Below are positions 1-64,000 of a DNA stretch of 64,000 nt, in pieces. This DNA is from a bacterium. Its GTDB lineage: Bacteria; Patescibacteriota; CPR2; UBA1875; JAJYID01. The number at the start of each line of letters is the position of its first letter. The stretch's first letter is position 1. Below the pieces are notes generated by a model. It did not search any database. It saw only the letters and a list, made by a program, of their open reading frames with translations, and was not told the DNA's origin. The stretch covers positions 113,112 to 177,111 of the forward strand of contig JAUSJO010000002.1 of NCBI GenBank assembly GCA_030647205.1, written 5' to 3'. The position numbers and the translations under genes are program-made.

Positions 1-18
1 AAGGATGAAGGGAAGCAG

Positions 19-1101
19 ATGATTCAAACTGCGAGCAACGATGTTGCTTCATCCCAGAAGTTTAGAGACGAACTCACAGCGCCAGTCGAAAAAGCAAAAG
101 TTGATTTCCCCGGTAAGAAAGACGACCTGACTATGCGTCAGGCGGAGTTCAACCGGCGGGTCGATGAGTCGGCGACCGCTCTAACCTCGGCGAAGGCCCA
201 GGAAGCGGCGGCAAGTCCCGACTATGCAGTCTGGGGAGATTCGTGTGTTACCATCACTACGAACAACGAATGGATAAAAGGCGAAGACCAAAATGTCCGA
301 AACAAGCTGAACGAACTGCCAAGGTCCTATAGTTGGACTCTGGTTGATCAGCGTGAGGACTTCTTCGTCACAATCCAAAAAACGGTCTGGGATGATTGGG
401 CCGAAATCGACAACGATAAGGACTATACCTACGAATCGCGGCAAGTTGACAGAGATACCTACGCGTATTTCGAAAGCCTGTCGGACGAAGACGCCCTTGA
501 CTTAGGGAAGATCGATCAGGATAAATGGAATTCCCTGAATATCGATCAGAGAGAGGGCCCAAACGATTCCACGGAGAAGTTCTACGTCGGTGACCTCCCG
601 TACACCTGCTACCATAAATATTTGGTAGAGGAGAACGGACAGGTTCACGAGGAAGACTGGAAGGAAGTAGACGAGGCGACATTCGCAGCGAACGAGGCAG
701 ACCTAGGGATGGTTATTATGACCAAACCTGTCGGCTTGTACGAAGAGGATGTCATCAAGGTTGCTTCCCCTCCGGGCTTCGCTTATGTCGATAATCCGCG
801 GTATGGCCAGTGGAACACGGATGGCAGTGGAAACTCATTCTGGGTTTTCTACGGCCAGTACGCCTTCATCAGTAACATGCTCGGTGGAAACAGCATTTAC
901 CGAAATGACTGGGACACTTGGAACCGCGACTATCGCGGTAGGCAGCCGTACTATGGGAAAGATGAAGGTTACGGCACCTACTCTGGCAACTATGCCGGAA
1001 CGACCTATGGCCGTTCCGGCGGTATAGAAGCAGAGGATCCTAGTGTTCGTGAGGCCGGCTCAAGTGCAAGAGGCGGCGGTCCCGGTGGCGGAGGTAAATG
1101 A
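19..1101 (+). CDS. hypothetical protein with Gly-rich C-terminus (GGGPGGGGK)
   Basis: 360 aa ORF in the GC-rich block. Acidic, Trp/Tyr-rich, with a Gly-rich C-terminal tail. No recognisable motif. Confidence 0.45.
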   Translation: MIQTASNDVASSQKFRDELTAPVEKAKVDFPGKKDDLTMRQAEFNRRVDESATALTSAKAQEAAASPDYAVWGDSCVTITTNNEWIKGEDQNVRNKLNELPRSYSWTLVDQREDFFVTIQKTVWDDWAEIDNDKDYTYESRQVDRDTYAYFESLSDEDALDLGKIDQDKWNSLNIDQREGPNDSTEKFYVGDLPYTCYHKYLVEENGQVHEEDWKEVDEATFAANEADLGMVIMTKPVGLYEEDVIKVASPPGFAYVDNPRYGQWNTDGSGNSFWVFYGQYAFISNMLGGNSIYRNDWDTWNRDYRGRQPYYGKDEGYGTYSGNYAGTTYGRSGGIEAEDPSVREAGSSARGGGPGGGGK

Positions 1102-1122
1102 CAAACAGGAAGGAGGGGCTAT

Positions 1123-1953
1123 ATGTCCTCTTGGAAATGGATAATCGTCGCAATACTGCTAAGTCTTGCAGTCCTCTACATCGTAAAGAAGTGGCTGGAC
1201 TACAGGACGCCGTATGACGATGACAAGTGCGTCATTGAAGACTGCAACATGGCAGTCTCACTTCGGAGAATCGGTTGGTTTATCGGTATCGCTTTAGCGC
1301 TGGCCGGTTCTCTTACTAGCATTACCAAGGACGTCGATGGGTTACTTGAGTTCCTTATGGATTTCGCGATAGCATTCATACTGCTGAACATAGCAGGGAT
1401 GCTCGCGAATAAAGTAATCTTACCGAGAGTGAATAACAGCGAAGAGATCGGTAAAGGAAACGTTGCTGTTGGCCTTCTCGAGGCAGGAGTGTATATCGGC
1501 CTCGGGACTCTTCTATTCGGAGCCTTCACCGGTTCCGGAGGAGGAACGCTTTCCGCTGCGGTTTTCGGTTCAGTCGGCGTACTGTTGTTTATCCTGCTGT
1601 TTAAGATTATCGATTGGGTTACACCGATCGACCTCTCCACAGAAATATCGGGAGGGAGTCTTGCAGCAGCCATGTCAACAATCGGCGATTTGCTTTCGCT
1701 AGGGCTTATCCTTGGCGTCAGCATTGCAGGCCCCTTTGAGGGTTGGGCAAAAGACTTCCAGTCATTTGCCGTTAGCGCAGTGTTGGGAGTCGTCGCCCTC
1801 ATGGTGATACAGAAGCTGGTTGACTGGTTTTTCCTGCCTAAAGTCACAATCAACGATGAAATCAGGTCAGGCAATCTGGCCTCGATGGTGCTCGTAGAAG
1901 GCACCACGCTGGCAGTAGTAATAGTAGCCAGCGTGATGCTGGTTACCTTCTAG
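1123..1953 (+). CDS. integral membrane protein with three DUF350-like repeats
   Basis: AGGAGG RBS. Three repeated modules of a two-TM unit with an Asn/Gly motif (e.g. NIAGMLANKVILP...GLLEAGVYIGLG) typical of DUF350. Confidence 0.6.
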   Translation: MSSWKWIIVAILLSLAVLYIVKKWLDYRTPYDDDKCVIEDCNMAVSLRRIGWFIGIALALAGSLTSITKDVDGLLEFLMDFAIAFILLNIAGMLANKVILPRVNNSEEIGKGNVAVGLLEAGVYIGLGTLLFGAFTGSGGGTLSAAVFGSVGVLLFILLFKIIDWVTPIDLSTEISGGSLAAAMSTIGDLLSLGLILGVSIAGPFEGWAKDFQSFAVSAVLGVVALMVIQKLVDWFFLPKVTINDEIRSGNLASMVLVEGTTLAVVIVASVMLVTF

Positions 1954-2000
1954 TCAAGTCATGCCCTCCCCGGTTCGTAAAAAAACCGGGGAGGGCACAA

Positions 2001-3737
2001 ATGCATTGGAGGGTTCAAATGAGCACAGTCGAAGGCGTAGTGCCGATGGTTGGTAAAGATTCGCGGATCAAGAAGCATACTCCAAGTATTCTGCTTGGGG
2101 CGACCATGTTCTTCACCGGAGGAGCTGGTCTGGTTGCCGAGTATATTTTAAGTACTGTTAGTACTTATGTTCTTGGCAACTCGATTGAGCAGTTTTCTGT
2201 GGTAATCGCCCTTTCGCTCCTCATGATGGGGGTCGCCAGCTTGTTACAGAAGTTTATAAGCGACAAAAATATCATAGAGAAGTTCATCGGTGCCGAGATA
2301 CTACTAGCTCTGCTCATCGGTTTCTCACCGATTGCTATGTATGCGGCTTATGGAACAGTCAAAGACCATTTTGCGCTGATCCAGTACAGCTTCATTGTAT
2401 CAATCGGTTTCATCATCGGACTGGAAATACCTCTGGTCATGAGGATTAATGAGAAGTACATCAAGGGGCTTAGTACGAACATTGCTAGTACACTGTCACT
2501 CGACTATGTTGGCAGTTTCGTCTTCGCTCTTCTCTGGGTGTTTTTCCTGCTCAGGAAGTTCCCTCTTACGGAGATCAGCTTCATAATGGCTTTCGTTAAT
2601 CTCCTTGTAGCCAGTGTTACTTTTTGCTACTTCGCCAAGGCGGGGTTGGTAAAAAAGTGGACAAGAATCCTCGTAGTGATAACTGCTACCTTCTGCCTTA
2701 TAATCTTTGGTTTCGTTTCGAACCGAGGTTGGGCTATGGAGCTGCAGCAGAAACTATATGATGATCCGATTGTCTACAGCGAGACGACCAAGTATCAACA
2801 GCTGGTCATGACGGAGTCGAAATCCCTTGGGGAATATTCGCTCTTCATCAATGGAAACAAGCAGTTTTCCAGCCTGGATGAGCATATCTATCATGAAATG
2901 CTCGTACATCCGGTCATGACGCTTGTTCCTGACCACTCGCAGGTACTGGTAGTTGGCGGTGGAGATGGTCTGGCTGTCAGGGAGCTCCTTAAGTATCCGG
3001 ACGTGGAGAATGTCGACCTTGTCGATATTGATCCTGGGATGATCCGGTTTTCTACGGAAAATCCGATCATGTCCCAGCTCAACAAGGGATCCTTCAAGGA
3101 TGCAAGAGTTCATGCTTCTGCTTCCGAGGGAGTCAAACCTGGTACCCTAAACAGGCCAGTCTTCAAGGGGAACGATCAGTTCAATGATAAAGGCCGGGAG
3201 ATGGTAGATCAGGTAGCATCTGTCAATATCTTCACGGTAGATGCTGACCTCTTCGTCGGACCTGAAAACGGCAAAAGGTATAACGTTATCATTGTTGACC
3301 TGCCGGATCCCGAGTCTGTGGAACTTTCCAAGCTTTACAGCCAGGAGTTCTACAGGAAGTTAAATCGGCTTCTCAGTGATACCGGTGCGATTGTGGTTCA
3401 ATCCACATCTCCCTATCACGCGAAGGAAGCTTACCTCACGATCAACCGGACGATTGACGCTTCTGGTTTCAGTACTCTTCCCTATCACGTAAACGTACCT
3501 TCGTTCGGTGACTGGGGTTGGGTGATGGCAACCAAAAAGACAACTTCGGTTGACATGAAGGAGGAAATAGCCGCTGGCTCTTTTCCTTCTGATACACAGT
3601 ACATCACACAGGACGTGTTCTTGGGATCCACAGTTTTTGGCAAAGGCTGGTTGGACTCCGAAAACACAGACATTAGCACCTTAATGAACCCGGTCATACT
3701 AGACCGATATGTCCATGACGGATGGAAAGTAGATTAG
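2001..3737 (+). CDS. membrane-anchored polyamine aminopropyltransferase (spermidine synthase-like)
   Basis: N-terminal multi-TM domain. C-terminal spermidine-synthase fold motif VLVVGGGDGLAVRELLKYPDVENVDLVDIDPGMI. Confidence 0.75.
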   Translation: MHWRVQMSTVEGVVPMVGKDSRIKKHTPSILLGATMFFTGGAGLVAEYILSTVSTYVLGNSIEQFSVVIALSLLMMGVASLLQKFISDKNIIEKFIGAEILLALLIGFSPIAMYAAYGTVKDHFALIQYSFIVSIGFIIGLEIPLVMRINEKYIKGLSTNIASTLSLDYVGSFVFALLWVFFLLRKFPLTEISFIMAFVNLLVASVTFCYFAKAGLVKKWTRILVVITATFCLIIFGFVSNRGWAMELQQKLYDDPIVYSETTKYQQLVMTESKSLGEYSLFINGNKQFSSLDEHIYHEMLVHPVMTLVPDHSQVLVVGGGDGLAVRELLKYPDVENVDLVDIDPGMIRFSTENPIMSQLNKGSFKDARVHASASEGVKPGTLNRPVFKGNDQFNDKGREMVDQVASVNIFTVDADLFVGPENGKRYNVIIVDLPDPESVELSKLYSQEFYRKLNRLLSDTGAIVVQSTSPYHAKEAYLTINRTIDASGFSTLPYHVNVPSFGDWGWVMATKKTTSVDMKEEIAAGSFPSDTQYITQDVFLGSTVFGKGWLDSENTDISTLMNPVILDRYVHDGWKVD

Positions 3738-3759
3738 CTACTCCCATCTGCGGGATACA

Positions 3760-3796
3760 AAGGGGCTGCGCTTAGGCGCGGCCCCTTTTTCTTTTG
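3760..3796 (+). terminator. rho-independent terminator after the spermidine-synthase-like gene
   Basis: GC hairpin GGGGCTGCGC...GCGCGGCCCC followed by a T-run. Confidence 0.6.
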
Positions 3797-3917
3797 CTAA
3801 TATACACATCAAATCGACAAAAATGTTGACATTTATAAATGTTTATGTCAAAATCATAATTATATTTAAAGATCACCTCTTTATTAGCAATTTGAAAAAA
3901 CTAGGAAGGGAGAACCG

Positions 3918-4232
3918 ATGTACTACCTTGCACTCGCTATACTTAGTATTGGGCCGATATTTATCGCTTTGGTAGTCAACCACTGGCTTCTTATGGCCAG
4001 CGGCAAAAAACAGCAACTGGAGGGGATTGCGGCTTTTAAGCCAATCTATCTCATCATGCCCTTTCTGGCACTCATGGCCCAAGACGCTTTCAAGGATGAC
4101 TCATTCTTGTACTGGGTCGCGTGTGTCGAGTTTATAGTATCAATTGTCGGTGTAGGTTCGGTTGTGTCTTATGCAACAATCAAAGGAGTAAATAAGGTTG
4201 CGTCAGAACCGGTAAAGCACCAGGGCAAATAA
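3918..4232 (+). CDS. small hydrophobic membrane protein
   Basis: 104 aa, 3 predicted TM segments. Preceded by TTGACA-type promoter-like sequence. Confidence 0.4.
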   Translation: MYYLALAILSIGPIFIALVVNHWLLMASGKKQQLEGIAAFKPIYLIMPFLALMAQDAFKDDSFLYWVACVEFIVSIVGVGSVVSYATIKGVNKVASEPVKHQGK

Positions 4233-4260
4233 CTGTCCCATTTCCTTTAACGTTAGTATT

Positions 4261-4292
4261 GGGCCCCACTGAAAAGTGGGGCTTTTTCTTTT
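4261..4292 (+). terminator. rho-independent terminator
   Basis: GGGCCCCACT-gaaa-AGTGGGGCT followed by TTTTTCTTTT. Confidence 0.65.
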
Positions 4293-4338
4293 GTAGCTTG
4301 AAAGAAATGAAAGCAGAGTTTAAGATATTAAAGTAGTT

Positions 4339-4680
4339 ATGTTAAATAAAATACTAAGAGTAGTTGATAAGAAATCTTTTACAAAAGTATCTCTTTTGGC
4401 ATTGCTTTTAACGTGTGTAGCTCTTTTACTGTTAAATTCATTTCCTTTGAGTAGCAAAGTCTTTTTGTATAATGACTGTCCACCACCCATGCTTTGTGAC
4501 TCCGAAGGAGTTACAAGCGGATATGGATTTCCTTGGATATTTAAAACAGAAGGAACTTTATCTGGTTCTGAAATTAATTTTGGCTTTCTGGCTTTAGATT
4601 TCCTTTTTTATTTTATTATTTCGTTTGTTCTATTCTCTATGTTTTATAATATAAAAAATAATAAAAAAAGAAATAAATGA
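4339..4680 (+). CDS. small 2-TM membrane protein, paralogue 1 of a tandem family (Cys-Pro loop, YGFPW)
   Basis: N-terminal TM, ectodomain DCPPPMLCDS...YGFPW, C-terminal TM LDFLFYFI, basic tail. Stop overlaps the next start. Confidence 0.55.
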   Translation: MLNKILRVVDKKSFTKVSLLALLLTCVALLLLNSFPLSSKVFLYNDCPPPMLCDSEGVTSGYGFPWIFKTEGTLSGSEINFGFLALDFLFYFIISFVLFSMFYNIKNNKKRNK

Positions 4681-5015
4681 TTACAAAAAAGCAGTTTACA
4701 ATATCCTTGGTCGCAGCCTTAGTCTTGTCTTCTCTTTTTATGGTTTTAACTGGTTTTGTTCTTGAGGGAGAGGTTGTAAGGAGTACGGGATGTGAACCAT
4801 ACCCATATCCTGACTGTCCAAGCAGTGCAACGTATGGTTTTGGATGGCCTCTAGACTATAGGGAAGTAGTAAGTCTAAGTGGGCTGTCTCTCCACGCTGA
4901 AACAGACTACGACTATTTGAATGGTGCTTTAGACTTTCTATTCTATTTTATCCCAACCCTCGTCATTCTTTATCTTTTATTTCTTCTAAAAGATCGTAGA
5001 GAGGTAAACAATTGA
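4677..5015 (+). CDS. small 2-TM membrane protein, paralogue 2
   Basis: MITKKQ start. Motif GCEPYPYPDCPS...YGFGWP. LDFLFYFIP TM. ATGA overlap with paralogue 1. Confidence 0.55.
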   Translation: MITKKQFTISLVAALVLSSLFMVLTGFVLEGEVVRSTGCEPYPYPDCPSSATYGFGWPLDYREVVSLSGLSLHAETDYDYLNGALDFLFYFIPTLVILYLLFLLKDRREVNN

Positions 5016-5383
5016 TTACAACCAAAAAACCAACTAAAAAAACTATACTTGTAGGTATTATTATCTCTTTTCTATTATTAGTTGTGACTACTATAGGTGT
5101 CGGATATGACGAATGTATATCTGATATCTTTGCTGAGACTTTTTCCAAGGAATATCACTACTTTGGGTTTGGTGAATATTGTGAGCAACGATCTAATCTC
5201 AGCTTTATACCCGGTTATGGCCAAGGATTCCCTTTTACTGCAATTAAGTGGGACGGAGGAGATTCTGCACCTGCTCCCTTGCTGGTTCTGTCAGGAATCG
5301 TTCTAAACTGGATTATTTATTTTGTACCGATATTTTTTATCCTTTATCTTTACCAATTAGTTAAAAGTCAAAAGAAACAATGA
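5012..5383 (+). CDS. small 2-TM membrane protein, paralogue 3 (divergent)
   Basis: TTG start overlapping the upstream stop. MITTKK N-terminus, YGQGFPF motif, C-terminal TM, basic tail. Confidence 0.45.
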   Translation: MITTKKPTKKTILVGIIISFLLLVVTTIGVGYDECISDIFAETFSKEYHYFGFGEYCEQRSNLSFIPGYGQGFPFTAIKWDGGDSAPAPLLVLSGIVLNWIIYFVPIFFILYLYQLVKSQKKQ

Positions 5384-5715
5384 TTACAAAGAAACAGCTT
5401 AAAATATCAATCTTGGTAAGCTTTGGATCCACCATAGTAGCAATGATTTTAATGTGGCTTGTTCCAGTCGGTACCTGCTGGTATAACGAGCATCCGAATA
5501 CTCCCGGCTTCCCGCCTACGGTCGACTTTTTTAACAGTTGCCCCTCATATGGGTTTCCCCAAAGAATCAAACCATGTTGTGACAACTATCTTTCTGACAT
5601 AATAATTATTTCTTTAATAATTGATACTATTATTGTTATTCTTATTAGTTTTCTTTTGAGTATTTCCTGCCTTTACCTAATAAATTATTTAAAAAAATCA
5701 CGGAGAAGTAAGTAA
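5380..5715 (+). CDS. small 2-TM membrane protein, paralogue 4 (divergent)
   Basis: MITKKQ start with ATGA overlap. PNTPGFPP and CPSYGFPQ motifs. C-terminal TM. Confidence 0.5.
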   Translation: MITKKQLKISILVSFGSTIVAMILMWLVPVGTCWYNEHPNTPGFPPTVDFFNSCPSYGFPQRIKPCCDNYLSDIIIISLIIDTIIVILISFLLSISCLYLINYLKKSRRSK

Positions 5716-6051
5716 ATGGCTAAAAAGAAACAAATAATAATATCTTTCTGTTTTGCTGCTGTCATATCAGTTGCAATTTCGACATTAACTGGACAATTTA
5801 TAGATAGAGGTAGCGAAATAATCTCGGACGGATGTAAGCCTACTCCCTTCCCCGATTGTGCAAGTACTAGCTTGGTCAAATATGGTTGGCCACTGATATT
5901 TAAAGAAGTAAAAACAGGTAGTGGTGATGTTGCCATAGACATAATAAAATATAACTATTCCAATGTAGCATTAGATTCTCTTTTTTACTTTATCCCAGCT
6001 TTTGTAATAACTTTTCTCTTTTTGTCTTTGAGAAATGAAAGCAGGGCTTAA
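5716..6051 (+). CDS. small 2-TM membrane protein, paralogue 5
   Basis: GCKPTPFPDCAS...YGWPLIF motif. LDSLFYFIP TM. Confidence 0.55.
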   Translation: MAKKKQIIISFCFAAVISVAISTLTGQFIDRGSEIISDGCKPTPFPDCASTSLVKYGWPLIFKEVKTGSGDVAIDIIKYNYSNVALDSLFYFIPAFVITFLFLSLRNESRA

Positions 6052-6063
6052 GATATTAAGGTA

Positions 6064-6375
6064 ATGAAAAAACTTATGATTACAAAAAATAATATATTGA
6101 AAATATTTATAATCAGCTTTCTTTTGGCACTTATTTTAACAGTTTTAACGTCGATATTTTTCACTAGGTATACTACTCCGCAATGCACCCCTTACGAAAT
6201 TTGCCCGGATTTGGCAATTCAAAATTATGGATTTCCTTTTGTCATTAAAGATACTTATCTCAATCAAGGGGTTTCTATAACTAGTCTGTCTTTGAATTTT
6301 ATGATTTATTTCTTCATTTCAGTTGTTATGCTCTCTGTCTTTTACATTTTGGAAAATCGTTCAAAGAAAAAATAG
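6064..6375 (+). CDS. small 2-TM membrane protein, paralogue 6
   Basis: MITKNN internal start. CTPYEICPD...YGFPFVIK motif. C-terminal TM. Confidence 0.5.
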   Translation: MKKLMITKNNILKIFIISFLLALILTVLTSIFFTRYTTPQCTPYEICPDLAIQNYGFPFVIKDTYLNQGVSITSLSLNFMIYFFISVVMLSVFYILENRSKKK

Positions 6376-6378
6376 GCT

Positions 6379-6407
6379 TGACTTTTGGGCTAATGTGTGA
6401 TAGTATG
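6379..6407 (+). promoter_or_regulatory. sigma70-like promoter upstream of udg
   Basis: TTGACT, 17 bp spacer, TAGTAT. Confidence 0.4.
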
Positions 6408-6441
6408 GGTTCAACGTTTTGAAGTTCTCAAAAATCTATAA

Positions 6442-7095
6442 ATGAAAATAACCGAGGAAAATATTGCTAATGCTGATGATTTATCAGCCGTTGATGAACT
6501 CGTTTCAAAGTGCGAGCGATGCTCTTTATATAAAACGAAAACGAAAGACGTTACGGGTATTGGCAGTGAAAAAGCTCAAGTGATGTTTATCGGAGAGGCA
6601 CCAGGAAAAGATGAGGATTTACAAGGAGAACCGTTTGTCGGACGCGCCGGACAGCTTTTGACCGAACTAATTCAAGGTTTAGGTTGGGAGCGAAAGGACG
6701 TATATATCGCAAACGTTTTAAAACACCGCCCACCGAATAACCGAGATCCATTGCCGGAAGAAGCGGAAATGTGTTGGCCATATCTGAAGCAGCAAATTAA
6801 GATTATAGATCCAAAACTAATCGTATTTCTAGGCAGACACGCAATGAACAGGTTTTTCCCGGCACTCAAAATTTCAGAGTGTCACGGAAATGCATTTAGA
6901 AAAGATTTCAACGGACGAAAACAAGTATTTCTAGCTTTATATCACCCTGCGGTAGCAATCTACAACGGCAATATGAAAAAGACATTAGAAGAAGATTTTG
7001 ATAAAATTCCAAAAATTTTAAAGAAGATAAATGAAGAAGGTTTAAATAATAATAACGATAATAATAAAGAAACAGAGCAAACTAAACTATTTTAA
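6442..7095 (+). CDS. udg: uracil-DNA glycosylase, family 4
   Basis: CERCSLYK...[23 protein letters not shown] motif, Cys ligands typical of family-4 UDG. Confidence 0.85.
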
Positions 7096-7160
7096 AAAAG
7101 TAAAAGAACTCTAAAAAAGTCCCGCTTAAGTGCGGGCATGAAAGGAAAAAAATTAACAAA

Positions 7161-8951
7161 ATGAATCCAAAAAACAAACCACGAAGAAATATGCCAACAG
7201 CGCATGACGTGGCAATTAAACAAAAACATATTAAAACAAAAAACGAAACGGTAATGCAGGCTTCGATGCCGCACGCATCCGGAAAGGGTAAACTAAAAAT
7301 TATTCCTCTTGGAGGTTTGGGCGAAATCGGAAAAAACATGACTGTTTATGAATACGAAAACGACATTATCATCGTCGATATGGGATTTATATTCCCCGAT
7401 GGCGATATGCTGGGAGTGGACTATCTAATCCCTGATATTTCGTATCTTCAGGATAAAAAAGACAAAATCCGAGGAGTACTTATTACTCACGGACATGAAG
7501 ATCACGTTGGCGGTATTCCGTTCATCATGCCTCAGATCAATGCGCCTATCTATGCGCCGAAACTGACCTGTGGTTTGATCGAAGCGAAAGCTAGCGAACA
7601 TCCTCAGCTCAAACATTTGAAACTAAATGTCATAGACCCTGATAAAGACAAGTTGAAACTTGGTGCTTTTGAGGTCGAGTGGTTTCGTGTAACTCACTCC
7701 ATACCTGACTCAGTGGGTATAATCTTAAACACGCCTGAAGGCAGAATAGTCTATACTGGTGACTTCCGGTTTGACCACTCACCGGTTGACGGTAAGAAAA
7801 CTGATATTTCAAAACTTTCCCGTCTTGGCGATGAGGGTGTTTTGGCACTTCTGTCTGACAGTACAAATGCCGAAGTTCCGGGATTCTCTGTCAGCGAGCA
7901 GACGATAGCGGCTACATTTGACAATATCTTTGAAAAAGCTGAAGGGAGAATAATCGTTGCTGCCTTTGCTTCTCAGATTAACAGAATTCAGCTGGTCATA
8001 AATGCTGCGCAGAAACATCACAGAAAAATCGCATTTTCCGGCAGAAGCTTGCTGCGAAACATAGAAGTTGCGGTCCGACTTGGGTATCTCAAAATTCCTC
8101 AAGGAATTGCGATGAAAGTTCAAGATATAGCTACTTACGCTCCTGATAAAATTGTTGTTATGAGCACCGGTTCTCAGGGTGAGGCAATGGCAGCGTTATC
8201 GAGAATGGCTCGTGGCGAACATAAACAAATAAAGATTGGCAAGGGCGATACTGTCGTTTACTCATCTTCTCCGATTCCTGGAAACGAGTCTTCTATCACA
8301 ACTGTTGTGGATGATCTTTTCAGAAGAGGCGCAGAAGTGATATTTGACGAAAAGGACGGTGACAGAACTCATGTTTCCGGACATCCGGGTCAGGAAGAAC
8401 TGAAGCTGATGATGGAGCTTGTCCGACCGAAATACCTTGTTCCATGGCATGGTGAAGTTCATCATCTTGTCCATCACGCACAGCTTGCACAGTCTATAGG
8501 CATTCCAAAAGAAAACACATTCATTTTAGATAATGGTAATGTTTTGGAAGTGTCAAACGGCAGAGTTGTGAAAGCTGAAAAGAAAGTCGTAAACGGTGTG
8601 GTCCTAGTTGACGGACTTGGCATCGGCGATGTCGGTGAGATAGTTCTCCGTGATCGTAAAGTAATGGCGACTGAAGGAATGTTTGTTGTTATCTGCACGG
8701 TTGATAAGAAAACCGGCAGACTGCTGACTTCACCGGACATTATTTCCCGAGGGTTTATCTACATGAGAGAAAACGAACAGCTTGTAAACAACGCCCGAAA
8801 TGAAGTGAAGAAAATGGTGGCAGTACGTGACGGTGAACCGCTTCCGGACTGGACAAAGATGAAGCTGAAGATCCGCGACCACGTCAGCCAGTATCTCTAC
8901 AATCATACCAAACGTAGCCCGATGGTTATCGCCGTTCTGATAGAAGTGTAA
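7161..8951 (+). CDS. rnj: ribonuclease J (beta-CASP metallo-beta-lactamase RNase)
   Basis: HGHEDHVGG motif, beta-CASP and C-terminal domain, ~590 aa. Confidence 0.9.
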   Translation: MNPKNKPRRNMPTAHDVAIKQKHIKTKNETVMQASMPHASGKGKLKIIPLGGLGEIGKNMTVYEYENDIIIVDMGFIFPDGDMLGVDYLIPDISYLQDKKDKIRGVLITHGHEDHVGGIPFIMPQINAPIYAPKLTCGLIEAKASEHPQLKHLKLNVIDPDKDKLKLGAFEVEWFRVTHSIPDSVGIILNTPEGRIVYTGDFRFDHSPVDGKKTDISKLSRLGDEGVLALLSDSTNAEVPGFSVSEQTIAATFDNIFEKAEGRIIVAAFASQINRIQLVINAAQKHHRKIAFSGRSLLRNIEVAVRLGYLKIPQGIAMKVQDIATYAPDKIVVMSTGSQGEAMAALSRMARGEHKQIKIGKGDTVVYSSSPIPGNESSITTVVDDLFRRGAEVIFDEKDGDRTHVSGHPGQEELKLMMELVRPKYLVPWHGEVHHLVHHAQLAQSIGIPKENTFILDNGNVLEVSNGRVVKAEKKVVNGVVLVDGLGIGDVGEIVLRDRKVMATEGMFVVICTVDKKTGRLLTSPDIISRGFIYMRENEQLVNNARNEVKKMVAVRDGEPLPDWTKMKLKIRDHVSQYLYNHTKRSPMVIAVLIEV

Positions 8952-8992
8952 GCTTTTGTCACTCTTGAGTGTAACGAAGGATCTCTATCTTT

Positions 8993-9022
8993 GTCATTAC
9001 CGTACTGAACCTAGTTCAGCAT
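8993..9022 (+). repeat. GTCATT-type hairpin repeat (CTGAAC-cta-GTTCAG)
   Basis: Member of the GTCATTC hairpin family, immediately upstream of 200-bp repeat copy 1. Confidence 0.5.
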
Positions 9023-9048
9023 AAACTCCGGCGAGAAGTCAGTTTCTA

Positions 9049-9264
9049 AATAATTTCCACTTTTTTAGAAAAAGTGGAGTAAAAATTGCGGCTTAGACGG
9101 CATCTTAAAAGTGTCGGATTCTAATTTACTTCAGGTTTGAAAAACCGGACTCCTTCCAGTCGGCCTAAAGGCTAATCGGTCTTTTCAAATCTTCATCAAA
9201 TCTTATCCTCGCTTTTCGATCCGATAGCCGCAAGAGAGCTCCCTTTGAAAAAATCATGCCGGAT
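9049..9264 (+). repeat. ~200-bp intergenic repeat element, copy 1
   Basis: Starts with the palindrome CCACTTTTT-TAG-AAAAAGTGG and ends CCCTTTGAAAAAATCATGCCGGA. About 93% identical to copy 2. Confidence 0.85.
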
Positions 9265-9315
9265 TAAATACAATTGAGGCTGTAATAATTTATTGAAATC
9301 TATTATAATAGCACC

Positions 9316-11391
9316 ATGGCAAGGCATAGAAAACCAGGCAGGCCCAAGGGGTCTACAAATAAAGGGAAAAAAGTCGAACCAACACTAAACCCGAAAATAG
9401 TCGGAGAGATAGTTGCGGTTGGGCTTTTTATTGTTGCGGTAATTCTTTTTGCCGGGGCATTTAACTTTGGCGGGAGATGGGCACTGGCCCTCTTTACAAC
9501 TTTTAGAGATATTTTTGGCTTTGTTTCTTACCTTATGCCATTCATCTTTATTGGTGTCGGGGCAGGACTTTTCTTCCCTGAAAGATTTCCGGTCAACAAA
9601 ATCTCTGCATCCGGGTTTGGCCTTTCCATTATATCTCTTTGCGGGATGTCCCAGATAATTTTCAGCGGACTAAAAAAAGACGGTGGCGGAGGGATGCTTG
9701 GCTCGCTGCTGGAAACGCAGATTTTAAAAATATTTAACTCTCCTGTTTCTTTCCTAATATTTACGGCTACCTTGATTATCGGACTTTTACTTGCTACTGA
9801 CACCTCAATCCGAGATCTTTTTGCACTCTTTAGAAATCAAGAAGAAGGCGAGGAGAAGAAGCCGAAAGAACATATTAAGATTCATGAGGGAGTTGCGGTA
9901 GCAAAAAACGTTTCCGATAAATTTAAGCCTGAGCCAAAAGAGCCGGAAGTAATGATGGTTGGTGACGATAAGGACTGGAAACTGCCGTCAGTTGATTTGC
10001 TTGAGGATACGACTACAAAAGCGGATAGCGGAAATGTGACAGAAAATGCAGCTGTCATCCAGGAGACTCTGGGAAAGTTTAACATAGATGTTGCGATGCG
10101 CGACGTAAATGTCGGGCCAACTGTAACGCAGTATACTTTAAAGCCCAGTGATGGAGTAAAGCTTTCAAAAATTACAAATCTTGACCGGGACCTAGCTCTT
10201 TCTCTCGCCGCTCATCCTATCCGTATTGAAGCACCAATTCCTGGGAAGTCTCTTGTCGGGGTTGAAATACCAAATAAAAAGGCAGCTATAGTTAGACTTA
10301 AAAATATTCTTACGAGTGAGACTTTCAAAGGGCGCCGTTCTAAATTATCAGTCGTTTTGGGGCTAGATGTTTCCGGTCATCCGCAGATTGCCGACATAAC
10401 AAGGATGCCACATCTTCTCATCGCCGGTTCTACCGGTTCCGGTAAATCTGTTTCCATAAATGCGTTACTGCTCAGTCTTCTCTATCAGAATTCACCCAAT
10501 GAGCTGAAACTGATACTAGTTGATCCGAAACGAGTGGAACTTTCTTTATATAATGACCTTCCTCATCTTCTCGCTCCAGTTATAGTTGAGCCTGAGAAAA
10601 CTGTGTCGGCGCTGAAGTGGGCGATTATCGAGATGGAAAGAAGGTATCAGCTTCTTCAATCGGCAGGGAAAAGAAACATTGTCGACTTTAACGCCATCAA
10701 AGGCAAGGAAGGCATGCCTTATATCGTAATTGTGATAGATGAGCTGGCTGACATAATGGCTGTAGCATCGAAGGAAGTTGAAGGTTTGATTTGCCGACTG
10801 GCGCAAATGGCTCGTGCCGTTGGTATCCACCTGGTTCTTGCGACACAGCGCCCATCAGTGGACGTTATTACCGGGCTTATCAAGGCGAATATTGTTACCC
10901 GTATAGCTTTCGCCGTAGCTTCTCAGGTTGACTCTCGCACAATTTTGGATCAGTCGGGAGCCGAAAAGCTCCTTGGAAATGGTGACATGCTTTTCACTTC
11001 AGCCGAATTCTCCAAGCCGAAAAGGATACAGGGAACGTTTATTTCAGAAAAAGAAGTCAAATCTGTTACAGACTTCGTTAAGTCAAATGGGAGTCCTGAA
11101 TATAACAAGGAAGTTCTGGAGCAAAAGCTTGGCGGGGTTAAGGGCGGTGACTTTGATGTGCCTGATGACGATCTTTTCCTTGATGCAGTCGACTGTGTGA
11201 TACGCTCAAACAAAGCATCCTCATCGCTTCTTCAGAGACGACTGAGAATTGGCTATGCCAGAGCGGCGCGGTTGCTTGATTTACTGGAAGAGCGCGGAGT
11301 GGTCGGACCGGCAGATGGCTCAAGGCCTAGAGATGTTTTAATCAGTGATATATCAGAGATAATTGACGAAAAAGAAGAAGTGGAGATCTAG
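9316..11391 (+). CDS. ftsK: DNA translocase FtsK/SpoIIIE
   Basis: N-terminal TM segments, Walker A GSTGSGKSV, C-terminal gamma-domain-like winged helix. Confidence 0.9.
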   Translation: MARHRKPGRPKGSTNKGKKVEPTLNPKIVGEIVAVGLFIVAVILFAGAFNFGGRWALALFTTFRDIFGFVSYLMPFIFIGVGAGLFFPERFPVNKISASGFGLSIISLCGMSQIIFSGLKKDGGGGMLGSLLETQILKIFNSPVSFLIFTATLIIGLLLATDTSIRDLFALFRNQEEGEEKKPKEHIKIHEGVAVAKNVSDKFKPEPKEPEVMMVGDDKDWKLPSVDLLEDTTTKADSGNVTENAAVIQETLGKFNIDVAMRDVNVGPTVTQYTLKPSDGVKLSKITNLDRDLALSLAAHPIRIEAPIPGKSLVGVEIPNKKAAIVRLKNILTSETFKGRRSKLSVVLGLDVSGHPQIADITRMPHLLIAGSTGSGKSVSINALLLSLLYQNSPNELKLILVDPKRVELSLYNDLPHLLAPVIVEPEKTVSALKWAIIEMERRYQLLQSAGKRNIVDFNAIKGKEGMPYIVIVIDELADIMAVASKEVEGLICRLAQMARAVGIHLVLATQRPSVDVITGLIKANIVTRIAFAVASQVDSRTILDQSGAEKLLGNGDMLFTSAEFSKPKRIQGTFISEKEVKSVTDFVKSNGSPEYNKEVLEQKLGGVKGGDFDVPDDDLFLDAVDCVIRSNKASSSLLQRRLRIGYARAARLLDLLEERGVVGPADGSRPRDVLISDISEIIDEKEEVEI

Positions 11392-12354
11392 ATGGCGCCT
11401 GCTAAGTTTATAAGGACAACGATTTCCGAAAGGGAATCTCTGGGTGAGAAGCTGGCGAAAAAAAGAAACTCGCTTCATTTAGATGTGAAAGATATTGAGA
11501 AAGCGATAAAGATACCGGCGCGTCATATTAGGAATATTGAAGATGGCAACTACTCAAAGCTTCCGCCTGATGTTTATACGCGAGGATTTATTAAAAACTA
11601 CTCGGCATTTTTGGGGCTAAACTCAAAAAAGACTTTGAGTGATTACGATAAAGAAAGAGGCTTAGAAAAAAGGGTTAAGCTGGTTAAAAATCCAGCACCG
11701 AAAGTTAAGCCGACTCTCAAAAAACCGAGAATGGTTATCACTCCAAAAAGACTCATCCTTATAGGCTCCTCTCTTTTAGTCTTTGCGGTCCTTGTCTTTA
11801 TTGGCTGGCAGATAAAAATTCTGACAGCACCACCGACTCTAAGTGTTAACAGTCCGGCCGACAACTCAAATGTCACTGATGATTATGTTTACGTTGAGGG
11901 TAAGACTGACAGAGAAGCTGATATCTACATCAATGACGTCAAAATCGGTACCGATGATAATGGTATTTTTAAAGAAAGGGTTAGTCTACAGGACGGAGTG
12001 AATATTTTAAATATTAAGGCGAAAAATAAAATGGATAGGGAAACCAGCGTTGAAAGAAAGATATCAGCAAAACTTCCTCTGACAACAGCGACGGTTGACA
12101 GGACTATCTATCCTTTAGAGTTAAAGGTGGTGATAGGACCAAATCCGGCAACAGTACAGATAGTGCGCGATGGAGAAAAGTTGAATGTATCAGGAGTTAT
12201 GCTTGCAGGCTCGACACAAGTTTTTTATGCTAAAAATGACTTTGTAGTCTCAACAAATAATGCCGGCAGCACAAAAGTTACCCTAAATGGCAAAGATATG
12301 GGTCCGATGGGCAAAGAAGGTGAAGCGATTAAAGATAAAAAGTTTAGTAAGTAG
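11392..12354 (+). CDS. RodZ-like HTH membrane protein
   Basis: N-terminal HTH (IRNIEDGNYSKLPPDVYTRGFIKNY) typical of RodZ, single TM, periplasmic C-terminal domain. Confidence 0.6.
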   Translation: MAPAKFIRTTISERESLGEKLAKKRNSLHLDVKDIEKAIKIPARHIRNIEDGNYSKLPPDVYTRGFIKNYSAFLGLNSKKTLSDYDKERGLEKRVKLVKNPAPKVKPTLKKPRMVITPKRLILIGSSLLVFAVLVFIGWQIKILTAPPTLSVNSPADNSNVTDDYVYVEGKTDREADIYINDVKIGTDDNGIFKERVSLQDGVNILNIKAKNKMDRETSVERKISAKLPLTTATVDRTIYPLELKVVIGPNPATVQIVRDGEKLNVSGVMLAGSTQVFYAKNDFVVSTNNAGSTKVTLNGKDMGPMGKEGEAIKDKKFSK

Positions 12355-12363
12355 GAGATAAAA

Positions 12364-12867
12364 ATGGCCAAAGATTTTTCATTTGATATAGAGAGCGACT
12401 TCGACATGATGGAGATGACGAATGCGCTCGATCAAACACAGCGCGAGATCTCTCAAAGATATGACTTTAAAGGGACAGACTCATCTATTGAATTTGACGA
12501 GGATAAAAAAGGATTGCTACTTCTTGGCGACAGCGATTACAAAGTTGACGCCATGATAGATATTATAGAGTCAAAAATGGTCAGCCGCGGGCTGTCACTC
12601 AAAATTTTAGACAAATCTAGTCCGAAAGAGTACGCTTCGGGCGACAGAACCCGCCAGAAAGTTACCTTCAAAAAAGGCATGGATCAGGAGAAGGCAAAAA
12701 AAATTACGAAAAAAATTCGTGAGGTCTATCCGAAAGCTAAAGCGCAAGTTCAGGGAGATACTATCCGGGTTTCCTCGTCCTCAAAAGACGATTTGCAGGG
12801 GGTAATGTCGATGCTAAAAACTGATGAAGCGATCGATATCCCACTTCAGTTCACGAACTATAGATAA
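12364..12867 (+). CDS. yajQ: YajQ family nucleotide-binding protein
   Basis: MAKDFSFDIESDFDMMEM...YDFKGTD N-terminus characteristic of UPF0234/YajQ. Confidence 0.8.
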   Translation: MAKDFSFDIESDFDMMEMTNALDQTQREISQRYDFKGTDSSIEFDEDKKGLLLLGDSDYKVDAMIDIIESKMVSRGLSLKILDKSSPKEYASGDRTRQKVTFKKGMDQEKAKKITKKIREVYPKAKAQVQGDTIRVSSSSKDDLQGVMSMLKTDEAIDIPLQFTNYR

Positions 12868-12876
12868 TTTGAGACG

Positions 12877-12906
12877 AAAGGGCCCCTACTGGGGGCCCTT
12901 TTTGCT
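12877..12906. terminator. bidirectional rho-independent terminator
   Basis: GGGCCCC-tact-GGGGGCCC flanked by an A-run and a T-run, between convergent genes. Confidence 0.65.
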
Positions 12907-12924
12907 TTGGAGAAAGCAATTTGT

Positions 12925-13101
12925 TTACGTTACAGAAAGATGAATTTCGATTATTCCCTTTTTGACTGCTTCATTTAGGATCTCTTCGGCCACTTCTTTG
13001 GGGAGGTCTACATCAATTGCAGGTACCTTCGGCTTAACATTTTCCTTACTTTTTCTGGTTGGTTTACGGGTTGGCTTGTTGGATTTTTTAGTGCGTGCCA
13101 T
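12925..13101 (-). CDS. small basic protein (MARTKKSNKPTRKPTRK...), unknown function
   Basis: Strong GGAGG RBS before the internal ATG. 58 aa, Lys/Arg-rich N-terminus. Confidence 0.4.
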   Translation of the reverse strand: MARTKKSNKPTRKPTRKSKENVKPKVPAIDVDLPKEVAEEILNEAVKKGIIEIHLSVT

Positions 13102-13308
13102 TTCCCCTCCTATATTTTCTGCTTTCTCCAAATTGTTTTGTGTACATTGTTCTGCAAATGTTAGGAAAAGCATTTTAGCATAGTTATTTTGCTGAGTCTT
13201 TAGGCAAGAACCCAAATAGGATAGAGAGGCATTGAAATAGCCGTAAAGGACTTGACAGAGAGATAGTTTTATTATAATATATACTAACCTTAATCATGAA
13301 AGCACACG

Positions 13309-14079
13309 TTGGATAGAAGGCAAAACAATTATATAAAGAAAACATATCGGCTGCTCGTCTTCGCGGCATTTTTAAGTGTGGTTGGCTTTGCCTATACTGC
13401 CTACAACGCGCGAAATGATTTAAGAAAACAGAGTGATACTGAGGTAGCAACACCGAAAAAAGAAGTGGTCCAGTCTGATACTCCTCAAGTCAAGGGAGAT
13501 ACGGTTCAGATCAAAGACTCGGCTTCGTTGCCTGTTCCATATACTTTGCAGGGACCTCTCAACAATTTAAATGTTCACGAGGAGTCTTGCGAAGAAGCGG
13601 CGGTTCTGATGTATCATTATTTCCTTGAAGGTCAGCTGACATTTAATGGAAGCACGATTATTACTCCTCAACTTGCCAATGATGAGATGCTCAAAATGAA
13701 GGCATGGCAGGTAAAAAACTATGGCAAAGAGCCTGATCTTTCAATCGAGCAGCTAGGACTTTTTGCTCAGCAATATTACGGTTACAAGTATAAAACTTTC
13801 AAAAATGTTACCAAGGATGATATAAAGCGCGAAATCTCAGCTGGACACCCTGTGTTAGTCCCAGTGATGACACATAGTTTAAAAAATCCGATGTATGGGC
13901 CTCAAACGACGTATCATATTTTGGTAATCAAAGGCTACAATGCTCAAAATGTCATCGCCAATGATGCCGGTATTCGCGGTGAAAGCATCCAGTACTCTTG
14001 GGATACAGTTTTCTCGGCCATTGACGCCCAAACCCCGAAAATGGGACAAGGGCGAGAGATGGTTATTTTGACGAAATAA
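13309..14079 (+). CDS. membrane-anchored protein, possible C39-like cysteine peptidase domain
   Basis: TTG start after a TATAAT box. N-terminal TM. EESCEEAAVLMYHY resembles a papain-like C39_2 catalytic Cys region. Weak. Confidence 0.4.
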   Translation: MDRRQNNYIKKTYRLLVFAAFLSVVGFAYTAYNARNDLRKQSDTEVATPKKEVVQSDTPQVKGDTVQIKDSASLPVPYTLQGPLNNLNVHEESCEEAAVLMYHYFLEGQLTFNGSTIITPQLANDEMLKMKAWQVKNYGKEPDLSIEQLGLFAQQYYGYKYKTFKNVTKDDIKREISAGHPVLVPVMTHSLKNPMYGPQTTYHILVIKGYNAQNVIANDAGIRGESIQYSWDTVFSAIDAQTPKMGQGREMVILTK

Positions 14080-14083
14080 ATTT

Positions 14084-14113
14084 AAAACCCGACATGCATG
14101 CATGTCGGGCCCA
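14084..14113. terminator. perfect palindrome hairpin CCCGACATGCATGCATGTCGGG, possible terminator
   Basis: 22-bp perfect palindrome after the stop. No clean T-run on the + side. Confidence 0.35.
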
Positions 14114-14349
14114 ATGTCACATCTCCTTTCGTAACACCCCAGCTCTTTAAAACTCCTATAGAGTGAGGCTGAGAATTGGTACTACTTGGTCGATGCAACC
14201 TACAAGTTTTTGTGCTGCAAATGGATAGAGGTTCTGCATAAAGCAATAACGCCTACTAGCTGACGTTTGACATATCCCTCTCCTGATCAGTGGAGATGCA
14301 GTTGTTACTGTAAGAAGATTTTAGCAGATTACGTTTATGATGTCAACAA

Positions 14350-14477
14350 TTTTGTATACTATTATCTTTTGTAAAGTTAAGCACGATAGTAGTATACAAA
14401 ACATAAAAAACCATTGACCTGTGGATAAGTTATAGTATACACTTATGCTATACAAAATAATTTTAATGTATACTACC
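14350..14477. promoter_or_regulatory. cluster of TTTTGTATACTA / TAGTATACAAAA motifs; candidate LexA (SOS) operators over the lexA promoter
   Basis: The 12-mer occurs in both orientations at 14350-14361 and 14390-14401, with partial copies at 14434, 14447 and 14467. TTGACC (-35-like) lies at 14414. Confidence 0.4.
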
Positions 14478-14495
14478 TAAAGAAGTGAGGGCAAA

Positions 14496-15134
14496 ATGGC
14501 GAAAGAATTAACTGAAAAACAAAAGAACGTACTGACTTGGATCAAGGAATCCGTTAAGGAAACCGGCGATGCACCAACAGTACGCGAACTACAGGTCAAG
14601 ATTGGCTGTTCTTCACCGATGGGTGTTGTTTCTCACCTTCGAGCGCTTGAGCAAAAGGGTCAGATTCGAAGAATGGGCAACCAGGCTCGTGGAATAGTTG
14701 TTTTGGATGGTCGAAGTATCCGTGAAAGTCATGATAGTGACGTTGTAAATGTGCCTTTGGTTGGTAATGTTGCCTGTGGTATGCCGATATATGCCGAAGA
14801 GTTGATCGAAGATTGGATCCCACTATCTACAAAACTAGTTAAAAGAAGCCAAGACGTTTTTATGTTAACGGCAAAAGGCGACTCTATGGACCAGGCCGGT
14901 ATAGAAGATGGCGACTACATCATTTTTAAAAAGCAAGATACGGCAGAAAATGGGGACAAAGTAGTAGTTTTGATAGGAACAGAAGCAACTGTGAAAAGGT
15001 TGAATACCACAAAAGGAAAAGCTATGTTTGAGCCGATGAGCACAAACAAAGAGCACAAAGTCCTGGTTCCGGAAGAAGGAACATTTATGGTGCAGGGCAA
15101 AGTTGTCGGGGTTATAAAAAATTTTAAAGAGTAA
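14496..15134 (+). CDS. lexA: LexA repressor (S24 peptidase)
   Basis: N-terminal winged HTH, cleavage-site region VACGMP, Ser/Lys dyad motifs GDSM and TVKRL. Confidence 0.9.
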   Translation: MAKELTEKQKNVLTWIKESVKETGDAPTVRELQVKIGCSSPMGVVSHLRALEQKGQIRRMGNQARGIVVLDGRSIRESHDSDVVNVPLVGNVACGMPIYAEELIEDWIPLSTKLVKRSQDVFMLTAKGDSMDQAGIEDGDYIIFKKQDTAENGDKVVVLIGTEATVKRLNTTKGKAMFEPMSTNKEHKVLVPEEGTFMVQGKVVGVIKNFKE

Positions 15135-15149
15135 AGCAAGGAGTGAGTC

Positions 15150-15542
15150 ATGAGAGATTACATCGAAGTACAAATTATCAAAAAAGCGAACGAGTTTTTT
15201 GCACTTGTTCAAGACAGAACAAAAAGAATCAAAAAATATAGTAATTTTCTGGAAGCGATGCGTGAGGATTCGGCAGAAATCATGTCTTTAGTCGCGCTGG
15301 GATATGAGTGTTATAGCGAAAAGGAAAGAATCGAGTGCTATGAAAGAGCGATTAAACTCGCCGAGAATGTTCTCTTCTATGCTCGACTCTTCAGCGAATA
15401 TCAGAGGATAACAGGCGCGAGTTATAAAATGATAAAGTGTCAGGGAGACCTACTTATCAGATTACTTGAAGGATTGATCAAGGTTGAGAAAAAGAACAAG
15501 GTAAGGGGTCAGTATCTGTTTAACTTAAAGTTTGCAAAATAA
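15150..15542 (+). CDS. hypothetical protein co-oriented between lexA and recA
   Basis: 130 aa helical protein. GGAGTG RBS. No recognised motif. Confidence 0.5.
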   Translation: MRDYIEVQIIKKANEFFALVQDRTKRIKKYSNFLEAMREDSAEIMSLVALGYECYSEKERIECYERAIKLAENVLFYARLFSEYQRITGASYKMIKCQGDLLIRLLEGLIKVEKKNKVRGQYLFNLKFAK

Positions 15543-15582
15543 TTATCAATAAATATTAAAAGAAAAGAGAGGGAACGAAAAA

Positions 15583-16587
15583 ATGACGGACGAGAAATCA
15601 GGTAAAACAGCAGCCATCCAGATGGCGGTAGATCAGATAGAAAAACAGTTTGGTAAGGGTGCCATAATGAAGCTTGGTGATAGAGGAGTACAGAATATTC
15701 AGGTTATACCCACGGGCTCTTTATCGCTAGACATAGCTTTAGGTGTAGGAGGTGTCCCAAGAGGAAGGGTTATAGAGATTTACGGTCCGGAATCAAGCGG
15801 AAAGACAACTCTCGCTTATCATGTAGTTAGTGAAGCTCAAAAAAGAGGTGGAGTAGCAGCATTTGTAGACGCTGAGCATGCCCTAGACCCTGAGTATGCA
15901 AGAAACATTGGCGTAGATATAAACAAGCTGCTAGTTTCTCAGCCAGACACAGCTGAGCAGGCACTCGAGATAACGGAGACATTGGTTCGTTCAAATGCTG
16001 TTGACGTGGTTGTTATAGACTCTGTTGCAGCTCTTGTCCCAAAAAGTGAGATAGAGGGAGAAATGGGGGACTCTCATATGGGTTTACAGGCTAGGCTTAT
16101 GTCACAAGCTCTTCGAAAGCTGACCGGTGCGACATCTAAGTCAAACACAACCCTCATATTCATCAATCAGCTTCGTATGAAGATCGGTGTAATGTTCGGA
16201 AACCCTGAGGTAACAAGTGGCGGAAATGCTTTAAAGTTCTATTCTTCAGTCAGGATTGATATCAGACGAAAGGAACAAATCAAAGATAGCGAAAACGTTA
16301 TTGGTAACCATGTACTTGTGAAGGTAGTAAAGAACAAGGTTGCACCACCATTTCGTTCTGCCGAGTTTGATATCATGTACAACGAAGGTATTTCTAAATA
16401 CGGAGATATATTAGATCTAGCGGTAAAGGACGATTTAATCAAAAAAAGTGGATCTTGGTATGAGCTTAAAGATAAAAAAATTGGCCAAGGACGCGAAGCT
16501 ACAAAACAATTCCTTAAGGATAACACTAAAATCGCAGATGAACTGGAAAAGGTCCTAAGAGCGAAGTATTTTCCGGTAAAAAAATGA
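15583..16587 (+). CDS. recA: recombinase RecA
   Basis: [11 protein letters not shown] Walker A, full-length RecA conservation. Confidence 0.95.
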
Positions 16588-16625
16588 TAAAGGTATCCCG
16601 TCTCCATTATCCCTTACTCCTCTCT

Positions 16626-16977
16626 GTCATTCCCGCGGAGGCGGGAATCTAGACTATAAAATATGAATTCATACTATGTTTATATGATGGCTAGTGATAG
16701 AAATGGTACCCTTTATATTGGGGTAACATCAAATCTCATAGGAAGGGCATTTGAGCATAAAAATGGCGCGTATGGTGGTTTTACCGCAAAGTATAAAGTA
16801 GATAAGTTAGTTTACTTTGAGGAGACAACAAGTATAGAAGAAGCCATCACGAAAGAAAAACAGCTAAAGAAGTGGAATCGTCAATGGAAAATGAGGCTTA
16901 TTGAGGACTTTAATCCCAAGTGGGAGGATTTATCCTATAACATTGCTTGACTAGATCCCCGCCTCCGCGGGAATGAC
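16626..16977 (+). mobile_element. GIY-YIG mini-nuclease cassette bounded by 27-bp inverted hairpin repeats, inserted between recA and recX
   Basis: GTCATTCCCGCGGAGGCGGGAATCTAG at 16626-16653. Its reverse complement (1 mismatch) lies at 16951-16977. Confidence 0.5.
16663..16950 (+). CDS. GIY-YIG nuclease family protein (stand-alone URI domain)
   Basis: YYVYMMASDRNGTLYIGVTSNLIGRAFEHKNG GIY-YIG motif, 95 aa. Confidence 0.85.
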   Translation: MNSYYVYMMASDRNGTLYIGVTSNLIGRAFEHKNGAYGGFTAKYKVDKLVYFEETTSIEEAITKEKQLKKWNRQWKMRLIEDFNPKWEDLSYNIA

Positions 16978-16998
16978 AATTTTTAAGGTATCAATATT

Positions 16999-17604
16999 AT
17001 GAAAATAACTAAAATAGAAAAACAAGCCAAACGAGATAGATACAACATCTATCTCGATGGCGTTTATGGATTTTCAGTAGCCAGCCGTGTCCTTATGGAC
17101 TGTTCTTTAAAAGAATATCAGAGTTTAACTGACAAACAGATTGAGGAGATTAAAAACTCTGATGCTGAGTATAAAGCGTATAACCGGGCGATTTTGATTC
17201 TTTCCTACCGGGCGAATACGGAAACTGAGTTACGAAAGAAATTGTTGAAAAATTTTGATGAGCAGAATATAAACAAAGTTATTGTTAAACTTAAAAACCA
17301 GGGGTTTATAAACGATGCAGACTTTGCTGAGAGATATATTGCGCAGAGTAAAAAAGGAAAAAGAATGACTAGCCTTGAGCTTTTGAAAAAAGGAGTTGAT
17401 AAAGAAACGATTAACTCACTGATTTCAGAAAGAGAAGATGAGACAGAGTTCAAGAACGCTCTAAACACGGCTGAAAAAGTGATCAAAAAACATGGGGATA
17501 AGGATTTACAATTTAAGAAACAAAAACTCTACGAGAACTTGGTTCGTAGGGGTTTTGCTTATGACGTTATTAAGTTGGTGATAAAAGAGATTCTAGAGAG
17601 ATAG
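16999..17604 (+). CDS. recX: recombination regulator RecX
   Basis: Three-repeat helical RecX-like sequence, adjacent to recA. Confidence 0.8.
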   Translation: MKITKIEKQAKRDRYNIYLDGVYGFSVASRVLMDCSLKEYQSLTDKQIEEIKNSDAEYKAYNRAILILSYRANTETELRKKLLKNFDEQNINKVIVKLKNQGFINDADFAERYIAQSKKGKRMTSLELLKKGVDKETINSLISEREDETEFKNALNTAEKVIKKHGDKDLQFKKQKLYENLVRRGFAYDVIKLVIKEILER

Positions 17605-17627
17605 CCCCTAAGAAATAAAAAATCCCC

Positions 17628-17656
17628 GAGATTGGGGAAGTTTTATCATATTATCT
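17628..17656. terminator. bidirectional terminator between convergent recX and CDF genes
   Basis: AAAAAATCCCCGAGATTGGGGAAGTTTT. Confidence 0.55.
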
Positions 17657-17788
17657 TGCGATAATACTGTAGGTGAAGCCAAAGGCTATTACCCACAAAA
17701 ATATTGTCAACATCAACATCCTCTCTTTTATGACGATGGAAGATATGATACTCGAAACGCTATCCCCTGTCAAGCACTTTTTGGCCAC

Positions 17789-18799
17789 TCAAGATATTTT
17801 TTGCGGCTCTGAAAGTTTATCTTTTTTGCTTGCAATAGTATGATCCTGTTCTACCTCGAGATATATTTCTTTCACTTCGGGACAAACAGTTCTTATTTGA
17901 TGTTCCAGTTGATCAGTCAATAGGCCAATTTTTTTGATAACATGCTCGGTATACTGCTTCTGACTTTCTTTTAAATTTTGATCCATGTCTTCATAAACAA
18001 ACTCTTCCTTAAACTCTACATCCGAAACGACGACTACGTGATGAGGGCCAAATATAATGGTGCGAAGATCGTGATATTTCTCCACTGCCGGGTGGCTGAC
18101 AAAAATCGCTTCAACTTTCTTGTTTATTACTAAATGTGACTGGTCGGTCAGAAGCTCTTTATTTTTATTTACCAAGAAGATAGCTACAAAGCCAAGCAAA
18201 ATACCGATTACCACCGAAGCAATACCATCATACAAAGATGTGTGCAGTATATAAGATAATGTGACTCCAACTCCCGCAATAAGCAGACCCAAAACAGCGG
18301 CCATGTCCTCAAAGAAAACTGTAATGACGGCCGTTTCAGATGAGTCGTCAATGTATCTAAAAAGACTTGCCTTCCCTTTTGTTTTACGGAGGAATTTATA
18401 AGTAACAAGCAGTGTATATCCCTCGATCAAAATAGAAAGGACTATAACAAGCAAAGGCCACTGAATATGGGATATTTCTTCCGGATGAGTAATGGCATGA
18501 GCACCTCTTTGTATAGAAAGGACAGAACCAATGATCAAGATACCAAAGGCGGCTATCAAGCTCCAAAAGAAACGTTCTTTGCCAAAGCCGAACTGGTGTT
18601 CCTCGTCTGCGGGCCTTTCTGCTCGTTTTATCCCAAAAAGCAAAAAAAGCTGATTTGCAGTGTCGGCGACAGAGTGTAAACCTTCTGAAAACATAACTGC
18701 GGAGCCCGAAACGCCTGCAACAATAAATTTCAAAACCGCTACCATCAGGTTTCCGAAGAAGGCGAGAACTATTTGTTTTGTACTATGATCTTCCATCAA
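17789..18799 (-). CDS. cation diffusion facilitator family transporter
   Basis: Six TM segments, HSVADTANQ motif, C-terminal cytoplasmic domain. Confidence 0.85.
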   Translation of the reverse strand: MMEDHSTKQIVLAFFGNLMVAVLKFIVAGVSGSAVMFSEGLHSVADTANQLFLLFGIKRAERPADEEHQFGFGKERFFWSLIAAFGILIIGSVLSIQRGAHAITHPEEISHIQWPLLVIVLSILIEGYTLLVTYKFLRKTKGKASLFRYIDDSSETAVITVFFEDMAAVLGLLIAGVGVTLSYILHTSLYDGIASVVIGILLGFVAIFLVNKNKELLTDQSHLVINKKVEAIFVSHPAVEKYHDLRTIIFGPHHVVVVSDVEFKEEFVYEDMDQNLKESQKQYTEHVIKKIGLLTDQLEHQIRTVCPEVKEIYLEVEQDHTIASKKDKLSEPQKIS

Positions 18800-18900
18800 C
18801 TACTATTATAGACCATACGGTTAGTTTGACATAGTGGGGTTTGTGCTATATAACAGCATATAAAGTATAGGCTTGAGAGACATTTAAAGAGGAGACCACA

Positions 18901-19755
18901 ATGGCGGAACAAGAAAACCAGCCAATAGGCGAAGTTGCAGAAAATGAGGATATTGCCCAAACTGAACTTGCGAAATCAGCTGTTAATCTTACGGGTGAAC
19001 AGCCGAAAATAAGTGAAATCGATAAGAATGCAGCCAGAATTAGTGATCTGGTTGAAGAAGAGAATAGGATTAAAGCTGATACGAAAGTAGCAAAAGAGCA
19101 CCTCGCGGGAGATATGAGATCAATGAAAGAGGTGTCGATAGAAATTTCGGATGTTAGTGCGGAAGCGCTTATGATGAAGCAAGTTGTGGAGGAGTCACTT
19201 GAAAAACAAGGGCAAAATTCAGAGGATCAGCAAGAAGCTCTTGGAGTTCCAAACGAAGCAGGTGAAATAGAGGAACAGCAATCTGCAGTTTGGGGGGCAA
19301 AGCAACTACTCTTGGATATTCAACAAGGCGAAGAAGCGCTAAGGGAGGCCCGAGAGGAAGCAATGAATGAATGGATCCTATCGAGTATTGATTATTGTTT
19401 GAAGTGGGCACCGTGGAGAAAAGTTTTAGATAATTGCGAAAATCGCATCGACGCAGAGACTATGATCAAGAAAAAATTGGAACTTTATATCAGAAAAAAC
19501 ACAGGAGCATTTTTGGAGGGTGACTCTGAATACCTTCCGGGATGGGAAGGCCAAATGTCCACAAAAACAGTGGATACGCAAGAAGGTAAAAAAACGTGGG
19601 TTACAAAAATCGATTTTGTCCCCTATTCAGGGCCGTCCAGTGTTGAGGAAGAAGATCAGGGAGAAAATGAATCGTTCGGCAATAATACGGAAACAGGGAG
19701 TATCGAAGGTGTGGTTAATGGTGCCCAAGGTGAGGATATACCTGAAATAGCCTAG
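18901..19755 (+). CDS. acidic hypothetical protein
   Basis: 284 aa, Glu-rich. GAGGAG RBS. Confidence 0.45.
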   Translation: MAEQENQPIGEVAENEDIAQTELAKSAVNLTGEQPKISEIDKNAARISDLVEEENRIKADTKVAKEHLAGDMRSMKEVSIEISDVSAEALMMKQVVEESLEKQGQNSEDQQEALGVPNEAGEIEEQQSAVWGAKQLLLDIQQGEEALREAREEAMNEWILSSIDYCLKWAPWRKVLDNCENRIDAETMIKKKLELYIRKNTGAFLEGDSEYLPGWEGQMSTKTVDTQEGKKTWVTKIDFVPYSGPSSVEEEDQGENESFGNNTETGSIEGVVNGAQGEDIPEIA

Positions 19756-19896
19756 ACCTTAACCTGTACGTCTCTTCATGTGTGAGGTTTCTATTTGTGG
19801 TGATCTCTTGGACTTCATGTAAACCTATTTGGAGAAAGTTGACATGATAAATGATATGTCATAATATCTGATCATATCTAACTAAATGGAGGCAGG

Positions 19897-20670
19897 ATGT
19901 CTAAAAAAATTATTAAGCTAACCTTTGTATTTCTTGTAATTTGTATTTTTGTAAGTATGGCAGCAGTAGCTGTTAGAGCTGAAAATACTGAAGCACCAGA
20001 CGCTACAAACACTACCGAATTGAGCGGCGAGTCACAAAAGAAACAGGCAGAAAAACAAAGAGAGCAACTCAAAAAAGAGCAAGAAAAAGCCAAAGAAGAA
20101 AAGGTAAAGCTAAAAGAAAAACAGAAGAAGCTGGCAGAAGCCAAAAGAGAAGCGGCAAAGAAAATTGATGAAGTGATTAAAAAACTTCAAAAGATCAAAG
20201 AGAGAGTATCGAATATGCCGACTATCTCAAGTGATTTAAAAACACAACTAAACTCAAAAATTGATGATTGGGTAACTAAGCTTAATACTAGAAAAGCCGC
20301 AGTGAATGCCTCAACAACTAAAGAAGAACTAAAGGTGGCAATGGATGGGTTTAGGGCGGATGTTAAAGAAGCAAAGAGGGTTATCAAAGATATTGTGGAG
20401 TCTATCCACGAAACACATCTCCAGAAAGTTATTGCAAAGATAGAAGCCTTCATCCCTAAAGTTGAAGCAAAGGTAGCAGCTATTACTGACAACGCTAAAA
20501 AAACGGAGGCCACAGATCTTGTCAATGATGCGAAGGTTCAAATTACAAACGCAAAAACACTAAATGATGCTGGGAAAATAGAGGAAGCCAGAAAGGCGAT
20601 AAAAACTGCATATCGAGATCTTAAGAATGCATTAGAAATAGCAAATGAAAAGGAGGCTTCAGATGAATAG
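19897..20670 (+). CDS. secreted Lys/Glu-rich coiled-coil protein
   Basis: Signal peptide, then a long charged helical region. Confidence 0.45.
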   Translation: MSKKIIKLTFVFLVICIFVSMAAVAVRAENTEAPDATNTTELSGESQKKQAEKQREQLKKEQEKAKEEKVKLKEKQKKLAEAKREAAKKIDEVIKKLQKIKERVSNMPTISSDLKTQLNSKIDDWVTKLNTRKAAVNASTTKEELKVAMDGFRADVKEAKRVIKDIVESIHETHLQKVIAKIEAFIPKVEAKVAAITDNAKKTEATDLVNDAKVQITNAKTLNDAGKIEEARKAIKTAYRDLKNALEIANEKEASDE

Positions 20671-20944
20671 GGAAATTCAAATGACTCATACACTTAAAAT
20701 GTTGCTTGCAGTACTTACAACAGTTGTTATTTTGGGTGGTGGAGTCTTGGGCTGGGTCTACTACAATGATAGTTTGGCCACAAAACAAGCATCTAACACA
20801 GGAACTGTTTCGGTTAAAAAGGCAAGTGCAAGCCAGATTGAGCTAAATACTATCCAAGGCGAAATCCAGAAATCTGACGACATAGACATTTCAGACCTTG
20901 ATAATACCTCTGACCTGGACAAGATAGACCTAAGCGGAATTTAA
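20645..20944 (+). CDS. small membrane-anchored hypothetical protein
   Basis: 99 aa with one TM. Overlaps the upstream stop. Confidence 0.3.
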   Translation: MKRRLQMNREIQMTHTLKMLLAVLTTVVILGGGVLGWVYYNDSLATKQASNTGTVSVKKASASQIELNTIQGEIQKSDDIDISDLDNTSDLDKIDLSGI

Positions 20945-20955
20945 TCATCGCTAGA

Positions 20956-21522
20956 TCAGTCTTGTTTCATGTGGGCGATTTTTGCTCTTGCGGTTTTTGG
21001 GGTCTTAGCCATGGCAGCTATCTTTTTGCCGGCTTTGACCGAACTTGACCGAACTGTTATTTTATCTTTTTCGATTTTGATAATATCGTTGGCAGTTATT
21101 ATCAGATCTTGAGCAAGCATCTTAATCAAACTCGAAGAAACTACATAGAGTCTCTCTAACCGCATTCTTTTTAAGTCTATGCTCCAGTCACGAACTTTTC
21201 CCAGATGTCTTCCATCTTCATCTACAACCTTTGAGCCTGCAATCTCAATGTCTTTGTCGAGAACTTCTTTAATCCGTATTATTTCATCGGGAAGCGAAGC
21301 CGAGTCTATACTTCTGATCATAATAAAGTTTGTGCCCACTCCGGCTATATCCGAAGTATTTGCAATCATTATCTTGTTTTTGGCGTTAGAAACTTGAAAG
21401 GATATGCCAATGGCATCCCCGTTTTCGGGATTTATAATGACATCTTGCAGTGATCCCAAGATTGTGCGTTCTTCTCTTGTGATGATTGCAGTGCGTCCAA
21501 ACTCTGAAGCTAGTTTTTGCAT
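20956..21522 (-). CDS. PRC-barrel-like domain protein (two repeats)
   Basis: Two ~80-aa repeats with a PRC-barrel-like pattern. Low certainty. Confidence 0.4.
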   Translation of the reverse strand: MQKLASEFGRTAIITREERTILGSLQDVIINPENGDAIGISFQVSNAKNKIMIANTSDIAGVGTNFIMIRSIDSASLPDEIIRIKEVLDKDIEIAGSKVVDEDGRHLGKVRDWSIDLKRMRLERLYVVSSSLIKMLAQDLIITANDIIKIEKDKITVRSSSVKAGKKIAAMAKTPKTARAKIAHMKQD

Positions 21523-21645
21523 TTGACTTTTACCTTATTGTGCGCTATAATTTTATAGCAAAATTGAATTAATAACTAACATTCTATTTTTGCTCTTTAC
21601 TCTAGTAGAGAGCCCCGAAAGGGTCCGTGGAAAGGAATTTTTTTA

Positions 21646-22140
21646 ATGAAAAAATACGAAATCGTCTATATTATACACCCAGATCTTGAAGGAAGTACGG
21701 CTAAAATTACAGAGAAGGTCAAGGCTTCACTGGAAAAATCCGGTGGAAAAGTGTTAAATGAAGAGAGTTGGGGAAAGAAAAAGCTAGCCTATGAAATAGG
21801 AAAAAATGCTTTTGGTATCTATGAATTCCTGCTCGTAGAGATGGAACCGGCTTCTGTTAAAGAAATAGAGCGAACTCTTCGTTTATCAGAAGAGGTTGTA
21901 AGATCACTGGTTTCTCATGCTGAAGAAATAGTTGAGTCAAAAAGAGAGCCGAAAAAGGCCGTGAAAAAAACTGAGACAAAACCTAAAGAAGCAACCGTGA
22001 AAGAAGGAAAAGAAACGGTTAAAGAGGAAGTCAAGGAAACTAAAAAAACAAAAGCCGAAAAAGAAAAAGAAGAGAAGGAAAGACAAAAAGAATTGGACGA
22101 AAAATTACAAGCAATAATAGGACCTGACACAGAGTCCTAA
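21646..22140 (+). CDS. rpsF: 30S ribosomal protein S6 with Lys/Glu-rich C-terminal extension
   Basis: N-terminal YEIVYIIHPDLE...LAYEI S6 signature. Confidence 0.9.
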   Translation: MKKYEIVYIIHPDLEGSTAKITEKVKASLEKSGGKVLNEESWGKKKLAYEIGKNAFGIYEFLLVEMEPASVKEIERTLRLSEEVVRSLVSHAEEIVESKREPKKAVKKTETKPKEATVKEGKETVKEEVKETKKTKAEKEKEEKERQKELDEKLQAIIGPDTES

Positions 22141-22154
22141 AAAAGGAGAGAGCC

Positions 22155-22613
22155 ATGCAAAATGTAAACTTGGCAATTGTAATGGGAAACTTAACACGTG
22201 ATCCGGAACTCCGGTACACACCAAACGGCCAACCGGTAACTTCGTTTGGAGTCGCAACAAACCGTTCATGGAAGGATGCAAACGGCGACAAAAAAGATGA
22301 AGTAGAGTTCCATGAAGTAGTTGTTTGGGGCAAACTGGCAGAACTTTGCAGCCAGTACCTGACAAAAGGCAGAAAAGTGCATGTTATGGGACGGCTTCAA
22401 ACCAGAAGTTGGGAAGGTCAAGACGGAGCAAAGAGACAAAAAACTGAGATCGTGGCGCAAGATATCGCCTTTGTTGACTCCAGAAGAGATGGCGGAGATT
22501 TCCCGTCCGATGACTCAGATGTAAAAGCCCCGGCAAAGAAAAACGATAAAGCAAAACCAAAAAAGGAAGATAAAGAGGAAGAGGAGATAAACATCGATGA
22601 CATACCGTTCTAA
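22155..22613 (+). CDS. ssb: single-stranded DNA-binding protein
   Basis: OB fold NLAIVMGNLTRDPELRYTPNG, acidic C-terminal tail DDIPF. Confidence 0.9.
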   Translation: MQNVNLAIVMGNLTRDPELRYTPNGQPVTSFGVATNRSWKDANGDKKDEVEFHEVVVWGKLAELCSQYLTKGRKVHVMGRLQTRSWEGQDGAKRQKTEIVAQDIAFVDSRRDGGDFPSDDSDVKAPAKKNDKAKPKKEDKEEEEINIDDIPF

Positions 22614-22839
22614 AGAAAAACCAGCAATGTATGTACCAAGAAAAGGATGCAGATTTTGCATTGATAAAGATTTGACCATTGACTACAAAGACGTCAAAGG
22701 GCTCCAAAAGTTCATATCAAACTACGGGAGAATTGAGTCCAGGAAGAGAACCGGCAACTGTGTGAAACATCAGCGAAAAGTAGCGCTTGCGATAAAAAGA
22801 GCTCGAATTTTGGCACTACTTCCATACGTTAACAAGTAA
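22597..22839 (+). CDS. rpsR: 30S ribosomal protein S18
   Basis: CRFC...IDYKDV...ISNYGRI...RTGNCVKHQRKVALAIKRAR. Start may be the internal Met at 22630. Confidence 0.85.
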   Translation: MTYRSKEKPAMYVPRKGCRFCIDKDLTIDYKDVKGLQKFISNYGRIESRKRTGNCVKHQRKVALAIKRARILALLPYVNK

Positions 22840-22848
22840 GGTTTCCAT

Positions 22849-23409
22849 ATGTATGATATCTCGGATCTAAAAGTCGGCACTGTTTTTGAATATGAAAAAG
22901 AACCATATGTAGTGGTTGAATCACAGCATACAAAAATGGGCCGTGGTGGAGCAATCCTTCGAGTTAAAATAAAGAATCTTGTTTCTGGGGCTACGCTGGG
23001 GACGACTTTCAGAAGCAGTGATAAGTTCTCTCCAGTAAATATTGAGAGAAAAAAAGCTCAGTTTTTATATTCTGAAGGGGCAAACTACTTCTTTATGGAT
23101 CAGACTTCTTATGAGCAACTTTCTTTGGGAAGCGAGTTTGTTGGTACTGCAAATAATTATCTGCTTGAAGGAGAGGTTTACCAGTTGCAGGTTTATGATG
23201 GAAGGCCAATAAGCATTGATTTACCCATCAAAATGGAATTTCTTGTGACTGAGGCTGAAAAAGGGCTAAAAGGAGATACCGCATCTGCTGCAACCAAGCC
23301 TATAAAAATTGAAACAGGACTATCTGTAAATGTTCCTCTATTTATAAAGAATGGCGATAAGATCCGAGTTGATACCCGTGATGGCTCTTATGTAGAAAGA
23401 GCAAAGTAG
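22849..23409 (+). CDS. efp: elongation factor P
   Basis: KVGTVFEYEKEPYVVV...KMGRGGA EF-P signature, 186 aa. Confidence 0.9.
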   Translation: MYDISDLKVGTVFEYEKEPYVVVESQHTKMGRGGAILRVKIKNLVSGATLGTTFRSSDKFSPVNIERKKAQFLYSEGANYFFMDQTSYEQLSLGSEFVGTANNYLLEGEVYQLQVYDGRPISIDLPIKMEFLVTEAEKGLKGDTASAATKPIKIETGLSVNVPLFIKNGDKIRVDTRDGSYVERAK

Positions 23410-23428
23410 CCTTTTTCTCATCATCCTG

Positions 23429-23488
23429 GTCATTCGACTCTGAGTTGAGCTCATCGCTCAGGCTCAAAGAGCGGAGGCGGAAATCCAG
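23429..23488 (+). repeat. GTCATTC-type composite hairpin repeat
   Basis: GTCATTCGACTCTGAG...CTCAG...GAGCGGAGGCGGAAATCCAG, immediately upstream of repeat copy 2. Confidence 0.5.
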
Positions 23489-23495
23489 TTCTTTA

Positions 23496-23708
23496 AATAA
23501 TTTCCACTTTTTTAGAAAAAGTGGAGTAAAAATCGCGGCTTAGACGGCATCTTAAAGTGTTGGACTTCAATTTGCTTCAGGTTTGAAAAACCGGACTCCT
23601 TCCAGTCGGCCTAAAGGCTAATCGGTCTTTTCAAATCCTCATCAAATTTCATCCTCGCTTTTCGATCCGATAGCCGCAAAAGACTTCCTTTGAAAAAATC
23701 ATGCCGGA
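23496..23708 (+). repeat. ~200-bp intergenic repeat element, copy 2
   Basis: Near-identical to copy 1 across ~210 bp. Confidence 0.85.
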
Positions 23709-23760
23709 CGGGAGAGTGTTGTAGGTAGCAATTTACTACTAAATTGGTTAGTATCAAGTT

Positions 23761-24516
23761 ATGAAGAAACGGATCGACATTTTATTAACAGAAAAGGGAT
23801 TAGCCGAGAGTCGGACGAAGGCCCAGGCTTTTTTAATGAGTGGCCAGGTTGAGGTCGATGGGAGAAAAATAGACAAAGCCGGAACACTTGTTGATGATGA
23901 CTCCGAGATCAAGATCAAAGAAAGATTTCCATATGTTTCACGAGGAGCGCTAAAAATCCAAAAGGCTTATCAAGAATTTGGACTAGACTTTAAAGATATG
24001 GTGATTTGCGATATTGGTTCTTCAACAGGAGGATTCACTGATTTTGCACTTCAAAATGGGGCGAAGAAAGTTTTCGCCATCGATGTTGGCTACGGTCAGC
24101 TTGATCAAAAGCTTCGTGAAGATTCTCGGGTAGTTGTGATGGAAAAAACGAATTTTCGAGACATTGATGAGTTACCCGAGAAAATTGACCTCTTTGTCTG
24201 TGACGTATCTTTTATTTCACTTAAAAAAATTATCCTAAAAATTAAAGAGATTGTAGATTATAAAACACAGTGTGTTTTGCTTATAAAGCCTCAGTTTGAG
24301 GTGGGCAAAGAGGTCGCCGATAAATGCAAAGGTGTCATAAAAGACGAGGAAGTTCAGCGAGGAGTTGTAGAGGAGATTGCCAGATTCGCTGAAGACAATG
24401 GATTTCAGGTAAAGGGACTGACGGAGTCACCGATTACCGGTGCAAAGGGGAATAAAGAGTTTCTGATTTGGCTAACCCTCTCTTGTCATTCTGAACTTGA
24501 TTCAGAATCCAGATAA
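23761..24516 (+). CDS. tlyA: TlyA family rRNA 2'-O-methyltransferase
   Basis: S4 domain followed by an FtsJ-like methyltransferase (DIGSSTGGFTD). The last 9 codons are encoded by a hairpin repeat. Confidence 0.85.
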   Translation: MKKRIDILLTEKGLAESRTKAQAFLMSGQVEVDGRKIDKAGTLVDDDSEIKIKERFPYVSRGALKIQKAYQEFGLDFKDMVICDIGSSTGGFTDFALQNGAKKVFAIDVGYGQLDQKLREDSRVVVMEKTNFRDIDELPEKIDLFVCDVSFISLKKIILKIKEIVDYKTQCVLLIKPQFEVGKEVADKCKGVIKDEEVQRGVVEEIARFAEDNGFQVKGLTESPITGAKGNKEFLIWLTLSCHSELDSESR

Positions 24517-24836
24517 ATAAATTCCATGAATTCATATTATGTTTACATCACTGCGAGCCAAAGAAATGGAACGCTATATACCGGCGTAACCAATAACTTA
24601 ATGAAAAGAATCTATGAGCATAAAAACGCCAAGCCCGAAACCTTTACAGGTAAATACCTTACTAACAGATTGGTTTATTTTGAGGAAACAGCCAGTATTG
24701 AAGAAGCAATCAAAAGAGAAAAACAGATAAAAAACTGGAAGCGTAAATGGAAATTAGATTTGATTGAGGAAAATAATCCAGAATGGGAAGATCTTTATGA
24801 TAAGTTCCTGGATTCTGAATCAAGTTCAGAATGACA
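24486..24836 (+). mobile_element. second GIY-YIG cassette bounded by inverted hairpin repeats
   Basis: GTCATTCTGAACTTGATTCAGAATCC at 24486-24512 and its exact reverse complement at 24810-24836. A decayed extra copy lies at 24903-24921. Confidence 0.5.
24526..24834 (+). CDS. GIY-YIG nuclease family protein (paralogue, ~60% identical to 16663-16950)
   Basis: YYVYITASQRNGTLYTGVTNNLMKRIYEHKN motif. C-terminal DSESSSE encoded by the hairpin. Confidence 0.85.
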   Translation: MNSYYVYITASQRNGTLYTGVTNNLMKRIYEHKNAKPETFTGKYLTNRLVYFEETASIEEAIKREKQIKNWKRKWKLDLIEENNPEWEDLYDKFLDSESSSE

Positions 24837-24921
24837 AAACTAGTGAGAAAATGATTTTCTTTAGTGCTATCTCTGAACTGATCGAGGGAGATCTTATTTT
24901 ATGAGTTCAGAATGACAAGGG

Positions 24922-26010
24922 TTAAACATTAAACTTAAAAATCATCACATCGCCGTTTTGGACGGTGTAATCTTTGCCTTCCAGCCGAACCTTTCCTGCT
25001 GACTTTGCGCCGGTCCAGCCATTGCCAGTAACCAAATCTTTCCACGAAACGGTTTCGGCTTTGATAAACCCCTTTTCGAAATCCGTATGTATGACGCCGG
25101 CAGCTTGGGGCGCTTTGTCTCCGATGTGGATAGTCCATGCCTTGATCTCTTTTTCTCCGGCAGTGAAATAAGTTTGAAGGCCTAAAAGTTCAAAACCTTT
25201 CTTGATCAGCTGATTGAGCCCGGTTTCTGTCTGTCCGAGTTCTGCCAAATATTCCTTCTTCTCTTCATTTGACAGCTCATTTAGCTCTGACTCTATTTTC
25301 GCTGATATAAGAACATAGTCTGAAGACTTAATGTTGTAACTCTCGATAGTTTTTTCCAGCTCTGATTTATTAGACAGATGTTCTTCATCAATATTAAAAA
25401 TATAAATGTGTGGTTTTAGTGTAAGTAAGCTTAGATCTTTAATTTGCTCCGTTTCCTTTTCAGTTAGTCCCAGCTCTCTTGCCGCTTTTCCTTCTTCCAT
25501 TTCTTTCTGAATTTTTTGGACTAAGTCCAGGTCTGCTTTCAACTTAGGATTGCCCTTTGCGTCTTTTGTAAGTTTAGCTACCCTTTTTCCTACCGTTTCC
25601 AGGTCTGCAAGTATGAGTTCCATTTTGATGATGTCTATATCGGAAACAGGATTTAAGTCGCCGGAAACGTGAGTAACATTTTTATCAGTAAAAACCCGTA
25701 CTACTTCAGCTATAGCATCGCACTCGCGGATATTGGCCAAGAATTTATTGCCTAGTCCTTCCCCGCAGCTAGCGCCTTTCACTATCCCCGCGATGTCAAT
25801 AAACTCTACAATTGCCGGGACTATTTTTTGTGTTGGGATGACCTCAGCTAGCTTTTGTAAACGTTCATCAGGAACCTCCACGACACCGACATTTGGGTCG
25901 ATAGTGCAAAAAGGGTAATTCGAAGCTTCTGCCTTGTTTCTTGTTAAAGCATTAAAAAGCGTACTTTTGCCGACATTCGGCAGTCCAACTATTCCGATGG
26001 ATAATCCCAT
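24922..26010 (-). CDS. ychF: ribosome-binding ATPase YchF (Obg-like)
   Basis: [19 protein letters not shown]1 motif, TGS C-terminal domain. Confidence 0.9.
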
Positions 26011-26254
26011 ATCTTTTCCTTTATTAACTCACATATTTTAGCACAAACCGGTCTAATTATGAATATAATACTGGCACTAAGCAAAAAAACTATTGCTAAA
26101 TTATTTCTTATGTTATATAATAACCAGCATGGAGGGATACCCAGAAGTATTGGGTGAACCTTTTTTAATGCAAAGATGTTAGTTTCCTTTATAACCGTCC
26201 ATTGGGCGTGAAGACAACCGTAAATCAGTCAAGTCAGTCAAGGAGGAAAAGGAA

Positions 26255-26902
26255 ATGAAGAAGATCTTAGTGTGTTTCATGTTAGTGTTTGTGGCGCTGC
26301 TGGTTATCGTACCGGTAGCGTGGTCAGTATCTGTCCATGATTCGGTTTATGATCCGCCGGTGGATCCTTGCGCGGGAAAGTCTCTCGCTGCAAGCTTGAG
26401 TTCCACATCAGGACCGGCTCCGGCCACCCTGACCGTGACAGCCACTATGGGTGGGGGTACATTCATTCCCCCGGCGGTTTTCATCGATGGAACGCAGGAC
26501 ACCGGCGTTATGTGGGATGATCCGGCGGCAGAGACCATGCATGCGCAGATCACAATCCCAGCAGGTGCTTCAGTCGGAGTACATACGGTGAATCTTGAGG
26601 CCTCTGACATGGACTCCTCCTGTACGTACACTGCACCATTGACTTATGAGGTGACCGGCAGTGCGGCAGTAGTGACAGATCCGGTTACGCAACCGATATC
26701 TACTCCAGAAACCGGAGCGGCAGCAACTGTCTACTCGGCTTCAGCACCTGCTGCAACTACTGTTGCTATGGCACCTGGTGGTGGCGTAAAGACTATGCCC
26801 AATACGGGCGCGGAAATGATTCCGCTAGGTCTTCTCGGCAGTGGAATCAGCGGTCTCGGCATAGGCTTACGTTGTTTAGCAGGAAGGCGTAAGCAGCATT
26901 GA
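26255..26902 (+). CDS. GC-rich secreted protein with sortase-like C-terminal anchor (MPNTG + TM + RRKQH)
   Basis: Signal peptide. Thr/Ala/Pro-rich. C-terminal KTMPNTG followed by a hydrophobic stretch and a basic tail. GC ~55% against ~38% in the flanks. Confidence 0.5.
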   Translation: MKKILVCFMLVFVALLVIVPVAWSVSVHDSVYDPPVDPCAGKSLAASLSSTSGPAPATLTVTATMGGGTFIPPAVFIDGTQDTGVMWDDPAAETMHAQITIPAGASVGVHTVNLEASDMDSSCTYTAPLTYEVTGSAAVVTDPVTQPISTPETGAAATVYSASAPAATTVAMAPGGGVKTMPNTGAEMIPLGLLGSGISGLGIGLRCLAGRRKQH

Positions 26903-26919
26903 GCCAGTAACAATGGCAC

Positions 26920-26965
26920 TTAAGTGCGGGAGCTCCCCTTGGGAGCACCCGCACTTTTTCTTTTT
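26920..26965 (+). terminator. rho-independent terminator
   Basis: GTGCGGGAGCTCC...GGGAGCACCCGCAC followed by TTTTTCTTTTT. Confidence 0.65.
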
Positions 26966-27083
26966 CAGGGAAGGATTTTTAGAAAAATTTATTTCTTTAA
27001 TTTAAATAAAAAAACTTGACACCTATTCCTCTTTTGCTGTTAAATTGATTTTAGGAAAATAGGTTTTATAAAAAGGAGGGAAA

Positions 27084-29354
27084 ATGCCTGGTAAAAAAGA
27101 AAGTAAATCCGGAATGATAGATTTTTTAATGAATCATTCAAAAAAGTTTATGATTACTTTAAGTGTAATTGTAATTTTGACATCTGTGTCAGTTGTTGCT
27201 GCGGTATGGTTTTTGGGTGGAGGTGAAGTTGCTGCAACATATGGCAACAAAAAAGTTTTGAAAAGTGATTATGCCGATTTCAAATCAAAGTGTGAGGGTT
27301 TTTATAACTATAGTTCTGATAGTAAAACAAAAAAGGAATGCTCTAAGAACGAGCTTGAAGATCTCATTTTAAGAAAAGCCCTAGAGACTGAAGCAGAAAA
27401 AAGAGGAATAACTGTCAGTGATGCAGAAATTAACAAAAAATATACTGCTTTGATAGAGCCTTATGGCACTGAACAGAGGTATTTAGAGACAATTAAGAAT
27501 GCGTTTGGTTATACTCCCGAATACGTTAAAAGCAATATTAAACGAGATATACTTAAAGAAAAACTTGCGCCTTATCTCTTGAAGCAGATGAGCGTTTCCG
27601 GTGTGGTTGTCCGATATGACTGGTCTGGAGATAGCGCTTCTCTCGAAAAAGATGCAGTACTTGCTAAAGACAAACTGGAAAAAGAGTTTTATCCATTGCT
27701 CCAAAATGGTTCAAAGCAGAAAGATATTGAAGCTAAAATAAGCGAGGTTGCAAAGAGAGATGGTGATCCATGGAACCTGGATCCGGTTCTTGCCTATATA
27801 TCATTCAATAACCTGAATGAGGCAACTGCACAAGATACTTTTGCCGGCAAAGAAGACTGGGAAAACATATCAAAACTTCAGAAGAACGGTGGCGTAACAA
27901 CAGTATTTAAGTCATCTGCCGGGTATATGGCTACATATAGGCTTGATGGATCCACTACAGGTCAGTATACAAGCTGGGATAGTTACAAACAGGACATTCT
28001 AAAAAAGGCAAAAACATACTCCTTTGATTACAAATATCATAAGTTCGCAGAGTCTGTTTCCAAAAAAGTGAGTGGCGCTTTCACAGAAGTGAAGAAAATG
28101 GCAGGTATAAAAAGCGCGTCAGCTTTTGACTGCAGCACCCAGCATTTTAGTCGTATGAATGGATATATAGTGGATGGTAGTAATACAGCACATGGAATAG
28201 TTGCGAATGTCAGTATTGCCCCCGGAAGTGTGGGGGTATGGCCCAAGTGTAGTAATCCTCAAGAAGGGGGTGCTATTACGGTTAACTCAAACTATGCACA
28301 TTATAATGGTGTGAACTATTATAATGCTGGTCAGCTACAACTTGGTTGGCAAAATGATGGGTCTAGGAAATATTTAAGCTGTTGGGTAAGATGGAATGTA
28401 ACAATTTCCGCCCAAGGGTTCAACTCTATATCCTATACTGAACGTTCCGTTACTGCTAATGGTGCTACGACAAACCTGGATAAACCACTTGGCTATGGTG
28501 GTAAAACAGGTGAAGGATACTCCGGTGACTATCAAGCAGAAAATACAAATAATAATACGTGGATATTTCTCGCACCTAAGCCCGCAAAAGGATGGCACGA
28601 CCCAGTAGATGCTTCCGTTCCTAATAATGACTGGACTGCTTATTATAATACTGCTGACTTAACAGCGCAGGGGTATGATACTAGCAAGTCTAGCCACAGT
28701 TGTGAAGTAACACTTGGTTGGGCGTGTGATCCTGTAAACTGGAACTATCAATCAGGCATTCATCTGTATGAAGGTTCTCAAGCAGCGGTTGATTGGAACA
28801 AGATCATAAGTTCCTCAATATCAGCTAACCTTACTCGTACTTCTGGCTTTGGAGGTGCCTGTGGTGGTGTACTAAACCATGGCTTCGCTGCCAGGATACC
28901 TGAATATATGAAGGATAATACTGACCGTTGGATTTGGGCCTATGCTTTCAGAGAAAATGGATCGCCATACCTGATAGGTAATTCACCACAAAAAATTCAT
29001 TGTCCTGCTCCGGTAACAGACTTTTGTCCTAGCGTAGGTTGTGTCGTCAGCCCAACAAACATTAAAAGCGGGGAGACGGTTAAGGTTACATGGGCGCGTC
29101 CGGCAGGAGTGACAACAATAGATATATTGCAAACATTGTTTAGTAACACTGAGGATACGGTTGGTAAGCCAGGGGAAATGATAACTGGTGCTTCGGGTAC
29201 GCAACGGACGTTTACTCCATCCTCTGATGTAAGCTATGCTCTGCGTCTCAACAATGATGATAATAAGATATGTCCATGTGGTCCAGCTAGAATCAAGGTT
29301 AGCCCTGGTGGTGGTGGTGGAGACAACCCAGTTCCTCCGGGACAAGCGCGTTAG
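27084..29354 (+). CDS. large secreted/membrane-anchored protein, SurA-N/PPIase-like N-terminal region and Trp/Asn/Gly-rich C-terminal region
   Basis: N-terminal TM. Chaperone-like region LEDLILRKALETEAEKRGITVSDAEINKKY. C-terminal half of unknown fold ending GGGGGDNPVPPGQAR. Confidence 0.5.
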   Translation: MPGKKESKSGMIDFLMNHSKKFMITLSVIVILTSVSVVAAVWFLGGGEVAATYGNKKVLKSDYADFKSKCEGFYNYSSDSKTKKECSKNELEDLILRKALETEAEKRGITVSDAEINKKYTALIEPYGTEQRYLETIKNAFGYTPEYVKSNIKRDILKEKLAPYLLKQMSVSGVVVRYDWSGDSASLEKDAVLAKDKLEKEFYPLLQNGSKQKDIEAKISEVAKRDGDPWNLDPVLAYISFNNLNEATAQDTFAGKEDWENISKLQKNGGVTTVFKSSAGYMATYRLDGSTTGQYTSWDSYKQDILKKAKTYSFDYKYHKFAESVSKKVSGAFTEVKKMAGIKSASAFDCSTQHFSRMNGYIVDGSNTAHGIVANVSIAPGSVGVWPKCSNPQEGGAITVNSNYAHYNGVNYYNAGQLQLGWQNDGSRKYLSCWVRWNVTISAQGFNSISYTERSVTANGATTNLDKPLGYGGKTGEGYSGDYQAENTNNNTWIFLAPKPAKGWHDPVDASVPNNDWTAYYNTADLTAQGYDTSKSSHSCEVTLGWACDPVNWNYQSGIHLYEGSQAAVDWNKIISSSISANLTRTSGFGGACGGVLNHGFAARIPEYMKDNTDRWIWAYAFRENGSPYLIGNSPQKIHCPAPVTDFCPSVGCVVSPTNIKSGETVKVTWARPAGVTTIDILQTLFSNTEDTVGKPGEMITGASGTQRTFTPSSDVSYALRLNNDDNKICPCGPARIKVSPGGGGGDNPVPPGQAR

Positions 29355-29448
29355 TTCTCTCAAAGGTCATTATTGTGTTGACACATATTCCTCTAGTGCT
29401 GTTTAATAGTTCTAGACAATAAATGTATTATTTTACCGGAGGGGTTGA

Positions 29449-30489
29449 ATGGTCTTTGGTTTAGATCAACTAAAAGAAAATACAGACTACTTTGGCCTTG
29501 ATATTGGGACCAGTTCTATAAAGATTGCTCAATTAAAAAAATCGTTTGGCAAGTTTGAACTCATTTCTTTCGGTAGTGCTCCCGTTGAAAGTGGAGTTTC
29601 TCAGAGTGATAGTGCGATCGATAAGAAAAAAATTAGCGAGGAAGTGAAGCGACTTGTTCATTCTATGCACTTAGTGACAAAGAATGTAGTTGTTTCTTTA
29701 CCTGGCAGCAGCGTTTTCACTACGGTTATTAAGCTACCTAAAATGCCTATGTCAGAACTAAAAAAAGCGATTAGCTTTCAAGCAGAACAAAATATCCCTT
29801 TGAAGATTACCGATGTAAGGATTGACTGGCAGATTATAGGAGAATCACCAAACAGCGGAGAGGTGTCGGTAATGATTATTGCTGCTCCGATCATAAAAAC
29901 CAAAAAGGTAGCAGATATAGTTGAAGATGCTGGTTTGGATATACAAGCGGTTGAGATTAACGCTTTGGCTGTTTCCAGATCTCTTCAAGCGAATGAGCCC
30001 TTGTATGCTGTTGTTGACATTGGGACGTATACGACGGAGATCACGGTGGTCCAAAGTAATGTCATGACACTTACCAGAAGTATTCCTGTCGGAGGACAAG
30101 TTATGACAAGAGCAATAGCCCAGGATTTGAACATCGAGGAAGCCCAAGCGGAACAGTTCAAGTTAAAGTTTGGTGTTGATAAGGAAAGAATGGAGGGCAA
30201 GATATTTAAGGCCGCTAAACCAATTTTAAAGAACCTTACCGAAGAAATAGAAAGATCTATAAAATACTATTCTGACCAATATAACCAGAATGTTACAATA
30301 ATAAAGCTTACGGGTGGAGGGTCAAAAACAATAGGGATCCAAAGTTTTATTGCCGATCAGCTTGGTATGAACGTTGTATATGGCAATCCATGGGCAATGG
30401 TAGTTCATAAGCCTGACATAACAAATCAGCTAAACCAGAATGCGCCGGAGTTCGCAGTAGCAGTCGGTTTGGCAATGAGGGGGTTATAG
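29449..30489 (+). CDS. pilM: type IV pilus assembly protein PilM
   Basis: Actin-like ATPase fold. GLDIGTSSIKIAQL N-terminus. Confidence 0.85.
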   Translation: MVFGLDQLKENTDYFGLDIGTSSIKIAQLKKSFGKFELISFGSAPVESGVSQSDSAIDKKKISEEVKRLVHSMHLVTKNVVVSLPGSSVFTTVIKLPKMPMSELKKAISFQAEQNIPLKITDVRIDWQIIGESPNSGEVSVMIIAAPIIKTKKVADIVEDAGLDIQAVEINALAVSRSLQANEPLYAVVDIGTYTTEITVVQSNVMTLTRSIPVGGQVMTRAIAQDLNIEEAQAEQFKLKFGVDKERMEGKIFKAAKPILKNLTEEIERSIKYYSDQYNQNVTIIKLTGGGSKTIGIQSFIADQLGMNVVYGNPWAMVVHKPDITNQLNQNAPEFAVAVGLAMRGL

Positions 30490-30490
30490 A

Positions 30491-31063
30491 ATGGGGAAAA
30501 TAAATCTAGTTTCAGATATTCGTCTCGAAAAAATTAAGCTTAAAAGAAGAAAATTTATAGTGACTGTGTCGGCGGTTCTGATATTAGGCGTTATGCTGGT
30601 ATTTGTGTTGGTACTACAGGGATATAAATGGTCTCGAGTTTATGTTTTAGATAGTACCAAGAAAAAAATTGCCGCTACGGACGGAGAACTGGCTGAATAT
30701 AAAGATATAGAAGATATGGTTGTTAATATTGAACATGGTCTTCAAGCTGTTAAAAATATAGAATCAAGTGAGCCGAAATGGTCCAAGTTTTTGCCAGTTT
30801 TGGAGCAGGTAACTCCAAATGATATTAGGTTTACTGAGTTTACACAGACTGGCAACACGTTTACAGCTCAAGCACAAGGTCGATCTGTTCAGTCCATAGC
30901 AAGACTTATCAAGTCTTTGGAAAACTATGAATATAAAGAGAGTATTGATGCAAAAGTTGGTAAAAAGCTTTTCAAAAATGTCAATGTGGATGGGTATGAT
31001 CTTAAAGGGAAAGAGGTAAGCTTTAGTATAAGTTTTGAGATGGAACAGGGGGTTCTATGGTAG
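30491..31063 (+). CDS. pilN: type IV pilus assembly protein PilN
   Basis: Single N-terminal TM. Located after pilM. Size and topology fit PilN. Confidence 0.65.
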   Translation: MGKINLVSDIRLEKIKLKRRKFIVTVSAVLILGVMLVFVLVLQGYKWSRVYVLDSTKKKIAATDGELAEYKDIEDMVVNIEHGLQAVKNIESSEPKWSKFLPVLEQVTPNDIRFTEFTQTGNTFTAQAQGRSVQSIARLIKSLENYEYKESIDAKVGKKLFKNVNVDGYDLKGKEVSFSISFEMEQGVLW

Positions 31064-31647
31064 ACGCAAACAAAAAAATACAGCAGTATTACTGGATTGT
31101 CAGTGTGATAACTGCCGTAATCATCATTGTGATACTAACGGTTGCATTCGTCATTACTCCTACGTTCAAAAGTATAGGCCAAGTAAATACCGAGCTAAAA
31201 GAGAAAAAAGAAACATTATCGGTCAAAGAAAAGAAGCTGTCAAAACTGAAGGAGTTGAAAGTCAAGGAAGATGAGCTAAAGGAACAGTCGAGAATAGTAT
31301 ATAGGGCAATACCTACAAAAAAAGAGGTAGGTGACATTTTCATAGAACTCAATGCACTAGAAACCGATGCAGGCGGTGTATTCTCCGGAAGTAAAGGAGG
31401 GTCCTCATCAGCCTCGTCTGCCAGTAATGCTGAAGGTTCTGTCTCTGAAATAAACACTCTATCGTATAGCAGTGACGTAGCTTTCCCAAGTTATGGGGCG
31501 TTTAAGAAGCTGCTTAGTGACTCTGAGCAAGCACTTAGGTTTGTCCATCTTGAACATTTCGCTATCTCCAGCAGCGAAGGGTCGTTTAAGGTCAGTCTTT
31601 CATACAAGGCTTATTATCGAAACCAAATTAACACAGGAGGTCAATAA
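31057..31647 (+). CDS. pilO: type IV pilus assembly protein PilO-like
   Basis: Single TM followed by a coiled coil. Positional homology. Confidence 0.5.
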   Translation: MVDANKKIQQYYWIVSVITAVIIIVILTVAFVITPTFKSIGQVNTELKEKKETLSVKEKKLSKLKELKVKEDELKEQSRIVYRAIPTKKEVGDIFIELNALETDAGGVFSGSKGGSSSASSASNAEGSVSEINTLSYSSDVAFPSYGAFKKLLSDSEQALRFVHLEHFAISSSEGSFKVSLSYKAYYRNQINTGGQ

Positions 31648-31886
31648 TGAAGAAGAAGGATATTGTAGTTTTGATCATGTGTTCGTTAGTTATTTTTGCA
31701 TCACTATTTATTATCTTTGGAGGTTTATCAAAAAGCGCTCCTAAAACACAACCTCAAGTTAAAGAAAAAATGAACTTTAGTGGTGATATTCAAAAAGAAG
31801 ACATTGATAAGTTACTCAAAAGAAAAGATTATGGTGTGCCGCCGATGGATGGCATCGGCAGGGAAAATCCATTTGCTAGCCTTTAA
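31647..31886 (+). CDS. small membrane protein in pilMNO operon (PilP-like position)
   Basis: 79 aa, N-terminal TM. Start overlaps the upstream stop. Confidence 0.35.
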   Translation: MKKKDIVVLIMCSLVIFASLFIIFGGLSKSAPKTQPQVKEKMNFSGDIQKEDIDKLLKRKDYGVPPMDGIGRENPFASL

Positions 31887-31889
31887 GCC

Positions 31890-33665
31890 ATGCCTGTCAA
31901 AAACGAAAAAAAACTTGAAGAATTTTTAGTCAAGCTAGGCCTTGTAACAAAAAAGCAGCTTGACCTTATTAAAGTCCAGAGTGCAGAGTCCGGCAAATCT
32001 TTGGAACAGATACTAAAAGAAATGCCGAATATCAATAATGAAGAGATTTGTAAGGTCATTGCAGTGGCCTCTGACTTGCCTTATGTTGATATCACAGAAA
32101 AAAACATTGATCATAACATCTTAGATCTCCTGACAAAAAAAATTGCTGAAAAATATAGGATAGTGCCATTCGGGAAAATAGGCGACTTTTTAAATGTGGC
32201 GATGATAAATCCAAATGATATCCAGTCCATAGAGTATATTGAGAAAAAAACCGGTATGAAGTTAAAGCCCTACCTTGTTTCGGATAAGAGTATGGAAAAG
32301 GCTTTGGCCCAGTATGATGACTATTCTTTGGAGGTGGAGAGCGTAATTGGGGATATACAGAAAAAACAGGATCAGCCGGTAAAAGAAGAGGATACTAAAG
32401 ATAACCAAAAAGTTGCGACTATTACTCAAGATGCACCTATCACCAGAGCGTTAAATACCATACTTGAGTATGCCGCTAAGTCTAGGGCCTCTGATATCCA
32501 TATAGAGCCTAGAGACAAAGATGTGAAGGTCCGTTATCGTATAGATGGCATATTATACAATACTATGACTTTGCCGAAGCACATTCATCCGGCACTTGTT
32601 TCCAGGGTCAAGATTTTGTCGAGCTTAAAGATTGATGAGCACAGAGTTCCTCAGGATGGTCGTTTTCAACTTGCCACAGAAGGAAGAGAGATTGATCTGC
32701 GTATATCAATTACCCCTATCGTTTATGGAGAAAAAATTGTAATTAGGCTTCTTGATAAGACAAGCGGTATTATCACTCTTGAAAACTTAGGTATTAAGGG
32801 CAGGGCGTACAAAATTATTGAGGCAGGCATCCAAAAACCCCATGGAATGATTTTGGCGACCGGGCCTACGGGATCCGGTAAGTCAACGTCGCTGTATGCA
32901 GTGCTTACTAAGCTCAACAAACCAAGTGTAAACATCATTACTATAGAAGATCCGGTAGAATATAATGTTGATGGGGTGAACCAAATTCAAGTCAACAATG
33001 CGGTTGGTTTGACCTTTGCTTCAGGGCTTCGTTCGATGCTTCGGCAGGATCCGGATGTGATTATGGTTGGTGAGGTCCGTGACAAGGAAACTGCGGATCT
33101 GGCTGTTCAGTCAGCTTTGACGGGGCATACTGTTCTTACTTCATTACACACAAATTCTGCAGCAAGCGCTCTTCCTCGTCTGACTGATATGGATATAGAA
33201 CCATTTCTGATCGCATCTACTGTAAACACTATTATTGCCCAGAGATTGGTTAGAAGGATTTGTGACAATTGTAAGGAAGAGTATACAGCTACTCCGGCAC
33301 TGAGCAGGGCGATTAAAGAGTCATTGAAAGATATTTTGCCGTCAAAGGACGATGATCAGAAAAAAACCACAGATTTAGGTTTTGAAAATCTTCCTTTTAA
33401 AGAAGAGGAGAAGTTTAAGCTTTATCGCGGAAAAGGTTGTGAGTCATGTAAGAATACGGGCTTTTGGGGAAGAATAGGTGTTTACGAGGTTTTTACCATT
33501 AGCCAGAGAATTGAGGATTTGGTCATAGCTCGCGCTTCTGCCAGTGACATCCAAGCGGAGGCTATATCCGAAGGTATGGTAACGATGCGACAGGACGGAT
33601 TTTTAAAGGCTCTGGCGGGTATTACTACTCTAGAGGAAGTAGTCAGGACAACAACAGAAGATTAA
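31890..33665 (+). CDS. pilB: type IV pilus assembly ATPase PilB (GspE family)
   Basis: N-terminal GSPII_E_N domain, Walker A GPTGSGKST, tetracysteine motif CDNC...CESC. Confidence 0.9.
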   Translation: MPVKNEKKLEEFLVKLGLVTKKQLDLIKVQSAESGKSLEQILKEMPNINNEEICKVIAVASDLPYVDITEKNIDHNILDLLTKKIAEKYRIVPFGKIGDFLNVAMINPNDIQSIEYIEKKTGMKLKPYLVSDKSMEKALAQYDDYSLEVESVIGDIQKKQDQPVKEEDTKDNQKVATITQDAPITRALNTILEYAAKSRASDIHIEPRDKDVKVRYRIDGILYNTMTLPKHIHPALVSRVKILSSLKIDEHRVPQDGRFQLATEGREIDLRISITPIVYGEKIVIRLLDKTSGIITLENLGIKGRAYKIIEAGIQKPHGMILATGPTGSGKSTSLYAVLTKLNKPSVNIITIEDPVEYNVDGVNQIQVNNAVGLTFASGLRSMLRQDPDVIMVGEVRDKETADLAVQSALTGHTVLTSLHTNSAASALPRLTDMDIEPFLIASTVNTIIAQRLVRRICDNCKEEYTATPALSRAIKESLKDILPSKDDDQKKTTDLGFENLPFKEEEKFKLYRGKGCESCKNTGFWGRIGVYEVFTISQRIEDLVIARASASDIQAEAISEGMVTMRQDGFLKALAGITTLEEVVRTTTED

Positions 33666-33782
33666 GATTTTTGATTGAAATTTTGTCTTTGTCTGCTAAA
33701 TATAGAGATTGGCTAAAATAATTCTATTTCTAGGGTTGTAATCATAAACGGATTATCATAGAATTAAGTTATTGGAGGGAAT

Positions 33783-34856
33783 ATGGCTGAAAATACAAAA
33801 TTAAAAATAGAGAGCTTCCTAGAGGAAGTTATCAAGACAGATGCAAGTGATTTGCATTTGACTGTTGGTGTTCCGCCAATGCTTCGGGTTGATGGTGCTC
33901 TAAAACCAATAGAAGATGTCCGCGGGCTGACCGATAAAGATGTCCGAGATCTTACTTACTCTATTCTTGATGATGTCCAAAAAGATATTCTTGAACGAGA
34001 CAAAGAAGTTGATTTTTCATTTACTTATGGTGATCTTGCCAGATTCAGGGCAAATGCTTTTCATCAAAAAGGCAATATTGGCCTCGCTCTCCGTCTTATT
34101 CCTGTTGCGATTAGAAGTTTAACCCAACTTGGTATGCCTAAAATTGTAGATAAATTTACGGAGTTCCCAAGGGGTTTAGTCCTTGTAACGGGCCCAACCG
34201 GTTCAGGGAAATCAACTACACTGGCAGCAATGGTTGATAAAATTAACTCTGAACGTGCCTGTCATATTATTACTGTTGAAGACCCGATAGAGTATACGCA
34301 TTCGCATAAGAAGTCTGTAGTTGATCAACGTGAAGTACACTATGACACTCGTTCATTCGCAGCGGCTTTGAGGAGTGTGCTCAGAGAAGACCCGGATGTA
34401 GTTTTAGTTGGTGAAATGCGTGATCTTGAGACTATAGCGGCCGCGATCACAATTGCTGAGACCGGTCACCTTGTTTTGGCTACGCTTCATACGAATAATG
34501 CGGCTCAGTCTGTAGACAGAATGATTGATGTTTTCCCGCCGCATCAACAGCAGCAGATACGGGTACAGCTATCAAATATACTTCAAGGGATAATTTCTCA
34601 GCGCCTTATACCATCGATCGGTGGCGGACGCGTGGCTGCATCAGAAATATTGGTTGTTACACCAGCTGTTAGAAATATTGTCAGAGAGCAGAAAACCCAT
34701 CAGCTTGAGGCTGTTATCCAAACCGGTTCTTCCGAGGGCATGCAGGCTATGGACAGAACACTGGCAGGCCTCATTAAAACCGGTCGGGTAACACTAGACG
34801 AAGCAAAGGGTTATGCCATAGACGTTAAAGAGCTGGAAAGGCTTCTGCACGGATAG
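33783..34856 (+). CDS. pilT: twitching motility ATPase PilT
   Basis: GPTGSGKSTT, AAQSVDRMIDVFP, ~357 aa. Confidence 0.9.
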   Translation: MAENTKLKIESFLEEVIKTDASDLHLTVGVPPMLRVDGALKPIEDVRGLTDKDVRDLTYSILDDVQKDILERDKEVDFSFTYGDLARFRANAFHQKGNIGLALRLIPVAIRSLTQLGMPKIVDKFTEFPRGLVLVTGPTGSGKSTTLAAMVDKINSERACHIITVEDPIEYTHSHKKSVVDQREVHYDTRSFAAALRSVLREDPDVVLVGEMRDLETIAAAITIAETGHLVLATLHTNNAAQSVDRMIDVFPPHQQQQIRVQLSNILQGIISQRLIPSIGGGRVAASEILVVTPAVRNIVREQKTHQLEAVIQTGSSEGMQAMDRTLAGLIKTGRVTLDEAKGYAIDVKELERLLHG

Positions 34857-34859
34857 TAT

Positions 34860-36068
34860 ATGAAAGAGTATTCATACAAGGCTAGGAATGTACAAGGTGA
34901 TCTTATCCAGGGTAAGGTTGAAGCGGAGAGTAAGCAGGTTGCCTCAAATCTTTTGACTGCAAAGAAGCTTTTCCCGGTCGACATCAAAGAAGAAGCCCAT
35001 ACATCTTTCGGCATACCATTTCTAAAGACGATAAGAACAAAAGATAAGGTATTCTTCACCAGGCAGCTTGCCACAATGATTAACGCCGGGTTGCCTCTTA
35101 CTCAGTCTTTGCAGACGCTTTATAGCCAAACACAGTCGAAGTCGATAAGGAAAATGATTGAGCAGATGTTGCGTGATATAGAGTCAGGCAATGCTTTATC
35201 GGTTGCTTTGACGAGTTTTCCGGATGTTTTTAACAGGACTGACGTCAGTATGATTGCATCAGGTGAGGCAAGCGGAAAGCTTGATGAGGTGCTAGAGTAT
35301 ATGGCTGTGCAGTCGGAAAAGGGGTATAAAGTCGCCAGAAAAATAAGAACCGCTTTTATTTATCCCGCTTTTATTTTGGTTGTAGTTATAGCAGTTGCCT
35401 TGCTTATGTTAGTTTTTGTTCTTCCGCAAATGCAGGAGCTATACAAAAGCTTTGGGAACGCTCAGCTCCCTCTGCCGACAAGGATACTCATATCAGTAAG
35501 CGAAATCCTAAGGAAATATTATTTGCTTGTTATCCTTATTATTATTGCGATAGGAGCAAGCCTTAGGATATACGTCAGGACAGACACAGGAAAATATTTA
35601 TGGCATTCATTGAAACTTCGTTTGCCTTTGATTGGAAATTTTCTGCAGATGTCATACATGGCAATCTTTTCCAGAACTATGAGCAGTCTTGTTTCTTCGG
35701 GTGTACCTATTCTTGATGCGCTTAAGATCACCTCCGAAACCATGCCAAATATTATATATGAAAAAGCCATCATGGAAGTAAGGAGTAAGGTAAAACAAGG
35801 GAAAAATCTCTCGGGATCTATAAAAGAAACAGACCTTTTCCCTATAATGATCTCGCAAATGGTCGGGGTTGGTGAAAACACGGGAGAGATCGACAATATG
35901 CTAAAGAATTTAGCCGAGTATTATAGCGACGAGATTGATAACTGGGTAAAAAGCTTCCAGTCGCTTTTGGAGCCTATAATGATAGTTTTGATGGGGGGTA
36001 TAGTTGGTGGCGTGATTATTTCAATCATTATGCCGATATACAATGTTGGCGTTTTTGTGAAAAGATAG
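34860..36068 (+). CDS. pilC: type IV pilus platform protein PilC (GspF family)
   Basis: Two T2SSF domains, 402 aa, polytopic. Confidence 0.9.
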   Translation: MKEYSYKARNVQGDLIQGKVEAESKQVASNLLTAKKLFPVDIKEEAHTSFGIPFLKTIRTKDKVFFTRQLATMINAGLPLTQSLQTLYSQTQSKSIRKMIEQMLRDIESGNALSVALTSFPDVFNRTDVSMIASGEASGKLDEVLEYMAVQSEKGYKVARKIRTAFIYPAFILVVVIAVALLMLVFVLPQMQELYKSFGNAQLPLPTRILISVSEILRKYYLLVILIIIAIGASLRIYVRTDTGKYLWHSLKLRLPLIGNFLQMSYMAIFSRTMSSLVSSGVPILDALKITSETMPNIIYEKAIMEVRSKVKQGKNLSGSIKETDLFPIMISQMVGVGENTGEIDNMLKNLAEYYSDEIDNWVKSFQSLLEPIMIVLMGGIVGGVIISIIMPIYNVGVFVKR

Positions 36069-36080
36069 AAAGAAAGTATT

Positions 36081-36109
36081 TGACATAACATAAGCGCCTA
36101 GGATAATAT
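36081..36109 (+). promoter_or_regulatory. sigma70-like promoter for the major pilin gene
   Basis: TTGACA, 17 bp spacer, ATAATA. Confidence 0.45.
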
Positions 36110-36177
36110 TAGCTTGTAAATAGAAAATTTGTTTAATCAGAGCCAAATTTACAATTAAATGAGGCGGAGAGGTGAAA

Positions 36178-36591
36178 ATGAAAAAGTTAAATAGACAAGG
36201 TTTTACACTTATTGAGCTAGTTGTCGTTATGGCAATTATCGCTGTTCTTGCAGTACTAGTTGTAGGTGCTATCACAATAGCAAGAAATACAGCTAAAGAA
36301 ACTACACACAGAGCAAATGCAAAGGCTGTTCAAGCAGGGCTTGAGGCTAGATATAGCAGAACGAAAAACTATACAGGCATTTCTAGTGGCAACTTGAGTG
36401 CTATCGCAAGTGATACTTCAGTAAGCGCAGTTTTGCAAATGAGTAATGTTTGTAACAACGCCAGTTACAATGGTGGTGGAGCTGTAACATTCTCGACTGC
36501 TTCCGGATCACCGGCTTACACTATCAATGTAGCTAATGCTGCATGTGATAATACTAACTCCGGTGATAAGATTGACGGTCCTGTGAACTAG
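36178..36591 (+). CDS. pilA: type IV major pilin (prepilin)
   Basis: GGAGAGG RBS. MKKLNRQ-GFTLIELVVVMAIIAVLA class III signal and N-terminal helix. Confidence 0.85.
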   Translation: MKKLNRQGFTLIELVVVMAIIAVLAVLVVGAITIARNTAKETTHRANAKAVQAGLEARYSRTKNYTGISSGNLSAIASDTSVSAVLQMSNVCNNASYNGGGAVTFSTASGSPAYTINVANAACDNTNSGDKIDGPVN

Positions 36592-37715
36592 TTTTCTCGG
36601 GATCTACAAAGTACCGTACCTATAAGCTTATAGTGAATTTTGATAAGTTTACTATGTGTAAAAAGAGAGTTCGCTCTCTTTTTACAGTTTTGGGAGAACC
36701 TATGCTCTAGTTCGCTATCTTCTAATATTTTATTTATTGAATTTGACAAAGAGGTAGGATCTTTTGGGGTTACTACAAACCCGGTTTCATCGTTTTCATT
36801 GATCCAACTCGTGCCTGTGCCTATCTCTGTCGTTACCAGAGGTGTTCCACACGCCATTGCCTCTATCAAAACAATACCAAAGGCCTCACTCTTATATATC
36901 GACGGTAAAACGAAGACTGAGGCTGCTTTGTAGTAGTTATATAGCTCTCTATCTGGCTGATGACCCAAAAAGAAAACTCTTTTCTCCAGTCCGAGTTCAG
37001 CTGTTAGATTTTTTAGTCTCTTTTCTTCTTGTCCGGAGCCGATGATTACTAGGTTAGCAGAAACTTCTTTCATTGCTTCTATTAAGTATTGAACGCCTTT
37101 GTAATAACTGAGACGACCTACAAAAAGAACAAAATCTCCATATTTTTTTCTAATTTCAGCTACCTTTGTGCTGTCAATAGATGATTGTATTTTCTGAATG
37201 TCTGTTCCAAAAGGTATGACCACACATTTTTTCTCAAATTTTTCTAAATATGTTGAGTTTTTGATCATATTTGGATTTGAAACAATGATTTTCTCTGCTT
37301 TTTCCAGTGTGTGTAACGCGAACGGCTTGAGCAAAAGGCCAAATATTTTTTGCTTATATATATCAAAATGATAATGAACAATGATTTTCTGTTTTGGTCT
37401 GAAAAAGAATACTGCCAGATCAGCTAGGGGGAATGGCTGATGAATGGCAAGTAAGTCAAAATCTTTGGTAAGTTTTCTAAATTGGGCAAAGAAAGAAAAA
37501 GAGATGGGCATGCTTTTAAATATACCAAAACTCGAGGCCTTATAAATCTTTATTCCATTTATTTTCTCAGTTGCATTTGGTCCTTTCGGTTGGCAGCACA
37601 AAACTTCGACTCTTGTATGGTTTCTATCATTCAACCCTTCAGTAATATCCTGAACGGCCTTTTCTACGCCTCCGATCCATGGATAGTATAGTTTAGTTAT
37701 TTCTAGTATCTTCAT
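36588..37715 (-). CDS. glycosyltransferase family 4 (GT-B)
   Basis: GT1/GT4 EX7E-type C-terminal domain. Start taken at MKILEITKLYYPW. Confidence 0.75.
   Translation of the reverse strand: MKILEITKLYYPWIGGVEKAVQDITEGLNDRNHTRVEVLCCQPKGPNATEKINGIKIYKASSFGIFKSMPISFSFFAQFRKLTKDFDLLAIHQPFPLADLAVFFFRPKQKIIVHYHFDIYKQKIFGLLLKPFALHTLEKAEKIIVSNPNMIKNSTYLEKFEKKCVVIPFGTDIQKIQSSIDSTKVAEIRKKYGDFVLFVGRLSYYKGVQYLIEAMKEVSANLVIIGSGQEEKRLKNLTAELGLEKRVFFLGHQPDRELYNYYKAASVFVLPSIYKSEAFGIVLIEAMACGTPLVTTEIGTGTSWINENDETGFVVTPKDPTSLSNSINKILEDSELEHRFSQNCKKRANSLFTHSKLIKIHYKLIGTVLCRSREN
36656..36690. terminator. bidirectional terminator between pilA and the convergent glycosyltransferase block
   Basis: AAAAAGAGAG-ttcg-CTCTCTTTTT. 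Confidence 0.6.
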
Positions 37716-38697
37716 TTTCAGATATCCATTTAAAAATTTCTTTAGAGCTAATGTTTTTATTAATAAGCCACTTATACATAACAATTGGTTTAACTACTTT
37801 GTTTTGTAAATACCGTAGAAAGCCTTCTGTTTTAGTATAAATACTCTTGGAAGATAGAGATGTTGTAAACAAGAGCAATGAGCTGGGGCTAGGGGATAAG
37901 CCATAGGACTTTAAAAGGTATTGTCTGCCTTTTTTTAGATTGCCATCTAGACAAAGGTAATTACCAATTCTGAAAAAATATTTTGATTTTTCTTTTTTGT
38001 TTAGGGTCGTTTGGTTGGCATTAGGAAGCAACGATTTATATCTCTGAGAGATTATTTTAGGGTCTCTAGCATTGGTAATTGAATTTTGGTTTTCATGTCT
38101 AAAGTAGATAGTCAGTGGGTCTTCGATTAAGGGTACTTTGTCCAAGTTATTTTTAGTCAGGTACCGATAAAAAAAACCGAACTCATCAACACCATTTTGT
38201 TCTTGCATAAAATATCCTAGGTCATCAAAGACTTTTCTTTTTACTGCCCAATTAAGTGGTGCATGAGCCTCAATACTTAACATCTTTCTTCTTTTTGTAT
38301 CATATGTCCAGCCAAGGCTTGTTATAAATTCAATCTCCTGGTGCTCTTCCAGATAAGAGATCTTATTTGATATATTGTTTGGCAGATACATGTCATCTTG
38401 GTCAATGAACATAATATATTCGCCTACAGAAGCTTTTATAGCTTTAGTCCTTGGCAGGGCGGGTCCTCCGGAATTTGTGTTTGATTCAATCAATTTTATT
38501 CTTTTATCGTTAGAAGAGATGTCTTTAATGATTTTTACGGTTTTGTCATCTGAGCAATCATCAACAATGATCAGTTCCCAGTCCTTAAAGTTCTGTTTTA
38601 TAATGCTGCTGATTGCTCTAAATATAGTTGATTGCCCGTTAAATGTTGGCAGTATAACGGACACTAGTTTATGATTATGCGTGTTTTTCGTTTTCAT
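37693..38697 (-). CDS. glycosyltransferase family 2
   Basis: VSVILPTFNG...DDCSDD...FIDQDD GT-A motifs. Confidence 0.8.
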   Translation of the reverse strand: MKTKNTHNHKLVSVILPTFNGQSTIFRAISSIIKQNFKDWELIIVDDCSDDKTVKIIKDISSNDKRIKLIESNTNSGGPALPRTKAIKASVGEYIMFIDQDDMYLPNNISNKISYLEEHQEIEFITSLGWTYDTKRRKMLSIEAHAPLNWAVKRKVFDDLGYFMQEQNGVDEFGFFYRYLTKNNLDKVPLIEDPLTIYFRHENQNSITNARDPKIISQRYKSLLPNANQTTLNKKEKSKYFFRIGNYLCLDGNLKKGRQYLLKSYGLSPSPSSLLLFTTSLSSKSIYTKTEGFLRYLQNKVVKPIVMYKWLINKNISSKEIFKWISENEDTRNN

Positions 38698-38703
38698 TTT
38701 TGT

Positions 38704-39528
38704 TTATCTAACTAAAAATCTGACAATAAAATTCCTGCCTTTTCGAAATAACATTCTATAATCTCCTTTTTTGACGTATGGCAGGGAATATTCGATAATG
38801 TTTTTGGGGAAATATTTTAAATATGATCTGAAGTGTTTTTTTTGAATTTTTTTCCATCTTTTCCTATTGTTATTATGGGTTACATTGTCTCTCGAACCTT
38901 TATGTTTTCTATAAAGGTGGAGGGGATTGTCTATATAAAATCCTCTTGATCCTGTTTCTGCCATTGATAGCCAAAGATCCCAATCCTCCGGCGTATCTTC
39001 CATGGAGATATCTATGCCTCCCGAGATATCATAAGCCTCTCTTTTCATAACAGATGCTCCGCCAATATAATTATATAGAAACAGTAAGCCAGGAGAAAAA
39101 GTCGTCGATTTTTGAATAATATTGCTATCACCGAACAATTTCATTGATGTATAGACAATATCTATATTCGGCTTTTTTTTGAAAGCATCGATACATGTGA
39201 TAAGGTACTTTTTATCAAGTATATCATCCGAGTCCATAAACATAAGGTATTCTCCTTTTGCTAGATTAGCACCTTTGATCTTAGAATAGCATACACCTTT
39301 GTTCTCTTGGTTTTTATATAGTTTTATTTGCTTATTTTTAGTATATTTTTTTAGCACTTCTTCTGTATTATCTGTTGAACCATCGTCAACAATAATTAAC
39401 TCAAAATTTTTATAAGCTTGGTTTAACACCGAAGCTATTGCTTCATCAATAAAAGGTCCATAGTTATAAGTTGGCATAACAATGCTCACATTATCCTTTT
39501 TGTATCTATTTTGTTCTTTTATAGTCAT
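38704..39528 (-). CDS. glycosyltransferase family 2
   Basis: VSIVMPTYN...DDGSTD...FMDSDD motifs. Confidence 0.8.
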   Translation of the reverse strand: MTIKEQNRYKKDNVSIVMPTYNYGPFIDEAIASVLNQAYKNFELIIVDDGSTDNTEEVLKKYTKNKQIKLYKNQENKGVCYSKIKGANLAKGEYLMFMDSDDILDKKYLITCIDAFKKKPNIDIVYTSMKLFGDSNIIQKSTTFSPGLLFLYNYIGGASVMKREAYDISGGIDISMEDTPEDWDLWLSMAETGSRGFYIDNPLHLYRKHKGSRDNVTHNNNRKRWKKIQKKHFRSYLKYFPKNIIEYSLPYVKKGDYRMLFRKGRNFIVRFLVR

Positions 39529-40799
39529 TAATTCTCTTGAATTTTTAAATAAAAATAATATTGAATTATAAACACCAACCCAACTGCTATGAGGGTAGAG
39601 ATGGCTGCTCCGTTTAAAGAATATTTAGGAATGAGAAGGAAGTTTAGTATTAGATTAACAGCTGCTCCCCAAAGAGTTGCCTTAAAAATATTTTTCTGTA
39701 AATGTGCAGCAATCAAAGTTTGGGATAAAGGATATATTAGTATTGTTAGGAAGGCCATAATCATGAGGATTTGAAACGGTAAAACTGACTGTAGATAATC
39801 TGGCCCAAATATTAGATGAATGATTTGGCTTGCGCATAGAATACCAATTGTTAAAGTAGCCAAAGCTAAAATAAAAGAGATTTTAAGATAAGATTTTCCT
39901 ATGTTTTTAAATCTTTTCATTGATTTGGAGTAGGTGGCGTTAATTTCTGGCGCAAAACTCCTATTTATCAAAAATGCCGGTAAGAGTGCAACTCCTATGA
40001 CTCTATAAGCGGCGTTATACCAACCAACTTGTGTTATTTGTCCATAGTAGCCCATCATGACAGAGTCCATGTCATTGTAGATCATTGAAAAAATACTGGT
40101 GAGGATAAGGGGCCAAGACATTAGAATATACTTTTGCCAAATATCGATTGATATTTTTGCTTTATTTTTTTTATTTCTCTTTAAAATATAAAGTATTGTT
40201 ATATATATGGCTGCCGCTGATCCTGATAAGGCATAACTTATACTTAGACTTGTAGATGATTTGAACTGACTCAGTAAAAAAAAGCCAAGAGATACGACCA
40301 GAAAAGCTTGGATAACTTTAGCTAAAGACTCGTAGTTCATTTTCTGTTTTGCTTGAAAAAATGCAAAGAAAAAATCACTAATGCTATTTGTAATCATAAA
40401 CACTGATAGAATTAGGATCGATCTTTCTACCAAAGTATCAGTTATAGTTAGTTTACTGATTATAAAAACGGCTGTTAGCACAACAAATGACAGTGCGAAT
40501 TTTAACCATAATACACTCTCAAATTCGTTCTCACCTTTCTTGTTCTGCGAAATTTCCCTTGAGGTTATTTGTGAAAGTCCCAAATCTGCGAAGACAGTAA
40601 AGATCATTACGAAAGATAAAGCAAAGGAAAATTGACCAAAGCCAGTTGGTCCTAGTATTCTGGTTGCATAGACTATTAGAGCGAACTTGGAAAGTCTAGT
40701 GATTAGCTCGGCTATTGACAACCATATAGTGTTTTTGGTGATAGTTCTTTTCTCCTGGGTTCCGAAAAGCATTCTTTTAACTGTTTCTACTACTGTCAT
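39528..40799 (-). CDS. wzx: oligosaccharide flippase (Wzx / polysaccharide biosynthesis family)
   Basis: ~12 TM, 423 aa, MOP-superfamily pattern. Confidence 0.7.
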   Translation of the reverse strand: MTVVETVKRMLFGTQEKRTITKNTIWLSIAELITRLSKFALIVYATRILGPTGFGQFSFALSFVMIFTVFADLGLSQITSREISQNKKGENEFESVLWLKFALSFVVLTAVFIISKLTITDTLVERSILILSVFMITNSISDFFFAFFQAKQKMNYESLAKVIQAFLVVSLGFFLLSQFKSSTSLSISYALSGSAAAIYITILYILKRNKKNKAKISIDIWQKYILMSWPLILTSIFSMIYNDMDSVMMGYYGQITQVGWYNAAYRVIGVALLPAFLINRSFAPEINATYSKSMKRFKNIGKSYLKISFILALATLTIGILCASQIIHLIFGPDYLQSVLPFQILMIMAFLTILIYPLSQTLIAAHLQKNIFKATLWGAAVNLILNFLLIPKYSLNGAAISTLIAVGLVFIIQYYFYLKIQEN

Positions 40800-40800
40800 G

Positions 40801-42153
40801 CTATCTACCTGCTGCTTTAAATATCTGGTGCACAGTCTTTAATATGATCTTTAGATCCATAAAGAAATTTCTATTTTTGATGTAGTAAAGTTCATACTCT
40901 AACTTTTCTCTCGCATCATCGGTGGTTGTTTCATAGAAAGAACGGATTTGTGTCATGCCCGTTATACCTGGTTTGACAAGATGCCTAATTGAATAAAAAG
41001 GTATTTCTTTTGATAGTTTTTCTTCAAACTCAGGTCTCTCAGGCCTTGGACCGACCAAAGACATGTTACCTACGAGAACATTTAAGAGTTGAGGGATCTC
41101 GTCAAGGTGTGTACGGCGAAGGAAGCCGCCAACTCCTGTGACACGCGGATCATTCGGTTCAGCCCATTGGGGCCCGTTCTTCTCGGCATTTTTAACCATA
41201 GTCCGAAACTTTATAATTTTAAAGTTTTTGCCCGATATCCCCACCCTTGTTTGCTTGAATAAGATAGGTCCAGGGCTCGTTATTTTAACAGCGATAATTA
41301 TAAAAGGGACAATTGGCAGGAAAACAGTTCCAAGGAGGAGGCTTACAAAAAAATCAAATCCTCTCTTAACTATCTCTTGGATTTTCTTTTCACCTTTTGC
41401 AAGATTTTCTAAAAACCAAAACTCATCAAGTGCGTCTAGGCTAACTTTTGAGTTAATATCTTCATAAAATCTGTTTAAAGACAAAAACTCTATGTTGAGC
41501 GGGATGCTGTTATATAGACTACTGACACTTTCTTTGGTCAGATGTGGGTTCAGGCTTGAAATAACAACCTTAACTTTGTTTTTGGACAAGAAGTCAAAAA
41601 GTTGTCCATGGTCAGGTATTACTTTTACTCTGTCTTTTCCAAGATTGACTTTTTCAGTAGGGGCGAAAGCGACTATCTTGTATCCTGTGTGAGGATTATT
41701 ACGAAGAAACTCCGATACTTTTTGGTAGTATTTCTCATTGCCTAGAAAAAGAGCTTTTTTCGAAGGAAGAGTTAGCTTCAAGGCTTTCGCCATGAAAAGT
41801 CTGGAGGGCAGGAAAAGAAATGTAAAAAGAAATGTAAAAAGAAAGAGGTTGGTTTTAGGGGCGATAGGTGTTTGGAAGAAATAAAAGAGAGTTATGGCGA
41901 GAGTAAAGTTTATCGCCATAACTTTCAAAGTTTTAGAGAAAAGATCGGTTTTATTCCTCCAGTAGTCGAGCTCGTATAGGTCAGAGGCGTAAAAGCTGAA
42001 AATAAGGATTAAAAATAAAATAGAAAAAAGTTTGTAGTGCAAGTTCCAGTTATAGAGAAAATCTGACGGATATCTTATCACTATAAATAGAGCCAAGCTT
42101 CCATAGAAAACAAACAAATCACTCAAAAGTATGGCGAACTTCTTTAAGCCCAT
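40801..42153 (-). CDS. undecaprenyl-phosphate sugar phosphotransferase (WbaP/bacterial sugar transferase)
   Basis: C-terminal catalytic domain FKIIKFRTM...GPRPERPEF...KPGITG. Confidence 0.85.
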   Translation of the reverse strand: MGLKKFAILLSDLFVFYGSLALFIVIRYPSDFLYNWNLHYKLFSILFLILIFSFYASDLYELDYWRNKTDLFSKTLKVMAINFTLAITLFYFFQTPIAPKTNLFLFTFLFTFLFLPSRLFMAKALKLTLPSKKALFLGNEKYYQKVSEFLRNNPHTGYKIVAFAPTEKVNLGKDRVKVIPDHGQLFDFLSKNKVKVVISSLNPHLTKESVSSLYNSIPLNIEFLSLNRFYEDINSKVSLDALDEFWFLENLAKGEKKIQEIVKRGFDFFVSLLLGTVFLPIVPFIIIAVKITSPGPILFKQTRVGISGKNFKIIKFRTMVKNAEKNGPQWAEPNDPRVTGVGGFLRRTHLDEIPQLLNVLVGNMSLVGPRPERPEFEEKLSKEIPFYSIRHLVKPGITGMTQIRSFYETTTDDAREKLEYELYYIKNRNFFMDLKIILKTVHQIFKAAGR

Positions 42154-42251
42154 TTTAAATCCTTTTTAGTAAGTACCTGATATTATAGCTAAAAAACTTA
42201 TACTTGTCAGGTGTGTTCTGTCCGTTACTCACATTATATGTAGGGGTTGTA

Positions 42252-44672
42252 TCACTTTCTTAGGGAGTCTATTGCCTTTAAAACGCCGTCTATATCTTGT
42301 TTAGACTCGGGGTCGATGATAGCTATCTTTTTTGCCACTTCGCTTGCTTTGTCTAGTTCCCTTAAATTCATCTCGAACAAAACTATTTGAAAGAGCAGAT
42401 CAGTATCAGAACTTTCTGCTATATATCGATCAATCTCTCTTTCGTAATTTCTCAAAACAATCTCTCGGTAGATAGCAACTCTCTCAAGGGAAATGGCTTT
42501 ACGTGACTCATCCAAGAGACATTGAGTTAGTATGTTCCGTTTGCCATCCACATTTTTTTGATTTAATGATTTTCCCAAATAAATTTTGAAGTTTTTCTCC
42601 GATTTCTCCCTATCTCCTTGTTTTAAGGCTATCTCAAAAAGATGTTTGCTTGTCTCGGGATTCTCGGGGGGGTCGAAGTTTTTAACCTTGTCTAAAACCT
42701 GATAAGCCTTATCGTACTCATTATTATTTGCATAAAAGGTGGCCAGATCATAGTATCCGGAGAGCAGTTTCGGACTTTTTTGCAAAAGTTTTTCATAGTT
42801 TTGAATGGCAATGTTATGATATTCAGCCTTTTTGTCGGAAGCCATTATGTATATTTGTCCCCAGGCGATGAGGGGATATGTTCTAAGGCTCCCGATCTTT
42901 ACTAGCTGTTTTTCTTCTAAGTCAAAGAAAGCCCAAAAAAGTTTGTCGTTTTTTTGTCTTGATAGCAAATCAAATGTATCTAAAACTGCCTTATCCACTT
43001 CTTGTCCGTTCAAGACAGATAAGCTTAAAGATTTTTTATAAAGGTCTACCGCTTCTTCAAAATGCTGTTGATTAACAGCATTGATTGCTCTGTTGAAATA
43101 ATACGAGGCAAGAGCCGGCTTGAAGTTGAATGACCACATAGATACAGTGATCACGTAAAATGCTGTAATGATAGCTATTATTTTCAAGGGTCCGGAGAGA
43201 AATCTGTATCGCTTGAAGTCTATCTTTTTATCGGAAAAGGCGTTTGCCACAAAAGAGGATCTCTCTTTTTTATCATAAAAGTTTACTTCCTTTGTTATAA
43301 AGACCAAAATCAGAAAAAAGAAGATGTAGGAAACTATAGTATCAAAAACGAAAAGATTCTGAATGAAATAAGCAAAAAGCAGACCGACCAAAGAGGCCAT
43401 AGCAAGCGGTGGCGAACGCAGAGCCTGTTTTTTGCCGGAGGTTTCTTTTTTTATAATCTTTAAAAGAGCGAAGGTGACCGCTGCAAAAATACCTAAGTAA
43501 GCTATGAGTCCAACTATGCCTTGGGTGACTGCAGTATCAACTACTATATTGTGAGCTTTATCGAAGTGAGCTCCGCTAAGACCTTCTCCCTCATATAGTT
43601 TTGGATCGTAGTATCTGATGTACGCCATTTTAAAGTTGTCTACCCCCCACCCTAAAATAGGTTTTTCCTTAAAAGCGTCATAAGAAAGTCTCCAAAGAGT
43701 GAAACGCCTGTTTCCTTCAGAAAGGGTAATTTTGGAGACAAACTTAAGGGGAGTGCTTTTGACCAGGCTTGAGTCTTTGTTTTGATAGGCGAAAAGAGTG
43801 AGCATTGATACGATTGCTATAAAAGAAACTGTCACAATAAACAAGCGGCTTCGGAAAAACTTTTGCTTCGTGGAAAATTTTTTATAGACAAAAATAGTAA
43901 AGAAGACAAACATTCCTCCCAAAAGGCCTATCATACCTCCCCTTGTTCCTGTCAGCAGAAGGGTTGTTATAAGAATCCCGAAACACAAAAAATAAATGAT
44001 TTTCTCCAGATTCCGGTTTGTTTTTAATGCTAAAAATAATGAGATGAATATATTGGATATCAAGTAAGAAGCAAAAAAGCTGGGATGCTGCATAGTTCCT
44101 TGGATTCTGCTCATTGTCGCTAAAATACGAAAATTATTCTCAACGATTGCGCTGAAGGAAACCGCCAGCGCAATGATTACAGAGAACTTAAATAGATTTA
44201 TAAAAAATTTATTGTCAAAGACAGTAAAAATAATCGCAAAAAAGATAAAAAGATGAGACAGAGTCAAAAATCCCAGCATTCTCTGGACATCTGAAAAAAA
44301 GCTAAAACTAGGATCGGCGCTAAACATTGTAGAAACGATAACGGAAAACATAAATGTGGCAATAAAGGAAACGATGGCTAGGCTTATCCCACGCAGTTTT
44401 TTCCATGGCTCTCTCCATCTTGGCTTAAAAAGCAGTAGCCACAACCACGGTAGTGCCATGATCTCAATAATGATCCTGAAAGCAAAAACTTTATCCTGAG
44501 AGCCCGTTATTAAAAGACCGGAGGCAACAAGAGGCAACGCAAGGATAGATAATGTACCAATTTTCAGCAGTAAAACACAAAAATATTCTGCACCGAACAT
44601 AGTGCTGTCATTGGTTTTTTTGTTAGGAAAAATCATTAAAATACTTTTCTTAAGGGATTGATTGATAGCCAT
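42252..44672 (-). CDS. O-antigen ligase (Wzy_C) domain membrane protein with C-terminal TPR repeats; candidate pilin O-oligosaccharyltransferase
   Basis: Polytopic N-terminal half with a Wzy_C-like region, then ~300 aa of TPR-like repeats. The ORF-track N-terminal 63 aa are the antisense of the pilin gene and are excluded. Confidence 0.65.
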   Translation of the reverse strand: MAINQSLKKSILMIFPNKKTNDSTMFGAEYFCVLLLKIGTLSILALPLVASGLLITGSQDKVFAFRIIIEIMALPWLWLLLFKPRWREPWKKLRGISLAIVSFIATFMFSVIVSTMFSADPSFSFFSDVQRMLGFLTLSHLFIFFAIIFTVFDNKFFINLFKFSVIIALAVSFSAIVENNFRILATMSRIQGTMQHPSFFASYLISNIFISLFLALKTNRNLEKIIYFLCFGILITTLLLTGTRGGMIGLLGGMFVFFTIFVYKKFSTKQKFFRSRLFIVTVSFIAIVSMLTLFAYQNKDSSLVKSTPLKFVSKITLSEGNRRFTLWRLSYDAFKEKPILGWGVDNFKMAYIRYYDPKLYEGEGLSGAHFDKAHNIVVDTAVTQGIVGLIAYLGIFAAVTFALLKIIKKETSGKKQALRSPPLAMASLVGLLFAYFIQNLFVFDTIVSYIFFFLILVFITKEVNFYDKKERSSFVANAFSDKKIDFKRYRFLSGPLKIIAIITAFYVITVSMWSFNFKPALASYYFNRAINAVNQQHFEEAVDLYKKSLSLSVLNGQEVDKAVLDTFDLLSRQKNDKLFWAFFDLEEKQLVKIGSLRTYPLIAWGQIYIMASDKKAEYHNIAIQNYEKLLQKSPKLLSGYYDLATFYANNNEYDKAYQVLDKVKNFDPPENPETSKHLFEIALKQGDREKSEKNFKIYLGKSLNQKNVDGKRNILTQCLLDESRKAISLERVAIYREIVLRNYEREIDRYIAESSDTDLLFQIVLFEMNLRELDKASEVAKKIAIIDPESKQDIDGVLKAIDSLRK

Positions 44673-44760
44673 AATCAGATATTTATCCACACTAAACTTA
44701 CTGTTTTTACTTGCAAAGTATAACATAACTGGTTTATTATTGCATAAAGAGGGTCTTAAA

Positions 44761-45369
44761 ATGAAAAAAAGTGCATCGCAAAAAGGTTTTACGCTTATTG
44801 AACTAGTTGTTGTTATGACTGTGCTGGCGTTTTTAGCAACACTAGTAGTTGGGGCAATCATTATAGGTCAGAGACAGTCAAAAAATACAAAGTATTTAAA
44901 TGATGCCAAAGATATAAAGGCTGCGCTTGAAGCCTATCGTATAAACGAACAGAGTCGTGGATTTTCGGGGAAGTATCCATATTGTGAGACTTGTGGTGGC
45001 GGCGCGGGGGCTAACTATAGTAGGATTAACGCATATGATCTTTTAAACCCTACCTTAACAACAAAGACAGCAGGACAAGCCGCGGGGGATTTGACGCCTT
45101 ACGTGGGTTCGGACGTCACGGGTCCGGCTGATAGGATATGTTATAGTTCATATGGCACGAGTCCATATGGAGGGGATTACTGGTTTTGGATTATAACCGA
45201 AGAAGAGGCGAAGGATCATGTGTGCCGTTGTCCATCGCCTAATCCGGGTTCCTTAAAGTGTGGTTATTATACTGCTGCCGAAGGCAGTAAGATACACTGT
45301 CCTAAAGCAGTTGCTGACGATCCACAAAAGAGTATAGATAACGGTTGTTTCAAAGAAAAAAGCTTTTAA
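44761..45369 (+). CDS. type IV pilin-like protein with Cys-rich C-terminal domain
   Basis: MKKSASQK-GFTLIELVVVMTVLAFLA prepilin N-terminus. C-terminal domain with ~10 Cys. Confidence 0.75.
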   Translation: MKKSASQKGFTLIELVVVMTVLAFLATLVVGAIIIGQRQSKNTKYLNDAKDIKAALEAYRINEQSRGFSGKYPYCETCGGGAGANYSRINAYDLLNPTLTTKTAGQAAGDLTPYVGSDVTGPADRICYSSYGTSPYGGDYWFWIITEEEAKDHVCRCPSPNPGSLKCGYYTAAEGSKIHCPKAVADDPQKSIDNGCFKEKSF

Positions 45370-45405
45370 ATATTGTTTAATTACGTTTTAGTATAAAGTG
45401 AACTT

Positions 45406-46206
45406 ATGTTATATGTAATTTTATTCTCACTGTTTTTTCTTGGCCTTATCGTTGGTAGTTTTTTAAATGTGGTTGTTTATCGGCTAGAAGATAAAAAAAG
45501 GAAGAATATAAGAGGCCGTTCTTTTTGCCCTCACTGCAGGGAGAAAATTAAAGCCTATGATTTGGTCCCTGTTTTATCCTGGATTATATTAAAAGGAAAA
45601 TGCCGAAGCTGCAAAAAGGAGATTTCTGTCCAATATCCTTTGGTAGAGCTTGCTACCGGCTTGGTTTTTGCTGTCCTTGGCTATATTTTTCTCCAGGGAT
45701 TGACTTTTTCAATAGCGAGTTTAGTAAATTTGGTTTTTTGGTTCTTTTTTACTGGATGCGTCATAACGGTCTTTGTTTATGACTTAAAGCACCAAATCAT
45801 ACCTGATGAGATCATTTACACTGCCTTGGTCGTAGCGTTAGTATTTGTTGGCTTAAATACCGGACTCACCGACAACTTCGAATATTTAACAGAACATCTT
45901 CTTGCCGGTTTTCTCGCCGGTGGGTTTTTCTACTCTTTGGCAGCTGTTTCAAAAGGTAAATGGATGGGCGGTGGAGATATTAAACTGGTGGCATTTATGG
46001 GGCTGGTGCTTGGCTGGAAGGGGGCGATCATCGCACTTTATACAGCGTTTATTCTAGGAGCACTTATAGGATCTTTCTTTTTACTGACTGGCAGGAAAAA
46101 GATGGGTTCAAAAATACCCTTTGGGCCGTTTCTGGTGATTGGAACATTTATAGGACTTCTTTTTGGTGAACAAATCGTTAACTTTTATGTTAGTATGTTT
46201 ATGTAA
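45406..46206 (+). CDS. pilD: prepilin peptidase (A24 family) PilD
   Basis: CPHC...CRSC zinc motif, polytopic, two catalytic Asp regions. Confidence 0.9.
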   Translation: MLYVILFSLFFLGLIVGSFLNVVVYRLEDKKRKNIRGRSFCPHCREKIKAYDLVPVLSWIILKGKCRSCKKEISVQYPLVELATGLVFAVLGYIFLQGLTFSIASLVNLVFWFFFTGCVITVFVYDLKHQIIPDEIIYTALVVALVFVGLNTGLTDNFEYLTEHLLAGFLAGGFFYSLAAVSKGKWMGGGDIKLVAFMGLVLGWKGAIIALYTAFILGALIGSFFLLTGRKKMGSKIPFGPFLVIGTFIGLLFGEQIVNFYVSMFM

Positions 46207-46226
46207 CTTTTTAAAAGAGGGTGAAA

Positions 46227-46709
46227 ATGGTTGATTTAAAAGGTAAAAAAGGCTTTACACTCATCGAAATAGTTGTAGTTATGACGATTATCGCTGTTCT
46301 TGCAGCGCTTGTTGTCGGGGCTATTATGATCTCCAAAAGAATGGCTACCGAAACTGCAAATAGACAGAACGCCCGGACAATTCGCACCTGTCTTGAGGCA
46401 TACTCCGCTAAATATAAAAAATTTTGCGGTGGTGGCATAGATCCCGGTGGGTTTCGTCTATTGTGCAATCAGACGTACAGCTTTAAAGGAGCGGTATATG
46501 CTTTGTCTGATCCTAATAATCAAATACAGTGCTCATTGGGTAGCGGAGCTACGAATATCACCGATAATTCAGGAGACCCATCATTTTGGACATGGCCAAA
46601 TGGCGGAGGGAGTATTATAGCAACCGAGCAGAGCTATATAATCAAAACCAGTAATGCCGCTGGGGATGCTCAGCCCGGAGGGGTGATAGATACCGCTACA
46701 TATCCTTAG
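46227..46709 (+). CDS. type IV pilin
   Basis: MVDLKGKK-GFTLIEIVVVMTIIAVLA. Confidence 0.8.
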   Translation: MVDLKGKKGFTLIEIVVVMTIIAVLAALVVGAIMISKRMATETANRQNARTIRTCLEAYSAKYKKFCGGGIDPGGFRLLCNQTYSFKGAVYALSDPNNQIQCSLGSGATNITDNSGDPSFWTWPNGGGSIIATEQSYIIKTSNAAGDAQPGGVIDTATYP

Positions 46710-46809
46710 CCGTACAAGTTTAGTGGATAAAAACAAGATATTTATGCTACTATAGATATAAGTGAATTTATGATAGCCATGAGTTAGAAACTATAAAGGA
46801 AGTATTGTT

Positions 46810-47550
46810 ATGTGGAGGGTTCCAAAAAGTAAAAAAAAGCTTGTCTCAAAAAGCAACGGGGGATATACGCTGGTGGAGATGATAGTGATTATGGCGATAT
46901 TATCTGTAATTATGATTCTATCTTTTGGCGCATACGGTAGTTCAAGGAAAGGGCAGTATGTCCAGAATATAACCACTCTTACACAACTCGGTAGCAGAGA
47001 AGTGTTTTCGGATGTTATTTCTACAAAAAAAATAGATGGCAATGGAGGCAACTGCGCTAACAGGGCTCCTCAACTGAAGGCGTTACGCGTCAAGCTTGGA
47101 GAGTCTTTTAACCCTCTTGATAAAGTATCTCTTTGCATAGGTAGTGCGGGCATACTTACAACAAGCGCTCCAGAGGCCCTGGACGGATCGATGACATATA
47201 ATGAAAAAGTAGTGGCCAAGTTTAGCGGAACGGTTAACGGTACTACTATAAGCGATGCGCAGCAAGGTTCTGTATATTTGGTTTTTACAAGTCCATTTGG
47301 CCAATACCATGCTTTTTATGATGATGCGGGGACTGATCCTGACTTTCTCTTATATCTTGGTATCCCCGATACGGGGATGGGCCTAACACCACAATGGCAA
47401 AACGTAGACAATAGAAACTTTGTCTATCTCCCGGTTAATACTGACAAAGAGGTACAGACAGACATGACCATTAAAATAAGCCTGGCAAGTAACGGCGGTA
47501 TTACAAATGATATCATAGTAAGTAGTGTTGGTAATGCGAAAGTAAAATAA
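46810..47550 (+). CDS. minor pilin / pseudopilin
   Basis: GGYTLVEMIVIMAIL prepilin-type N-terminus. Confidence 0.7.
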   Translation: MWRVPKSKKKLVSKSNGGYTLVEMIVIMAILSVIMILSFGAYGSSRKGQYVQNITTLTQLGSREVFSDVISTKKIDGNGGNCANRAPQLKALRVKLGESFNPLDKVSLCIGSAGILTTSAPEALDGSMTYNEKVVAKFSGTVNGTTISDAQQGSVYLVFTSPFGQYHAFYDDAGTDPDFLLYLGIPDTGMGLTPQWQNVDNRNFVYLPVNTDKEVQTDMTIKISLASNGGITNDIIVSSVGNAKVK

Positions 47551-47553
47551 AAT

Positions 47554-48099
47554 ATGAAATCATTTTTGCAAAACATAAAAAGTAAAGGAGGGCAAAGCTT
47601 GGTCGAAGTGGTAGTCGCCATGGGTATTATCGGCATTTCTATGGCTGCCATGATGAACTTAGTGGCTGCCTCTGGTAAGGTGATTTATCAGTCAGAGGAT
47701 AGCACGAAGGCCAGTGTTTTGGCTACTGAAGCTATAGAGATCGTTCGCAACAACAGTGTTAGTGGTTGCGGATTAAGCCCGGACCCTGCTAATGCGGCAG
47801 GAGGAGTCGTCTTTTTTGTGAAATCAGATACAGTAGACAACTCAAGTCCCTATAACAACGACCAGTCATTGGTACCTACCGGTTCAGGCAATGGCGATAA
47901 AATAGATAATTTTAGCGGTTTTTCAAGACAAATATTGGTATGGCAAATGAAACCCGGCTCATTCAATGGCTATGATTTCAATAAATTTTCCGCTGCTCCG
48001 TTGAGTCTGGATCTTACCAAATATTATTTTGTTGAAGTTACAATCCGAAAGAATGGTACAGAGGCCTTAAAAAGTAGTTCAATAATCTATAAAAGATGA
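47554..48099 (+). CDS. minor pilin / pseudopilin (PilV-like)
   Basis: GGQSLVEVVVAMGIIG N-terminus. Confidence 0.7.
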   Translation: MKSFLQNIKSKGGQSLVEVVVAMGIIGISMAAMMNLVAASGKVIYQSEDSTKASVLATEAIEIVRNNSVSGCGLSPDPANAAGGVVFFVKSDTVDNSSPYNNDQSLVPTGSGNGDKIDNFSGFSRQILVWQMKPGSFNGYDFNKFSAAPLSLDLTKYYFVEVTIRKNGTEALKSSSIIYKR

Positions 48100-48713
48100 T
48101 ATTCAAAAATATTCAAAAAGACAACTCGGGTATGACGCTTATCGAACTGATTGTGAGTATGGCCATATTTTCTATTGTTATGACGCTAACGGTAGGATTT
48201 TTCTTAAGGCTACAGGTGCTTCAGGGAACTTACAGAGCAAGTGCTGAGATACAGCAAGAAGGGAAAATAGCTTCGGAGGCTCTTGTCAGGCTTGTGGGGG
48301 CTGCCGATGAAGTGACCATATATGACGGCGACGGCGACGGTGATATCTGTTCGCCATCTTCATCGTTTACTACTGCAAACTTGGGATATTCGGCGGATAA
48401 TTATTTGAAAGTAAAGACCAACCTTGGTAGTTTCATCTTTGCTTGCAATAAAGAAAAAAATTATACGAAACTAAAATCCGGACTATTTATATCTCAAGTA
48501 TCTTCGTTTCCACCAACACCGGCAGCAGGTGACCAATATTTTGACTTGGTTTCCGAACAGGCAGGGGTCAAAAGTTTCAAAGTACGGAAGATGCAAACCT
48601 ATCCGGAGTCTTTGCAATATGATATGGAAGTTGCTAAGGTAGATAAGGATGGTAACTTTTTGGGGCAGACAGGGGACTCACTGCATTTTAGAGGTTACTT
48701 AACGCTTAAATAG
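48096..48713 (+). CDS. minor pilin / pseudopilin (PilW-like)
   Basis: SGMTLIELIVSMAIFSIV N-terminus. Confidence 0.7.
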   Translation: MIFKNIQKDNSGMTLIELIVSMAIFSIVMTLTVGFFLRLQVLQGTYRASAEIQQEGKIASEALVRLVGAADEVTIYDGDGDGDICSPSSSFTTANLGYSADNYLKVKTNLGSFIFACNKEKNYTKLKSGLFISQVSSFPPTPAAGDQYFDLVSEQAGVKSFKVRKMQTYPESLQYDMEVAKVDKDGNFLGQTGDSLHFRGYLTLK

Positions 48714-48721
48714 ATTTGATT

Positions 48722-50305
48722 ATGAAAGTAAAAATGATTTTAAAAAATGATAAGGGAACCGCCATTTTATGGACAATGATGCTTGTTTTTCTTTTCTTTA
48801 TGGTTACTAGCAGCATGGTAGTAGTTTCATTATCAACTATTAGGCAGTCAAGTGAGATAAATGCATCAATAGATGCATATTTAGCGGCTGAGTCTGGCCT
48901 TGATATTGTACAGGAGAAGATAGACAGCTCGACGGCTAGTACAAGTGGACATTTCGGAGTAAACCCAAACGACGAAACAAACTATCAGACCCTCAAAACA
49001 CCCGGTTATAGTTATAATATTGTCAAAAAAGGAGAGCTGTTTAACGGAGTGCCATGTCCCGCTCCATATAGTTATTGCTATACAGTAGAGGGACAGGTTG
49101 GAAGCATTTCGAGGGAATATGTCGGTATGTGGAAGGAGAAGTCCTCTTCAAGAAAAGCGGGCCTAGACCTGTCAAAAGATGCCGGTGCCTCTATTGCTCT
49201 GGGTACACAGACAGTGCCTTTCTCGTGGGAATACCTTTATATCAAAAAGAATGCAATAGCCTCTAACCCCTTCTTTTCAACAGACAGTGGGGGAACCCAA
49301 AATGAGTCAATATATAATAACGAGGCAAGCAAGATAAACTACTTTAAAGTAAGCGGTAACATTAACTTTAACAACCCTGCACTGCATAGAAGCAAGGGTA
49401 CCTATACGTTTGGGCTTACTGATGATAATTCTTTTCTTAGGGTATGGGTGAATAACTATAGTAGGTGTAATAGTAATCCATATTCCGGTACCGATAATGC
49501 ATCGATAGCTTTTGGAATACCCGCAACTGCAGGTGATAGCGCAGCTCCATCTAGTTACGCCCCTGTGCATTGTATCTATCTAAATAAAAATAACCACACG
49601 CAACAAGTAAACAACTTTAAGTTTGAAATAATATATGAAGGACATGATGCCCCAAACAAATCCAAATATATATTAAAAATAAAAGACGCTGTTACCGGCG
49701 AATGCATAGGGAGTGATATTAGAGATGATTTCCAGGATACTCTTACTCTCGCGACACTAAAGATGTTTTTCCATCACCCTTCCGGTATTGATTTTGGCAG
49801 ATCTATTGATGCAGACGGTAATCCTTATTATGAGCAAGAAAACGATAGTAATACATCCGGCCTTATTGACTATAAGAACATATATTTTGAATATGATGTA
49901 AAGGAAGCGACATCGATTATGGTCCCGAACCTGGCTCTTACATATAGCGGCGCTTTTTGGAACGGCTACTCCGACTATCAGGATCGTCAACTGACAGCAT
50001 CTTTTGTTCTTGACAATACAGGTGCCGGTACCGGGTATAACGCAAAAGTGACCGATGCCTCGTTACATTCGGGAGTATATATCACAACACCCATGCCTTA
50101 TTCACTTGGCACTGCCGGAACTATTGCCCCGGGATATCATCAAGCATTCAACATGAAATTTCGAATTCCGTCGGGGACAACTACCTTTAAGGGCACTCTA
50201 TATGTAAGCGTTGAGGACTCAGATGGTACGGTTCATGACTACAGTCTTCCTTTTGAACCCACTTTTACTGCTAGCGGTGGTGGAGGAGGAGGTCCTCAAC
50301 CATAA
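48722..50305 (+). CDS. PilX-like large minor pilin / tip-associated protein
   Basis: GTAILWTMMLVFLFFMVTSSMVVVSL PilX_N-like N-terminus. 527 aa. C-terminal poly-Gly. Confidence 0.6.
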   Translation: MKVKMILKNDKGTAILWTMMLVFLFFMVTSSMVVVSLSTIRQSSEINASIDAYLAAESGLDIVQEKIDSSTASTSGHFGVNPNDETNYQTLKTPGYSYNIVKKGELFNGVPCPAPYSYCYTVEGQVGSISREYVGMWKEKSSSRKAGLDLSKDAGASIALGTQTVPFSWEYLYIKKNAIASNPFFSTDSGGTQNESIYNNEASKINYFKVSGNINFNNPALHRSKGTYTFGLTDDNSFLRVWVNNYSRCNSNPYSGTDNASIAFGIPATAGDSAAPSSYAPVHCIYLNKNNHTQQVNNFKFEIIYEGHDAPNKSKYILKIKDAVTGECIGSDIRDDFQDTLTLATLKMFFHHPSGIDFGRSIDADGNPYYEQENDSNTSGLIDYKNIYFEYDVKEATSIMVPNLALTYSGAFWNGYSDYQDRQLTASFVLDNTGAGTGYNAKVTDASLHSGVYITTPMPYSLGTAGTIAPGYHQAFNMKFRIPSGTTTFKGTLYVSVEDSDGTVHDYSLPFEPTFTASGGGGGGPQP

Positions 50306-50346
50306 GATTATTGGTATTGGGTTTTATCCTCGAGTTTCTTTTTGGG

Positions 50347-51306
50347 CTAACTTTTTTTGTGGAAGTTTTTATGTATTTCGCGTAGGCGGGTGTCCGTTAC
50401 ATGGGTGTAGATCTGGGTTGTCGTTATTGATGAGTGTCCGAGCATTGCCTGAACACTTCGGATGTCAGCACCATTAATGAGTAAATCTGTGGCGAAGGAG
50501 TGGCGGAGCATGTGCGGCGTCACTTTTTTTGTTATCCCAACCAGTTTTGCATATTTTGAGACCAGGCGTTGGATGCTTCTCGGTGTGAGGCGCATGTACT
50601 CGCCGTCATCAAGCCCGTCTTTTATCCCTGAAAAATGTATAAATAGTGGTTTGGCATTATCGTCTCTTTTTGAAAGGTAGGTTTTGATCTTTTTTGAAGC
50701 ACTATCTGATAGGAAAACTACACGGTCTTTTCCACCTTTCCCTCTGACATTGAACTCGCCCCTTTCCAGGTTGATTTGATCGCGATTTAGACCCGTGAGC
50801 TCGCTTATTCTTAAGCCCGTAGAAAAAAGAGTTTCAAGAATTGCGCTGTCACGCAAAGTAATGGTTTCTTTCTTGGATGGATGTTTTTCGGGCGCTTGCA
50901 GCAGATCGTCTACTTCGGATATCTCCAAGAATTCGATCTTCTTTCTTTCCATATTGCCGAGCTCGACTTTTTCAGCAGATAAGGACTTAATGTCGCGTTT
51001 GGCGAGGTATTTTAAGAATGCCCGGAGAGCTATAATGTGGTAGTTCTGGGTGATTTTCGCCAGATTTCCCCCGAGTTCTGTATTCAACCGGTTCAGATAA
51101 AGGCGGTATTTGCGGACTAGTTCGGCATTGATCTGCTCAGGTCGTATCTCACGGCTTCGGCCATCTTCGGCAAACTCCAAAAAACGTCTGAGATAGTGGT
51201 CATAGTTTCTGATTGTTAGCTCAGAATGGTTTTTCTCTATTTCACAGTATTCAAGAAAGTCGTTTACAAGATCATTAACGCTAGCCATGTCTATATTGTA
51301 CGACAC
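50347..51306 (-). CDS. xerC: tyrosine recombinase XerC/XerD family
   Basis: LRHSFAT...GHSSITTTQIYTHV catalytic region. N-terminal SAM-like domain. Confidence 0.85.
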   Translation of the reverse strand: MSYNIDMASVNDLVNDFLEYCEIEKNHSELTIRNYDHYLRRFLEFAEDGRSREIRPEQINAELVRKYRLYLNRLNTELGGNLAKITQNYHIIALRAFLKYLAKRDIKSLSAEKVELGNMERKKIEFLEISEVDDLLQAPEKHPSKKETITLRDSAILETLFSTGLRISELTGLNRDQINLERGEFNVRGKGGKDRVVFLSDSASKKIKTYLSKRDDNAKPLFIHFSGIKDGLDDGEYMRLTPRSIQRLVSKYAKLVGITKKVTPHMLRHSFATDLLINGADIRSVQAMLGHSSITTTQIYTHVTDTRLREIHKNFHKKS

Positions 51307-51318
51307 TTTTCTTCCCTT

Positions 51319-51384
51319 GTCATTCCGAGCGTAGCGGAGGAATCCCTTCCCCCGTATGTCATTCCCGCAGAGACGGGAATCTAG
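51319..51384 (+). repeat. two tandem GTCATTC-type hairpins
   Basis: GTCATTCCGAGCGTAGCGGAGGAATCCC and GTCATTCCCGCAGAGACGGGAATCTAG, directly upstream of repeat copy 3. Confidence 0.55.
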
Positions 51385-51395
51385 TCTTTCTTTAA

Positions 51396-51600
51396 ATAGT
51401 ATCCACTTTTTTAGAAAAAGTGGAGTAAAAATTGCGGCTTAGACGGTCTCTCAAAGTATCGTCTGGTTTGCTCTCTCATCTTTAAAAAAATTAACTCGCT
51501 TCTCTCAAACAAAATTCTTTTTAAAGGTTCGTTTACTCCCAGACTTTCTTTTCGAGCCGATAGCCGCAAGCGAGCTCCCTTTGAAAAAATCATGCCGGAT
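51396..51600 (+). repeat. ~200-bp intergenic repeat element, copy 3 (subtype B middle)
   Basis: Same CCACTTTTTTAGAAAAAGTGG start and CCCTTTGAAAAAATCATGCCGGAT end. Middle matches copy 5. Confidence 0.85.
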
Positions 51601-51684
51601 TTCATTGCTAGCTTTTGCAATATTGGTTATAGCTATAATTCCAACAACTTGAACATTTTGGACGATTCCCTCATACTTGTTTAT

Positions 51685-53130
51685 ATGAAAGCGGTTTTTT
51701 GTGGTGTTATTTTGTCCTCATTTGTCCTGGGCGTTTTTTTTGCTCCGTACTTTAGCGTTTCGACGGCAGCGCTCGTTGCACTTTTTGCCATTTTTTTTCT
51801 CTTGAGCCTTTCCCTTATTCCTGAGAAGTGGCTTTGGCTGAGCATGATTGCCATCGGTTTTTTCTTTCTGGGTGTTTTTCGCTTGCAGCAGTATCAAACC
51901 GGTCTTGAAAAAGTTACTTATCCGACAGATAAAGATGTGAATGTTCAGGGGCAGGTTGTGGAGCCGCCGGAGGATACTAAAAAAGCAACAAAGGTTGTGA
52001 TCCAGGATCAAGATAAAAAGGCAAAAATTCTGCTTATTTTGAGGCCGTTTTCAGGGATAAAGTATGGCGATTATCTGGCAGTTGAAGGGAAAATGGTCCG
52101 GCCGGAAAGCGAAAGTCTCAAAAACAACCTTCTTACAAAAGGGATTTCATACCAAATGCTTTTTCCGAACATAGAAAAGATTAAGACAGCCGGAAACCTG
52201 AGTTTGCAAATGCAGGCTAAAAACTTGCTGTATGGTGTGAGAAATCGTTTTGAAAGCAGTATAAACAGTATTTTGCCCGAACCGGAAAGCTCGTTTTTAG
52301 CGGGGCTTCTTCTTGGGATCAAAAGAAACTTGCCCGACTGGCTGATGGAAGATTTGCAAAAAAGTGGGACAACTCACATCATCGCTCTTTCCGGATTTAA
52401 TATTACTGTGATTGTGATGGGACTGCGTCTGATGTTTTCTAAAAAGTCGGCGAAAATGAGTTTCTATTTGCCACTCATAGCCATTGCCGGATTCGTGGTA
52501 ATGACCGGTGCGCAAAGTTCGGTGGTGAGAGCCGGCATCATGGGTGCGATGATGATGCTAGCGTACCGTGTCGGGCGCCAGTCGTCAGCTACGATGGCGA
52601 TAGTTATAACGGCAGCGGCAATGATATTTTATAACCCGATGATACTTAGATTTGATGTTGGTTTCCAGCTTTCATTTGCGGCATTTTTGGGAATTATCTA
52701 CCTGGGACCGATAATCCGAGAGATTTTACCCGGCAAAAGAGAGTCGTTGAAGGAGGTTCTCGCCATGACGCTTGGGGCGCAGGTAATGGCGTATCCGATA
52801 ATTCTCTACTACTTCGGCAACTTTTCGCTTATCGCACTCGCAACTAATTTAATAATTCTGCCATTTATTCCCTTTGTGATGCTCATCGGATTTATAAGCA
52901 CAGTTCTGGGCATGATATGGTCGTATCTGGGATATGTGCTATCGTGGACGGTGTTTTTTGCCCTGAGGGTAATCATCGGCGCAATCCACTTCTCTGCTTC
53001 CCTGCCTTTTGCATCTCTTGATGGTATAAACATCTCGCCGACCAATATGGCCATTTGTTACATCATAGTTCTAGAGCTGATATTTATTTATAAAGCTATA
53101 AAGAGAAAGCGCCTTTCAAATGGAAGATAA
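51685..53130 (+). CDS. comEC: ComEC/Rec2 competence membrane channel (DUF4131 + competence domain; no fused MBL domain)
   Basis: Polytopic. HIIALSGFNITVIV and SSVVRAGIMGAMMM are competence-domain signatures. Start chosen at MKAVFCGV. Confidence 0.8.
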   Translation: MKAVFCGVILSSFVLGVFFAPYFSVSTAALVALFAIFFLLSLSLIPEKWLWLSMIAIGFFFLGVFRLQQYQTGLEKVTYPTDKDVNVQGQVVEPPEDTKKATKVVIQDQDKKAKILLILRPFSGIKYGDYLAVEGKMVRPESESLKNNLLTKGISYQMLFPNIEKIKTAGNLSLQMQAKNLLYGVRNRFESSINSILPEPESSFLAGLLLGIKRNLPDWLMEDLQKSGTTHIIALSGFNITVIVMGLRLMFSKKSAKMSFYLPLIAIAGFVVMTGAQSSVVRAGIMGAMMMLAYRVGRQSSATMAIVITAAAMIFYNPMILRFDVGFQLSFAAFLGIIYLGPIIREILPGKRESLKEVLAMTLGAQVMAYPIILYYFGNFSLIALATNLIILPFIPFVMLIGFISTVLGMIWSYLGYVLSWTVFFALRVIIGAIHFSASLPFASLDGINISPTNMAICYIIVLELIFIYKAIKRKRLSNGR

Positions 53131-53998
53131 AACAAAGAAGATATTTTCGCCGATTGCGATTCTAATTTTGATAGTGGCATTTATTGGGATTTGGGCAAGT
53201 GTTTTTGCTGTTCCCGACAAGAAGCTAAAGGTCACATATCTTGATATCGGGCAGGGTGATAGCGAACTTATCGAGTTTCCGGATGGTAAAATGGCGCTTA
53301 TAGATGGCGGGCCGGGCAAAAAAGTTCTTGAGGGTTTGGGCAAAAATATGCCTTTCTACAAGCGAAAAATAGATATTATCTTTCTTTCTCATCCGCATGC
53401 TGACCATGTGGCGGGACTTGTTCATGTTTTGAGCCGATATGAAGTTGGACGAGTTGTGCTTACCCGGGCGGTTCATAATGCGCCGGAATATCAGGAATTT
53501 TTAAAGCAGGCTAAAGATAAAAATATTCCGGCGACTGAAGGTATCCGCGGAACGGAGTTTGACTTTTCCGGTGGCAGCAAAATTAAGATTTTATATCCGA
53601 CAGGTACGCTTGATAGTCAGAACCTAAACAATACCTCAGAAGTTTTGATGCTTGAGTCTGGCAAAACGAGATTTCTATTTATGGGAGATCTGGAAAATGA
53701 TGGATCTGATAAGCTGCTTGCTCTCGAGCCGGATTTGCAGACGGATGTCATAAAAGTGCCTCATCATGGCTCACAAAATGCTCTAAATGCAGATTTATAT
53801 AAGAAAGCTAGCCCAAAATATGCGGTTATTTCTGTTGGTAAAGATAACAAATACGGTCATCCTCACACTGAAGTACTGAATTTCCTGGAAGCTAGCGGGA
53901 TAAAATATTTCCGCACTGATACTGCCGGAGATGTAAGCCTTGTTTCGGACGGGACAAGTGTAGAGCTTAAAAAAGGAAATAATCTTTTGTCGTTTTAA
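53120..53998 (+). CDS. ComEC-type metallo-beta-lactamase domain protein (separate ORF)
   Basis: N-terminal TM. LSHPHADHVAGL and HHGS motifs. Overlaps the comEC stop by 11 nt. Confidence 0.75.
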   Translation: MEDKTKKIFSPIAILILIVAFIGIWASVFAVPDKKLKVTYLDIGQGDSELIEFPDGKMALIDGGPGKKVLEGLGKNMPFYKRKIDIIFLSHPHADHVAGLVHVLSRYEVGRVVLTRAVHNAPEYQEFLKQAKDKNIPATEGIRGTEFDFSGGSKIKILYPTGTLDSQNLNNTSEVLMLESGKTRFLFMGDLENDGSDKLLALEPDLQTDVIKVPHHGSQNALNADLYKKASPKYAVISVGKDNKYGHPHTEVLNFLEASGIKYFRTDTAGDVSLVSDGTSVELKKGNNLLSF

Positions 53999-54020
53999 GG
54001 TATTGTCACCATAATTATTC

Positions 54021-54044
54021 GTCATTCTGGCTTGTCCAGAAGCA
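54021..54044 (+). repeat. GTCATTC-type hairpin
   Basis: GTCATTCTGGCTTGTCCAGAAGCA, upstream of repeat copy 4. Confidence 0.45.
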
Positions 54045-54052
54045 TCTCTTTA

Positions 54053-54275
54053 AAATAGTTTCCACTTTTTTAGAAAAAGTGGAGTAAAAATCGCGACTTA
54101 TGGCGGCGACAAAGTGTCGGATTTCAGTTCGCTCAGGTTTGAAAAAATGAACTCGCTAGATCGCTCAGACAACATTATTTTCAAAATCTTCGTTCACTTT
54201 ATCCTCGCTTTGTCTTCGATAGTCGCATTAAGAGATCACTTGGCTCATCTTCCCTTTGAAAAAATCGTGCCGGGG
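54053..54275 (+). repeat. ~200-bp intergenic repeat element, copy 4 (divergent)
   Basis: Conserved 5' palindrome and 3' CCCTTTGAAAAAATCGTGCCGGGG. Arm variant GCGACT...AGTCGC. Confidence 0.8.
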
Positions 54276-54341
54276 AGGCCGTAAACATTTTACTTTACTA
54301 ATATATTCCATTATAGTTATAATGTTTAAAAGGAGAAAACA

Positions 54342-54713
54342 ATGGCTGCATCGAAAATTTTAATTATAGATGATGACCCTGCAATAAGAGAACTTTATGA
54401 AACCGGATTTAAACAGATTGGTTTTGATGTTCAGACAGCCGTCAATGGCGAGGATGCACTCACTAAGACACTCTCGTTTAAACCGGATCTTTTACTTCTT
54501 GATATTATGATGCCGGAGATACACGGGCTTCATGTTTTGGATATTATAAAAGCTACGCCAGAAGCTAAAGATATGAAAGTTATCGTGTTTACTGCACTTT
54601 CAGACGATGAAGCAAGGAAAAAAGCGGAAGAGTTTGGTGCGGACGGATACATAGTAAAATCTCAAAAAACGATGGCAGAGGTTATAAACTACGTTCAGGA
54701 AATGCTAAAGTAA
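54342..54713 (+). CDS. stand-alone response regulator receiver (CheY-like)
   Basis: ILIIDDDP...DLLLLDIMMP...K receiver motifs, 123 aa. Confidence 0.8.
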   Translation: MAASKILIIDDDPAIRELYETGFKQIGFDVQTAVNGEDALTKTLSFKPDLLLLDIMMPEIHGLHVLDIIKATPEAKDMKVIVFTALSDDEARKKAEEFGADGYIVKSQKTMAEVINYVQEMLK

Positions 54714-54926
54714 ATATTAGATAGTTAAAAATCTATTTGCAAAATTTCAGTAATGTTATAACATAAGTTTTATAATGATAGTTAAAAACATCAATGCAGT
54801 CTTGTTAACAGTTTTGTCTCTCCTACTACCGGTAAGAGAGAAAGGTTGGTGTTTGCCTTAAAGAGCAGATTGAAAAATAAGATATATCCAACCTTTCTGA
54901 AAGATCAGAAGGGTTTTTTGTTTTCA

Positions 54927-55003
54927 CGGGCCGTGGCGCAGTCTGGTAGCGCAATCCACCCATGGTGGAGAGGTCGGAGGTTCGAATCCTCTCAGCCCGA
55001 CCA
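54927..55003 (+). tRNA. tRNA with CAT anticodon (Met or lysidine-Ile); atypical C at position 33
   Basis: Cloverleaf: acceptor CGGGCCG/CAGCCCG, D-arm GCGC...GCGC, anticodon loop CCCATGG, T-arm GGAGGTTCGAATCCTCT, encoded CCA. Confidence 0.6.
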
Positions 55004-55666
55004 AACAATATCCGGATAGGAAACTATCTGATAATTCCAAAAGCCTCTGATCCTCTCTCTGTTTGGCACACAAGGCTAACTCTTCGAAATACTTCTGGTA
55101 ATCCCAAGGTGTTTCATTAAGCGTTGAGTTTCAGGGAGAGGATAAAGGGGTACGAACCTTTAACAATATAAATTCATTTTGTCAAAGTCACAAAAGAAAG
55201 GAGCAAGATTTGCATTGTCATGGAGGCAGCAAGTCAAGACCGGCCAAAGGACAGGTGTATCTATCGAGTCATGCAGTTTTGGTCGAGCGATGAAGATAGC
55301 GTGTACAGACAAACAAGTGTTGGCTTTTTGCGGACACTTCAGAAAGTACAACCACGCTTACTATTCGGAGCATTGGTAATAATCAAAAGTGAGGTGAATG
55401 ATGCAGACAAAGATAGACACACTTACCAAAACCTTCTCCTTTCCCGGTCTTTGTAAAACATCTCTCAGGGGGTTAGCGGAAAAATGTAACGCCGATGTTG
55501 AGATAAAGGGCTCTTCGGGGGCATTCGAACTATCCGGTAGTCCGGTTGATGTGCAGACTCTCGTGACTGAGGCAATGCATCATTGCGATTTCCAGAATCG
55601 TCCTGCATGAGGATCGTTAATTGGCATTAAAGGTCTACATTCTTTTGGTCAAAATACTGACTGGAG

Positions 55667-55927
55667 GTGAATAAAATGAAATTCAGTCCCAAAGAAGGGG
55701 AAGCCGGTACATATGTTCTTGATGTGACTGGTTATGTCTGCCCCCACCCTCAGCTATATACATTAAAGTGCATGGAAAAGCTAAAGAGCGGACAAATTCT
55801 GGAGGTGCTGGTGGACAATCCGTCTTCTGTTGAGTCGGTAACCCAAGCTTGTAATGGCAGGGGGTACACGATTCTTGAGTCTACCCAACCAAAAGCCGGG
55901 GTGACCCAGCTTCGAATCCAAAAATGA
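55667..55927 (+). CDS. TusA-like sulfurtransferase family protein
   Basis: LDVTGYVCPHPQL CPxP motif. Confidence 0.7.
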   Translation: MNKMKFSPKEGEAGTYVLDVTGYVCPHPQLYTLKCMEKLKSGQILEVLVDNPSSVESVTQACNGRGYTILESTQPKAGVTQLRIQK

Positions 55928-55931
55928 ATTC

Positions 55932-55967
55932 AAAGGGGCGCGATAACTATGGTTGTGCGCCCCTTTA
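55932..55967 (+). terminator. rho-independent terminator
   Basis: AGGGGCGCG...TGCGCCCCT followed by TTAAAATT. Confidence 0.55.
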
Positions 55968-56028
55968 AAATTGGCTTAAATCATGCTAAAATAGAGTATA
56001 TTTAGACTTAACTAGGGAGACAATATCT

Positions 56029-56769
56029 ATGTCAGGACATTCTAAATGGGCCTCCATCAAACATAAGAAAGCGGCTACCGATGCTAAAAAGGGGAAGGCA
56101 TTTACTCAGGCTGCAAACATGATAACTCTTGCGGCCAAAGAAGGCGGCGGAGACCCGATCATGAACTTCAAGTTGCGTCTTGCTATCGATAAGGCAAAGG
56201 CCGTAAATATGCCATCATCAAATATTGATCGCGCAGTAAAAAAAGGCACTGGTGAAGGCGGAGGCGGTCAGGTTGAGGAGTTGATTTATGAGGGTTACGG
56301 CCAAGAAGGAGTAGCTATTTTAGTCAGTACGGTGACGGATAACAAAAACCGAACCTCGGGAGATGTAAGAAGTACGTTGACCAAGTACGGCGGTCGTATG
56401 GCTGATGCCGGCTCTGTTTCATGGCTGTTTGACCAGCAGGGGCAGATTGTGGTTGCGGACACTTCTGAGGATGCAATGCTTGCGTCCATAGATGCAGGAG
56501 CAAGCGATGTGGAGGAGGAAGACGGGAAACTTTTTATTTACTCCGACTTAAACTCGATCAAAAAGATCAAAGAAGCTTTGGAAGCACTAGATATAAAAAT
56601 AGAGTCGGCCGAGATCACTTCAAAGCCCAAGAATTACATAAAAATAGAGAACGAGGAAACCGCCTCAAAGATTTTGAAACTAATAGATATGCTCGAAGGC
56701 CTAGATGACGTGACGGAAGTGTACGCAAACTTCGACATTCCGGATGAGATTTTGGAAAAGGTGGGCTAA
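56029..56769 (+). CDS. yebC: YebC/PmpR family transcriptional regulator
   Basis: MSGHSKWASIKHKKA start. Full-length conservation. Confidence 0.9.
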   Translation: MSGHSKWASIKHKKAATDAKKGKAFTQAANMITLAAKEGGGDPIMNFKLRLAIDKAKAVNMPSSNIDRAVKKGTGEGGGGQVEELIYEGYGQEGVAILVSTVTDNKNRTSGDVRSTLTKYGGRMADAGSVSWLFDQQGQIVVADTSEDAMLASIDAGASDVEEEDGKLFIYSDLNSIKKIKEALEALDIKIESAEITSKPKNYIKIENEETASKILKLIDMLEGLDDVTEVYANFDIPDEILEKVG

Positions 56770-56863
56770 AATGTCCGTTTGAATTGTTCGAATTGTTAGA
56801 ATTGAAAAAACATCTATAACAAGCGAAGCGATCAAACAGTTATAACAATTAAAACATTTAAAA

Positions 56864-57349
56864 ATGATTATTTTAGGGGTAGATCCCGGAACCGCCACAA
56901 CAGGATATGGTGTCATCGATAACACTAAAGGGATGAATAAATTTGTTGAATATGGCTGTATCCTAACGAAGTCCTCGGAGGATTTAGAAAACCGGTTAGT
57001 GACGATATTTGATGAACTGACTGAAATTATCAAGAAATTTAAACCCGAAATGGTAGCTGTTGAGGAGCTTTTTTTTGCAACAAATGCTAAAACGGCAATC
57101 TCTGTTGGGCATGCTCGAGGAGTAATACTTCTTGCCTGTTCCAAGGAAAAAGTGCCGGTTTATGAGTACACGCCTCTTCAGGTAAAGCAGGCGATTTGCG
57201 GATATGGACGGGGCGATAAACAGCAGATACAGAAAATGGTCAAAGCACTTTTGAATTTGGAAGAAATCCCGAAACCTGATGACGCCGCTGATGGTTTGGC
57301 TATCGCGATTTGTCATGCCAACTCATATAGAGCTTTTGCAGGGAAATAG
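56864..57349 (+). CDS. ruvC: Holliday junction resolvase RuvC
   Basis: IILGVDPGTATTGYGVI...VAVEELFF RNase H-like motifs. Confidence 0.9.
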   Translation: MIILGVDPGTATTGYGVIDNTKGMNKFVEYGCILTKSSEDLENRLVTIFDELTEIIKKFKPEMVAVEELFFATNAKTAISVGHARGVILLACSKEKVPVYEYTPLQVKQAICGYGRGDKQQIQKMVKALLNLEEIPKPDDAADGLAIAICHANSYRAFAGK

Positions 57350-57405
57350 ATTGCAGTTGAAGCTTGTCGAATAAAGTTCTAAAATAAGACTAAACGGAGG
57401 GGTTT

Positions 57406-58386
57406 GTGATTGATGCAGTTCAAGAAAGGAAAACGACTCTTTCTTCTGCCTATGAAATGGGCTTGAAGCTTCTTGGCGACTCTTATAAAGAGGGAAAAAT
57501 ATTTTCATCTCTACCTAAGGCTGGTGATCCTTTTTCGGATCTTGAACTTTTGAGCGTTCTTGCTCTTACACCGGCAATGAGACAGGAGATTTTAAATAAA
57601 TATCTATACCACAGTAAAATATTTAGTCTGGCTACGACTGGTATTATGGCTTGGGTTGTAATAAATACAATGGAGGAGTTTGGGGAAAACGAAAAAGTTG
57701 GCCTAGAAAAATACTTTTCTGTTTGCGAGGAATATTTTGACAAGACTATAAATACTGACGGGATTTTGCCGACAGATTCGAGTGGAAACTGGATGCAAAG
57801 TGCTGATAGGGTCGGGGCCTTGATAGAAAATCAGGCCTATTATGCGAAAATTTTGGATGTTCTTTCTCTGCTGACCGATGACGACATGTATGAATTCAAG
57901 AAAAAAAGGCTTACAAGGGCAGTGCGGGATAAACTTGATGGTGCATATGTTTTAGATAAGAAGGATTCGATGGAAACCAGGCCAAACAACTTTATCACTG
58001 CTTTTTTAGCTCCTGAACTTTTTAAGAAGGATGATTGGCAGAAGACTTTTGATGTGGTGCTAAAGGAGGGTGAACTTTGGCAGGGCTGGGGCGGGCTTAC
58101 CACCTTAGGTCAGTCAGATCCGAGCTATAACCCTGAGCGCGATGGGGAGAGCTGGTTTTTTATAAATAATATGGCGGGGATAGTATTATCCAAACTTGAT
58201 AGTGAAAAATATGCCGATAAGATTCAGGCAATTTTAAGGTCTTCGGCAGAAAATGCCTCATGGCAGGAACACTCCGGCAGGCCCTGCGAAGTTACATTTA
58301 CTACTGACAGACAGATTAAAGTCCAGGGTCTTTATGGCCTTTCTCTTGCAACCTATATTTACCTTTATCGAATTTTGAATCCTTAA
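57406..58386 (+). CDS. hypothetical protein, possibly alpha/alpha-toroid (six-hairpin glycosidase-like)
   Basis: 326 aa, Trp-rich helical protein inserted between ruvC and ruvA. Fold assignment speculative. Confidence 0.45.
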   Translation: MIDAVQERKTTLSSAYEMGLKLLGDSYKEGKIFSSLPKAGDPFSDLELLSVLALTPAMRQEILNKYLYHSKIFSLATTGIMAWVVINTMEEFGENEKVGLEKYFSVCEEYFDKTINTDGILPTDSSGNWMQSADRVGALIENQAYYAKILDVLSLLTDDDMYEFKKKRLTRAVRDKLDGAYVLDKKDSMETRPNNFITAFLAPELFKKDDWQKTFDVVLKEGELWQGWGGLTTLGQSDPSYNPERDGESWFFINNMAGIVLSKLDSEKYADKIQAILRSSAENASWQEHSGRPCEVTFTTDRQIKVQGLYGLSLATYIYLYRILNP

Positions 58387-58476
58387 CAAGATATTCTAAA
58401 AATTATACTTCTATGTTATATTCCTAAGTAAATTTCCTTAGCACTATTTCAATTTCTATAGAAAGCGGGGACGCAC

Positions 58477-58689
58477 TTGGACGCACACAATATCGTATGG
58501 GAAGAGCGCCAGAAAGGGAAAAGGATTTTTAAATTTGGTGTTTTTCTCAACACCCTAGTTTTTGTCGTAATTGGTATCACAGACGACAAAGCAGGTCTTT
58601 GGATAGCTGCTCTTATCATGGCAACCTCCTTGCTTTATAAAGTTCACAAGGAGGTTAGGATAGCGTTCATGAGAGGGAATAATCGCTAG
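58477..58689 (+). CDS. small membrane protein
   Basis: 70 aa with two hydrophobic segments. Confidence 0.3.
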   Translation: MDAHNIVWEERQKGKRIFKFGVFLNTLVFVVIGITDDKAGLWIAALIMATSLLYKVHKEVRIAFMRGNNR

Positions 58690-59002
58690 GAGAGATAATG
58701 GATTATGGAAAGGTAGTTCTTCCGTTCATGGTTCTAGTTATTGCTGTTTTTCTCTGGATCTTGGGGCATGTGTTCTAGGATTTATAGGAAACAGGGGTAA
58801 TAAAAGGGGGCTATCATGAAACTTCTAATGTCCATCTTTAGATGTACTTCATGTTGTGAGGCTGCGAACGCTGTGGAGATAACTCTCAAACATGCTTTTC
58901 TTCTCTGGCTTTTATGGGCTTTGGTAACATTGCCGTCATTTGAGGCGGAGATGCATTGGCACTTCCTTTAGCGGGCAATGAGTAGGGGTACCCCTTAGAG
59001 AA

Positions 59003-59028
59003 AGCTCCCTGTTTTAGGGAGCTTTTTT
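59003..59028 (+). terminator. rho-independent terminator upstream of ruvA
   Basis: AAAGCTCCCT-gttt-TAGGGAGCTTTTTT. Confidence 0.6.
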
Positions 59029-59029
59029 C

Positions 59030-59045
59030 TTTTGTATACTAGAAT
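59030..59045 (+). promoter_or_regulatory. TTTTGTATACTAGAAT motif (candidate SOS operator / promoter element) upstream of ruvA
   Basis: Same 16-mer as at 60271. Core 12-mer shared with the lexA upstream sites. Confidence 0.4.
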
Positions 59046-59094
59046 TCGTTTTGGGATTCAGTTAAGATTTAGATAATATAAACGAGAATTTACT

Positions 59095-59661
59095 ATGATT
59101 GCTAGTTTGCGTGGGAAAGTAGTCCAAAAAAGAGCTGATAGCCTAGTTGTCGAGATGAATGGAGTTGGCTATAAAGTTATTTGTCCTGTTTCAGTTTTAG
59201 AGTCTGCAAAAGTTGATGACGAAATATTTTTAAATACTTACACTCATGTTCGAGAAGATATTTTGGCTTTGTATGGCTTTTTGACTGCAGATGACCTAGC
59301 GCTTTTTGAGCTTTTAATAAGCGTTTCCGGAGTTGGGCCGAAAGCGGCGGTAAATATTTTGTCTGCTGCAAGTTCTGAAAAAATTCGTAGTTCTATCCAA
59401 AAACAAGATCCAGGAATTCTTTTCTCTGTTTCGGGGATTGGCAAAAAAACAGCCGAGAAAATCGTTGTAGAACTTAAAAATAAACTTGGTGCAAGTGATG
59501 CTTTGTACGCGCCATCTTCAGAAACGGATGATCTCTATCAGGCGCTTAGCGATTTAGGATTTAAGCCGAATGAAATCAGTACTGCGATATCGAAAATTCC
59601 CGAAGATCTTGAAACGACAGAAGAGAAGCTGAAGTTTGTTTTGAAAGAGATTAAAAAGTAG
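59095..59661 (+). CDS. ruvA: Holliday junction DNA helicase RuvA
   Basis: MIASLRGKV...GVGYKV...ISVSGVGPKAA HhH motifs. Confidence 0.9.
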   Translation: MIASLRGKVVQKRADSLVVEMNGVGYKVICPVSVLESAKVDDEIFLNTYTHVREDILALYGFLTADDLALFELLISVSGVGPKAAVNILSAASSEKIRSSIQKQDPGILFSVSGIGKKTAEKIVVELKNKLGASDALYAPSSETDDLYQALSDLGFKPNEISTAISKIPEDLETTEEKLKFVLKEIKK

Positions 59662-59752
59662 TAATTTCCCCTGTTTTTTGGTAAAATTAGGAGCACTAGG
59701 AGGTCGCTCCTTTTTATTTTTGTTTTGCACATTCCAACTGAGTGGAGGGAAA

Positions 59753-60238
59753 ATGTTTGGATATTTTAACGGAGCCTGTTTGCCAGTATACTGGTTAGGT
59801 CGGTTAATGGAGATTCTAAGCAGCTTTGGCAACGAAAACGATCAAGATCTAGAAGAAGCAACACAGGCAGTAGCAGAAAGAATCGCAGATATGGTTTGTT
59901 CGCGAGGTATCCTCAATGACACTATTTGGATGAAAACTGTTAACAGCGAGTATTCCCAGAGGTTTAGTGGTTTATGTGAACTGTTGCCAACGGTTAACAT
60001 CTCAGATTGGAAAAAACTAGCTATCTGTAGAGGACTAGACAAAGCGGCTGACATAATTGAAGAAACAATAGAAACTAAGTTGAAAGAAGAGAAAACAAGG
60101 CTTATTGGCGACCATTTAACGGAAGAGTCAGAAGAGTTTCACCGTTCTAGGCATGAGGCCGAATTTCATGTTTTCAACAAACATTGTAGTAAGGTACCTG
60201 TCGTTGTTGGGATCCAAACCAGATTTTCTTATGAGTAG
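59753..60238 (+). CDS. hypothetical protein inserted between ruvA and ruvB
   Basis: 161 aa from MFGYFNGACL. Preceded by the hairpin GGAGC...GCTCC followed by a T-run. Confidence 0.45.
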   Translation: MFGYFNGACLPVYWLGRLMEILSSFGNENDQDLEEATQAVAERIADMVCSRGILNDTIWMKTVNSEYSQRFSGLCELLPTVNISDWKKLAICRGLDKAADIIEETIETKLKEEKTRLIGDHLTEESEEFHRSRHEAEFHVFNKHCSKVPVVVGIQTRFSYE

Positions 60239-60270
60239 ATGCAAGGCAAAAGGGCTCCGAAAGGAGCCCA

Positions 60271-60286
60271 TTTTGTATACTAGAAT
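60271..60286 (+). promoter_or_regulatory. TTTTGTATACTAGAAT motif upstream of ruvB
   Basis: Identical 16-mer to 59030-59045. Preceded by the hairpin GGGCTCC-gaaa-GGAGCCC. Confidence 0.4.
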
Positions 60287-60319
60287 TAATTTTCACTTTA
60301 ATGTTAATATTATCTTGTC

Positions 60320-61354
60320 ATGAAACTAGATAAAGATCACATACTAGATTCGGAAGAATTTGAGGGCGAGGAGAAGTTTGAGGAAACTCTCCGACCGAAG
60401 AAATTCTCCGAGTACATCGGACAGAACCAAGTTAAGGATAACTTGAAGATTACCATTGAAGCGGCAAAAAAGCGCAAAGAACCTATAGACCACGCCTTGC
60501 TTTATGGACCTCCTGGCCTTGGCAAAACCACGCTATCTAATGTTATTGCTAATGAAGTTGGTGTCTCCATAAAAGCGACAAGCGGCCCGGCGATAGAGCG
60601 CGCCGGCGACTTAGCGTCTATTCTCACGAATTTACAGGAAAATGACATATTATTCATCGATGAAATTCATCGGTTGAATACTGTTGTCGAGGAAATCCTC
60701 TATCCGGCGATGGAAGATTTTGTACTTGATATCATTATCGGCAAAGGGCCATCAGCACGATCGGTAAGGCTGGATTTACCAAAGTTCACGATCATTGGCG
60801 CGACAACTCGTATGGGGCTTCTCTCTTCCCCGCTTCGCGATAGATTTGGCCTGGTTCATCGATTAGAATTCTACGAGCCGGAGGATATCAAAAAGATTAT
60901 CAAGCGCTCGGCAAGCATACTTAAAATTAAAGTCGATGAAAAAGGCTCAGAGGAAATAGCCAAAAGAGCCAGAAGAACACCGAGAATTGCCAATCGTCTT
61001 TTAAAGAGGGTGCGTGATTTTGCCGAGGTGAAGGGTAAAGGAGAGATTACGGAGGATATCGCATGTCAGGCTTTGGAAATGCTTGAAGTGGACGAGGTAG
61101 GTCTTGATAATACAGATAGGACATTGCTTGAAACGATAATCCATAAGTTCAAAGGCGGACCGGTTGGCCTAAATACTTTGGCTGCGGCGACCAATGAAGA
61201 GATTGACACTATCGAAGAAGTCTACGAACCGTATCTTATCCAAATGGGATTTTTGGAACGAACTCCCCGGGGGAGAAAAGCGACTTCTCGTGCCTATGAT
61301 CATTTGAAGATAATAGAGAAAGTTAAAACAAAAGATCAGGGGAAGCTATTGTAG
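60320..61354 (+). CDS. ruvB: Holliday junction DNA helicase RuvB
   Basis: [20 protein letters not shown] Walker A, AAA+ and winged-helix domains. Confidence 0.95.
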
Positions 61355-61377
61355 TGTATAATTCTGACCTCTCTCTG

Positions 61378-61430
61378 TCATTCTGACGAAGGAAGAATCT
61401 AGATCCTTCGTGCCTCAGGATGACGAAGTA
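61378..61430 (+). repeat. GTCATTC-type hairpin repeat after ruvB
   Basis: GTCATTCTGACGAAGGAAGAATCTAG plus the complementary TCCTTCGTGCCTCAGGATGACGAAG. Confidence 0.5.
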
Positions 61431-61499
61431 GTAGCTAATGTGATAAGTAGAAAAAATCCTTTGCAATAGGAGAAAAGTCAATTATAATTTAAAACGCTT

Positions 61500-62729
61500 A
61501 TGCTTAAAAAATATTTATTCGTGGGATTCTTTTTATTTTGGGTGCTTTTGTGTCCATTTTTTGCCGTGAACTCTTCCAAAGTTTTTGCTGCGTCAAAATG
61601 TGATGGTGTCATTATCTCAGAATTTATGCCATACCCTGCATCGGGAAGCGAGTGGGTTGAAGTTTTTAATACTAATGAATACCAAACTGATATTAGTGAA
61701 TGTTCATTGGCCGACTCTTTGGATACTCCTAGCCACCGTTATGACATTCCTGATGGAACGATTGTCGAATCGAAGGGTTACTTTGTCTTTTATGACAACT
61801 TTTATCTTAATAATGACGGTCCAGACAAAGCACGGTTGTTGTCTGCCGGCAACGAAACAGTTTCTGAACGAAGCTATAACAAACCAATCCCAAAGGGCCA
61901 AAGCTATGTATTTAATGGAACTTCTTGGGAGTGGACAAAAGATGTGACCCCGGGGTTTGAGAAAAGTGCCGGCGGGACGGATACCCCTGTTGATAGCGGG
62001 AGCGGGAATACTTGCGAGGGATTGATAGTTTCTGAGCTTATGCCGGATCCTGCATCCCCGCTTACTGACGCTGATGATGAATGGATAGAGATTTATAACG
62101 AAAGTGGCGAACCGGTAAATGCCGGCGGGTGTATATTAACCGATACTCAAAAGGCAGGCTCTACTCATGAATACAAAATAGCAGGAGGGACGCTTGCGCC
62201 GGGTGGGTTTATGGTTTTTTACTCTAAGGATACAAAGATTAGTCTGAACAATGACGGCGACAATGTCAGAATTCTTTCGCCGGATAAAAAAGTGATATTT
62301 GAAACCCAGAATTATGGTAAGGCCCAAGCCGGACAGTCTTGGGCATATGATGGTGATAAATGGGCCTGGACGGCTGCTCCGACTGCGGGCGCGCTAAATG
62401 TGATAGAAATCCTCGAGGAGACTTCGGTTGCGAAAACAAGTTCGAAGAAAACAGCCTCTAATAAGCGAAAGACCACTGCCTCAAAACCCAAAACAACTTC
62501 AAAACCCGTTTCGAAAACTGCAAGTCCAAAGAAAAAATCAGCTGATGGAGCTGAGGTGCTTGGTGCGAACACTGAAGATGAGGATTCGATCCAGGGAAAA
62601 GTGAATGACAAGGTCATGGGTTATGTCCTTGTTACCCTTGCCGGAGTGCTTCTGGTCGGGTATGTTATATACATAAATAAAGATTTTATCTATGAAAATA
62701 GTATCAAAAAGTTCAGACGAGACGGTTAG
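61500..62729 (+). CDS. secreted protein with two lamin-tail-like (LTD) repeats, Ser/Thr/Lys-rich linker and C-terminal TM anchor
   Basis: Two repeats: CDGVIISEFMPYPASGSEWVEVFN and CEGLIVSELMPDPAS...DEWIEIYN. Then KTSSKKTASNKRK... and a C-terminal TM. Confidence 0.6.
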   Translation: MLKKYLFVGFFLFWVLLCPFFAVNSSKVFAASKCDGVIISEFMPYPASGSEWVEVFNTNEYQTDISECSLADSLDTPSHRYDIPDGTIVESKGYFVFYDNFYLNNDGPDKARLLSAGNETVSERSYNKPIPKGQSYVFNGTSWEWTKDVTPGFEKSAGGTDTPVDSGSGNTCEGLIVSELMPDPASPLTDADDEWIEIYNESGEPVNAGGCILTDTQKAGSTHEYKIAGGTLAPGGFMVFYSKDTKISLNNDGDNVRILSPDKKVIFETQNYGKAQAGQSWAYDGDKWAWTAAPTAGALNVIEILEETSVAKTSSKKTASNKRKTTASKPKTTSKPVSKTASPKKKSADGAEVLGANTEDEDSIQGKVNDKVMGYVLVTLAGVLLVGYVIYINKDFIYENSIKKFRRDG

Positions 62730-63141
62730 CTTAGGTCAGAAGTTAGGTGAGCAGCTTAAGGGAGGTGAGGTGGTTGCTCTTTATGGTGATCTCGGCGGAG
62801 GAAAAACGCAGTTCACAAAAGGAATTGCCAAGGGACTAGGAATAGAAGATGATATTTTCTCTCCTACGTTTGTGATTCGCAGAGATTGTAAGGGCAAAGA
62901 GTTGAGCTTGCTTCACTATGATTTTTATAGGTTTGAAGTACCGGATGAAGAACTGATTGAAAGTTTAGAAGAAGGGATAAATCCTGAAAATGTGACGGTT
63001 ATAGAGTGGGCGGAAAGAGTTGAAAAATATTTGCCAGAAAACACGATTAAAGTTGTATTCCGTTACATCTCAGAAAGTGAAAGAGAAATAGAGATTGAAG
63101 GTAATGGTTTTAGTGCTGTCATTCCGACCGACCCTACTTAA
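62692..63141 (+). CDS. tsaE: tRNA t6A biosynthesis ATPase TsaE
   Basis: VALYGDLGGGKTQFTKGIAKGLGI P-loop. C-terminal codons VIPTDPT lie within a GTCATTC hairpin. Confidence 0.85.
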   Translation: MKIVSKSSDETVSLGQKLGEQLKGGEVVALYGDLGGGKTQFTKGIAKGLGIEDDIFSPTFVIRRDCKGKELSLLHYDFYRFEVPDEELIESLEEGINPENVTVIEWAERVEKYLPENTIKVVFRYISESEREIEIEGNGFSAVIPTDPT

Positions 63142-63162
63142 GTAGCGAGTAGAGGAATCCCT
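63118..63162 (+). repeat. GTCATTCCGA-type hairpin overlapping the tsaE 3' end
   Basis: GTCATTCCGACCGACCCTACTTAAGTAGCGAGTAGAGGAATCCC, related to the hairpin at 51319. Confidence 0.5.
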
Positions 63163-63172
63163 TTCTTTCAAA

Positions 63173-63352
63173 ATTATTTTCCACTTTTTTAGAAAAAGTG
63201 GAGTAAAAATCGCGACTTAGACGGTCTCTCAAAGTATCGTCTGGTTCGTTTTCTCATGTTTAAAAAAATTAACTCGCTAATCGCTCAAACAAAATTATTT
63301 TTAAAGGATCGTTCACTCCCAGACTTTCTTTTCGAGCCGATAGTCGCATCAA
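63173..63352 (+). repeat. ~200-bp intergenic repeat element, copy 5 (subtype B, truncated 3' end)
   Basis: 5' palindrome and middle match copy 3. Arm variant GCGACT...AGTCGC. Lacks the terminal CCCTTTGAAAAAATC box. Confidence 0.8.
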
Positions 63353-63402
63353 AGTGATGTTGCCTTTTTCTTGAAATCGCAAGAAAGTGTTAAAATAAAG
63401 TT

Positions 63403-63807
63403 ATGAAAAATAGTTTAGTTATAGATACGTCAGATAGAGTGGCTCGGCTTGGGATTTTTCAGGATGATAAGCTGGCTGACAAAATCGAGTGGGAAGCACA
63501 TCGGGAACTTTCAAAGACATTTTATACAAAATTGGATGAGCTTTTGGGGCGGAATAGTTTAAGCTGTAACGATTTGAGTTCTATAATCGTCGTTCGTGGA
63601 CCGGGATCTTTCACCGGGCTTAGGATTGGCATAGTTATAGTAAATGCATTCTCATATTCACTGGGTGTTGAAACTGCCGGTGTGATTCAAAAAGAGAAGA
63701 TGCCTTTAGAAGAGATTTATAATGTCGGCAAAAAAGATCTCAAAAAGGGGCAAATTATCGAGCCGTTTTACGGTCGCGAACCGAACATCACGACCAAAAA
63801 GAAGTAA
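63403..63807 (+). CDS. tsaB: tRNA t6A biosynthesis protein TsaB (short form)
   Basis: LVIDTSDRVARLGIF...GPGSFTGLRIGIVIVNAF N-terminal ASKHA motifs. Confidence 0.8.
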   Translation: MKNSLVIDTSDRVARLGIFQDDKLADKIEWEAHRELSKTFYTKLDELLGRNSLSCNDLSSIIVVRGPGSFTGLRIGIVIVNAFSYSLGVETAGVIQKEKMPLEEIYNVGKKDLKKGQIIEPFYGREPNITTKKK

Positions 63808-64000
63808 TTTCATGGTTGAAAAATGGGCAAGAAGAGAGTATAGTGGGGGCAGTAAATTAAAAAATTAAATTTACCGATAATGACTAAATTTTACAGGATC
63901 TAAACTAAAATATGACTCAAAACTCTTATACATTTTGACTTAGCAGAGGTATTTTTAGTTATTTCTCGGTACTAGAAACAAAGAGGTGGAAAGATGGAAC

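Follow-up and report, generated by a model that had tools for sequence, protein, structure and literature searches.

The window analysed here, a 64,000-nucleotide stretch of DNA from a Patescibacteria-type MAG (an uncultivated bacterium), contains a family of short hairpins and two GIY-YIG genes. On the basis of motif and protein similarity, the hairpins are identified as Ssn-related motifs (SRM), which generalise the NTS/dRS3 repeat of Neisseria, and the genes as candidate members of the Ssn nuclease family (ssn-1 and ssn-2). The explanation that best accounts for the data as a whole, combining SRM hairpins, Ssn nucleases, cassettes that are or formerly were mobile, and exposure of the hairpins as single strands, is considered highly probable. 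The system is already known; what is new is the host, along with added evidence for moving gene cassettes.

A hairpin family with conserved ends

The two-ended signature GTCATTC-N8-38-GAATC was matched eight times in the window, where 0.38 matches would be expected; 100 shuffles all gave fewer than eight. Taken by itself, exact GTCATTC says little (15 matches, 8.1 expected), and a minus-strand signature match at 62583-62609, inside an ORF, looks like chance. Fourteen hairpin units at nine sites were counted by reading sequence contexts (Table 1), ten on the plus strand (8958, 8993, 16626, 23429, 24485, 51319, 51358, 54021, 61377, 63118) and four on the minus strand (16977, 24835, 24916, 61424), so that the family of at least 12 mainly forward copies in the original prediction is real; its gene names (rnj, recA, efp, tlyA (FtsJ/S4), MBL, ruvB, tsaE, xerC) were also correct. 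Reverse copies do lie downstream of the GIY-YIG ORFs, as it held, but a forward copy just upstream of each had been overlooked, and the genes are thus bracketed. Nor are reverse copies restricted to these places, since 24916 (-) sits at the ychF 3' end and 61424 (-) is a doublet arm. The item described as CTGACGAAGG...CCTTCG exists, but as a head-to-head doublet, with an additional reverse copy forming its right arm. The hairpin-gene-hairpin layout and the ~215-nt repeat that follows five hairpins had both escaped notice.

Table 1. Predicted SRM hairpins, ssn genes and companion repeats in the window
Feature	Position	Strand	Details
Decayed SRM unit, first of tandem pair after rnj	8958..8985	+	GTCACTCTTGAGTG..CGAAGGATCTC; DNA fold weak
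Decayed long-loop SRM	8993..9042	+	GTCATTACCG..CTGAACCTAGTTCAGCATAAACTCC..GAGAAGTCAG
Companion repeat copy 1, upstream of ftsK	9054..9266	+	small hairpin CCACTTTTT-TAG-AAAAAGTGG plus ~150-nt imperfect palindrome
SRM, cassette 1 left end	16626..16652	+	GTCATTCCCGC-GGAG-GCGGGAATCTAG; CT-rich leader before SRM
ssn-1, 95-aa single-domain GIY-YIG nuclease (predicted)	16663..16950	+	Pfam PF01541, E 5e-16
SRM, cassette 1 right end	16951..16977	-	inverted copy, CCCGC stem as in left end
Decayed SRM after efp	23429..23488	+	GTCATTC end, ~35-nt insertion, 3' half GCGGAGGCGGAAATCCAG
Companion repeat copy 2, upstream of tlyA	23501..23713	+	
SRM, cassette 2 left end	24485..24512	+	GTCATTCTGAA-CTTGA-TTCAGAATCCAG
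ssn-2, 102-aa single-domain GIY-YIG nuclease (predicted)	24526..24834	+	Pfam; alignment
SRM, cassette 2 right end	24808..24835	-	inverted copy identical to left end
Third CTGAA-type SRM, long loop	24867..24916	-	3' end of minus-strand ychF; z -2.5
SRM of CCGAGCG..GGAGGAATCCC type	51319..51346	+	adjoins xerC 5' end; orthologous to L013 copy
Solo CCCGC-type SRM	51358..51384	+	z -4.1; inverted copy at orthologous L013 position
Companion repeat copy 3, upstream of comEC	51400..51602	+	
Solo CTGGC-type SRM after MBL gene	54021..54046	+	z -2.8
Companion repeat copy 4, upstream of response-regulator gene	54059..54279	+	
Head-to-head SRM doublet after ruvB	61377..61424	.	GTC ends outward, arms joined at CTAG, gene-less
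Long SRM variant, overlaps tsaE end	63118..63161	+	CCGACCGAC..GTAGCGAGTAGAGGAATCCC
Companion repeat copy 5, upstream of tsaB-like gene	63178..63380	+	

When folded as DNA, units 16626, 16977, 24485, 24835, 24916, 51358 and 54021 and the palindrome 61377-61424 gave z-scores of -2.5 to -4.3 against shuffles, including -4.3 for 16626..16652 (-8.9 kcal/mol) and -4.1 for the doublet, a 48-nt hairpin of -11.4 kcal/mol (a stability reached by none of 200 shuffles). In units 8958, 8993, 23429, 51319 and 63118 the conserved ends persist, but the stem has decayed or is interrupted (z -0.3 to -1.4). Among related loci, an intact long-loop variant of 8993..9042 occurs in L007 (at 1110) and in L013 (at 12142), and 63118..63161 has a near-identical counterpart in L007 (at 5776). 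The unit at 8958..8985 resembles the right arm of the doublet, and the doublet has the geometry of a cassette without ssn and resembles a REPIN.

Correspondence with the published Ssn system

NTS and SRM are the ssDNA recognition hairpins of the Ssn family, GIY-YIG nucleases of ~94 aa; SRMs are associated with ssnA, and an NTS-ssnA-NTS architecture has been published (Chenal et al. 2025, Nat Commun 16:2388, PMC11893778). In Neisseria and Wolbachia homologues, Ssn acts as a monomer that recognises the folded hairpin solely on ssDNA and in one orientation. Binding depended mainly on the C immediately 3' of the palindrome. Cleavage is confined to ssDNA, falls a few nucleotides 5' of the hairpin, and depended mainly on the trinucleotide directly preceding the palindrome, GTC in the NTS consensus (PMC11893778). 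This Neisseria consensus, CGTCATTCCCGCGMAVGCGGGAATCYRG (PMC11893778), is matched with two mismatches at 16625-16652 and three at 16951-16978, whereas shuffles gave 0. The published degenerate SRM search pattern has no exact match in the window; allowing one substitution brings in four copies, and the AT-rich CTGAA stems are not covered by the pattern.

The predicted proteins point the same way. Ssn-1 is 54% identical to N. gonorrhoeae SsnA (E 6e-37), with Y7/Y18/E65 aligned to SsnA Y6/Y17/E64, and Ssn-2 is 56% identical to gonococcal SsnA (E 7e-35) and 62% to Ssn-1; both keep the catalytic Tyr/Tyr/Glu. The N. gonorrhoeae 94-aa ORF is the sole match in its chromosome; NTS copies flank it, and its Y6, Y17 and E64 occupy exactly the SsnA positions mutated in PMC11893778. 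More than 4300 homologues are of similar size to Ssn proteins. Each ssn gene is bracketed by a pair of inverted SRMs with a stem type particular to that gene (CCCGC for ssn-1, CTGAA for ssn-2), with GTC ends outward, in a cassette of ~350 bp, and the order SRM(+)-ssn-SRM(-) is found in both window cassettes, twice in L013, and in L019 and L016. This adjacency suggests that Ssn-1 and Ssn-2 may be specific for CCCGC and CTGAA stems, respectively. In cassette 2, the left SRM overlaps the final tlyA codons immediately upstream of the tlyA stop codon, and the right SRM supplies the ssn-2 stop codon. The CTGGC stem type of 54021..54046 also flanks the L019 ssn gene.

The likeness to the NTS/SsnA system thus extends to motif grammar ((C/T)GTC, an ATTCC...GGAAT palindrome, then C-YRG), to a single GIY-YIG domain of ~95 aa with identical catalytic residues, to the hairpin-gene-hairpin architecture and to numerous solo intergenic copies; it upholds the earlier suggestions of REP-like elements and of nuclease recognition sites tied to the GIY-YIG ORFs. 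Unlike the published system, the window carries two paralogues, each with its own stem and one of them (CTGAA) AT-rich, a CT-rich tract 5' of GTC in many copies, five SRMs joined to a longer structured repeat, and documented cassette duplication and presence/absence polymorphism. GTC ends point outward here and inward, facing the gene, in N. gonorrhoeae, and the geometry is therefore not universal.

Probable mobility of the cassettes and rival explanations

In the syntenic relative L013, two cassettes with unrelated flanks differ by a single mismatch over the stretch that runs from TCTCT|GTCATTC to GAATGAC|A; identity begins five nucleotides before GTC and ends at GAATGAC. The recA|recX position carries one cassette in the window and a different one in the relative L019, and is empty in two further relatives, L021 and L020 (RecA 99% identical, flanks 88-91% identical), although at ~10% DNA difference gain and precise loss look the same for the window/L020 pair alone. 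Window spacers carrying SRMs are short or otherwise arranged in the syntenic relative, and same-strain short-read contigs end within repeats. No consistent target-site duplication was found: a pair of 8-nt AAGGTATC sequences at cassette 1 may be coincidental, and none was seen at the L013 or L019 cassettes. From these comparisons we infer that each cassette is a mobile unit, or was one until recently, with its boundaries at Ssn cut positions, and that the solo copies derive from such units as REP-like offspring or remnants.

An unclassified structured repeat of ~215 nt lies at a fixed distance downstream of each of five hairpins; SRM 54021 and companion copy 4 are both missing from the L013 spacer (70 nt). 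In neisserial intergenic mosaic elements (NIMEs), dRS3 repeats flank RS elements, and short dRS3/NTS-type hairpins are likewise interleaved with longer intergenic repeat families, of 19-214 bp (Bentley et al. 2007, PMC1797815). Such arrays were reported from Neisseria only, syntenic in N. gonorrhoeae and N. lactamica and in no non-neisserial genome, and dRS3 is a known target of other mobile DNA (PMC1797815). Unlike in NIMEs, the longer repeat here is a single family with a conserved fold and an SRM on its 5' side only.

The cassettes could alternatively be read as IS-like transposons or homing cassettes without host function, with solo hairpins and the doublet as non-autonomous derivatives or scars. 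This is possible, if somewhat doubtful, and overlaps the preferred explanation, from which it differs solely in host benefit. A discrete duplicated unit with sharp ends, the empty and differently occupied recA|recX sites, the gene-less REPIN-like doublet, the numerous decayed copies and the insertions that overlap gene ends (one in L013 apparently inside a called ORF) all fit it, but the lack of a consistent target-site duplication and the host-level phenotype of N. meningitidis, reduced transformation (PMC11893778), do not. GIY-YIG homing endonucleases of the I-TevI and I-BmoI type also have their domain encoded within an apparently mobile insertion. Such enzymes are encoded within introns or by free-standing phage genes. 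They have a separate DNA-binding domain and cut double-stranded intron-less alleles, whereas Ssn is a bare domain that cuts ssDNA beside a hairpin; the earlier idea of homing sites holds only loosely, insofar as the cassettes behave as insertions, but not for double-stranded cleavage. GIY-YIG enzymes are not known to join DNA or to transfer strands, which weighs against the selfish reading and, as regards cassette insertion, against the preferred explanation too.

Classical REPs, dispersed by a RAYT (a tyrosine transposase of the IS200/IS605 type) or by a different transposase whose gene lies elsewhere in the genome, with the GIY-YIG genes as passengers, share with these hairpins a short palindrome with an asymmetric conserved tail, intergenic location, recognition on single-stranded DNA, an enzyme gene bracketed by inverted copies of a dispersed repeat, and gene-less inverted doublets. 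Such an origin is nonetheless very improbable, as the bracketed gene encodes a GIY-YIG protein in six of six loci from three genomes and in Neisseria, and tyrosine-transposase (RAYT/IS200-type) domains were absent both from the scanned ORFs beside repeats in the window and from precomputed Pfam matches for called genes in related loci. Most REPs are described as belonging to GTAG- and CGTC-tagged super-families (PMC3733652), and the motif here differs and has neither tag; the enzyme would be a hydrolytic nuclease rather than an HUH/Y1 transposase with a covalent intermediate. It is also unlikely that the hairpins are mainly transcript 3'-end structures (weak terminators or 3' exonuclease barriers) with an incidental GIY-YIG link. 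Most copies do directly follow stop codons in the orientation of the upstream gene, including 24916 (-) after ychF, and E. coli REP elements have been reported as 3'UTR regulators. However, the hairpins are not canonical terminators: as originally noted, they have no T-run (U-tract in RNA), only two pass even a loose terminator filter, and clear canonical terminators are present elsewhere in the window. The conserved unpaired GTC and 3' C would be useless to a terminator, yet match the SsnA cutting and binding determinants, and several copies that have lost the stem retain the conserved ends; both orientations occur around ssn, and further copies lie within coding ends and 5' of xerC. SsnA has no RNA-binding activity (PMC11893778), and nothing found here supports the RNA-stabilising role once proposed; an incidental effect on transcripts is possible.

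Proposed single-strand exposure and possible role in DNA uptake

Under the preferred SRM-Ssn explanation, the hairpins would become single-stranded when the DNA is replicated, transcribed or taken up, and Ssn could act on them at those times. Such exposure is suggested because most copies are on the plus strand, which is the lagging-strand template, as judged from GC skew, and also the coding strand; cumulative GC skew rises over the whole window. Orientation to replication and orientation to transcription are inseparable here. The window also contains comEC and pilus genes. In a host with ComEC and type IV pili, Ssn may trim incoming transforming DNA, as in N. meningitidis, and such a role is plausible for the bacterium studied here.

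Hairpin family in the window

The GTCATTC...GAATC hairpins are explained by a known system, the Ssn nucleases and their Ssn-related motif (SRM), described in 2025; the host is new, and the detail on cassette ends and mobility is additional. The Neisseria form, the Neisseria Transformation Sequence (NTS), was defined as CGTCATTCCCGCGMAVGCGGGAATCYRG and generalized as the SRM (Chenal et al. 2025; PMC11893778), and this paper was the sole relevant result of a literature search on the motif string and on CPR repeats. The hairpin family put forward in the original prediction is real, with 14 units at nine sites, and its flanking genes are those that the prediction had named. All 14 units begin with GTCA(T/C)(T/C), and the 3' end of intact copies is GAATC or GGATC with YAG or CC after it. 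Exact GTCATTC alone is in mild excess (15 matches in the window vs 8.1 expected), and the two-ended form GTCATTC-N8-38-GAATC occurs eight times vs 0.38 expected, a count reached in 0 of 100 shuffles. The oriented SRM grammar, GTC directly 5' of an ATTCC...GGAAT-type palindrome and C directly 3' of it, is found in the window, and 16625-16652 and 16951-16978 fit the NTS consensus with two and three mismatches, respectively (0 in 100 shuffles); the stems of the other copies differ from it. Folded as ssDNA, eight SRMs clearly beat shuffles (z -2.5 to -4.3), and five keep the conserved ends with stems decayed or interrupted. SRMs are also abundant in related contigs, for example about 15 in locus L007, which is 5.8 kb long.

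The published degenerate SRM pattern, HGTCWYN(0-2)YYVSBRHN(0-5)WNVSBRGN(0-2)RNCYNB, has no exact match in the window; with one substitution it has 10 vs 3.9 expected, four of them true copies. The copies that escape it do so because of AT-rich stems or a G as the first base of the loop. Since the pattern was put together by hand from 29 genomes to guide searches and not to define the family (PMC11893778), the lack of exact matches is not taken as exclusion. A strict perfect-stem scan, which recovers five clean copies and one chance match, under-counts the family.

Other features accompany the SRMs. A pyrimidine-rich tract (e.g. CCTCTCT, CTTCTC) lies directly 5' of GTC in many of them; the equivalent region in Neisseria, where SsnA cuts, has been described as variable (PMC11893778). 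Read on the opposite strand, the SRM 5' end is ATGACA, which together with a downstream TATTAT, TACAAT or TACACT gives a sigma-70-like promoter match; the xerC TACAAT box is kept in L013, a locus of the syntenic relative GCA_021796415.1. In L013, the SRM orthologous to window 51319 has a 58-nt GC-rich palindrome (CCTGTCCGTCCGGCCCGCCTGCCGGACGGACAGG...) inside its loop (14520-14600), and a tandem SRM pair (9342-9390) lies apparently within a called prepilin-peptidase ORF (8988-9887), where it would be an in-frame insertion, as with the Rickettsia palindromic elements. In Rfam E-value mode, nothing credible was found in two repeat regions, the best match being a weak likeness of the SRM at 51333-51383 (-) to Acido-1 (RF01686; 14.5 bits vs a gathering score of 50). 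DNA repeats of the SRM type might account for some of the orphan hairpin 'RNA motifs' listed in Rfam.

Coordinates of repeats, cassettes and related junctions (window positions unless a locus from another genome is named)
Feature	Location	Strand	Remarks
SRMs (n=10)	8958, 8993, 16626, 23429, 24485, 51319, 51358, 54021, 61377, 63118	+	each context read
SRMs (n=4)	16977, 24835, 24916, 61424	-	each context read
Cassette 1 (SRM-ssn-SRM) SRM pair	16626/16977	+/-	stem CCCGC-GGAG-GCGGG
Cassette 2 (SRM-ssn-SRM) SRM pair	24485/24835	+/-	stem CTGAA-CTTGA-TTCAG
Companion repeats	9054-9266, 23501-23713, 51400-51602, 54059-54279, 63178-63380	+	non-coding, each upstream of a + strand gene
Pyrimidine-rich 5' flanks	16626, 24485, 51319, 61377; most SRMs of L007, L013, L019
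Promoter-like matches pointing out of hairpin	16973-17000 (+), 51323-51295 (-), 61381-61353 (-)		just upstream of recX and xerC
recA/recX junction	L020		20 nt; RecA 99% identical, flanking DNA 88-91% identical
recA/recX junction	L021		1 nt
recA/recX junction	window		cassette 1 and CT-rich leader
recA/recX junction	L019		different 87-aa Ssn with CTGGC-type hairpins
Bacteroidota elements, ~300-350 nt	L003 5260-5560, L006 6680-6980, L009 5370-5667; also L004, L005, L010
Three tandem 77-nt units headed by small hairpin	L008 3289-3485		Chitinophagaceae MAG

Ssn proteins and cassette architecture

SsnA is a 94-aa single-domain GIY-YIG protein; it binds the hairpin solely in ssDNA form and in a single orientation and cuts a few nt upstream of it, and ssnA typically sits between SRM copies (PMC11893778). 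The two GIY-YIG proteins of the window, Ssn-1 and Ssn-2 (95 and 102 aa), carry PF01541 over residues 4-77 and no other domain. By tblastn against a plasmid collection that includes two N. gonorrhoeae chromosomes mislabelled as plasmids, a single NTS-flanked locus per chromosome was matched (54% identity, E 5e-26), a 94-codon ORF between NTS copies in which Y6, Y17 and E64 are the SsnA residues mutated in PMC11893778. Ssn-1 and Ssn-2 are 54% (E 6e-37) and 56% (E 7e-35) identical to this gonococcal ORF by BLASTP, values well below the E < 1e-10 to Neisseria SsnA by which the same paper delimits the family, and Y7, Y18 and E65, invariant in the alignment, line up with Y6/Y17/E64. For Ssn-1, the sole NCBIfam match, to a group I intron endonuclease, fell below threshold, a PDB sequence search gave no relative and an exact look-up in the contig index gave no match. 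Judged by domain, homology, catalytic residues and flanking SRMs, both proteins are assigned to the Ssn nuclease family.

The reverse hairpins that had been predicted downstream of the GIY-YIG ORFs are present; what had been missed is a forward SRM just upstream of each ORF, so that each gene is bracketed by inverted copies, with one stem per pair. The GTC ends point outward in 6/6 cassettes of this lineage, whereas those of the NTS copies flanking gonococcal ssnA point toward the gene. A head-to-head SRM doublet with the same geometry and no gene occupies 61377-61424.

Further evidence on the unit comes from GCA_021796415.1 (loci L013, L014 and L019), where two genes 4.4 kb from each other encode one and the same 95-aa Ssn, both at sites with no cassette in the window. 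A single mismatch separates the two cassettes over the stretch TCTCT|GTCATTCCCGC to GCGGGAATGAC|A, outside which the sequences are unrelated; the outward GTC ends are therefore the limits of the repeated unit. It begins about 5 nt 5' of GTC, near the position of the Neisseria SsnA cut. At the recA/recX junction, two independent gains would be the simplest reading of the sequences, with precise loss as a possible alternative. The spacer between the MBL gene and the response regulator measures 343 nt in the window vs 70 nt in L013, and the xerC-comEC spacer has one SRM that is orthologous between the two, followed by one that is inverted. Same-strain short-read contigs, the only matches to EF-P and response regulator look-ups, are short and stop inside the SRM-region repeats. 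An 8-nt direct repeat, AAGGTATC, lies around cassette 1 and its CT-rich leader (16590-16597 and 16985-16992), and the empty L020 site has one stretch resembling it. It may mark a target-site duplication or be fortuitous (four window copies vs two expected); neither the L013 nor the L019 cassettes have anything comparable.

Companion repeat

Five SRMs (8993, 23429, 51358, 54021 and 63118) are followed, after an AT-rich linker of about 11-16 nt, by a companion of about 215 nt. It consists of a perfect AT-rich small hairpin, CCACTTTTT-TAG-AAAAAGTGG, and an imperfect palindrome of about 150 nt with the closing pair GCGRCT/AGYCGC. In an alignment of seven copies (five from the window, L007 and L018), the paired fraction of cells is 96.8%, vs 44-58% with partners slid, and eight pairs have compensatory changes; the excess of G-U pairs over A-C mismatches speaks for the + strand as the one that folds. 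In 9/9 instances found, the small hairpin has an SRM 11-42 nt upstream (11-16 nt in the five window companions and L007); these include two diverged copies from Ca. Wolfebacteria, in which both helices show compensatory changes. The companion is missing from the orthologous L013 spacers and rare in the collections scanned: with its small hairpin as query, genome contigs gave 10 loci, with the full companion in L007 only and a diverged form in L011, the others being mostly Bacteroidota elements having just the hairpin in common. A metagenome scan gave one locus, L018.

At gathering thresholds, Rfam found only tRNA-Met in the whole window and no family for the companion. Group II intron end, IS200/IS605 or TnpB/IscB guide RNA, retron RNA, attC site and 6S RNA were each considered and rejected for want of Rfam, neighbour-gene or signature support. 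Among known arrangements, SRM plus companion is most like the dRS3-RS mosaic of Neisseria (PMC1797815), and the companion, unclassified, may be a separate element exploiting SRM hairpins.

In Flavobacteriales and Chryseobacterium MAGs, the small hairpin, as TTCCACTTTTTTAGAAAAAGTGGAG(C/T)AAAAATCG, heads a different multi-copy non-coding element, which lies near PorV paralogues and other unrelated genes. At these Bacteroidota elements there is no upstream SRM, no Rfam match, no transposase nearby and no covariation in the consensus fold.

Possible roles and significance

What the DNA itself shows is the motif and the protein family, genes bracketed by hairpins, a duplicated cassette and the presence or absence of cassettes among relatives; hairpin-specific, ssDNA-only cleavage upstream of GTC is taken from the literature and not from the window. 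On this basis, each Ssn paralogue would recognize the stem type that flanks it, the cassette ends would be set by opposite-strand cuts just beyond the two outward-facing hairpins, and solo and decayed SRMs may be cassette derivatives. Most SRMs lie on the + strand, which is the lagging-strand template by GC skew and also the coding strand, and therefore would be exposed in replication, transcription or DNA uptake.

A terminator or stabilizer acting at the RNA level fits the placement of SRMs, which lie at gene ends and are co-oriented with the gene, every window copy being intergenic or overlapping a gene end; the final codons of tlyA, tsaE and ssn-2 are supplied by SRMs. However, an RNA-level role leaves unexplained why an unpaired GTC and C are conserved, why some copies kept their ends and lost their stems, why the pairs around ssn are inverted and why T-runs are absent. 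As had been predicted, no T-run follows any SRM in the window, though textbook terminators occur elsewhere in the same DNA; a loose terminator filter retains just two, 51361 and 54025, and the T tails of both are interrupted. By the criterion of a GC-rich hairpin with a direct T-run, SRMs are not intrinsic terminators. A REP system of the RAYT type is contradicted by the bracketed gene, which encodes a GIY-YIG protein at every locus examined; no Y1 (HUH) transposase domain was found in the window ORFs scanned beside repeats or in the listed Pfam hits of related loci.

Within the Ssn/SRM reading, the system may trim transforming DNA for its host, as in N. meningitidis, or may simply be a tolerated selfish element. 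It is also conceivable, though taken jointly we consider it unlikely, that SRM-ssn-SRM cassettes are a new class of active mobile elements and that the companion is a non-autonomous element travelling with or inserting beside an SRM, its 5' hairpin module being conserved from Patescibacteria to Bacteroidota. A bare GIY-YIG ssDNA nuclease would then define both ends by its opposite-strand cuts, and host replication or repair would finish the cassette move.

Ssn-1 and the window RecA are 100% identical to proteins of an NCBI MAG; among named relatives, RecA is closest to 'Patescibacteria group bacterium' (92%), then 'candidate division WS5' (90%). Both comEC and a set of type IV pilus genes lie in the window. 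Elsewhere, seven successive ORFs of about 103-123 aa at 3918-6375 (+), with repeated junction sequences (families D8 and D12), look like a tandem paralogue array, and G+C over 1-4000 is 48.7%, compared with about 35-44% for the remaining DNA.

The first description of the Ssn family dates from 2025; the system is here extended beyond Neisseria to a reduced-genome, uncultivated Patescibacteria-type bacterium with DNA-uptake machinery. Sharp ends, empty sites in relatives and a gene-less doublet are sequence evidence relevant to the published suggestion that hairpin-gene-hairpin units move. Moreover, one genome offers two natural, putative enzyme-hairpin pairs, with a GC-rich and an AT-rich stem, as ready substrates for asking how so small a protein reads its site.

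Follow-up and report, generated by a model that had tools for sequence, protein, structure and literature searches.

The window, i.e. the whole 64-kb stretch of DNA analysed, carries five copies of a repeat of about 200 bp, which lie 2.7–28 kb apart between housekeeping genes (Table 1). The nearest named relatives of the TlyA protein encoded in the window come from candidate division WS5, CPR2, and the ‘Patescibacteria group’, and the host of the repeat is a member of the Patescibacteria (candidate phyla radiation) in the WS5/CPR2 neighbourhood. The palindrome CCACTTTTTTAGAAAAAGTGG occurs five times in the window, at positions 9057, 23504, 51403, 54062, and 63181 (0 expected; 100 shuffles), and every occurrence is located inside a plus-strand copy of the repeat. 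A search of the window with a covariance model built from seven copies returned the same five copies and no diverged or partial copy besides, so that the five same-strand copies listed in the initial annotation are all that the window holds. All five are intergenic, with the 3' end about 50–67 bp upstream of the next plus-strand start codon, and the Pfam or database names of the downstream genes agree with the ftsK, tlyA, comEC, response regulator, and tsaB genes originally assigned.

Table 1. Copies of the repeat and associated features in the 64-kb window (gene names are Pfam or database names)
Feature	Coordinates	Strand	Model score (bits)	Parts and remarks	Neighbouring genes
Copy 1 (type A)	9040–9264	+	178.7	AT-rich lead-in TTTCTAAATAATT; P1 9056–9078; linker 9079–9086; P2 9087–9232; 3' box 9241–9263	RNase J → FtsK
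Copy 2 (type A)	23487–23708	+	177.3	P1 23503–23525; P2 about 23535–23678; 3' box 23687–23707	EF-P → TlyA
Copy 3 (type B)	51386–51600	+	190.5	P1 51402–51424; P2 about 51433–51568; 3' box 51577–51599; divergent spacer	tyrosine recombinase (opposite strand) / ComEC
Copy 4 (type C)	54045–54275	+	153.8	P1 54061–54083; P2 about 54093–54227; 3' box 54253–54273	ComEC metallo-beta-lactamase part → response regulator
Copy 5 (type B)	63164–63348	+	181.6	P1 63180–63202; P2 about 63212–63348; no 3' box	TsaE → TsaB
REP-like hairpin TGTCATTA...GAAGTCAG	8992–9042	+		directly 5' of copy 1; subtype recurs in L025 and L002	
REP-like hairpin	23428–23488	+		directly 5' of copy 2	
Two tandem REP-like hairpins	51318–51346, 51357–51384	+		5' of copy 3; second flagged as terminator-like	
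REP-like hairpin CGTCATTCTGGCTTGTCCAGAAGCATC	54020–54046	+		5' of copy 4	
REP-like hairpin	63117–63161	+		5' of copy 5; overlaps the tsaE 3' end and encodes AVIPTDPT	
GIY-YIG (PF01541) minigene	16663–16950			flanked by an inverted pair of REP-like hairpins	
GIY-YIG (PF01541) minigene	24526–24834			flanked by an inverted pair of REP-like hairpins	
tRNA	54927–55000			match at the Rfam gathering threshold	

Each unit is composed of an AT-rich lead-in, a short hairpin (P1), an A-rich linker, a long hairpin (P2), and an optional short 3' box. The unit had been described as beginning with the palindrome; the palindrome is present in all five copies, but the conserved part opens about 15 nt 5' of it, with the lead-in sequence TTTAAATARTW. 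In the window copies, P1 is the perfect 23-nt hairpin TCCACTTTTTTAGAAAAAGTGGA, which comprises 10 bp and a 3-nt loop; its length is 23–26 nt across the family, and the hairpin is also stable as DNA (−7.9 kcal/mol). The linker between P1 and P2 measures 8–10 nt. P2 is a single long imperfect hairpin of 135–160 nt, at the base of which a G+C-rich closing stem (6–7 bp) is followed by a small internal loop and then by a CGG/CCG helix. The closing stems found across the family are GCGRCU/AGYCGC, GCGAGCA/UGCUCGC, and CCCGACU/GGUCGGG; that of copy 1 is UGCGGCU/AGCCGCA, and the RNA fold of this copy has a minimum free energy of −62.9 kcal/mol (z −4.65). The basal stems of P2 are kept in all types, and the middle and tip occur in interchangeable versions, classified here as types A–E. 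In the window, types A, B, and C coincide with the subtypes of the middle part distinguished at the outset (copies 1 and 2, copies 3 and 5, and the divergent copy 4, respectively). The 3' box lies 8–30 nt 3' of P2 and duplicates the 5' half of the tip stem of type A (TTTGAAAAA..CCGGA); as reported, the box CCTTTGAAAAAATCRTGCCGG is present in four copies and missing from copy 5. Reading of all five copies also confirmed the 3' arm CGATAGYCGCA and the distribution of GCGGCT/AGCCGC (copies 1–3) and GCGACT/AGTCGC (copies 4 and 5). The 5' arm GAGTAAAAATYGCGRCTTAGACGG, which had been attributed to every copy, is found in four of the five, copy 4 having TTATGGCGG instead.

The G/A change in the 5' arm that is matched by C/T in the 3' arm, from which covariation was originally proposed, is part of a far more extensive pattern. 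In a model alignment of 11 copies, 97.1% of the cells are standard pairs and 29 of the 41 model pairs change on both sides, the alignment having been fitted to the model, which favours structure. None of 500 shuffles of this alignment reached the observed pairing values, and sliding the partners by 1–3 columns reduced the paired cells to 42–56% and the covarying pairs to at most eight. P1 alone shows two independent compensatory changes, and its third pair is C-G, U-A, or A-U. The effect is very large even though the alignment was fitted to the model, which means that the fold is retained while its sequence changes. At the DNA level, too, a palindrome can acquire covariation, through selection acting on a hairpin of single-stranded DNA or through templated quasipalindrome correction, and thus covariation alone is no proof of an RNA function.

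The initial statement that the repeat belongs to no recognized RNA family held in the Rfam searches. With Rfam 15, only a tRNA matched at the gathering threshold in the whole window (Table 1), and scans of copy 1 and of three related copies (on contigs L003–L005, described below) at permissive E-values yielded only sub-threshold chance matches, none of which was centred on the repeat. No match on the repeat was obtained with the 6S covariance models, and no match to copy 1 was found by BLAST searches of phage and plasmid collections. Literature searches on Patescibacteria repeats, MITEs, and GIY-YIG genes associated with REPs retrieved nothing relevant. The repeat family is thus undescribed and not in Rfam, and it represents an interspersed hairpin repeat in a phylum for which the literature searched contains no such description.

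One or two REP-like hairpins (TGTCATTC...GAATCYAG) directly adjoin each of the five window copies on the 5' side, and the copies from Patescibacteria metagenome-assembled genomes (MAGs) and from lake samples also lie directly 3' of a REP-like GC hairpin. The REPs of different copies are dissimilar, and a REP appears together with the unit at new sites. In the 12 kb common to the window and L035, a contig from a close relative, a solo REP located after ruvB is conserved, and the only two REPs that differ are those attached to P1–P2. REP-like hairpins also occur as inverted pairs flanking GIY-YIG minigenes in the window (Table 1). No transposase, HUH/Y1, or TnpB gene was found in the 64 kb.

Seven further copies were identified in Patescibacteria MAGs and in lake and soil metagenomes by exact-pattern scans, which yielded one MAG contig and three metagenome contigs, and by gene-neighbourhood look-ups. 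Two of them are located on L002 (MAG DS4.bin43) and one each on L003, L004, L005, L032/L033, and L040. The first L002 copy (1292–1458) is of type B. The second lies 3' of five tandem REPs and has a variant P1 (TCAAC...GTTGA) with a 4-nt loop; the full-length form of this copy is found in L040. The L004 copy, located in a divergent spacer, has a base of type C and a tip resembling type A, followed by a variant of the box and an extra 3' arm. The two copies from rhizosphere soil (L003 and L005) have an identical P1 and linker, and their P2, closed by GCGAGCA/UGCUCGC, is unrelated in sequence; the tip motif AACUCGC...CUCAAACAA is common to these two copies and types B and C. The copy from a lake on L032/L033 has TCTAC...GTAGA as P1, AAUCAAAAAU as linker, and CCCGACU/GGUCGGG as closing stem.

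The sequence identities are 94% between copies 1 and 2, 93% between copies 3 and 5, and 96% between copy 3 and the type B copy of MAG DS4.bin43; copy 3 is thus closer to the copy in another genome than to its own paralogue. Copies that are 94–96% identical adjoin unrelated genes. The GatA protein of the DS4.bin43 organism shows at most 77% identity to any other among 5.8 billion proteins, and 96% identity between the copies despite this distance indicates either transfer between lineages or very strong constraint. GatA is identical in the assemblies L002 and L040, which also share the variant P1 and its site; they differ, however, in the interior of P2 and in the order of the box and the 3' arm. 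Together with the chimeric copy in L004, these differences indicate that the family is modular and recombining, and modules are exchanged both between copies and between strains.

Conserved synteny around the copies in related genomes allowed a site-by-site comparison. Relatives that share 79–97% identity in TlyA or YebC lack the unit at four of the five window sites. The EF-P/TlyA site (copy 2) is filled in the window, in L029 (87% identity in TlyA), the contig of which starts inside the 3' box, and in L032 (82%), where the site is occupied by a very different copy of type E. The same site is empty in L034 (82%), in which the two genes abut, in L025 (80%), which has a 132-bp spacer, and in L028 (79%). 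At the recombinase/comEC site (copy 3), L039 lacks P1–P2 but contains REPs, the first of which (L039:6907) is orthologous to the first REP 5' of copy 3. The site between the ComEC metallo-beta-lactamase part and the response regulator (copy 4) is empty and without a REP in both L035 (49-bp spacer) and L039 (87-bp spacer). L035 was obtained from the same sample as L029 and represents a close relative (97% identity in YebC). In this contig, tsaE and tsaB overlap (ATGA) and neither the element of copy 5 nor a REP is present. Because a deletion would not recreate the ATGA overlap, the state in the window is an insertion. This recent insertion has separated the two genes, has given TsaE a new, REP-encoded C-terminus (AVIPTDPT), and has left the sequence TAAAAT six nucleotides 5' of the tsaB start codon. 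In addition, short-read contigs from the sample of the window itself break inside copies 2, 4, and 5, as expected for a genome-wide repeat. The repeat is insertion-polymorphic and is both gained and lost.

The ends of the unit bear no inverted match to each other beyond a T6/A6 run, and no terminal inverted repeats were found. The left end is formed by the AT-rich lead-in and P1 and the right end by the closing stem or the 3' box. The arms that pair are internal, and conservation is highest in the one-sided hairpin P1, which lies outside the long palindrome P2. No target-site duplication was found at copy 5 in the comparison of the filled site with the empty site of the close relative L035, in which the junctions are not clean since the gained DNA includes the REP. 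The DNA gained at copy 4, which likewise includes a REP, lies between direct repeats of TTTTA, but the empty site already has this motif in duplicate, and in the alignment made in frame the junction falls on the stop codon. At both copies 4 and 5, the gained DNA contains about 20–45 nt of unique sequence in addition to the REP. Except for the REPs, the flanks outside the unit are unique.

As for orientation, all six copies in independent tandem spacers are co-oriented with the genes and none is inverted, the copies in divergent spacers (copy 3 and L004) being uninformative in this respect. The plus strand is identified as the leading strand by a GC skew that is positive over the whole window. 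In all seven contigs, the repeat lies on the G-rich strand, a correspondence that is confounded with gene orientation. Because the plus strand is at once the main coding strand and the leading, G-rich strand, the strand bias cannot distinguish an RNA mechanism from a DNA mechanism. The strict strand bias, which the initial annotation had taken as support for a structured RNA, is equally explained by the direction of replication.

Among the known systems compared, the closest in function and structure are modular hairpin repeats such as BOX, ERIC/IRU, Correia, and BIME/REPIN. Like the present repeat, the BOX elements of Streptococcus pneumoniae (boxA-boxB-boxC) are intergenic, measure about 100–300 bp, consist of modules that are present or absent and recombined, form a stable long hairpin without encoding their own transposase, and are often located near gene starts, where they can affect neighbouring expression. 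BOX shows no sequence relation to the repeat and belongs to another phylum, and it is here that P1 precedes the long hairpin, that a single orientation prevails, and that REP-like hairpins abut the unit. ERIC/IRU of enterobacteria and Correia/CREE of Neisseria are also long imperfect palindromes (100–160 bp) with insertion polymorphism in transcribed intergenic spacers, and Correia elements can donate promoters, as the insertion of copy 5 may do for tsaB; however, Correia elements have 26-bp terminal inverted repeats, generate a TA duplication, and occur in both orientations, none of which was seen here. REP/BIME, REPIN-RAYT, and the palindrome-associated IS200/IS605 elements lack terminal inverted repeats and target duplications; in the repeat, no terminal inverted repeats and no clear target duplication were found. 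A strand bias and, presumably, hairpin-dependent recognition are common to these systems and the repeat, as are mosaic clusters with other motifs at gene ends, and the inverted pairs of REP-like hairpins around a small nuclease gene resemble the REPs that flank RAYT genes. In contrast to REPIN-RAYT, the REP-flanked gene here is GIY-YIG rather than HUH/Y1 and P1–P2 is much longer than a REP or REPIN, and whereas IS200/IS605 elements carry two similar hairpins, one near either end, a unit of the repeat contains P1 and its half-sites only once.

Other hairpin-based systems are more distant. A retron msr-msd region likewise consists of a short conserved hairpin followed by a long hairpin of variable sequence, but no reverse transcriptase gene adjoins the repeat, a1/a2 repeats do not flank it, and it occurs as many dispersed copies. 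Unlike those of integron attC sites, the closing stems are not R''/R' core sites (RYYYAAC ... GTTRRRY), and no array next to an integrase is present. TIGR-Tas, a system found in CPR bacteria, consists of a tandem array of short dual-spacer units adjoining a Nop-domain Tas gene (PMC12045711), whereas the repeat occurs as single dispersed units with neither a tandem array nor a Tas-like neighbour. On visual inspection, the loop sequences showed no match to the flanks of the kind expected for a bridge RNA or guide.

The presence and absence of the unit at orthologous sites, the near-identical paralogues, the identity across lineages, the swapping of modules, and the breaks in assemblies together point to a mobile or duplicative repeat. 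On balance, the repeat is probably a non-autonomous, mosaic, hairpin-forming, structure-dependent mobile repeat of the BOX/ERIC/BIME/REPIN class. The short spacer that separates a gene's end from the next promoter is where units are gained. An enzyme encoded elsewhere may recognize P1 and the base of P2 as folded single strands, and movement may proceed in a peel-and-paste or nick-and-copy style, as in elements of the IS200/IS605/REPIN type. Recognition of a folded single strand would explain why no terminal inverted repeats and no clear target duplications were found, why the strand is biased, and why only intact hairpins have left descendants. The effects on neighbouring genes would be by-products, such as the uncoupling of an operon, the alteration of protein termini, and the introduction of promoter-like sequence, as at tsaE/tsaB, and a unit that is transcribed through would form a long RNA hairpin.

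Several observations fit this explanation less well. The window contains no candidate mobilizing enzyme, a single hairpin of the P1 type is present per unit whereas IS200/IS605 ends carry similar hairpins on both sides, and the unit of movement is not cleanly defined, since the DNA gained at copies 4 and 5 includes a REP and unique sequence. Allelic replacement through recombination between strains could give the same pattern of presence and absence, and the type E copy at the EF-P/TlyA site of L032 could reflect the long vertical persistence of a functional element rather than repeated insertion. Strong selection on an RNA would be another way to account for the 96% identity across distant genomes and for the conserved P1 loop and linker.

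At about 1 Mb, Patescibacteria genomes are very small, and the general view is that they contain few repeats and little mobile DNA. In the present case, five intergenic spacers within 64 kb are occupied, short-read assemblies are broken, and nearly identical copies are found in distant lineages. The repeat is thus a practical nuisance for the assembly and binning of Patescibacteria genomes, a marker by which gene flow and very recent changes of the genome can be traced in unculturable organisms, and a natural data set, in which the fold is conserved and the sequence changes freely, for asking what recognizes the fold.

The main rival to a mobile repeat is a gene for a trans-acting structured RNA of ~170–200 nt. 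The gene would spread horizontally, being either selfish or useful; in its RNA, P1 would serve as a handle at the 5' end and P2 would form an irregular hairpin of some length. Such an RNA might act as a protein-binding or RNA-polymerase-binding decoy (6S-like) or as the partner or guide of a protein; we consider such a gene, jointly with these roles, possible but doubtful. In its favour, all five sequence types preserve the architecture through massive compensatory change, and the P1 loop and linker are invariant in 9 of the 11 aligned copies; the interior of P2, however, is swapped wholesale between strains and is poorly structured in L032 (z −1.8), and substitutions between close copies avoid stems only weakly. 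A TAnnnT box (TAATTT, TAGTAT, TAGTTT, and similar sequences) abuts P1 in all type A–C copies, which also favours an RNA gene, but no intrinsic terminator was found 3' of P2 or of the 3' box. The plus-strand model pairs include 17 G-U against 5 A-C, a count biased by the fitting of the alignment with a plus-strand model, and this excess is a weak hint of constraint at the RNA level; in types B, D, and E, it is nevertheless the minus strand that has the better folding energy. The 96% identity of copy 3 and its DS4.bin43 counterpart between genomes with GatA identity of at most 77% and the location of the two soil copies in convergent intergenic regions, where they have no co-oriented downstream gene, are consistent with an RNA gene, whereas the strong variation in copy number among close relatives speaks against one. 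The likeness to 6S RNA concerns the outline of type B P2, in which a closing stem, a pyrimidine-rich central bubble, and a terminal stem recall the closing stem, large central bubble, and terminal stem-loop of 6S RNA, and the total length of about 170–200 nt. In contrast to 6S RNA, the repeat is multi-copy (5 in 64 kb) and insertion-polymorphic, has swappable interiors and no conserved synteny, and matches no Rfam model, those of 6S included.

A more specific proposal, which we regard as unlikely, is that P1–P2 is a horizontally mobile structured-RNA gene or folded single-stranded DNA substrate that works with a partner protein. In one version, P1–P2 would be the passenger of a REP-like system with a GIY-YIG nuclease, instead of the usual HUH/RAYT enzyme, as the product of the REP-flanked gene; in the other, it would produce a handle-plus-long-hairpin RNA acting in trans. 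If the partner is the REP-flanked GIY-YIG nuclease or an RNA-binding protein, the repeat would represent a new mobilization or RNA system, and if there is no such partner, it would extend the BOX/ERIC/BIME class of bacterial repeats to a new phylum. Were the partner-protein reading true, structure-dependent mobile elements would gain a new class, and this family of interspersed RNA/DNA hairpins would be the first to be described as specific to reduced Patescibacteria genomes.

A classical MITE, i.e. an internally deleted IS moved by a DDE transposase, with terminal inverted repeats and target-site duplications, appears improbable. The repeat is small, non-coding, multi-copy, and insertion-polymorphic and forms a long hairpin as many MITEs do. 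The alternative of a MITE with terminal inverted repeats, raised in the initial annotation, came closer but is not exact: the pairing arms are internal with the conserved P1 outside them, the unit ends have no inverted match, all copies have a single orientation, and the window holds no transposase. The TTTTA repeat around the DNA gained at copy 4 resembles a target duplication, but its prior presence at the empty site, the junction at a stop codon, and the finding of no duplication at copy 5 argue against this interpretation.

It is still less probable that P1 is a duplex DNA site for a dimeric protein (an operator or a partition or chromosome-organizing site) with P2 as an incidental passenger. 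The palindrome of P1 is perfect and its variants (CCAC/GTGG, CTAC/GTAG, and CAAC/GTTG) are symmetric, and P1 overlaps the position at which transcription is expected to start after the TAnnnT box. However, P1 without P2 was never met and no solo P1 half-sites were found in intergenic DNA, the pairing of P2 is itself strongly maintained, and the change of the loop from 3 to 4 nt in the variant P1 alters the spacing of half-sites but not a hairpin. The lack of solo half-sites also led to the rejection of a DNA-uptake sequence or a parS-like site.

The weakest reading, a cis-regulatory 5' leader (riboswitch, attenuator, or protein-binding leader) of the downstream gene, preferred in the initial annotation, is not supported and is largely refuted by the presence/absence data: every window copy ends 50–67 bp 5' of a co-oriented gene and the 3' box could form an alternative pairing by repeating the 5' half of the type A tip stem, but the element is absent 5' of orthologous tlyA, comEC, response regulator, and tsaB genes in relatives at 79–97% protein identity and, unlike a riboswitch, is not conserved 5' of orthologous genes, the downstream genes are functionally unrelated and keep their own promoters 3' of the element (several look leaderless, with TATAAT 6–7 nt before ATG), and the soil copies face convergent genes.

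Three further candidates were rejected. A sigma-54 promoter (TGGAGTAAAAATTGC, with −24/−12 spacing) does not agree with the variants in which the GG located in a P1 pair covaries to TAG (L032) or TTG (the second L002 copy). As an intrinsic terminator, P1 gave only a weak match on the minus strand, with three G-C pairs and without a proper U tract. For a type I toxin–antitoxin system or a small ORF, only short antisense ORFs were found, which are not conserved between types.

A separate observation concerns the palindrome itself: several giant-virus-like contigs in IMG/VR carry the same 23–24-nt palindrome followed by an A-rich tail.

Two small genes in the window, encoding GIY-YIG proteins (PF01541) of 95 and 102 aa, are bracketed by the same REP-like hairpins, with TGTCATTCCCGCGGAGGCGGGAATCTAG on one side and its reverse complement on the other (Table), and an additional REP lies by the second cassette at positions 24890-24916. 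This arrangement resembles that known for RAYT genes, in which an inverted REP pair also surrounds the gene, whereas the REP-flanked gene in the window encodes a GIY-YIG nuclease. Among the contigs of relatives, the recA/recX cassette is present in L025 and absent from L028, L032, and L034, and the cassette located 3' of tlyA in the window is absent from L029. This presence or absence among relatives argues that the REP-flanked cassettes are mobile in their own right. The PDDEXK_3 gene found near recA in two relatives, which is missing from the corresponding position in the window, represents a second kind of small nuclease gene with a patchy distribution.

Table. Coordinates of the features identified in the window and in the contigs compared.
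Feature	Location	Remarks
GIY-YIG minigene cassettes	window 16626-16977 and 24485-24835	inverted REP-like hairpin pair around each
Small PD-(D/E)XK (PDDEXK_3) gene	L025:2440-2829, L032:2456-2848	between lexA-adjacent gene and recA
REP-derived promoter-like sequence	window 51288-51345, minus strand; also 8968-8997	-35-like box from REP
TATAAT-like boxes near start codons	window 9303-9318, 23747-23763, 63389-63405	ftsK, tlyA, tsaB
Variable element copy	L040:13026-13280 vs L002:1-135	assemblies with identical GatA
P1-like motif, giant-virus-like IMG/VR contigs	L007:4690-4780, L010:4500-4610, L014:3288-3322, L016:3100-3240 (= L024), L036:4790-4870, L037:770-850, L038:1600-1690	
Six tandem paralogous ORFs	window 4339-6375	103-123 aa each
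Large type IV pilus cluster	window 29449-36591 and 45406-53998	adjoins comEC

REP-like sequences are also translated within proteins. The C-terminus of TsaE (AVIPTDPT) is encoded by a REP (window 63100-63141), and GatA of MAG DS4.bin43 contains an internal insert of ~50 aa rich in GNDKEMGNDGG (L002:2200-2350); this GatA has 543 aa, compared with 469-530 aa in relatives, which lack the insert. In addition, a -35-like box arises from the reverse complement of the REP start (GGAATGACA), and the sequence ATGACA, 17 nt, TACAAT, 6 nt, and then ATG was found on the minus strand 5' of the tyrosine recombinase gene, suggesting that REPs may donate outward promoters. In ftsK, tlyA, and tsaB, the TATAAT-like box lies just 6-7 nt 5' of the ATG and no Shine-Dalgarno sequence is present, suggesting that leaderless mRNAs may be common in this organism. 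A normal leader with AAGGAG precedes the response regulator gene at 54342.

The element copies of L040 and L002 share a variant of P1, the shorter hairpin, and differ in the interior of P2, the longer hairpin. In the L040 copy, the closing stem is formed by the 5' arm paired with the 3' box, and the canonical 3' arm (TTTTCGAGCCGATAGCCGCA) lies ~60 nt further downstream. The difference between the two copies reflects module exchange at the strain level. In the relative whose TlyA is 87% identical (L029:1-60), the end of the 3' box recurs after the box as a degenerate tandem duplicate (AAAAAATCACGCCGGA TAAAAACAAAAAATCATACCAGA).

Giant-virus-like contigs carry the motif TCCACTTTT(TT)AGAAAAAGTGGAG(T/C)AAAAA, which is the same or almost the same as P1 plus the linker. 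It is frequently in tandem and 5' of genes, one copy forms a small inverted-repeat insertion within a helicase-like gene, and a short second hairpin follows the motif in L036-L038; L036 also encodes a YqaJ-type exonuclease, an HNH endonuclease, and a glycosyltransferase. The match may be a chance likeness between AT-rich palindrome families or may reflect a real link.

All six tandem paralogues have a conserved cysteine/YGF(G)WP-like motif together with a hydrophobic segment at the N-terminus, and they are predicted to constitute a locally amplified family of small membrane or secreted proteins. The pilus cluster comprises pilM, pilN, pilO, pilB, pilT, pilC, pilins, and a prepilin peptidase. 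Pilus and competence genes are usual equipment of Patescibacteria, and their relevance to the element is confined to natural transformation, which could spread alleles bearing it.

Follow-up and report, generated by a model that had tools for sequence, protein, structure and literature searches.

In the 64,000-nt stretch of DNA analysed here (hereafter the window; GCA_030647205.1, JAUSJO010000002.1:113112-177111), the recA and recX genes are separated by a 354-bp unit, cassette A, which consists of a GIY-YIG nuclease gene and two inverted hairpin arms (Table 1). Upstream of recA lie lexA and a 130-aa ORF (orf130), and the nuclease gene, referred to as ssn-like, reads in the same direction as recA and recX. 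A preliminary description of this DNA had reported a 95-aa GIY-YIG ORF that splits the recA-recX pair, and this was borne out by the Pfam match of the ORF and by the identification of its neighbours as RecA and RecX.

Table 1. Coordinates of cassette A, its neighbours and the other hairpin-bearing features of the window
Feature	Position	Strand	Remarks
recA	15583-16587		RecA, E 3e-140
Pyrimidine-rich leader, 37 nt	16588-16624	+	Spans recA stop to left arm
Left arm of cassette A	16625-16652	+	TGTCATTCCCGCGGAGGCGGGAATCTAG; NTS/SRM-type hairpin, forward orientation; CTCTC directly 5'
ssn-like gene	16663-16950	+	95-aa single-domain GIY-YIG nuclease (protein A); Pfam GIY-YIG E 4.9e-16
Right arm of cassette A	16951-16978	-	Left-arm hairpin with one mismatch, GGGGATC for GGGAATC
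recX	16999-17604		Three RecX domains
Cassette B	24484-24836	+	Arms TGTCATTCTGAACTTGATTCAGAATCCAG at 24484-24512 (+) and 24808-24836 (-)
Cassette B ORF	24526-24834	+	102 aa, 66% identical to protein A
Extra B-type arm, long loop	24868-24917	-	Outside right arm of cassette B
Solo third A-type arm	51357-51384	+	Two mismatches, one weakening the stem (27-mer match 51358-51384)
Solo SRM-like hairpins	23429-23485, 51319-51346, 51357-51384, 54020-54045, 63118-63148		All start (T/C)GTCATTC
ORF-less convergent SRM-like arm pair	61376-61427	.	Central CTAG common to both arms
Intergenic element, ~200 nt, five copies	9040-9262, 23486-23708, 51384-51606, 54045-54275, 63158-63360	+	Each copy directly 3' of an SRM-like hairpin

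Structure of cassette A

The 27-mer GTCATTCCCGCGGAGGCGGGAATCTAG is found at 16626-16652 on the plus strand and its reverse complement, with one mismatch, at 16951-16977, so that the inverted repeats are as first described except for the end coordinate of the left repeat, which had been given as 16653 and should be 16652. Taken at their full length of 28 nt, the arms of cassette A are 96% complementary at a spacing of 298 nt, and the arm 27-mer yielded three matches compared to none in 100 dinucleotide-preserving shuffles. Each arm corresponds to a hairpin, ATTCCCGC-GGAG-GCGGGAAT, and the left arm folds as ssDNA with -9.8 kcal/mol (z = -4.15). Neither arm was listed as an intrinsic terminator by the terminator scan, which also predicted no terminator-like site between recA and the ssn-like ORF; no T-run is present 3' of the left arm, where ACTATAAAAT comes next. 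The pyrimidine-rich leader that precedes the left arm is missing at the empty site of a close relative (L095, described below), and its terminal CTCTCT recurs at the left end of other cassettes.

No target-site duplication at the arm boundaries and no excision junction could be found in the cassettes compared. An 8-nt direct repeat, AAGGTATC, does flank cassette A, with copies at 16591-16598 and 16984-16991, which places them 27 nt outside the left arm and 6 nt outside the right arm; four cassette-bearing or related loci (L093, L002, L046 and L047) showed no counterpart. This pair could derive from duplication of the target of a longer unit or be accidental, and was judged to be possibly the latter. 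In addition, the outer end of the right arm (ATGACA) forms, together with TATTAT 16 nt further on, a sigma-70-like promoter directed toward recX (16973-17000; 10 of 12 positions), which may be a chance occurrence, as sites of this kind are no more numerous in the region than expected from shuffles.

Protein A and the Ssn family

The Pfam GIY-YIG domain spans residues 4-77 of the 95 residues of protein A, and the AF2 model (pLDDT 90.9) consists of one compact GIY-YIG domain, for which the best solved structural neighbours were the UPF0213 proteins 1ZG2 and 1YWL, Slx1 and the N-terminal domain of UvrC. Searched by sequence, protein A had no match in the PDB, where no Ssn structure is deposited, and nothing in NCBIfam scored above cut-off; the group I intron endonuclease model TIGR01453 was matched below threshold (E 0.008, 16 bits, cut-off 56). 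Just two weak matches, both to Staphylococcus phages, were obtained when phage records were searched with protein A. We take YhbQ, BH0048 and EF2693 to belong to a separate subfamily, UPF0213 (cd10456). The COG2827/YhbQ-like label first attached to the ORF is imprecise: the GIY-YIG assignment holds, and the closest characterised relative is SsnA, which has been placed in cd10448 (PMC11893778).

The Ssn family (cd10448) was defined in 2025 by Chenal et al. (Nat Commun; PMC11893778), together with the Neisseria Transformation Sequence (NTS), CGTCATTCCCGCGMAVGCGGGAATCYRG, as the first site-specific nuclease family that cuts ssDNA only. SsnA of Neisseria meningitidis (Nm) is a 94-aa single-domain GIY-YIG protein (CDD cd10448) that binds the folded NTS hairpin only in ssDNA and only in one orientation. 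It cleaves that strand hydrolytically, a few nucleotides 5' of the hairpin, and leaves dsDNA and RNA uncut; in Neisseria, SsnA limits the integration of NTS-bearing transforming DNA (PMC11893778). At least one SRM was reported nearby for 71% of the Ssn homologues and SRMs on both sides for 42%, the NTS-ssnA-NTS architecture was stated to be identical to that of insertion sequences, and descent from a mobile element was hypothesised (PMC11893778).

The comparison of protein A with SsnA was made using the N. gonorrhoeae locus in place of the Nm SsnA sequence. By tblastn, protein A matched a single place in the N. gonorrhoeae record (E 5e-26), with NTS copies all around, and pairwise alignment with the product of this locus gave 54% identity over 89 aa (E 7e-37). 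In the N. gonorrhoeae product, Tyr, Tyr and Glu are counted at 6, 17 and 64, the residues mutated in Nm SsnA. We infer that this place is ssnA, because it is the sole match in the record, is surrounded by NTS and gives the numbering Y6/Y17/E64. The corresponding residues of protein A, Y7, Y18 and E65, have the same spacing as in Nm SsnA and are invariant in an alignment of 35 homologues. At the threshold for homology to Neisseria SsnA taken from PMC11893778 (E < 1e-10), protein A falls within the family, whose size is considerable, 4,239 clusters at 50% identity having E 1e-10 or better. Among the intact ORFs, dN ranged from 0.12 to 0.28 with dS saturated, hence no dN/dS ratio is given, and these ORFs are therefore considered to be under purifying selection.

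In one N. gonorrhoeae strain (L099; NZ_CP119142.1, 1881119-1882585), at least eight NTS copies in both orientations were observed around an ssnA-like frame, which lacks an ATG in frame where the start is expected (ATGCACG, followed by a shift of frame), and this gene may be frameshifted. It was also observed that PLSDB lists 2.17-Mb N. gonorrhoeae chromosomes as plasmids, and it was in such mislabelled chromosomes that the locus used for the comparison with SsnA was encountered.

Correspondence of the arms to NTS and SRM

Of the 28 positions of the NTS consensus, 26 are matched by the arms of cassette A, the mismatches being T for C at position 1 and, in the loop, G in place of the required A or C. 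Applied strictly, the published SRM and NTS patterns accordingly gave no match in the window, while the SRM pattern with one loop position relaxed identified exactly three A-type copies; the strict SRM pattern thus misses the cassette A arms because of the single loop base G, and not because the motif is absent. Control loci from Neisseria, Azospirillum, Aeromonas and a WS5 relative served to validate the implementation of the patterns, and NTS/SRM copies were found in all of them.

Across cassettes A, B, C and D, arms and protein co-vary, the arms matching within each cassette and differing between cassettes. A CTCTCT or similar pyrimidine run precedes the left arms of cassettes A and B and of the ORF-less pair, and such a TCTCT/pyrimidine run is common 5' of the left arm only, the right flanks being without common sequence. 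A likeness between the right flanks of cassette A and of the L046 cassette (AATT..TAAGGT..ATTATG) was considered as part of the element and rejected, since the identical L047 copy is flanked differently. The GTCATT ends of the cassette A arms face outward, and the same outward layout was found in Aeromonas, Azospirillum and Sphingobium loci; a supposed difference in arm orientation from Neisseria, where the arms would face inward, was dropped, as N. gonorrhoeae has NTS in both orientations on both sides.

Judged on these sequence comparisons, cassette A is an NTS-ssnA-NTS unit as described by Chenal et al. (2025) and not a new kind of element, and protein A most likely recognises and cuts its own arms as a cognate pair. 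The suggestion in the preliminary description that cassettes bounded by terminal inverted repeats of this kind were undescribed does not hold, because hairpins on both sides of the gene and the likeness to insertion sequences have been known since March 2025 (PMC11893778). Follow-up work on Ssn mobility was not found by full-text and title-phrase literature searches. What is new here is a member in an uncultured lineage, comparative evidence of turnover and copying, and several new enzyme/hairpin pairs.

State of the recA-recX junction in relatives

From the source names on RecX homologues, the host is placed among candidate division WS5 / 'Patescibacteria group' MAGs. Relatives were found mainly by protein search and exact-protein look-ups; a RecX scan of genome contigs gave just one close relative, and a scan of metagenome contigs none closer than 38%. 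The lexA-orf130-recA-recX synteny is conserved in the relatives and the recA-recX junction is variable. The junction is empty in L095, where recA and recX are 3 nt apart (TGATAAATG), and in L097, where a 56-nt spacer (L097 2445-2500) contains CGGGAATCTAAG, a sequence that resembles the 3' half of an A-type arm and may be the remnant of an old insertion. L093/L094 carry a decayed cassette A, whose ORF is interrupted by an in-frame stop and whose right arm is degraded, whereas L002 holds a different Ssn cassette (protein 43% identical to protein A, arms CGTCATTCTGGCTTGGCCAGAAT) and L096 a 132-aa PDDEXK_3 gene unrelated to the cassette. The insertion proposed in the preliminary description, for which a search for an empty site in related genomes had been suggested, is hence backed by two empty junctions, by a decayed cassette, another cassette or an unrelated gene there in further relatives, and by the arm-bounded identical copies of GCA_021796415.1 (described below). 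The description had also named an ORF held at the same position with no repeat-bounded polymorphism as the finding that would speak against an insertion; the relatives do show arm-bounded polymorphism, so this objection falls away. More distant genomes, with recA-recX gaps of ~150-220 nt and no GIY-YIG gene, were considered as further empty sites and set aside as too distant to count.

Two pairs of sister genomes are informative in this respect: L093 and L095 share 99% of RecA at the amino acid level and 91% at the nucleotide level, L002 and L096 share 94% of RecA amino acids, and the members of each pair differ at the junction, so that its state has switched in each of the two. The DNA identity of cassette A in the window and in L093 (82%) is close to that of recA (81%), which fits a long vertical residence and not a recent movement of this copy. 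Cassette A at this site is thus probably old, vertically inherited and cleanly removed in the L095 line. A possible explanation for the clean empty site of L095 is that it could have arisen by allele replacement through homologous recombination instead of excision.

Small PDDEXK_3 (PF13366) genes of ~130 aa were also observed in these relatives (L096 2069-2467 and 487-885, L093 671-1060, L002 2144-2545), variably present on either side of recA and absent in the window, L095 and L097. It seems that small nuclease genes, of two unrelated folds, accumulate beside recA.

Copies and solo arms at other sites

In GCA_021796415.1, one 95-aa protein (73% identical to protein A) is encoded twice, 4.4 kb apart, in a type IV pilus locus. 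The two copies (L046 and L047) are identical from TCTCTGTCATTCCCGCGCAGGCGGGAAT to ATTCCCGCCTGCGCGGGAATGACA save for one base of the left arm (AATCCAG vs AATGCAG), and the identity stops at TCTCTGTCATT... and ...AATGACA, outside which the sequences are unrelated. The window has nothing inserted in the orthologous pilC|pilin gap (36069-36178); at the second site, its pilD (45406-46206) is followed after 22 nt by a pilin gene, and no cassette is present. The pilD gene of GCA_021796415.1 (L046 ~2290-2392) itself contains an in-frame insertion of ~100 nt, in which a pyrimidine linker joins a half-arm to a full D-type arm, translated as ...VIPAPSSVIPAQAGIQS... / ...TVIPAPSSVIPAQAGIQS..., which is missing in the pilD of the window. 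The same succession of half-arm, linker and full arm was observed outside the cassettes of locus L098.

Similar cassettes were encountered in other surroundings. At 77% identity, the homologue most similar to protein A is encoded upstream of dnaG-rpoD in a further metagenome and has the same arm layout, and another MAG carries two cassettes 1.8 kb apart. The sufB and sufC genes are normally adjacent; on plasmid AZO_p3 of Azospirillum lipoferum 4B (255118-256178, L100), they are split by an Ssn-type gene with strict SRM arms. Taken together, these comparisons indicate that the cassette is a dispensable unit that has been gained, lost, replaced and duplicated in WS5 genomes, with its boundaries at the arms.

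Within the 64-kb window, cassette A is accompanied by cassette B, which has a tlyA-like gene on one side and a gene for a ychF-like GTPase on the other; the proteins of the two cassettes share 66% identity and their arms are different. The tlyA-like ORF (23761-24516) was observed to run ~11 codons into the left arm of cassette B. The ORF-less pair consists of two different arm sequences shortly 3' of the stop codon of the upstream gene; a single long hairpin (-12.4 kcal/mol) results when it is folded, and it may represent a cassette that has lost its gene, or a landing site. The solo SRM-like hairpins fall into several sequence classes, two of which form a tandem flanked by a xerC-like integrase gene and by comEC.

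The window further contains the five copies of an intergenic element listed in Table 1. The two copies checked, at 23486 and 51384, lie 5' of a plus-strand gene. Each element has a perfect hairpin, TCCACTTTTTTAGAAAAAGTGGA, followed by a structured core of ~140 nt closed by GCGRCT/AGYCGC and, in four of the five copies, by a box, CTTTGAAAAAATCATGCCGG. RNAalifold predicted 47 pairs, 11 of which show compensatory changes. The element has no Rfam match, and no copy was seen in the related loci compared.

Proposed mechanism and alternative explanations

We regard it as likely that the feature is a mobile-like Ssn-SRM cassette, made up of an ssDNA nuclease gene and two inverted cognate hairpins. As the GTCATT ends point outward, each strand has one forward site at its own 5' cassette edge. 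The predicted nicks would fall just outside the unit, on the left at the CTCTCT/TCTCT run, and the nuclease would nick the arms when the DNA is single-stranded, as during replication, transformation or SOS-induced repair, after which host replication and recombination would complete the copying or insertion. Independently of the gene, arms also occur and insert on their own, as seen from the comparison of genomes. The ssn-like gene may be read through from the recA promoter, which is plausible since the gene is co-directional within lexA-recA-recX and no terminator-like site is predicted before the ORF. A second, compatible role could be the restriction of incoming hairpin-bearing ssDNA, as in Neisseria.

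A further-reaching proposal is that the ~350-bp cassettes are autonomous elements, in which a 95-aa hydrolytic nickase mobilises its own gene and arms, and solo arms in trans, via ssDNA intermediates, and that they are currently active in WS5, settling in operons that serve recombination (recA-recX), the uptake of DNA (pilus genes, comEC) and replication (dnaG). This we put forward only tentatively and consider rather less probable than its negation. GIY-YIG enzymes are hydrolytic and are not known to have strand-transfer activity, so self-transposition by such an enzyme would be without precedent.

A different explanation is that the ssn-like gene is a domesticated host gene, part of a resident system for ssDNA restriction or recombination control that is kept for acting on the same ssDNA intermediates as the lexA-recA-recX operon, the differences between relatives then being ordinary gene loss. 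The co-direction of cassette A with recA and recX, with lexA close by, its seemingly vertical inheritance between the window and L093 and the purifying selection on intact copies all fit this explanation, as do the position of other cassettes and arms beside type IV pilus genes and comEC and the limitation by Neisseria SsnA of the integration of NTS-carrying transforming DNA (PMC11893778). A purely domesticated function does not, however, account for a pseudogene in L093 next to a cleanly empty sister (L095), for a different cassette lineage at the same junction in L002, for identical, arm-bounded copies in GCA_021796415.1 or for an arm in frame within pilD of that genome, and close homologues sit in such unrelated contexts as dnaG, sufB|sufC and the pilus genes. 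Domestication as the explanation of the locus is thus considered unlikely, though it is compatible with a mobile cassette and the two are not mutually exclusive.

That the unit is a free-standing GIY-YIG homing endonuclease gene, whose product cuts the duplex empty recA-recX junction and which is copied by double-strand-break repair, is very improbable. Such a gene would account for the splitting of two genes conserved as a pair and for the empty alleles of relatives, and both the GIY-YIG domain and the weak, sub-threshold TIGR01453 match (E 0.008) point in its direction; protein A is, however, a one-domain protein of 95 aa without a DNA-binding domain, its close relatives are found at many unrelated sites, matched hairpin arms are unlike homing endonuclease genes, and the characterised Ssn relatives are without dsDNA activity (PMC11893778). 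Two independent terminator-like or REP-like hairpins that flank an unrelated small gene by chance can be dismissed almost entirely, for although SRM-like hairpins also occur solo in intergenic positions of the window (51319, 51357, 54020, 63118), the terminator scan listed neither arm and the left arm is not followed by a T-run, arms match within and differ between cassettes A, B, C and D, duplicated copies end at the arms, and the association of Ssn homologues with SRMs is a published one (71% with at least one, 42% with both sides; PMC11893778).

Comparison with known systems

The mobile-like Ssn-SRM cassette at recA-recX shares with the published Ssn/NTS system the ~95-aa single-domain GIY-YIG protein, the arm-gene-arm layout and the outward GTCAT ends. 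It differs in its host, an uncultured WS5 lineage, in the loop base G and in arm number, with three A-type arms in the 64 kb of the window compared to hundreds per genome in Neisseria, where the N. gonorrhoeae gene lies within a dense NTS array of both orientations. Moreover, several diverged cassette lineages, each with its own arms, are present within one WS5 genome, and gain, loss and duplication, which were merely hypothesised in PMC11893778, are here supported by direct comparative evidence.

The IS200/IS605 elements and the RAYT (REP/BIME) systems resemble the cassette in that a small nuclease recognises ssDNA hairpins and its gene lies between its own hairpins, in that dispersed hairpins far outnumber the gene and no target duplication is seen, and in the conservation of a short motif 5' of the left hairpin, CTCTCT in the present case. 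Their HUH/Y1 enzymes, however, form covalent intermediates and rejoin strands, whereas Ssn is hydrolytic with no known rejoining, and in IS200/IS605 the ends are not mutual inverted repeats and both cuts are made on one strand. Homing endonucleases such as I-TevI and the T4 Seg proteins share the catalytic domain and the habit of a selfish gene between conserved genes, but are ~200-250 aa long with a separate DNA-binding domain, have one duplex cognate site and lack flanking hairpins. The UPF0213 proteins BH0048 (1ZG2) and EF2693 (1YWL), which gave the best structural matches and have the same ~95-aa stand-alone GIY-YIG fold, are only ~25% identical to protein A, and an association with hairpins is not described for them.

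Two further groups of repeats offer a parallel in layout only, their repeat units being unrelated in sequence. In the intergenic mosaic elements of Neisseria (dRS3 and RS units), as in the ~200-nt element of the window, SRM-type hairpins are joined to longer intergenic repeats, and the Rickettsia palindromic elements, like the insertion in pilD of GCA_021796415.1, place a hairpin in frame within a coding gene.

Significance

For the annotation of such genomes, Ssn arms explain short hairpins that extend or interrupt ORFs. The enzyme/hairpin pairs A, B, C and D, with their distinct stems, are what the proposed ssDNA tool applications need. The WS5 genomes constitute a natural data set on the question of a mobile origin of NTS-ssnA-NTS units, as they display empty, filled, decayed and replaced states of one junction, to which they add arm-bounded identical copies in one genome, ORF-less arm pairs and an in-frame arm. 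If the tentative reading of the cassettes as autonomous elements were true, they would be among the smallest known mobile elements, and would move by a transposition chemistry distinct from that of the DDE, HUH, serine and tyrosine enzymes.

Follow-up and report, generated by a model that had tools for sequence, protein, structure and literature searches.

A probable SRM-ssn-SRM cassette between tlyA and ychF in an uncultured Patescibacteria-type bacterium

Two described systems stand closest to the locus analysed here. Ssn nucleases, the cd10448 clade of GIY-YIG proteins, bind hairpin repeats solely as single-stranded DNA and cut just 5' of them (PMC11893778; Chenal et al., Nat Commun 2025). 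According to that study, the NTS repeat has the consensus CGTCATTCCCGCGMAVGCGGGAATCYRG, the catalytic residues of the Neisseria enzyme SsnA are Y6, Y17 and E64, the enzymes do not bind RNA, and a role in natural transformation has been demonstrated in Neisseria only; its authors also propose that the cassette is mobile. The second system comprises the CGTC-tagged REPs (PMC3733652; Di Nocera et al., BMC Genomics 2013), which include dRS3 of Neisseria and RPE-4 and RPE-6 of Rickettsia and for which five phyla are listed, with no CPR among them. The initial annotation of our locus took it for an undescribed element, but both the Ssn/SRM system and the CGTC-tagged REPs had been published, and the feature is the one already known: its organization is that of the Ssn/SRM system, and its hairpins are CGTC-tagged REPs. 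New here are only the host, an uncultured Patescibacteria-type bacterium, and the clear evidence of insertion provided by filled and empty sites.

The window, that is, the whole 64-kb stretch of DNA that was analysed, contains a gene for a 102-aa single-domain GIY-YIG nuclease (24526–24834, plus strand; Pfam PF01541, E = 8.8e-16), which we assigned to Ssn and refer to as ssn2. It lies between tlyA, for a TlyA-family rRNA 2'-O-methyltransferase (23761–24516, plus strand; Pfam FtsJ, 9.3e-43, plus S4), and ychF, for a ribosome-binding ATPase/GTPase (24922–26010, minus strand; Pfam YchF-GTPase_C, 2.4e-36). The latter is convergent with tlyA, with synteny in L001–L005, L089 and L090, and is the right border of the insertion. 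We consider it very probable that the locus is an SRM-ssn-SRM cassette, in which a gene for an Ssn-family nuclease of ~100 aa stands between two copies of a CGTC/TGTC-tagged hairpin in inverted orientation.

The two arms of this cassette (cassette 2) form a perfect inverted repeat of 30 nt (24483–24512 on the plus strand and 24808–24837 on the minus strand, 100% complementary), a match that cannot arise by chance in 64 kb. An exact reverse-complement pair bracketing the second GIY-YIG ORF had been noticed earlier, but its coordinates were off by one and the repeat is longer than described: GTCATTCTGAACTTGATTCAGAATCC occupies 24485–24510, and its exact reverse complement 24810–24835, within the full 30 nt. 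Upon folding, each arm gives, as single-stranded DNA, an 8-bp stem with a 5-nt loop. In the left hairpin, an SRM or TGTC-tagged REP of the 5-nt-loop class, the tag GTC (24485–24487) precedes the stem (24488–24495/24501–24508) with the loop CTTGA, and the tail CCAG (24509–24512) ends the repeat; in the right hairpin, which repeats the left one exactly in inverted orientation, the tag lies at 24835–24833 of the minus strand. The outer inverted repeat reaches into the 5' flank as TAACCCT(CTC)TTGTCATTCTGAACT. A third, degenerate hairpin (24872–24919, minus strand; hairpin search and folding) abuts the ychF stop codon. Its tag and 5' arm are as in the other copies, its stem TCTGAACT/AGTTCAGA extends to 24916 around a loop of 24 nt, and G replaces the C that follows the stem. 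The decayed further copy claimed for 24871–24921 is real, at 24872–24916 of the minus strand.

The protein evidence agrees with the proposed assignment. PF01541 spans residues 4–77 both in the product of ssn2 and in that of its 95-aa paralogue ssn1, with no further domain above threshold. We found 1505 homologues of ssn2; residues Y7, Y18 and E65 were invariant in an alignment of 17 sequences, and their spacing (11 and 47 residues) is the same as that of Y6, Y17 and E64 in SsnA. The AF2 model (pLDDT 87) predicts one compact GIY-YIG fold with no additional DNA-binding domain, and the solved structures that matched in PDB sequence and fold searches were only UPF0213 (E = 1e-5), Slx1 and UvrC, with no Ssn structure among them. 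A defence-system or phage homing-endonuclease reading was dropped: for the cassette protein, PADLOC returned no defence-system match and PHROGs no phage family, and the NCBIfam match was sub-threshold only (TIGR01453, group I intron endonuclease; E = 0.006, 16 bits against a 56-bit cut-off). On its sequence features the ORF fits the Ssn family, SsnA having been compared by published residues and hairpin features.

The paralogue ssn1 (16663–16950, plus strand) lies between recA and recX in cassette 1. Its left hairpin (16626–16652, plus strand) was assigned by folding to the 4-nt-loop class and shares 26 of 28 positions with the NTS consensus; the right one (16951–16977, minus strand) is an inverted copy with one stem mismatch, so that GTCATTCCCGCGGAGGCGGGAATCTAG at 16626–16652 returns at 16951–16977 as its reverse complement with a single difference. 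The proteins of ssn2 and ssn1 share 65.6% identity over 90 aa (the earlier estimate was ~60%), and hairpins do flank both GIY-YIG genes, as had been stated. The accompanying idea, that each element keeps its own terminal inverted repeats, so that arms match within and differ between cassettes, is true of the two cassettes in the window but not in general: of 48 cassettes flanked by a simple hairpin at either end, only eight had identical arms and 40 had arms that differed, and several combined the 4-nt-loop and 5-nt-loop classes.

The hairpins answer the description of CGTC-tagged REPs, with an unpaired (C/T)GTC tag, a stem of 8–9 bp starting with AT, a loop of 4–5 nt and a CCA-type tail. In 66 hairpins picked solely by their unpaired parts, 98.7% of cells were paired, against 77.6% in shuffles, and compensatory changes occurred at seven of the eight pairs. 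Neither the literal SRM pattern, tested as HGTCWYN(0-2)YYVSBRHN(0-5)WNVSBRGN(0-2)RNCYNB, nor the literal NTS pattern had a match in the window; cassette 1 failed the former at one loop base alone, and cassette 2 through its A/T-rich stem. These patterns are too strict when taken literally, the SRM pattern being a search aid from 29 genomes and no family definition. In their place we used a tag-plus-hairpin search with shuffles, the census of the source genome being that of the 64-kb window. It gave 12 GTCAT-tagged hairpins against 1.75 expected from shuffles (shuffle maximum 5); two of the 12, those at 4962 and 25784, seem to match by chance. Rfam returned no family in the searched DNA apart from one tRNA.

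Other copies in the window include two tandem hairpin repeats, GTCATTCCGAGCGTAGCGGAGGAATCCC and GTCATTCCCGCAGAGACGGGAATCTAG (51319–51384, plus strand), adjacent to where an integrase/recombinase gene begins on the minus strand, and a short one, GTCATTCTGGCTTGTCCAGAAGC (54021–54045, plus strand), after an ORF for a ComEC metallo-beta-lactamase. After ruvB, at 61377–61424, two repeats stand back to back, with tags outward and CTAG tails abutting, a layout that is that of the cassette without the gene. Beyond the window, among 85 homologues from many phyla (55–72% identity), a plus-oriented hairpin was present upstream in 70, a minus-oriented one downstream in 72, and both in 60. The hairpins are not bound to cassettes: at 128 of 130 sites on metagenome contigs, exact copies of the cassette 2 hairpin had no ssn within 150 nt. 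Exact copies elsewhere were intergenic in 74 of 92 cases and had an inverted partner within 300 nt in 26 of 92.

Several hairpins of the window provide the ends of proteins, and the reading frames bear out the initial annotation for TlyA, the GIY-YIG nuclease and TsaE alike. The tlyA frame enters the left hairpin (...LSCHSELDSESR*, stop at 24514–24516), which supplies the last ~11 codons, SCHSELDSESR, and the stop; the ssn2 frame enters the right one (...LDSESSSE*, with its TGA inside GAATGAC) and takes from it the last 7–8 codons. A long-loop hairpin at 63118–63162 (plus strand) supplies the last codons of tsaE, whose product ends ...AVIPTDPT* inside the repeat starting at 63118, past the Pfam TsaE domain, which stops at residue 133 of 149. 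In an alignment of 19 orthologues, TlyA usually stopped 2–5 residues past EFLIWL, and hairpin-coded tails were confined to the three orthologues with an ssn gene immediately downstream; in the empty-site relative L089 the protein ends ...EFLIWLEFKH*. The tail is therefore, as had been suspected, a lineage-specific addition, and it is tied to the cassette. The same alignment shows hairpin pairs sitting in frame inside TlyA of relatives. The suggestion that such tails point to recent insertion fails for the nuclease: the tail ...LDSESSSE is common to homologues of 66–81% identity, one of them from another candidate phylum, and the 29 nt of the right hairpin are 100% conserved in L002 and both L090 cassettes, and so identical in four cassettes, while the ORFs diverge.

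Comparison with relatives indicates that the cassette was inserted. A close relative (L087, L089) has empty sites at both loci: tlyA and ychF overlap, and recA and recX abut. In L086, the recA/recX site holds a pseudogenised orthologue of ssn1. Elsewhere, cassettes of the same class occupy the interval from efp to tlyA in L211 and L090, and that from leuS to a desulfoferrodoxin gene (dfx) in a Margulisbacteria MAG; L090 carries two copies and L033 three, and pseudogenised copies exist. With empty sites at both loci and the same type present at other loci, the cassette has the behaviour of a unit that was inserted and is probably mobile, which makes the TlyA tail a by-product of its insertion. 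No target-site duplication was seen at cassette 2. At cassette 1 an 8-bp direct repeat, AAGGTATC, lies at 16590–16597 and 16985–16992 (a chance of ~0.01 by a rough estimate), and is absent from the L086 orthologue. In three relatives a 150-aa gene fills the tlyA/ychF gap. Its replacement by the cassette was considered and set aside, as the window contains no homologue of that gene.

In common with the Ssn/SRM system of PMC11893778, the locus has a single-domain GIY-YIG protein of ~95–100 aa, inverted flanking hairpins of the form (C/T)GTC-ATTCC...-loop-...GGAAT-CYRG, the spacing of the catalytic residues and the dispersed solo copies in the same genome, and cassette 1 is almost canonical NTS. 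It differs in its Patescibacteria/CPR-type host, a group absent from the text of that paper, in the presence within one small region of two paralogues, each with its own hairpin class, and in cassette 2, whose A/T-rich stem and CTTGA loop escape the paper's degenerate pattern; moreover, the hairpins here overlap coding ends, whereas NTS are reported to occur rarely inside genes. With the CGTC-tagged REPs it has in common the tag, the 8–9-bp stem, the 4–5-nt loop and the CCA-type tail, as well as frequent inverted dimers and occasional intragenic copies, but the repeats here flank a nuclease gene, and PMC3733652 found no dedicated enzyme. The REP/REPIN-RAYT and IS200/IS605 systems likewise have a small nuclease gene between inverted hairpin copies that are also dispersed genome-wide, dimers that resemble a gene-less cassette and, by analogy, probably a comparable recognition of hairpins in single-stranded DNA. 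Fold and chemistry are unrelated, GIY-YIG hydrolysis standing against the covalent tyrosine intermediate of HUH enzymes, and the tag is CGTC here and GTAG in REP/RAYT; for the Ssn cassette, transposition is only a candidate activity. As with the Rickettsia palindromic elements, which lie in frame in genes, hairpins have become parts of reading frames (the TlyA, TsaE and Ssn2 tails), although within the window gene 3' ends alone are affected.

Three other readings of the locus have to be weighed. In the strongest reading of mobility, the cassette would be an autonomous DNA transposon, its hairpins acting as terminal inverted repeats and the GIY-YIG protein as a transposase that copies both the cassette and the solo hairpins; this extends the best explanation and does not exclude it, and we regard it as rather unlikely. 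The same hypothesis was raised by the authors of PMC11893778. It would account for the filled and empty sites at two loci, for one cassette class at three intergenic positions (efp/tlyA, tlyA/ychF, leuS/dfx) in different phyla, for the multiple copies in L090 and L033 and the pseudogenised ones, for the 30-nt perfect terminal repeat of cassette 2 with its extension into the 5' flank, and for cuts predicted at the outer edge of each arm. However, hydrolysis of DNA by GIY-YIG enzymes involves no covalent intermediate, and a GIY-YIG protein alone would therefore be incapable of strand transfer. In IS200/IS605 both ends are cut on one strand, whereas here each strand has a single cleavable site. 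We saw no consistent target-site duplication, the sole candidate being the 8-bp repeat at cassette 1 that L086 lacks, and most cassettes have non-identical arms. Finally, the tlyA-adjacent cassette is common to lineages whose TlyA proteins are only 64–82% identical, which argues that movement is not frequent.

Roles as terminators or stabilisers of mRNA 3' ends have been proposed for REPs, and the hairpins might be such host regulatory elements, with the nuclease gene between them by chance. Most copies in the window do lie just past gene 3' ends (recA, tlyA, ychF, ruvB, tsaE and the ComEC ORF), and elsewhere most are solo and intergenic, but we hold this account to be very improbable. That the hairpins are ordinary terminators, which would have told against the initial annotation, was rejected, as the terminator scan made no call at them and no T-run stands behind the stem. 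A terminator would have no need of the unpaired tag and tail, which are strictly conserved and oriented; the hairpins accompany ssn in many phyla and never depart from the inverted arrangement, far too regular a pattern for coincidence; and Ssn enzymes do not bind RNA (PMC11893778). Less probable still, and in our opinion hardly credible, is a free-standing GIY-YIG homing endonuclease for one double-stranded site, comparable to the phage seg or I-TevI-type genes. The weak TIGR01453 similarity and the presence/absence polymorphism at conserved loci are in keeping with it, but the protein is a catalytic domain alone, without a DNA-binding domain or a PHROG match, and the cassette lies at several unrelated sites with no intron or intein context.

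For the Ssn-family cassette, the preferred reading, a mode of action can be proposed by homology to the four Ssn enzymes of PMC11893778. Ssn2 would bind the hairpin only in single-stranded DNA and only on the tagged strand, probably recognizing the stem together with the C after it. The left hairpin is accordingly a predicted Ssn binding site in plus-strand single-stranded DNA, with cleavage expected a few nucleotides 5' of the GTC tag; as the arms are inverted, each strand would have one cleavable copy, at the outer edge of the cassette. Likely substrates are incoming DNA and replication or repair intermediates, and a ComEC uptake channel, represented in the window by its Competence and Lactamase_B domains, could supply incoming single strands. 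The flanking hairpins differ in most cassettes, so that no simple one-to-one pairing of enzyme and stem sequence emerges. The C-terminal tails of TlyA, Ssn2 and TsaE are probably by-products of hairpins inserted into, or retained over, the last codons, with TGA or TAA triplets of the hairpin supplying the new stops. More tentatively, the SRM-ssn-SRM unit may be, or may recently have been, self-propagating, with breaks made by Ssn spreading the cassette as well as solo CGTC-tagged hairpins; one way would be for the nuclease to trigger copying, templated by repair, into hairpin dimers that lack a gene, as at 61377–61424.

Bacteria of the CPR/Patescibacteria are thought to depend on DNA uptake, and the locus places an Ssn/hairpin system in a bacterium of this type, whose genome is reduced. 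The discoverers of the system proposed that such cassettes are inserted, mobile-like units, and the filled and empty sites compared here lend that idea direct comparative support. Of the two paralogous enzyme/hairpin pairs, the first combines a 4-nt loop with a GC-rich stem and the second a 5-nt loop with an AT-rich stem; the two are candidate orthogonal cutters of single-stranded DNA. The hairpins also rewrite protein C-termini and add peptides inside TlyA of relatives, and annotators should not take such tails for genuine conserved sequence. If self-propagation is confirmed, Ssn would be the long-missing "dedicated enzyme" of the CGTC REPs, an analogue of RAYT on a different fold, and the filled and empty sites would be natural footprints of a self-propagating element.

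Between tlyA (23761–24516, + strand) and the convergent ychF (24922–26010, − strand) lies a 102-aa ORF, ssn2 (24526–24834, + strand), whose sole Pfam domain is GIY-YIG (PF01541, E = 8.8e-16). A perfect inverted repeat of 30 nt (24483–24512 and 24808–24837) flanks this ORF; the positions of the repeat in the initial annotation were right apart from a one-base offset. Each arm of this unit, cassette 2, is a hairpin with the layout GTC / ATTCTGAA / CTTGA / TTCAGAAT / CCAG, which folds as ssDNA into an 8-bp stem preceded by the unpaired GTC tag. A third copy (24872–24916, − strand) abuts the ychF stop codon; its tag and 5' arm are the same, but the loop is 24 nt long and a G stands in place of the C after the stem.

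By homology, cassette 2 is very probably a member of the known Ssn/SRM (CGTC-REP) system. The Ssn family comprises single-domain GIY-YIG proteins of ~94 aa, whose genes are flanked by NTS/SRM hairpins (NTS sequence: CGTCATTCCCGCGMAVGCGGGAATCYRG); four homologues have been tested. Binding is restricted to ssDNA and to the tagged strand, and the cut falls a few nucleotides upstream of the hairpin (Chenal et al., 2025; PMC11893778). Binding depends critically on the C that follows the stem and cleavage on the three bases that precede it, and in Neisseria the system reduces transformation by hairpin-bearing DNA (PMC11893778). Such hairpins had already been classed as CGTC-tagged REPs, with a CGTC or TGTC tag, an 8–9-bp stem starting with AT, a 4- or 5-nt loop and a CCA tail; the class takes in dRS3 and RPE-4/6, and a dedicated transposase was not known at that time (Di Nocera et al., 2013; PMC3733652). 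The cassette 2 hairpin corresponds to the 5-nt-loop class, and that of cassette 1, the unit between recA and recX, matches the Neisseria NTS at 26 of 28 positions. Searched literally, the published SRM pattern has no match in the window: cassette 1 departs from it at a single loop base, and cassette 2 is missed because its stem is A/T-rich. The pattern serves for searching and does not define the family.

A word-indexed search with the ssn2 protein returned 1505 homologues, and 4039 clusters (50% identity) were found at E ≤ 1e-10. Y7, Y18, and E65 are invariant in a 17-sequence alignment, with a spacing equal to that of the catalytic Y6/Y17/E64 of Neisseria SsnA (residues from PMC11893778). 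The AlphaFold model has a GIY-YIG fold (pLDDT 87, with low confidence for the last two residues); the closest solved structures are UPF0213 BH0048, Slx1, and UvrC, and no solved Ssn structure was found by PDB sequence and fold searches.

The scan of species-representative genomes yielded 80 ssn loci from many phyla (55–72% identity). Counted over 85 ssn gene copies, a +-oriented tagged hairpin stood upstream in 70 and a minus-oriented one downstream in 72, with both present in 60. Covariation of the stem was seen among 66 distinct hairpins selected on their unpaired parts alone (GTC, loop CYYGA, tail CYA): all eight stem pairs were formed in 60 of them, 98.7% of the cells of the stem alignment were paired (vs. 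77.6% in shuffles and at most 49% with a slid partner), and changes on both sides occurred at seven of the eight pairs.

The nuclease gene of cassette 1, ssn1 (16663–16950), is a paralogue of ssn2 (65.6% identical). Its left hairpin (16626–16652; GTCATTCCCGCGGAGGCGGGAATCTAG) differs from that of cassette 2, and its right hairpin (16951–16977) is an inverted copy of the left one with one mismatch. An 8-bp direct repeat, AAGGTATC, a candidate target-site duplication, encloses the whole cassette, lying between the end of recA and the beginning of recX (16590–16597 and 16985–16992); its rough chance probability is ~0.01, and the orthologous cassette of a relative (locus L086) lacks it. No consistent target-site duplication was found around the cassettes. 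The window holds 12 GTCAT-tagged hairpins against 1.75 expected (maximum of 5 in 100 shuffles); two of them look like chance occurrences, and the others lie mostly just 3' of gene ends.

On a contig of SRR22388063 (TlyA 82% and RecX 65% identical), the convergent genes tlyA and ychF overlap (...TGGTTAGAGTTTAAACATTAA...), with no other element in between, and recA and recX are 3 nt apart. The insert of cassette 2 runs from ~CCCTCTCTT at 24477 to AAGGG at 24921, exactly at the former overlap; judged by this comparison with the closest informative genome, cassette 2 is an insertion. By displacing the codons with which tlyA originally ended (EFKH), it explains the new TlyA tail. In three close relatives the tlyA/ychF gap holds instead a 150-aa gene (L001, 827–1279; L004, 4718–5170; L005, 3920–4372, minus strand) with no Pfam match and no homologue in the window.

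Other loci place such units elsewhere. L090 has two units of the cassette 2 class: the unit between efp and tlyA is frameshifted, and the one after tlyA is intact; L211 has a cassette between efp and tlyA, and a Margulisbacteria MAG has one between leuS and a desulfoferrodoxin gene. The cassette 1 orthologue in L086 has the same left hairpin; its right hairpin differs, and stop codons interrupt its nuclease gene. Judging from these states, the cassette behaves as a mobile unit, or at least as one that is repeatedly inserted and moves horizontally. We also observed clusters of ssn paralogues, each copy with its own hairpins (three within 6 kb in L033; two in tandem in L075), and, to the right of the cassette in L090 (3810–3860), several 3'-half hairpin fragments (...CAGAATGAC repeated), as if from repeated cutting and repair. 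Small PD-(D/E)XK nuclease genes (PF13366/PDDEXK_3, ~130 aa; L086, 671–1060; L088, 487–885 and 2069–2467) occur before recA, and one in L088 lies in the recA/recX gap. This gap contains a GIY-YIG cassette in the window, a PD-(D/E)XK gene in L088 and nothing in L087, which makes it a hot spot for small nuclease genes of different kinds.

The observation of the initial annotation is confirmed, and its interpretation holds in part. Hairpins do encode protein tails, as it had proposed. The tlyA frame continues through the left hairpin of cassette 2 to end ...LSCHSELDSESR, that of ssn2 through the right one (...LDSESSSE, its TGA stop falling within GAATGAC), and that of tsaE stops inside a hairpin at 63118 (...AVIPTDPT*). 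In an alignment of 19 orthologues TlyA usually ends 2–5 residues past EFLIWL; hairpin-coded tails occur in only three of these proteins (that of the window, P0123 with SCHSGLDPESRRK and P0138 with PCHSELDSESI), and in all three cases an ssn gene lies immediately downstream of tlyA, so that the link of this tail to the cassette holds. The ssn2 tail, which had likewise been regarded as recent, is on the comparison of homologues different in kind. LDSESSSE is common to many Ssn homologues that are only 66–81% identical, one of them from a Margulisbacteria MAG, and the 29 nt encoding it are 100% identical across four cassettes with diverged ORFs; this tail therefore represents a conserved overlap of gene end and hairpin rather than a recent accident. 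Tagged hairpin pairs also occur in frame within TlyA of relatives (P0132, P0134, P0137, P0138, and P0143; alignment columns ~160–260), adding 30–40 residues: ...LSFPRRRESL...GNLDPRVKPEDD... in a WS5 bacterium and ...SKRVILTCPGSKN...SGQARMT... in the four others. These resemble the Rickettsia palindromic elements inserted in frame.

It had further been assumed that each element keeps its own terminal inverted repeats. Stem and loop were identical in only 8 of the 48 cassettes having simple hairpins on both sides, and several of the 48 mix the two loop classes; the arms are therefore not maintained as matched repeats in general, and the perfect repeat of cassette 2 and of L090 suggests that the arms were homogenised recently in this lineage. 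The proposed tie of the hairpins to GIY-YIG genes is also loosened by their distribution: the exact 25-mer of cassette 2 occurs at no fewer than 130 sites in at least 120 metagenome stretches, and among the 130 matches listed only two have an ssn gene within 150 nt. Among the 92 listed sites away from contig ends, on which the context counts rest, intergenic positions account for 74, the interior of long ORFs for 10 and ORF tails for 8 (three of the tails read ...DSESSSE* on unrelated proteins); at 26 sites an inverted partner lies no more than 300 nt away. Such a distribution, with many solo repeats for one or a few nuclease genes, fits the REP-like picture.

An intergenic module of ~220 nt is present on the + strand in five copies (9057, 23504, 51403, 54062, and 63181), each with a GTCAT-type hairpin before it and a + strand gene downstream. 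A 30-nt core, CCACTTTTTTAGAAAAAGTGGAGTAAAAAT, is identical in all five (0 copies expected by chance), and RNAalifold on four copies gave a 10-bp hairpin and a long-range stem GCGGCT...AGCCGC with eight compensatory pairs. The module had no Rfam match and was absent from the 210 compared loci, close relatives included; possible readings are a structured RNA, a leader and a miniature mobile element specific to this genome. A tyrosine recombinase/integrase gene (50347–51306, minus strand) adjoins two tandem tagged hairpins and one module copy.

By homology, Ssn2 would bind its own hairpin in ssDNA, with cleavage a few nucleotides 5' of the GTC tag. The inverted arrangement of the arms would give each strand one cleavable copy, at the outer cassette edge: the predicted + strand cut falls within the last tlyA codons, and that of the minus strand just to the right of 24835, possibly also of 24916. 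The third hairpin copy, without the C needed for binding, is probably inactive according to the Neisseria mutational data. GIY-YIG chemistry argues against Ssn as a classical transposase, and a break-and-repair route is conceivable for the spread of the cassette and solo hairpins. Since the window encodes ComEC (Competence and metallo-beta-lactamase domains), incoming ssDNA may plausibly serve as a substrate, as in Neisseria. ComEC seems divided into overlapping ORFs (51592–53130 and 53120–53998), one with the Competence and the other with the metallo-beta-lactamase domain, which may be genuine or may result from a frameshift or an error in the assembly.

Overall, the locus adds to the Ssn system a CPR-type host with two paralogous enzyme/hairpin pairs side by side, together with empty-site evidence for insertion and a documented effect of the hairpins on protein ends.
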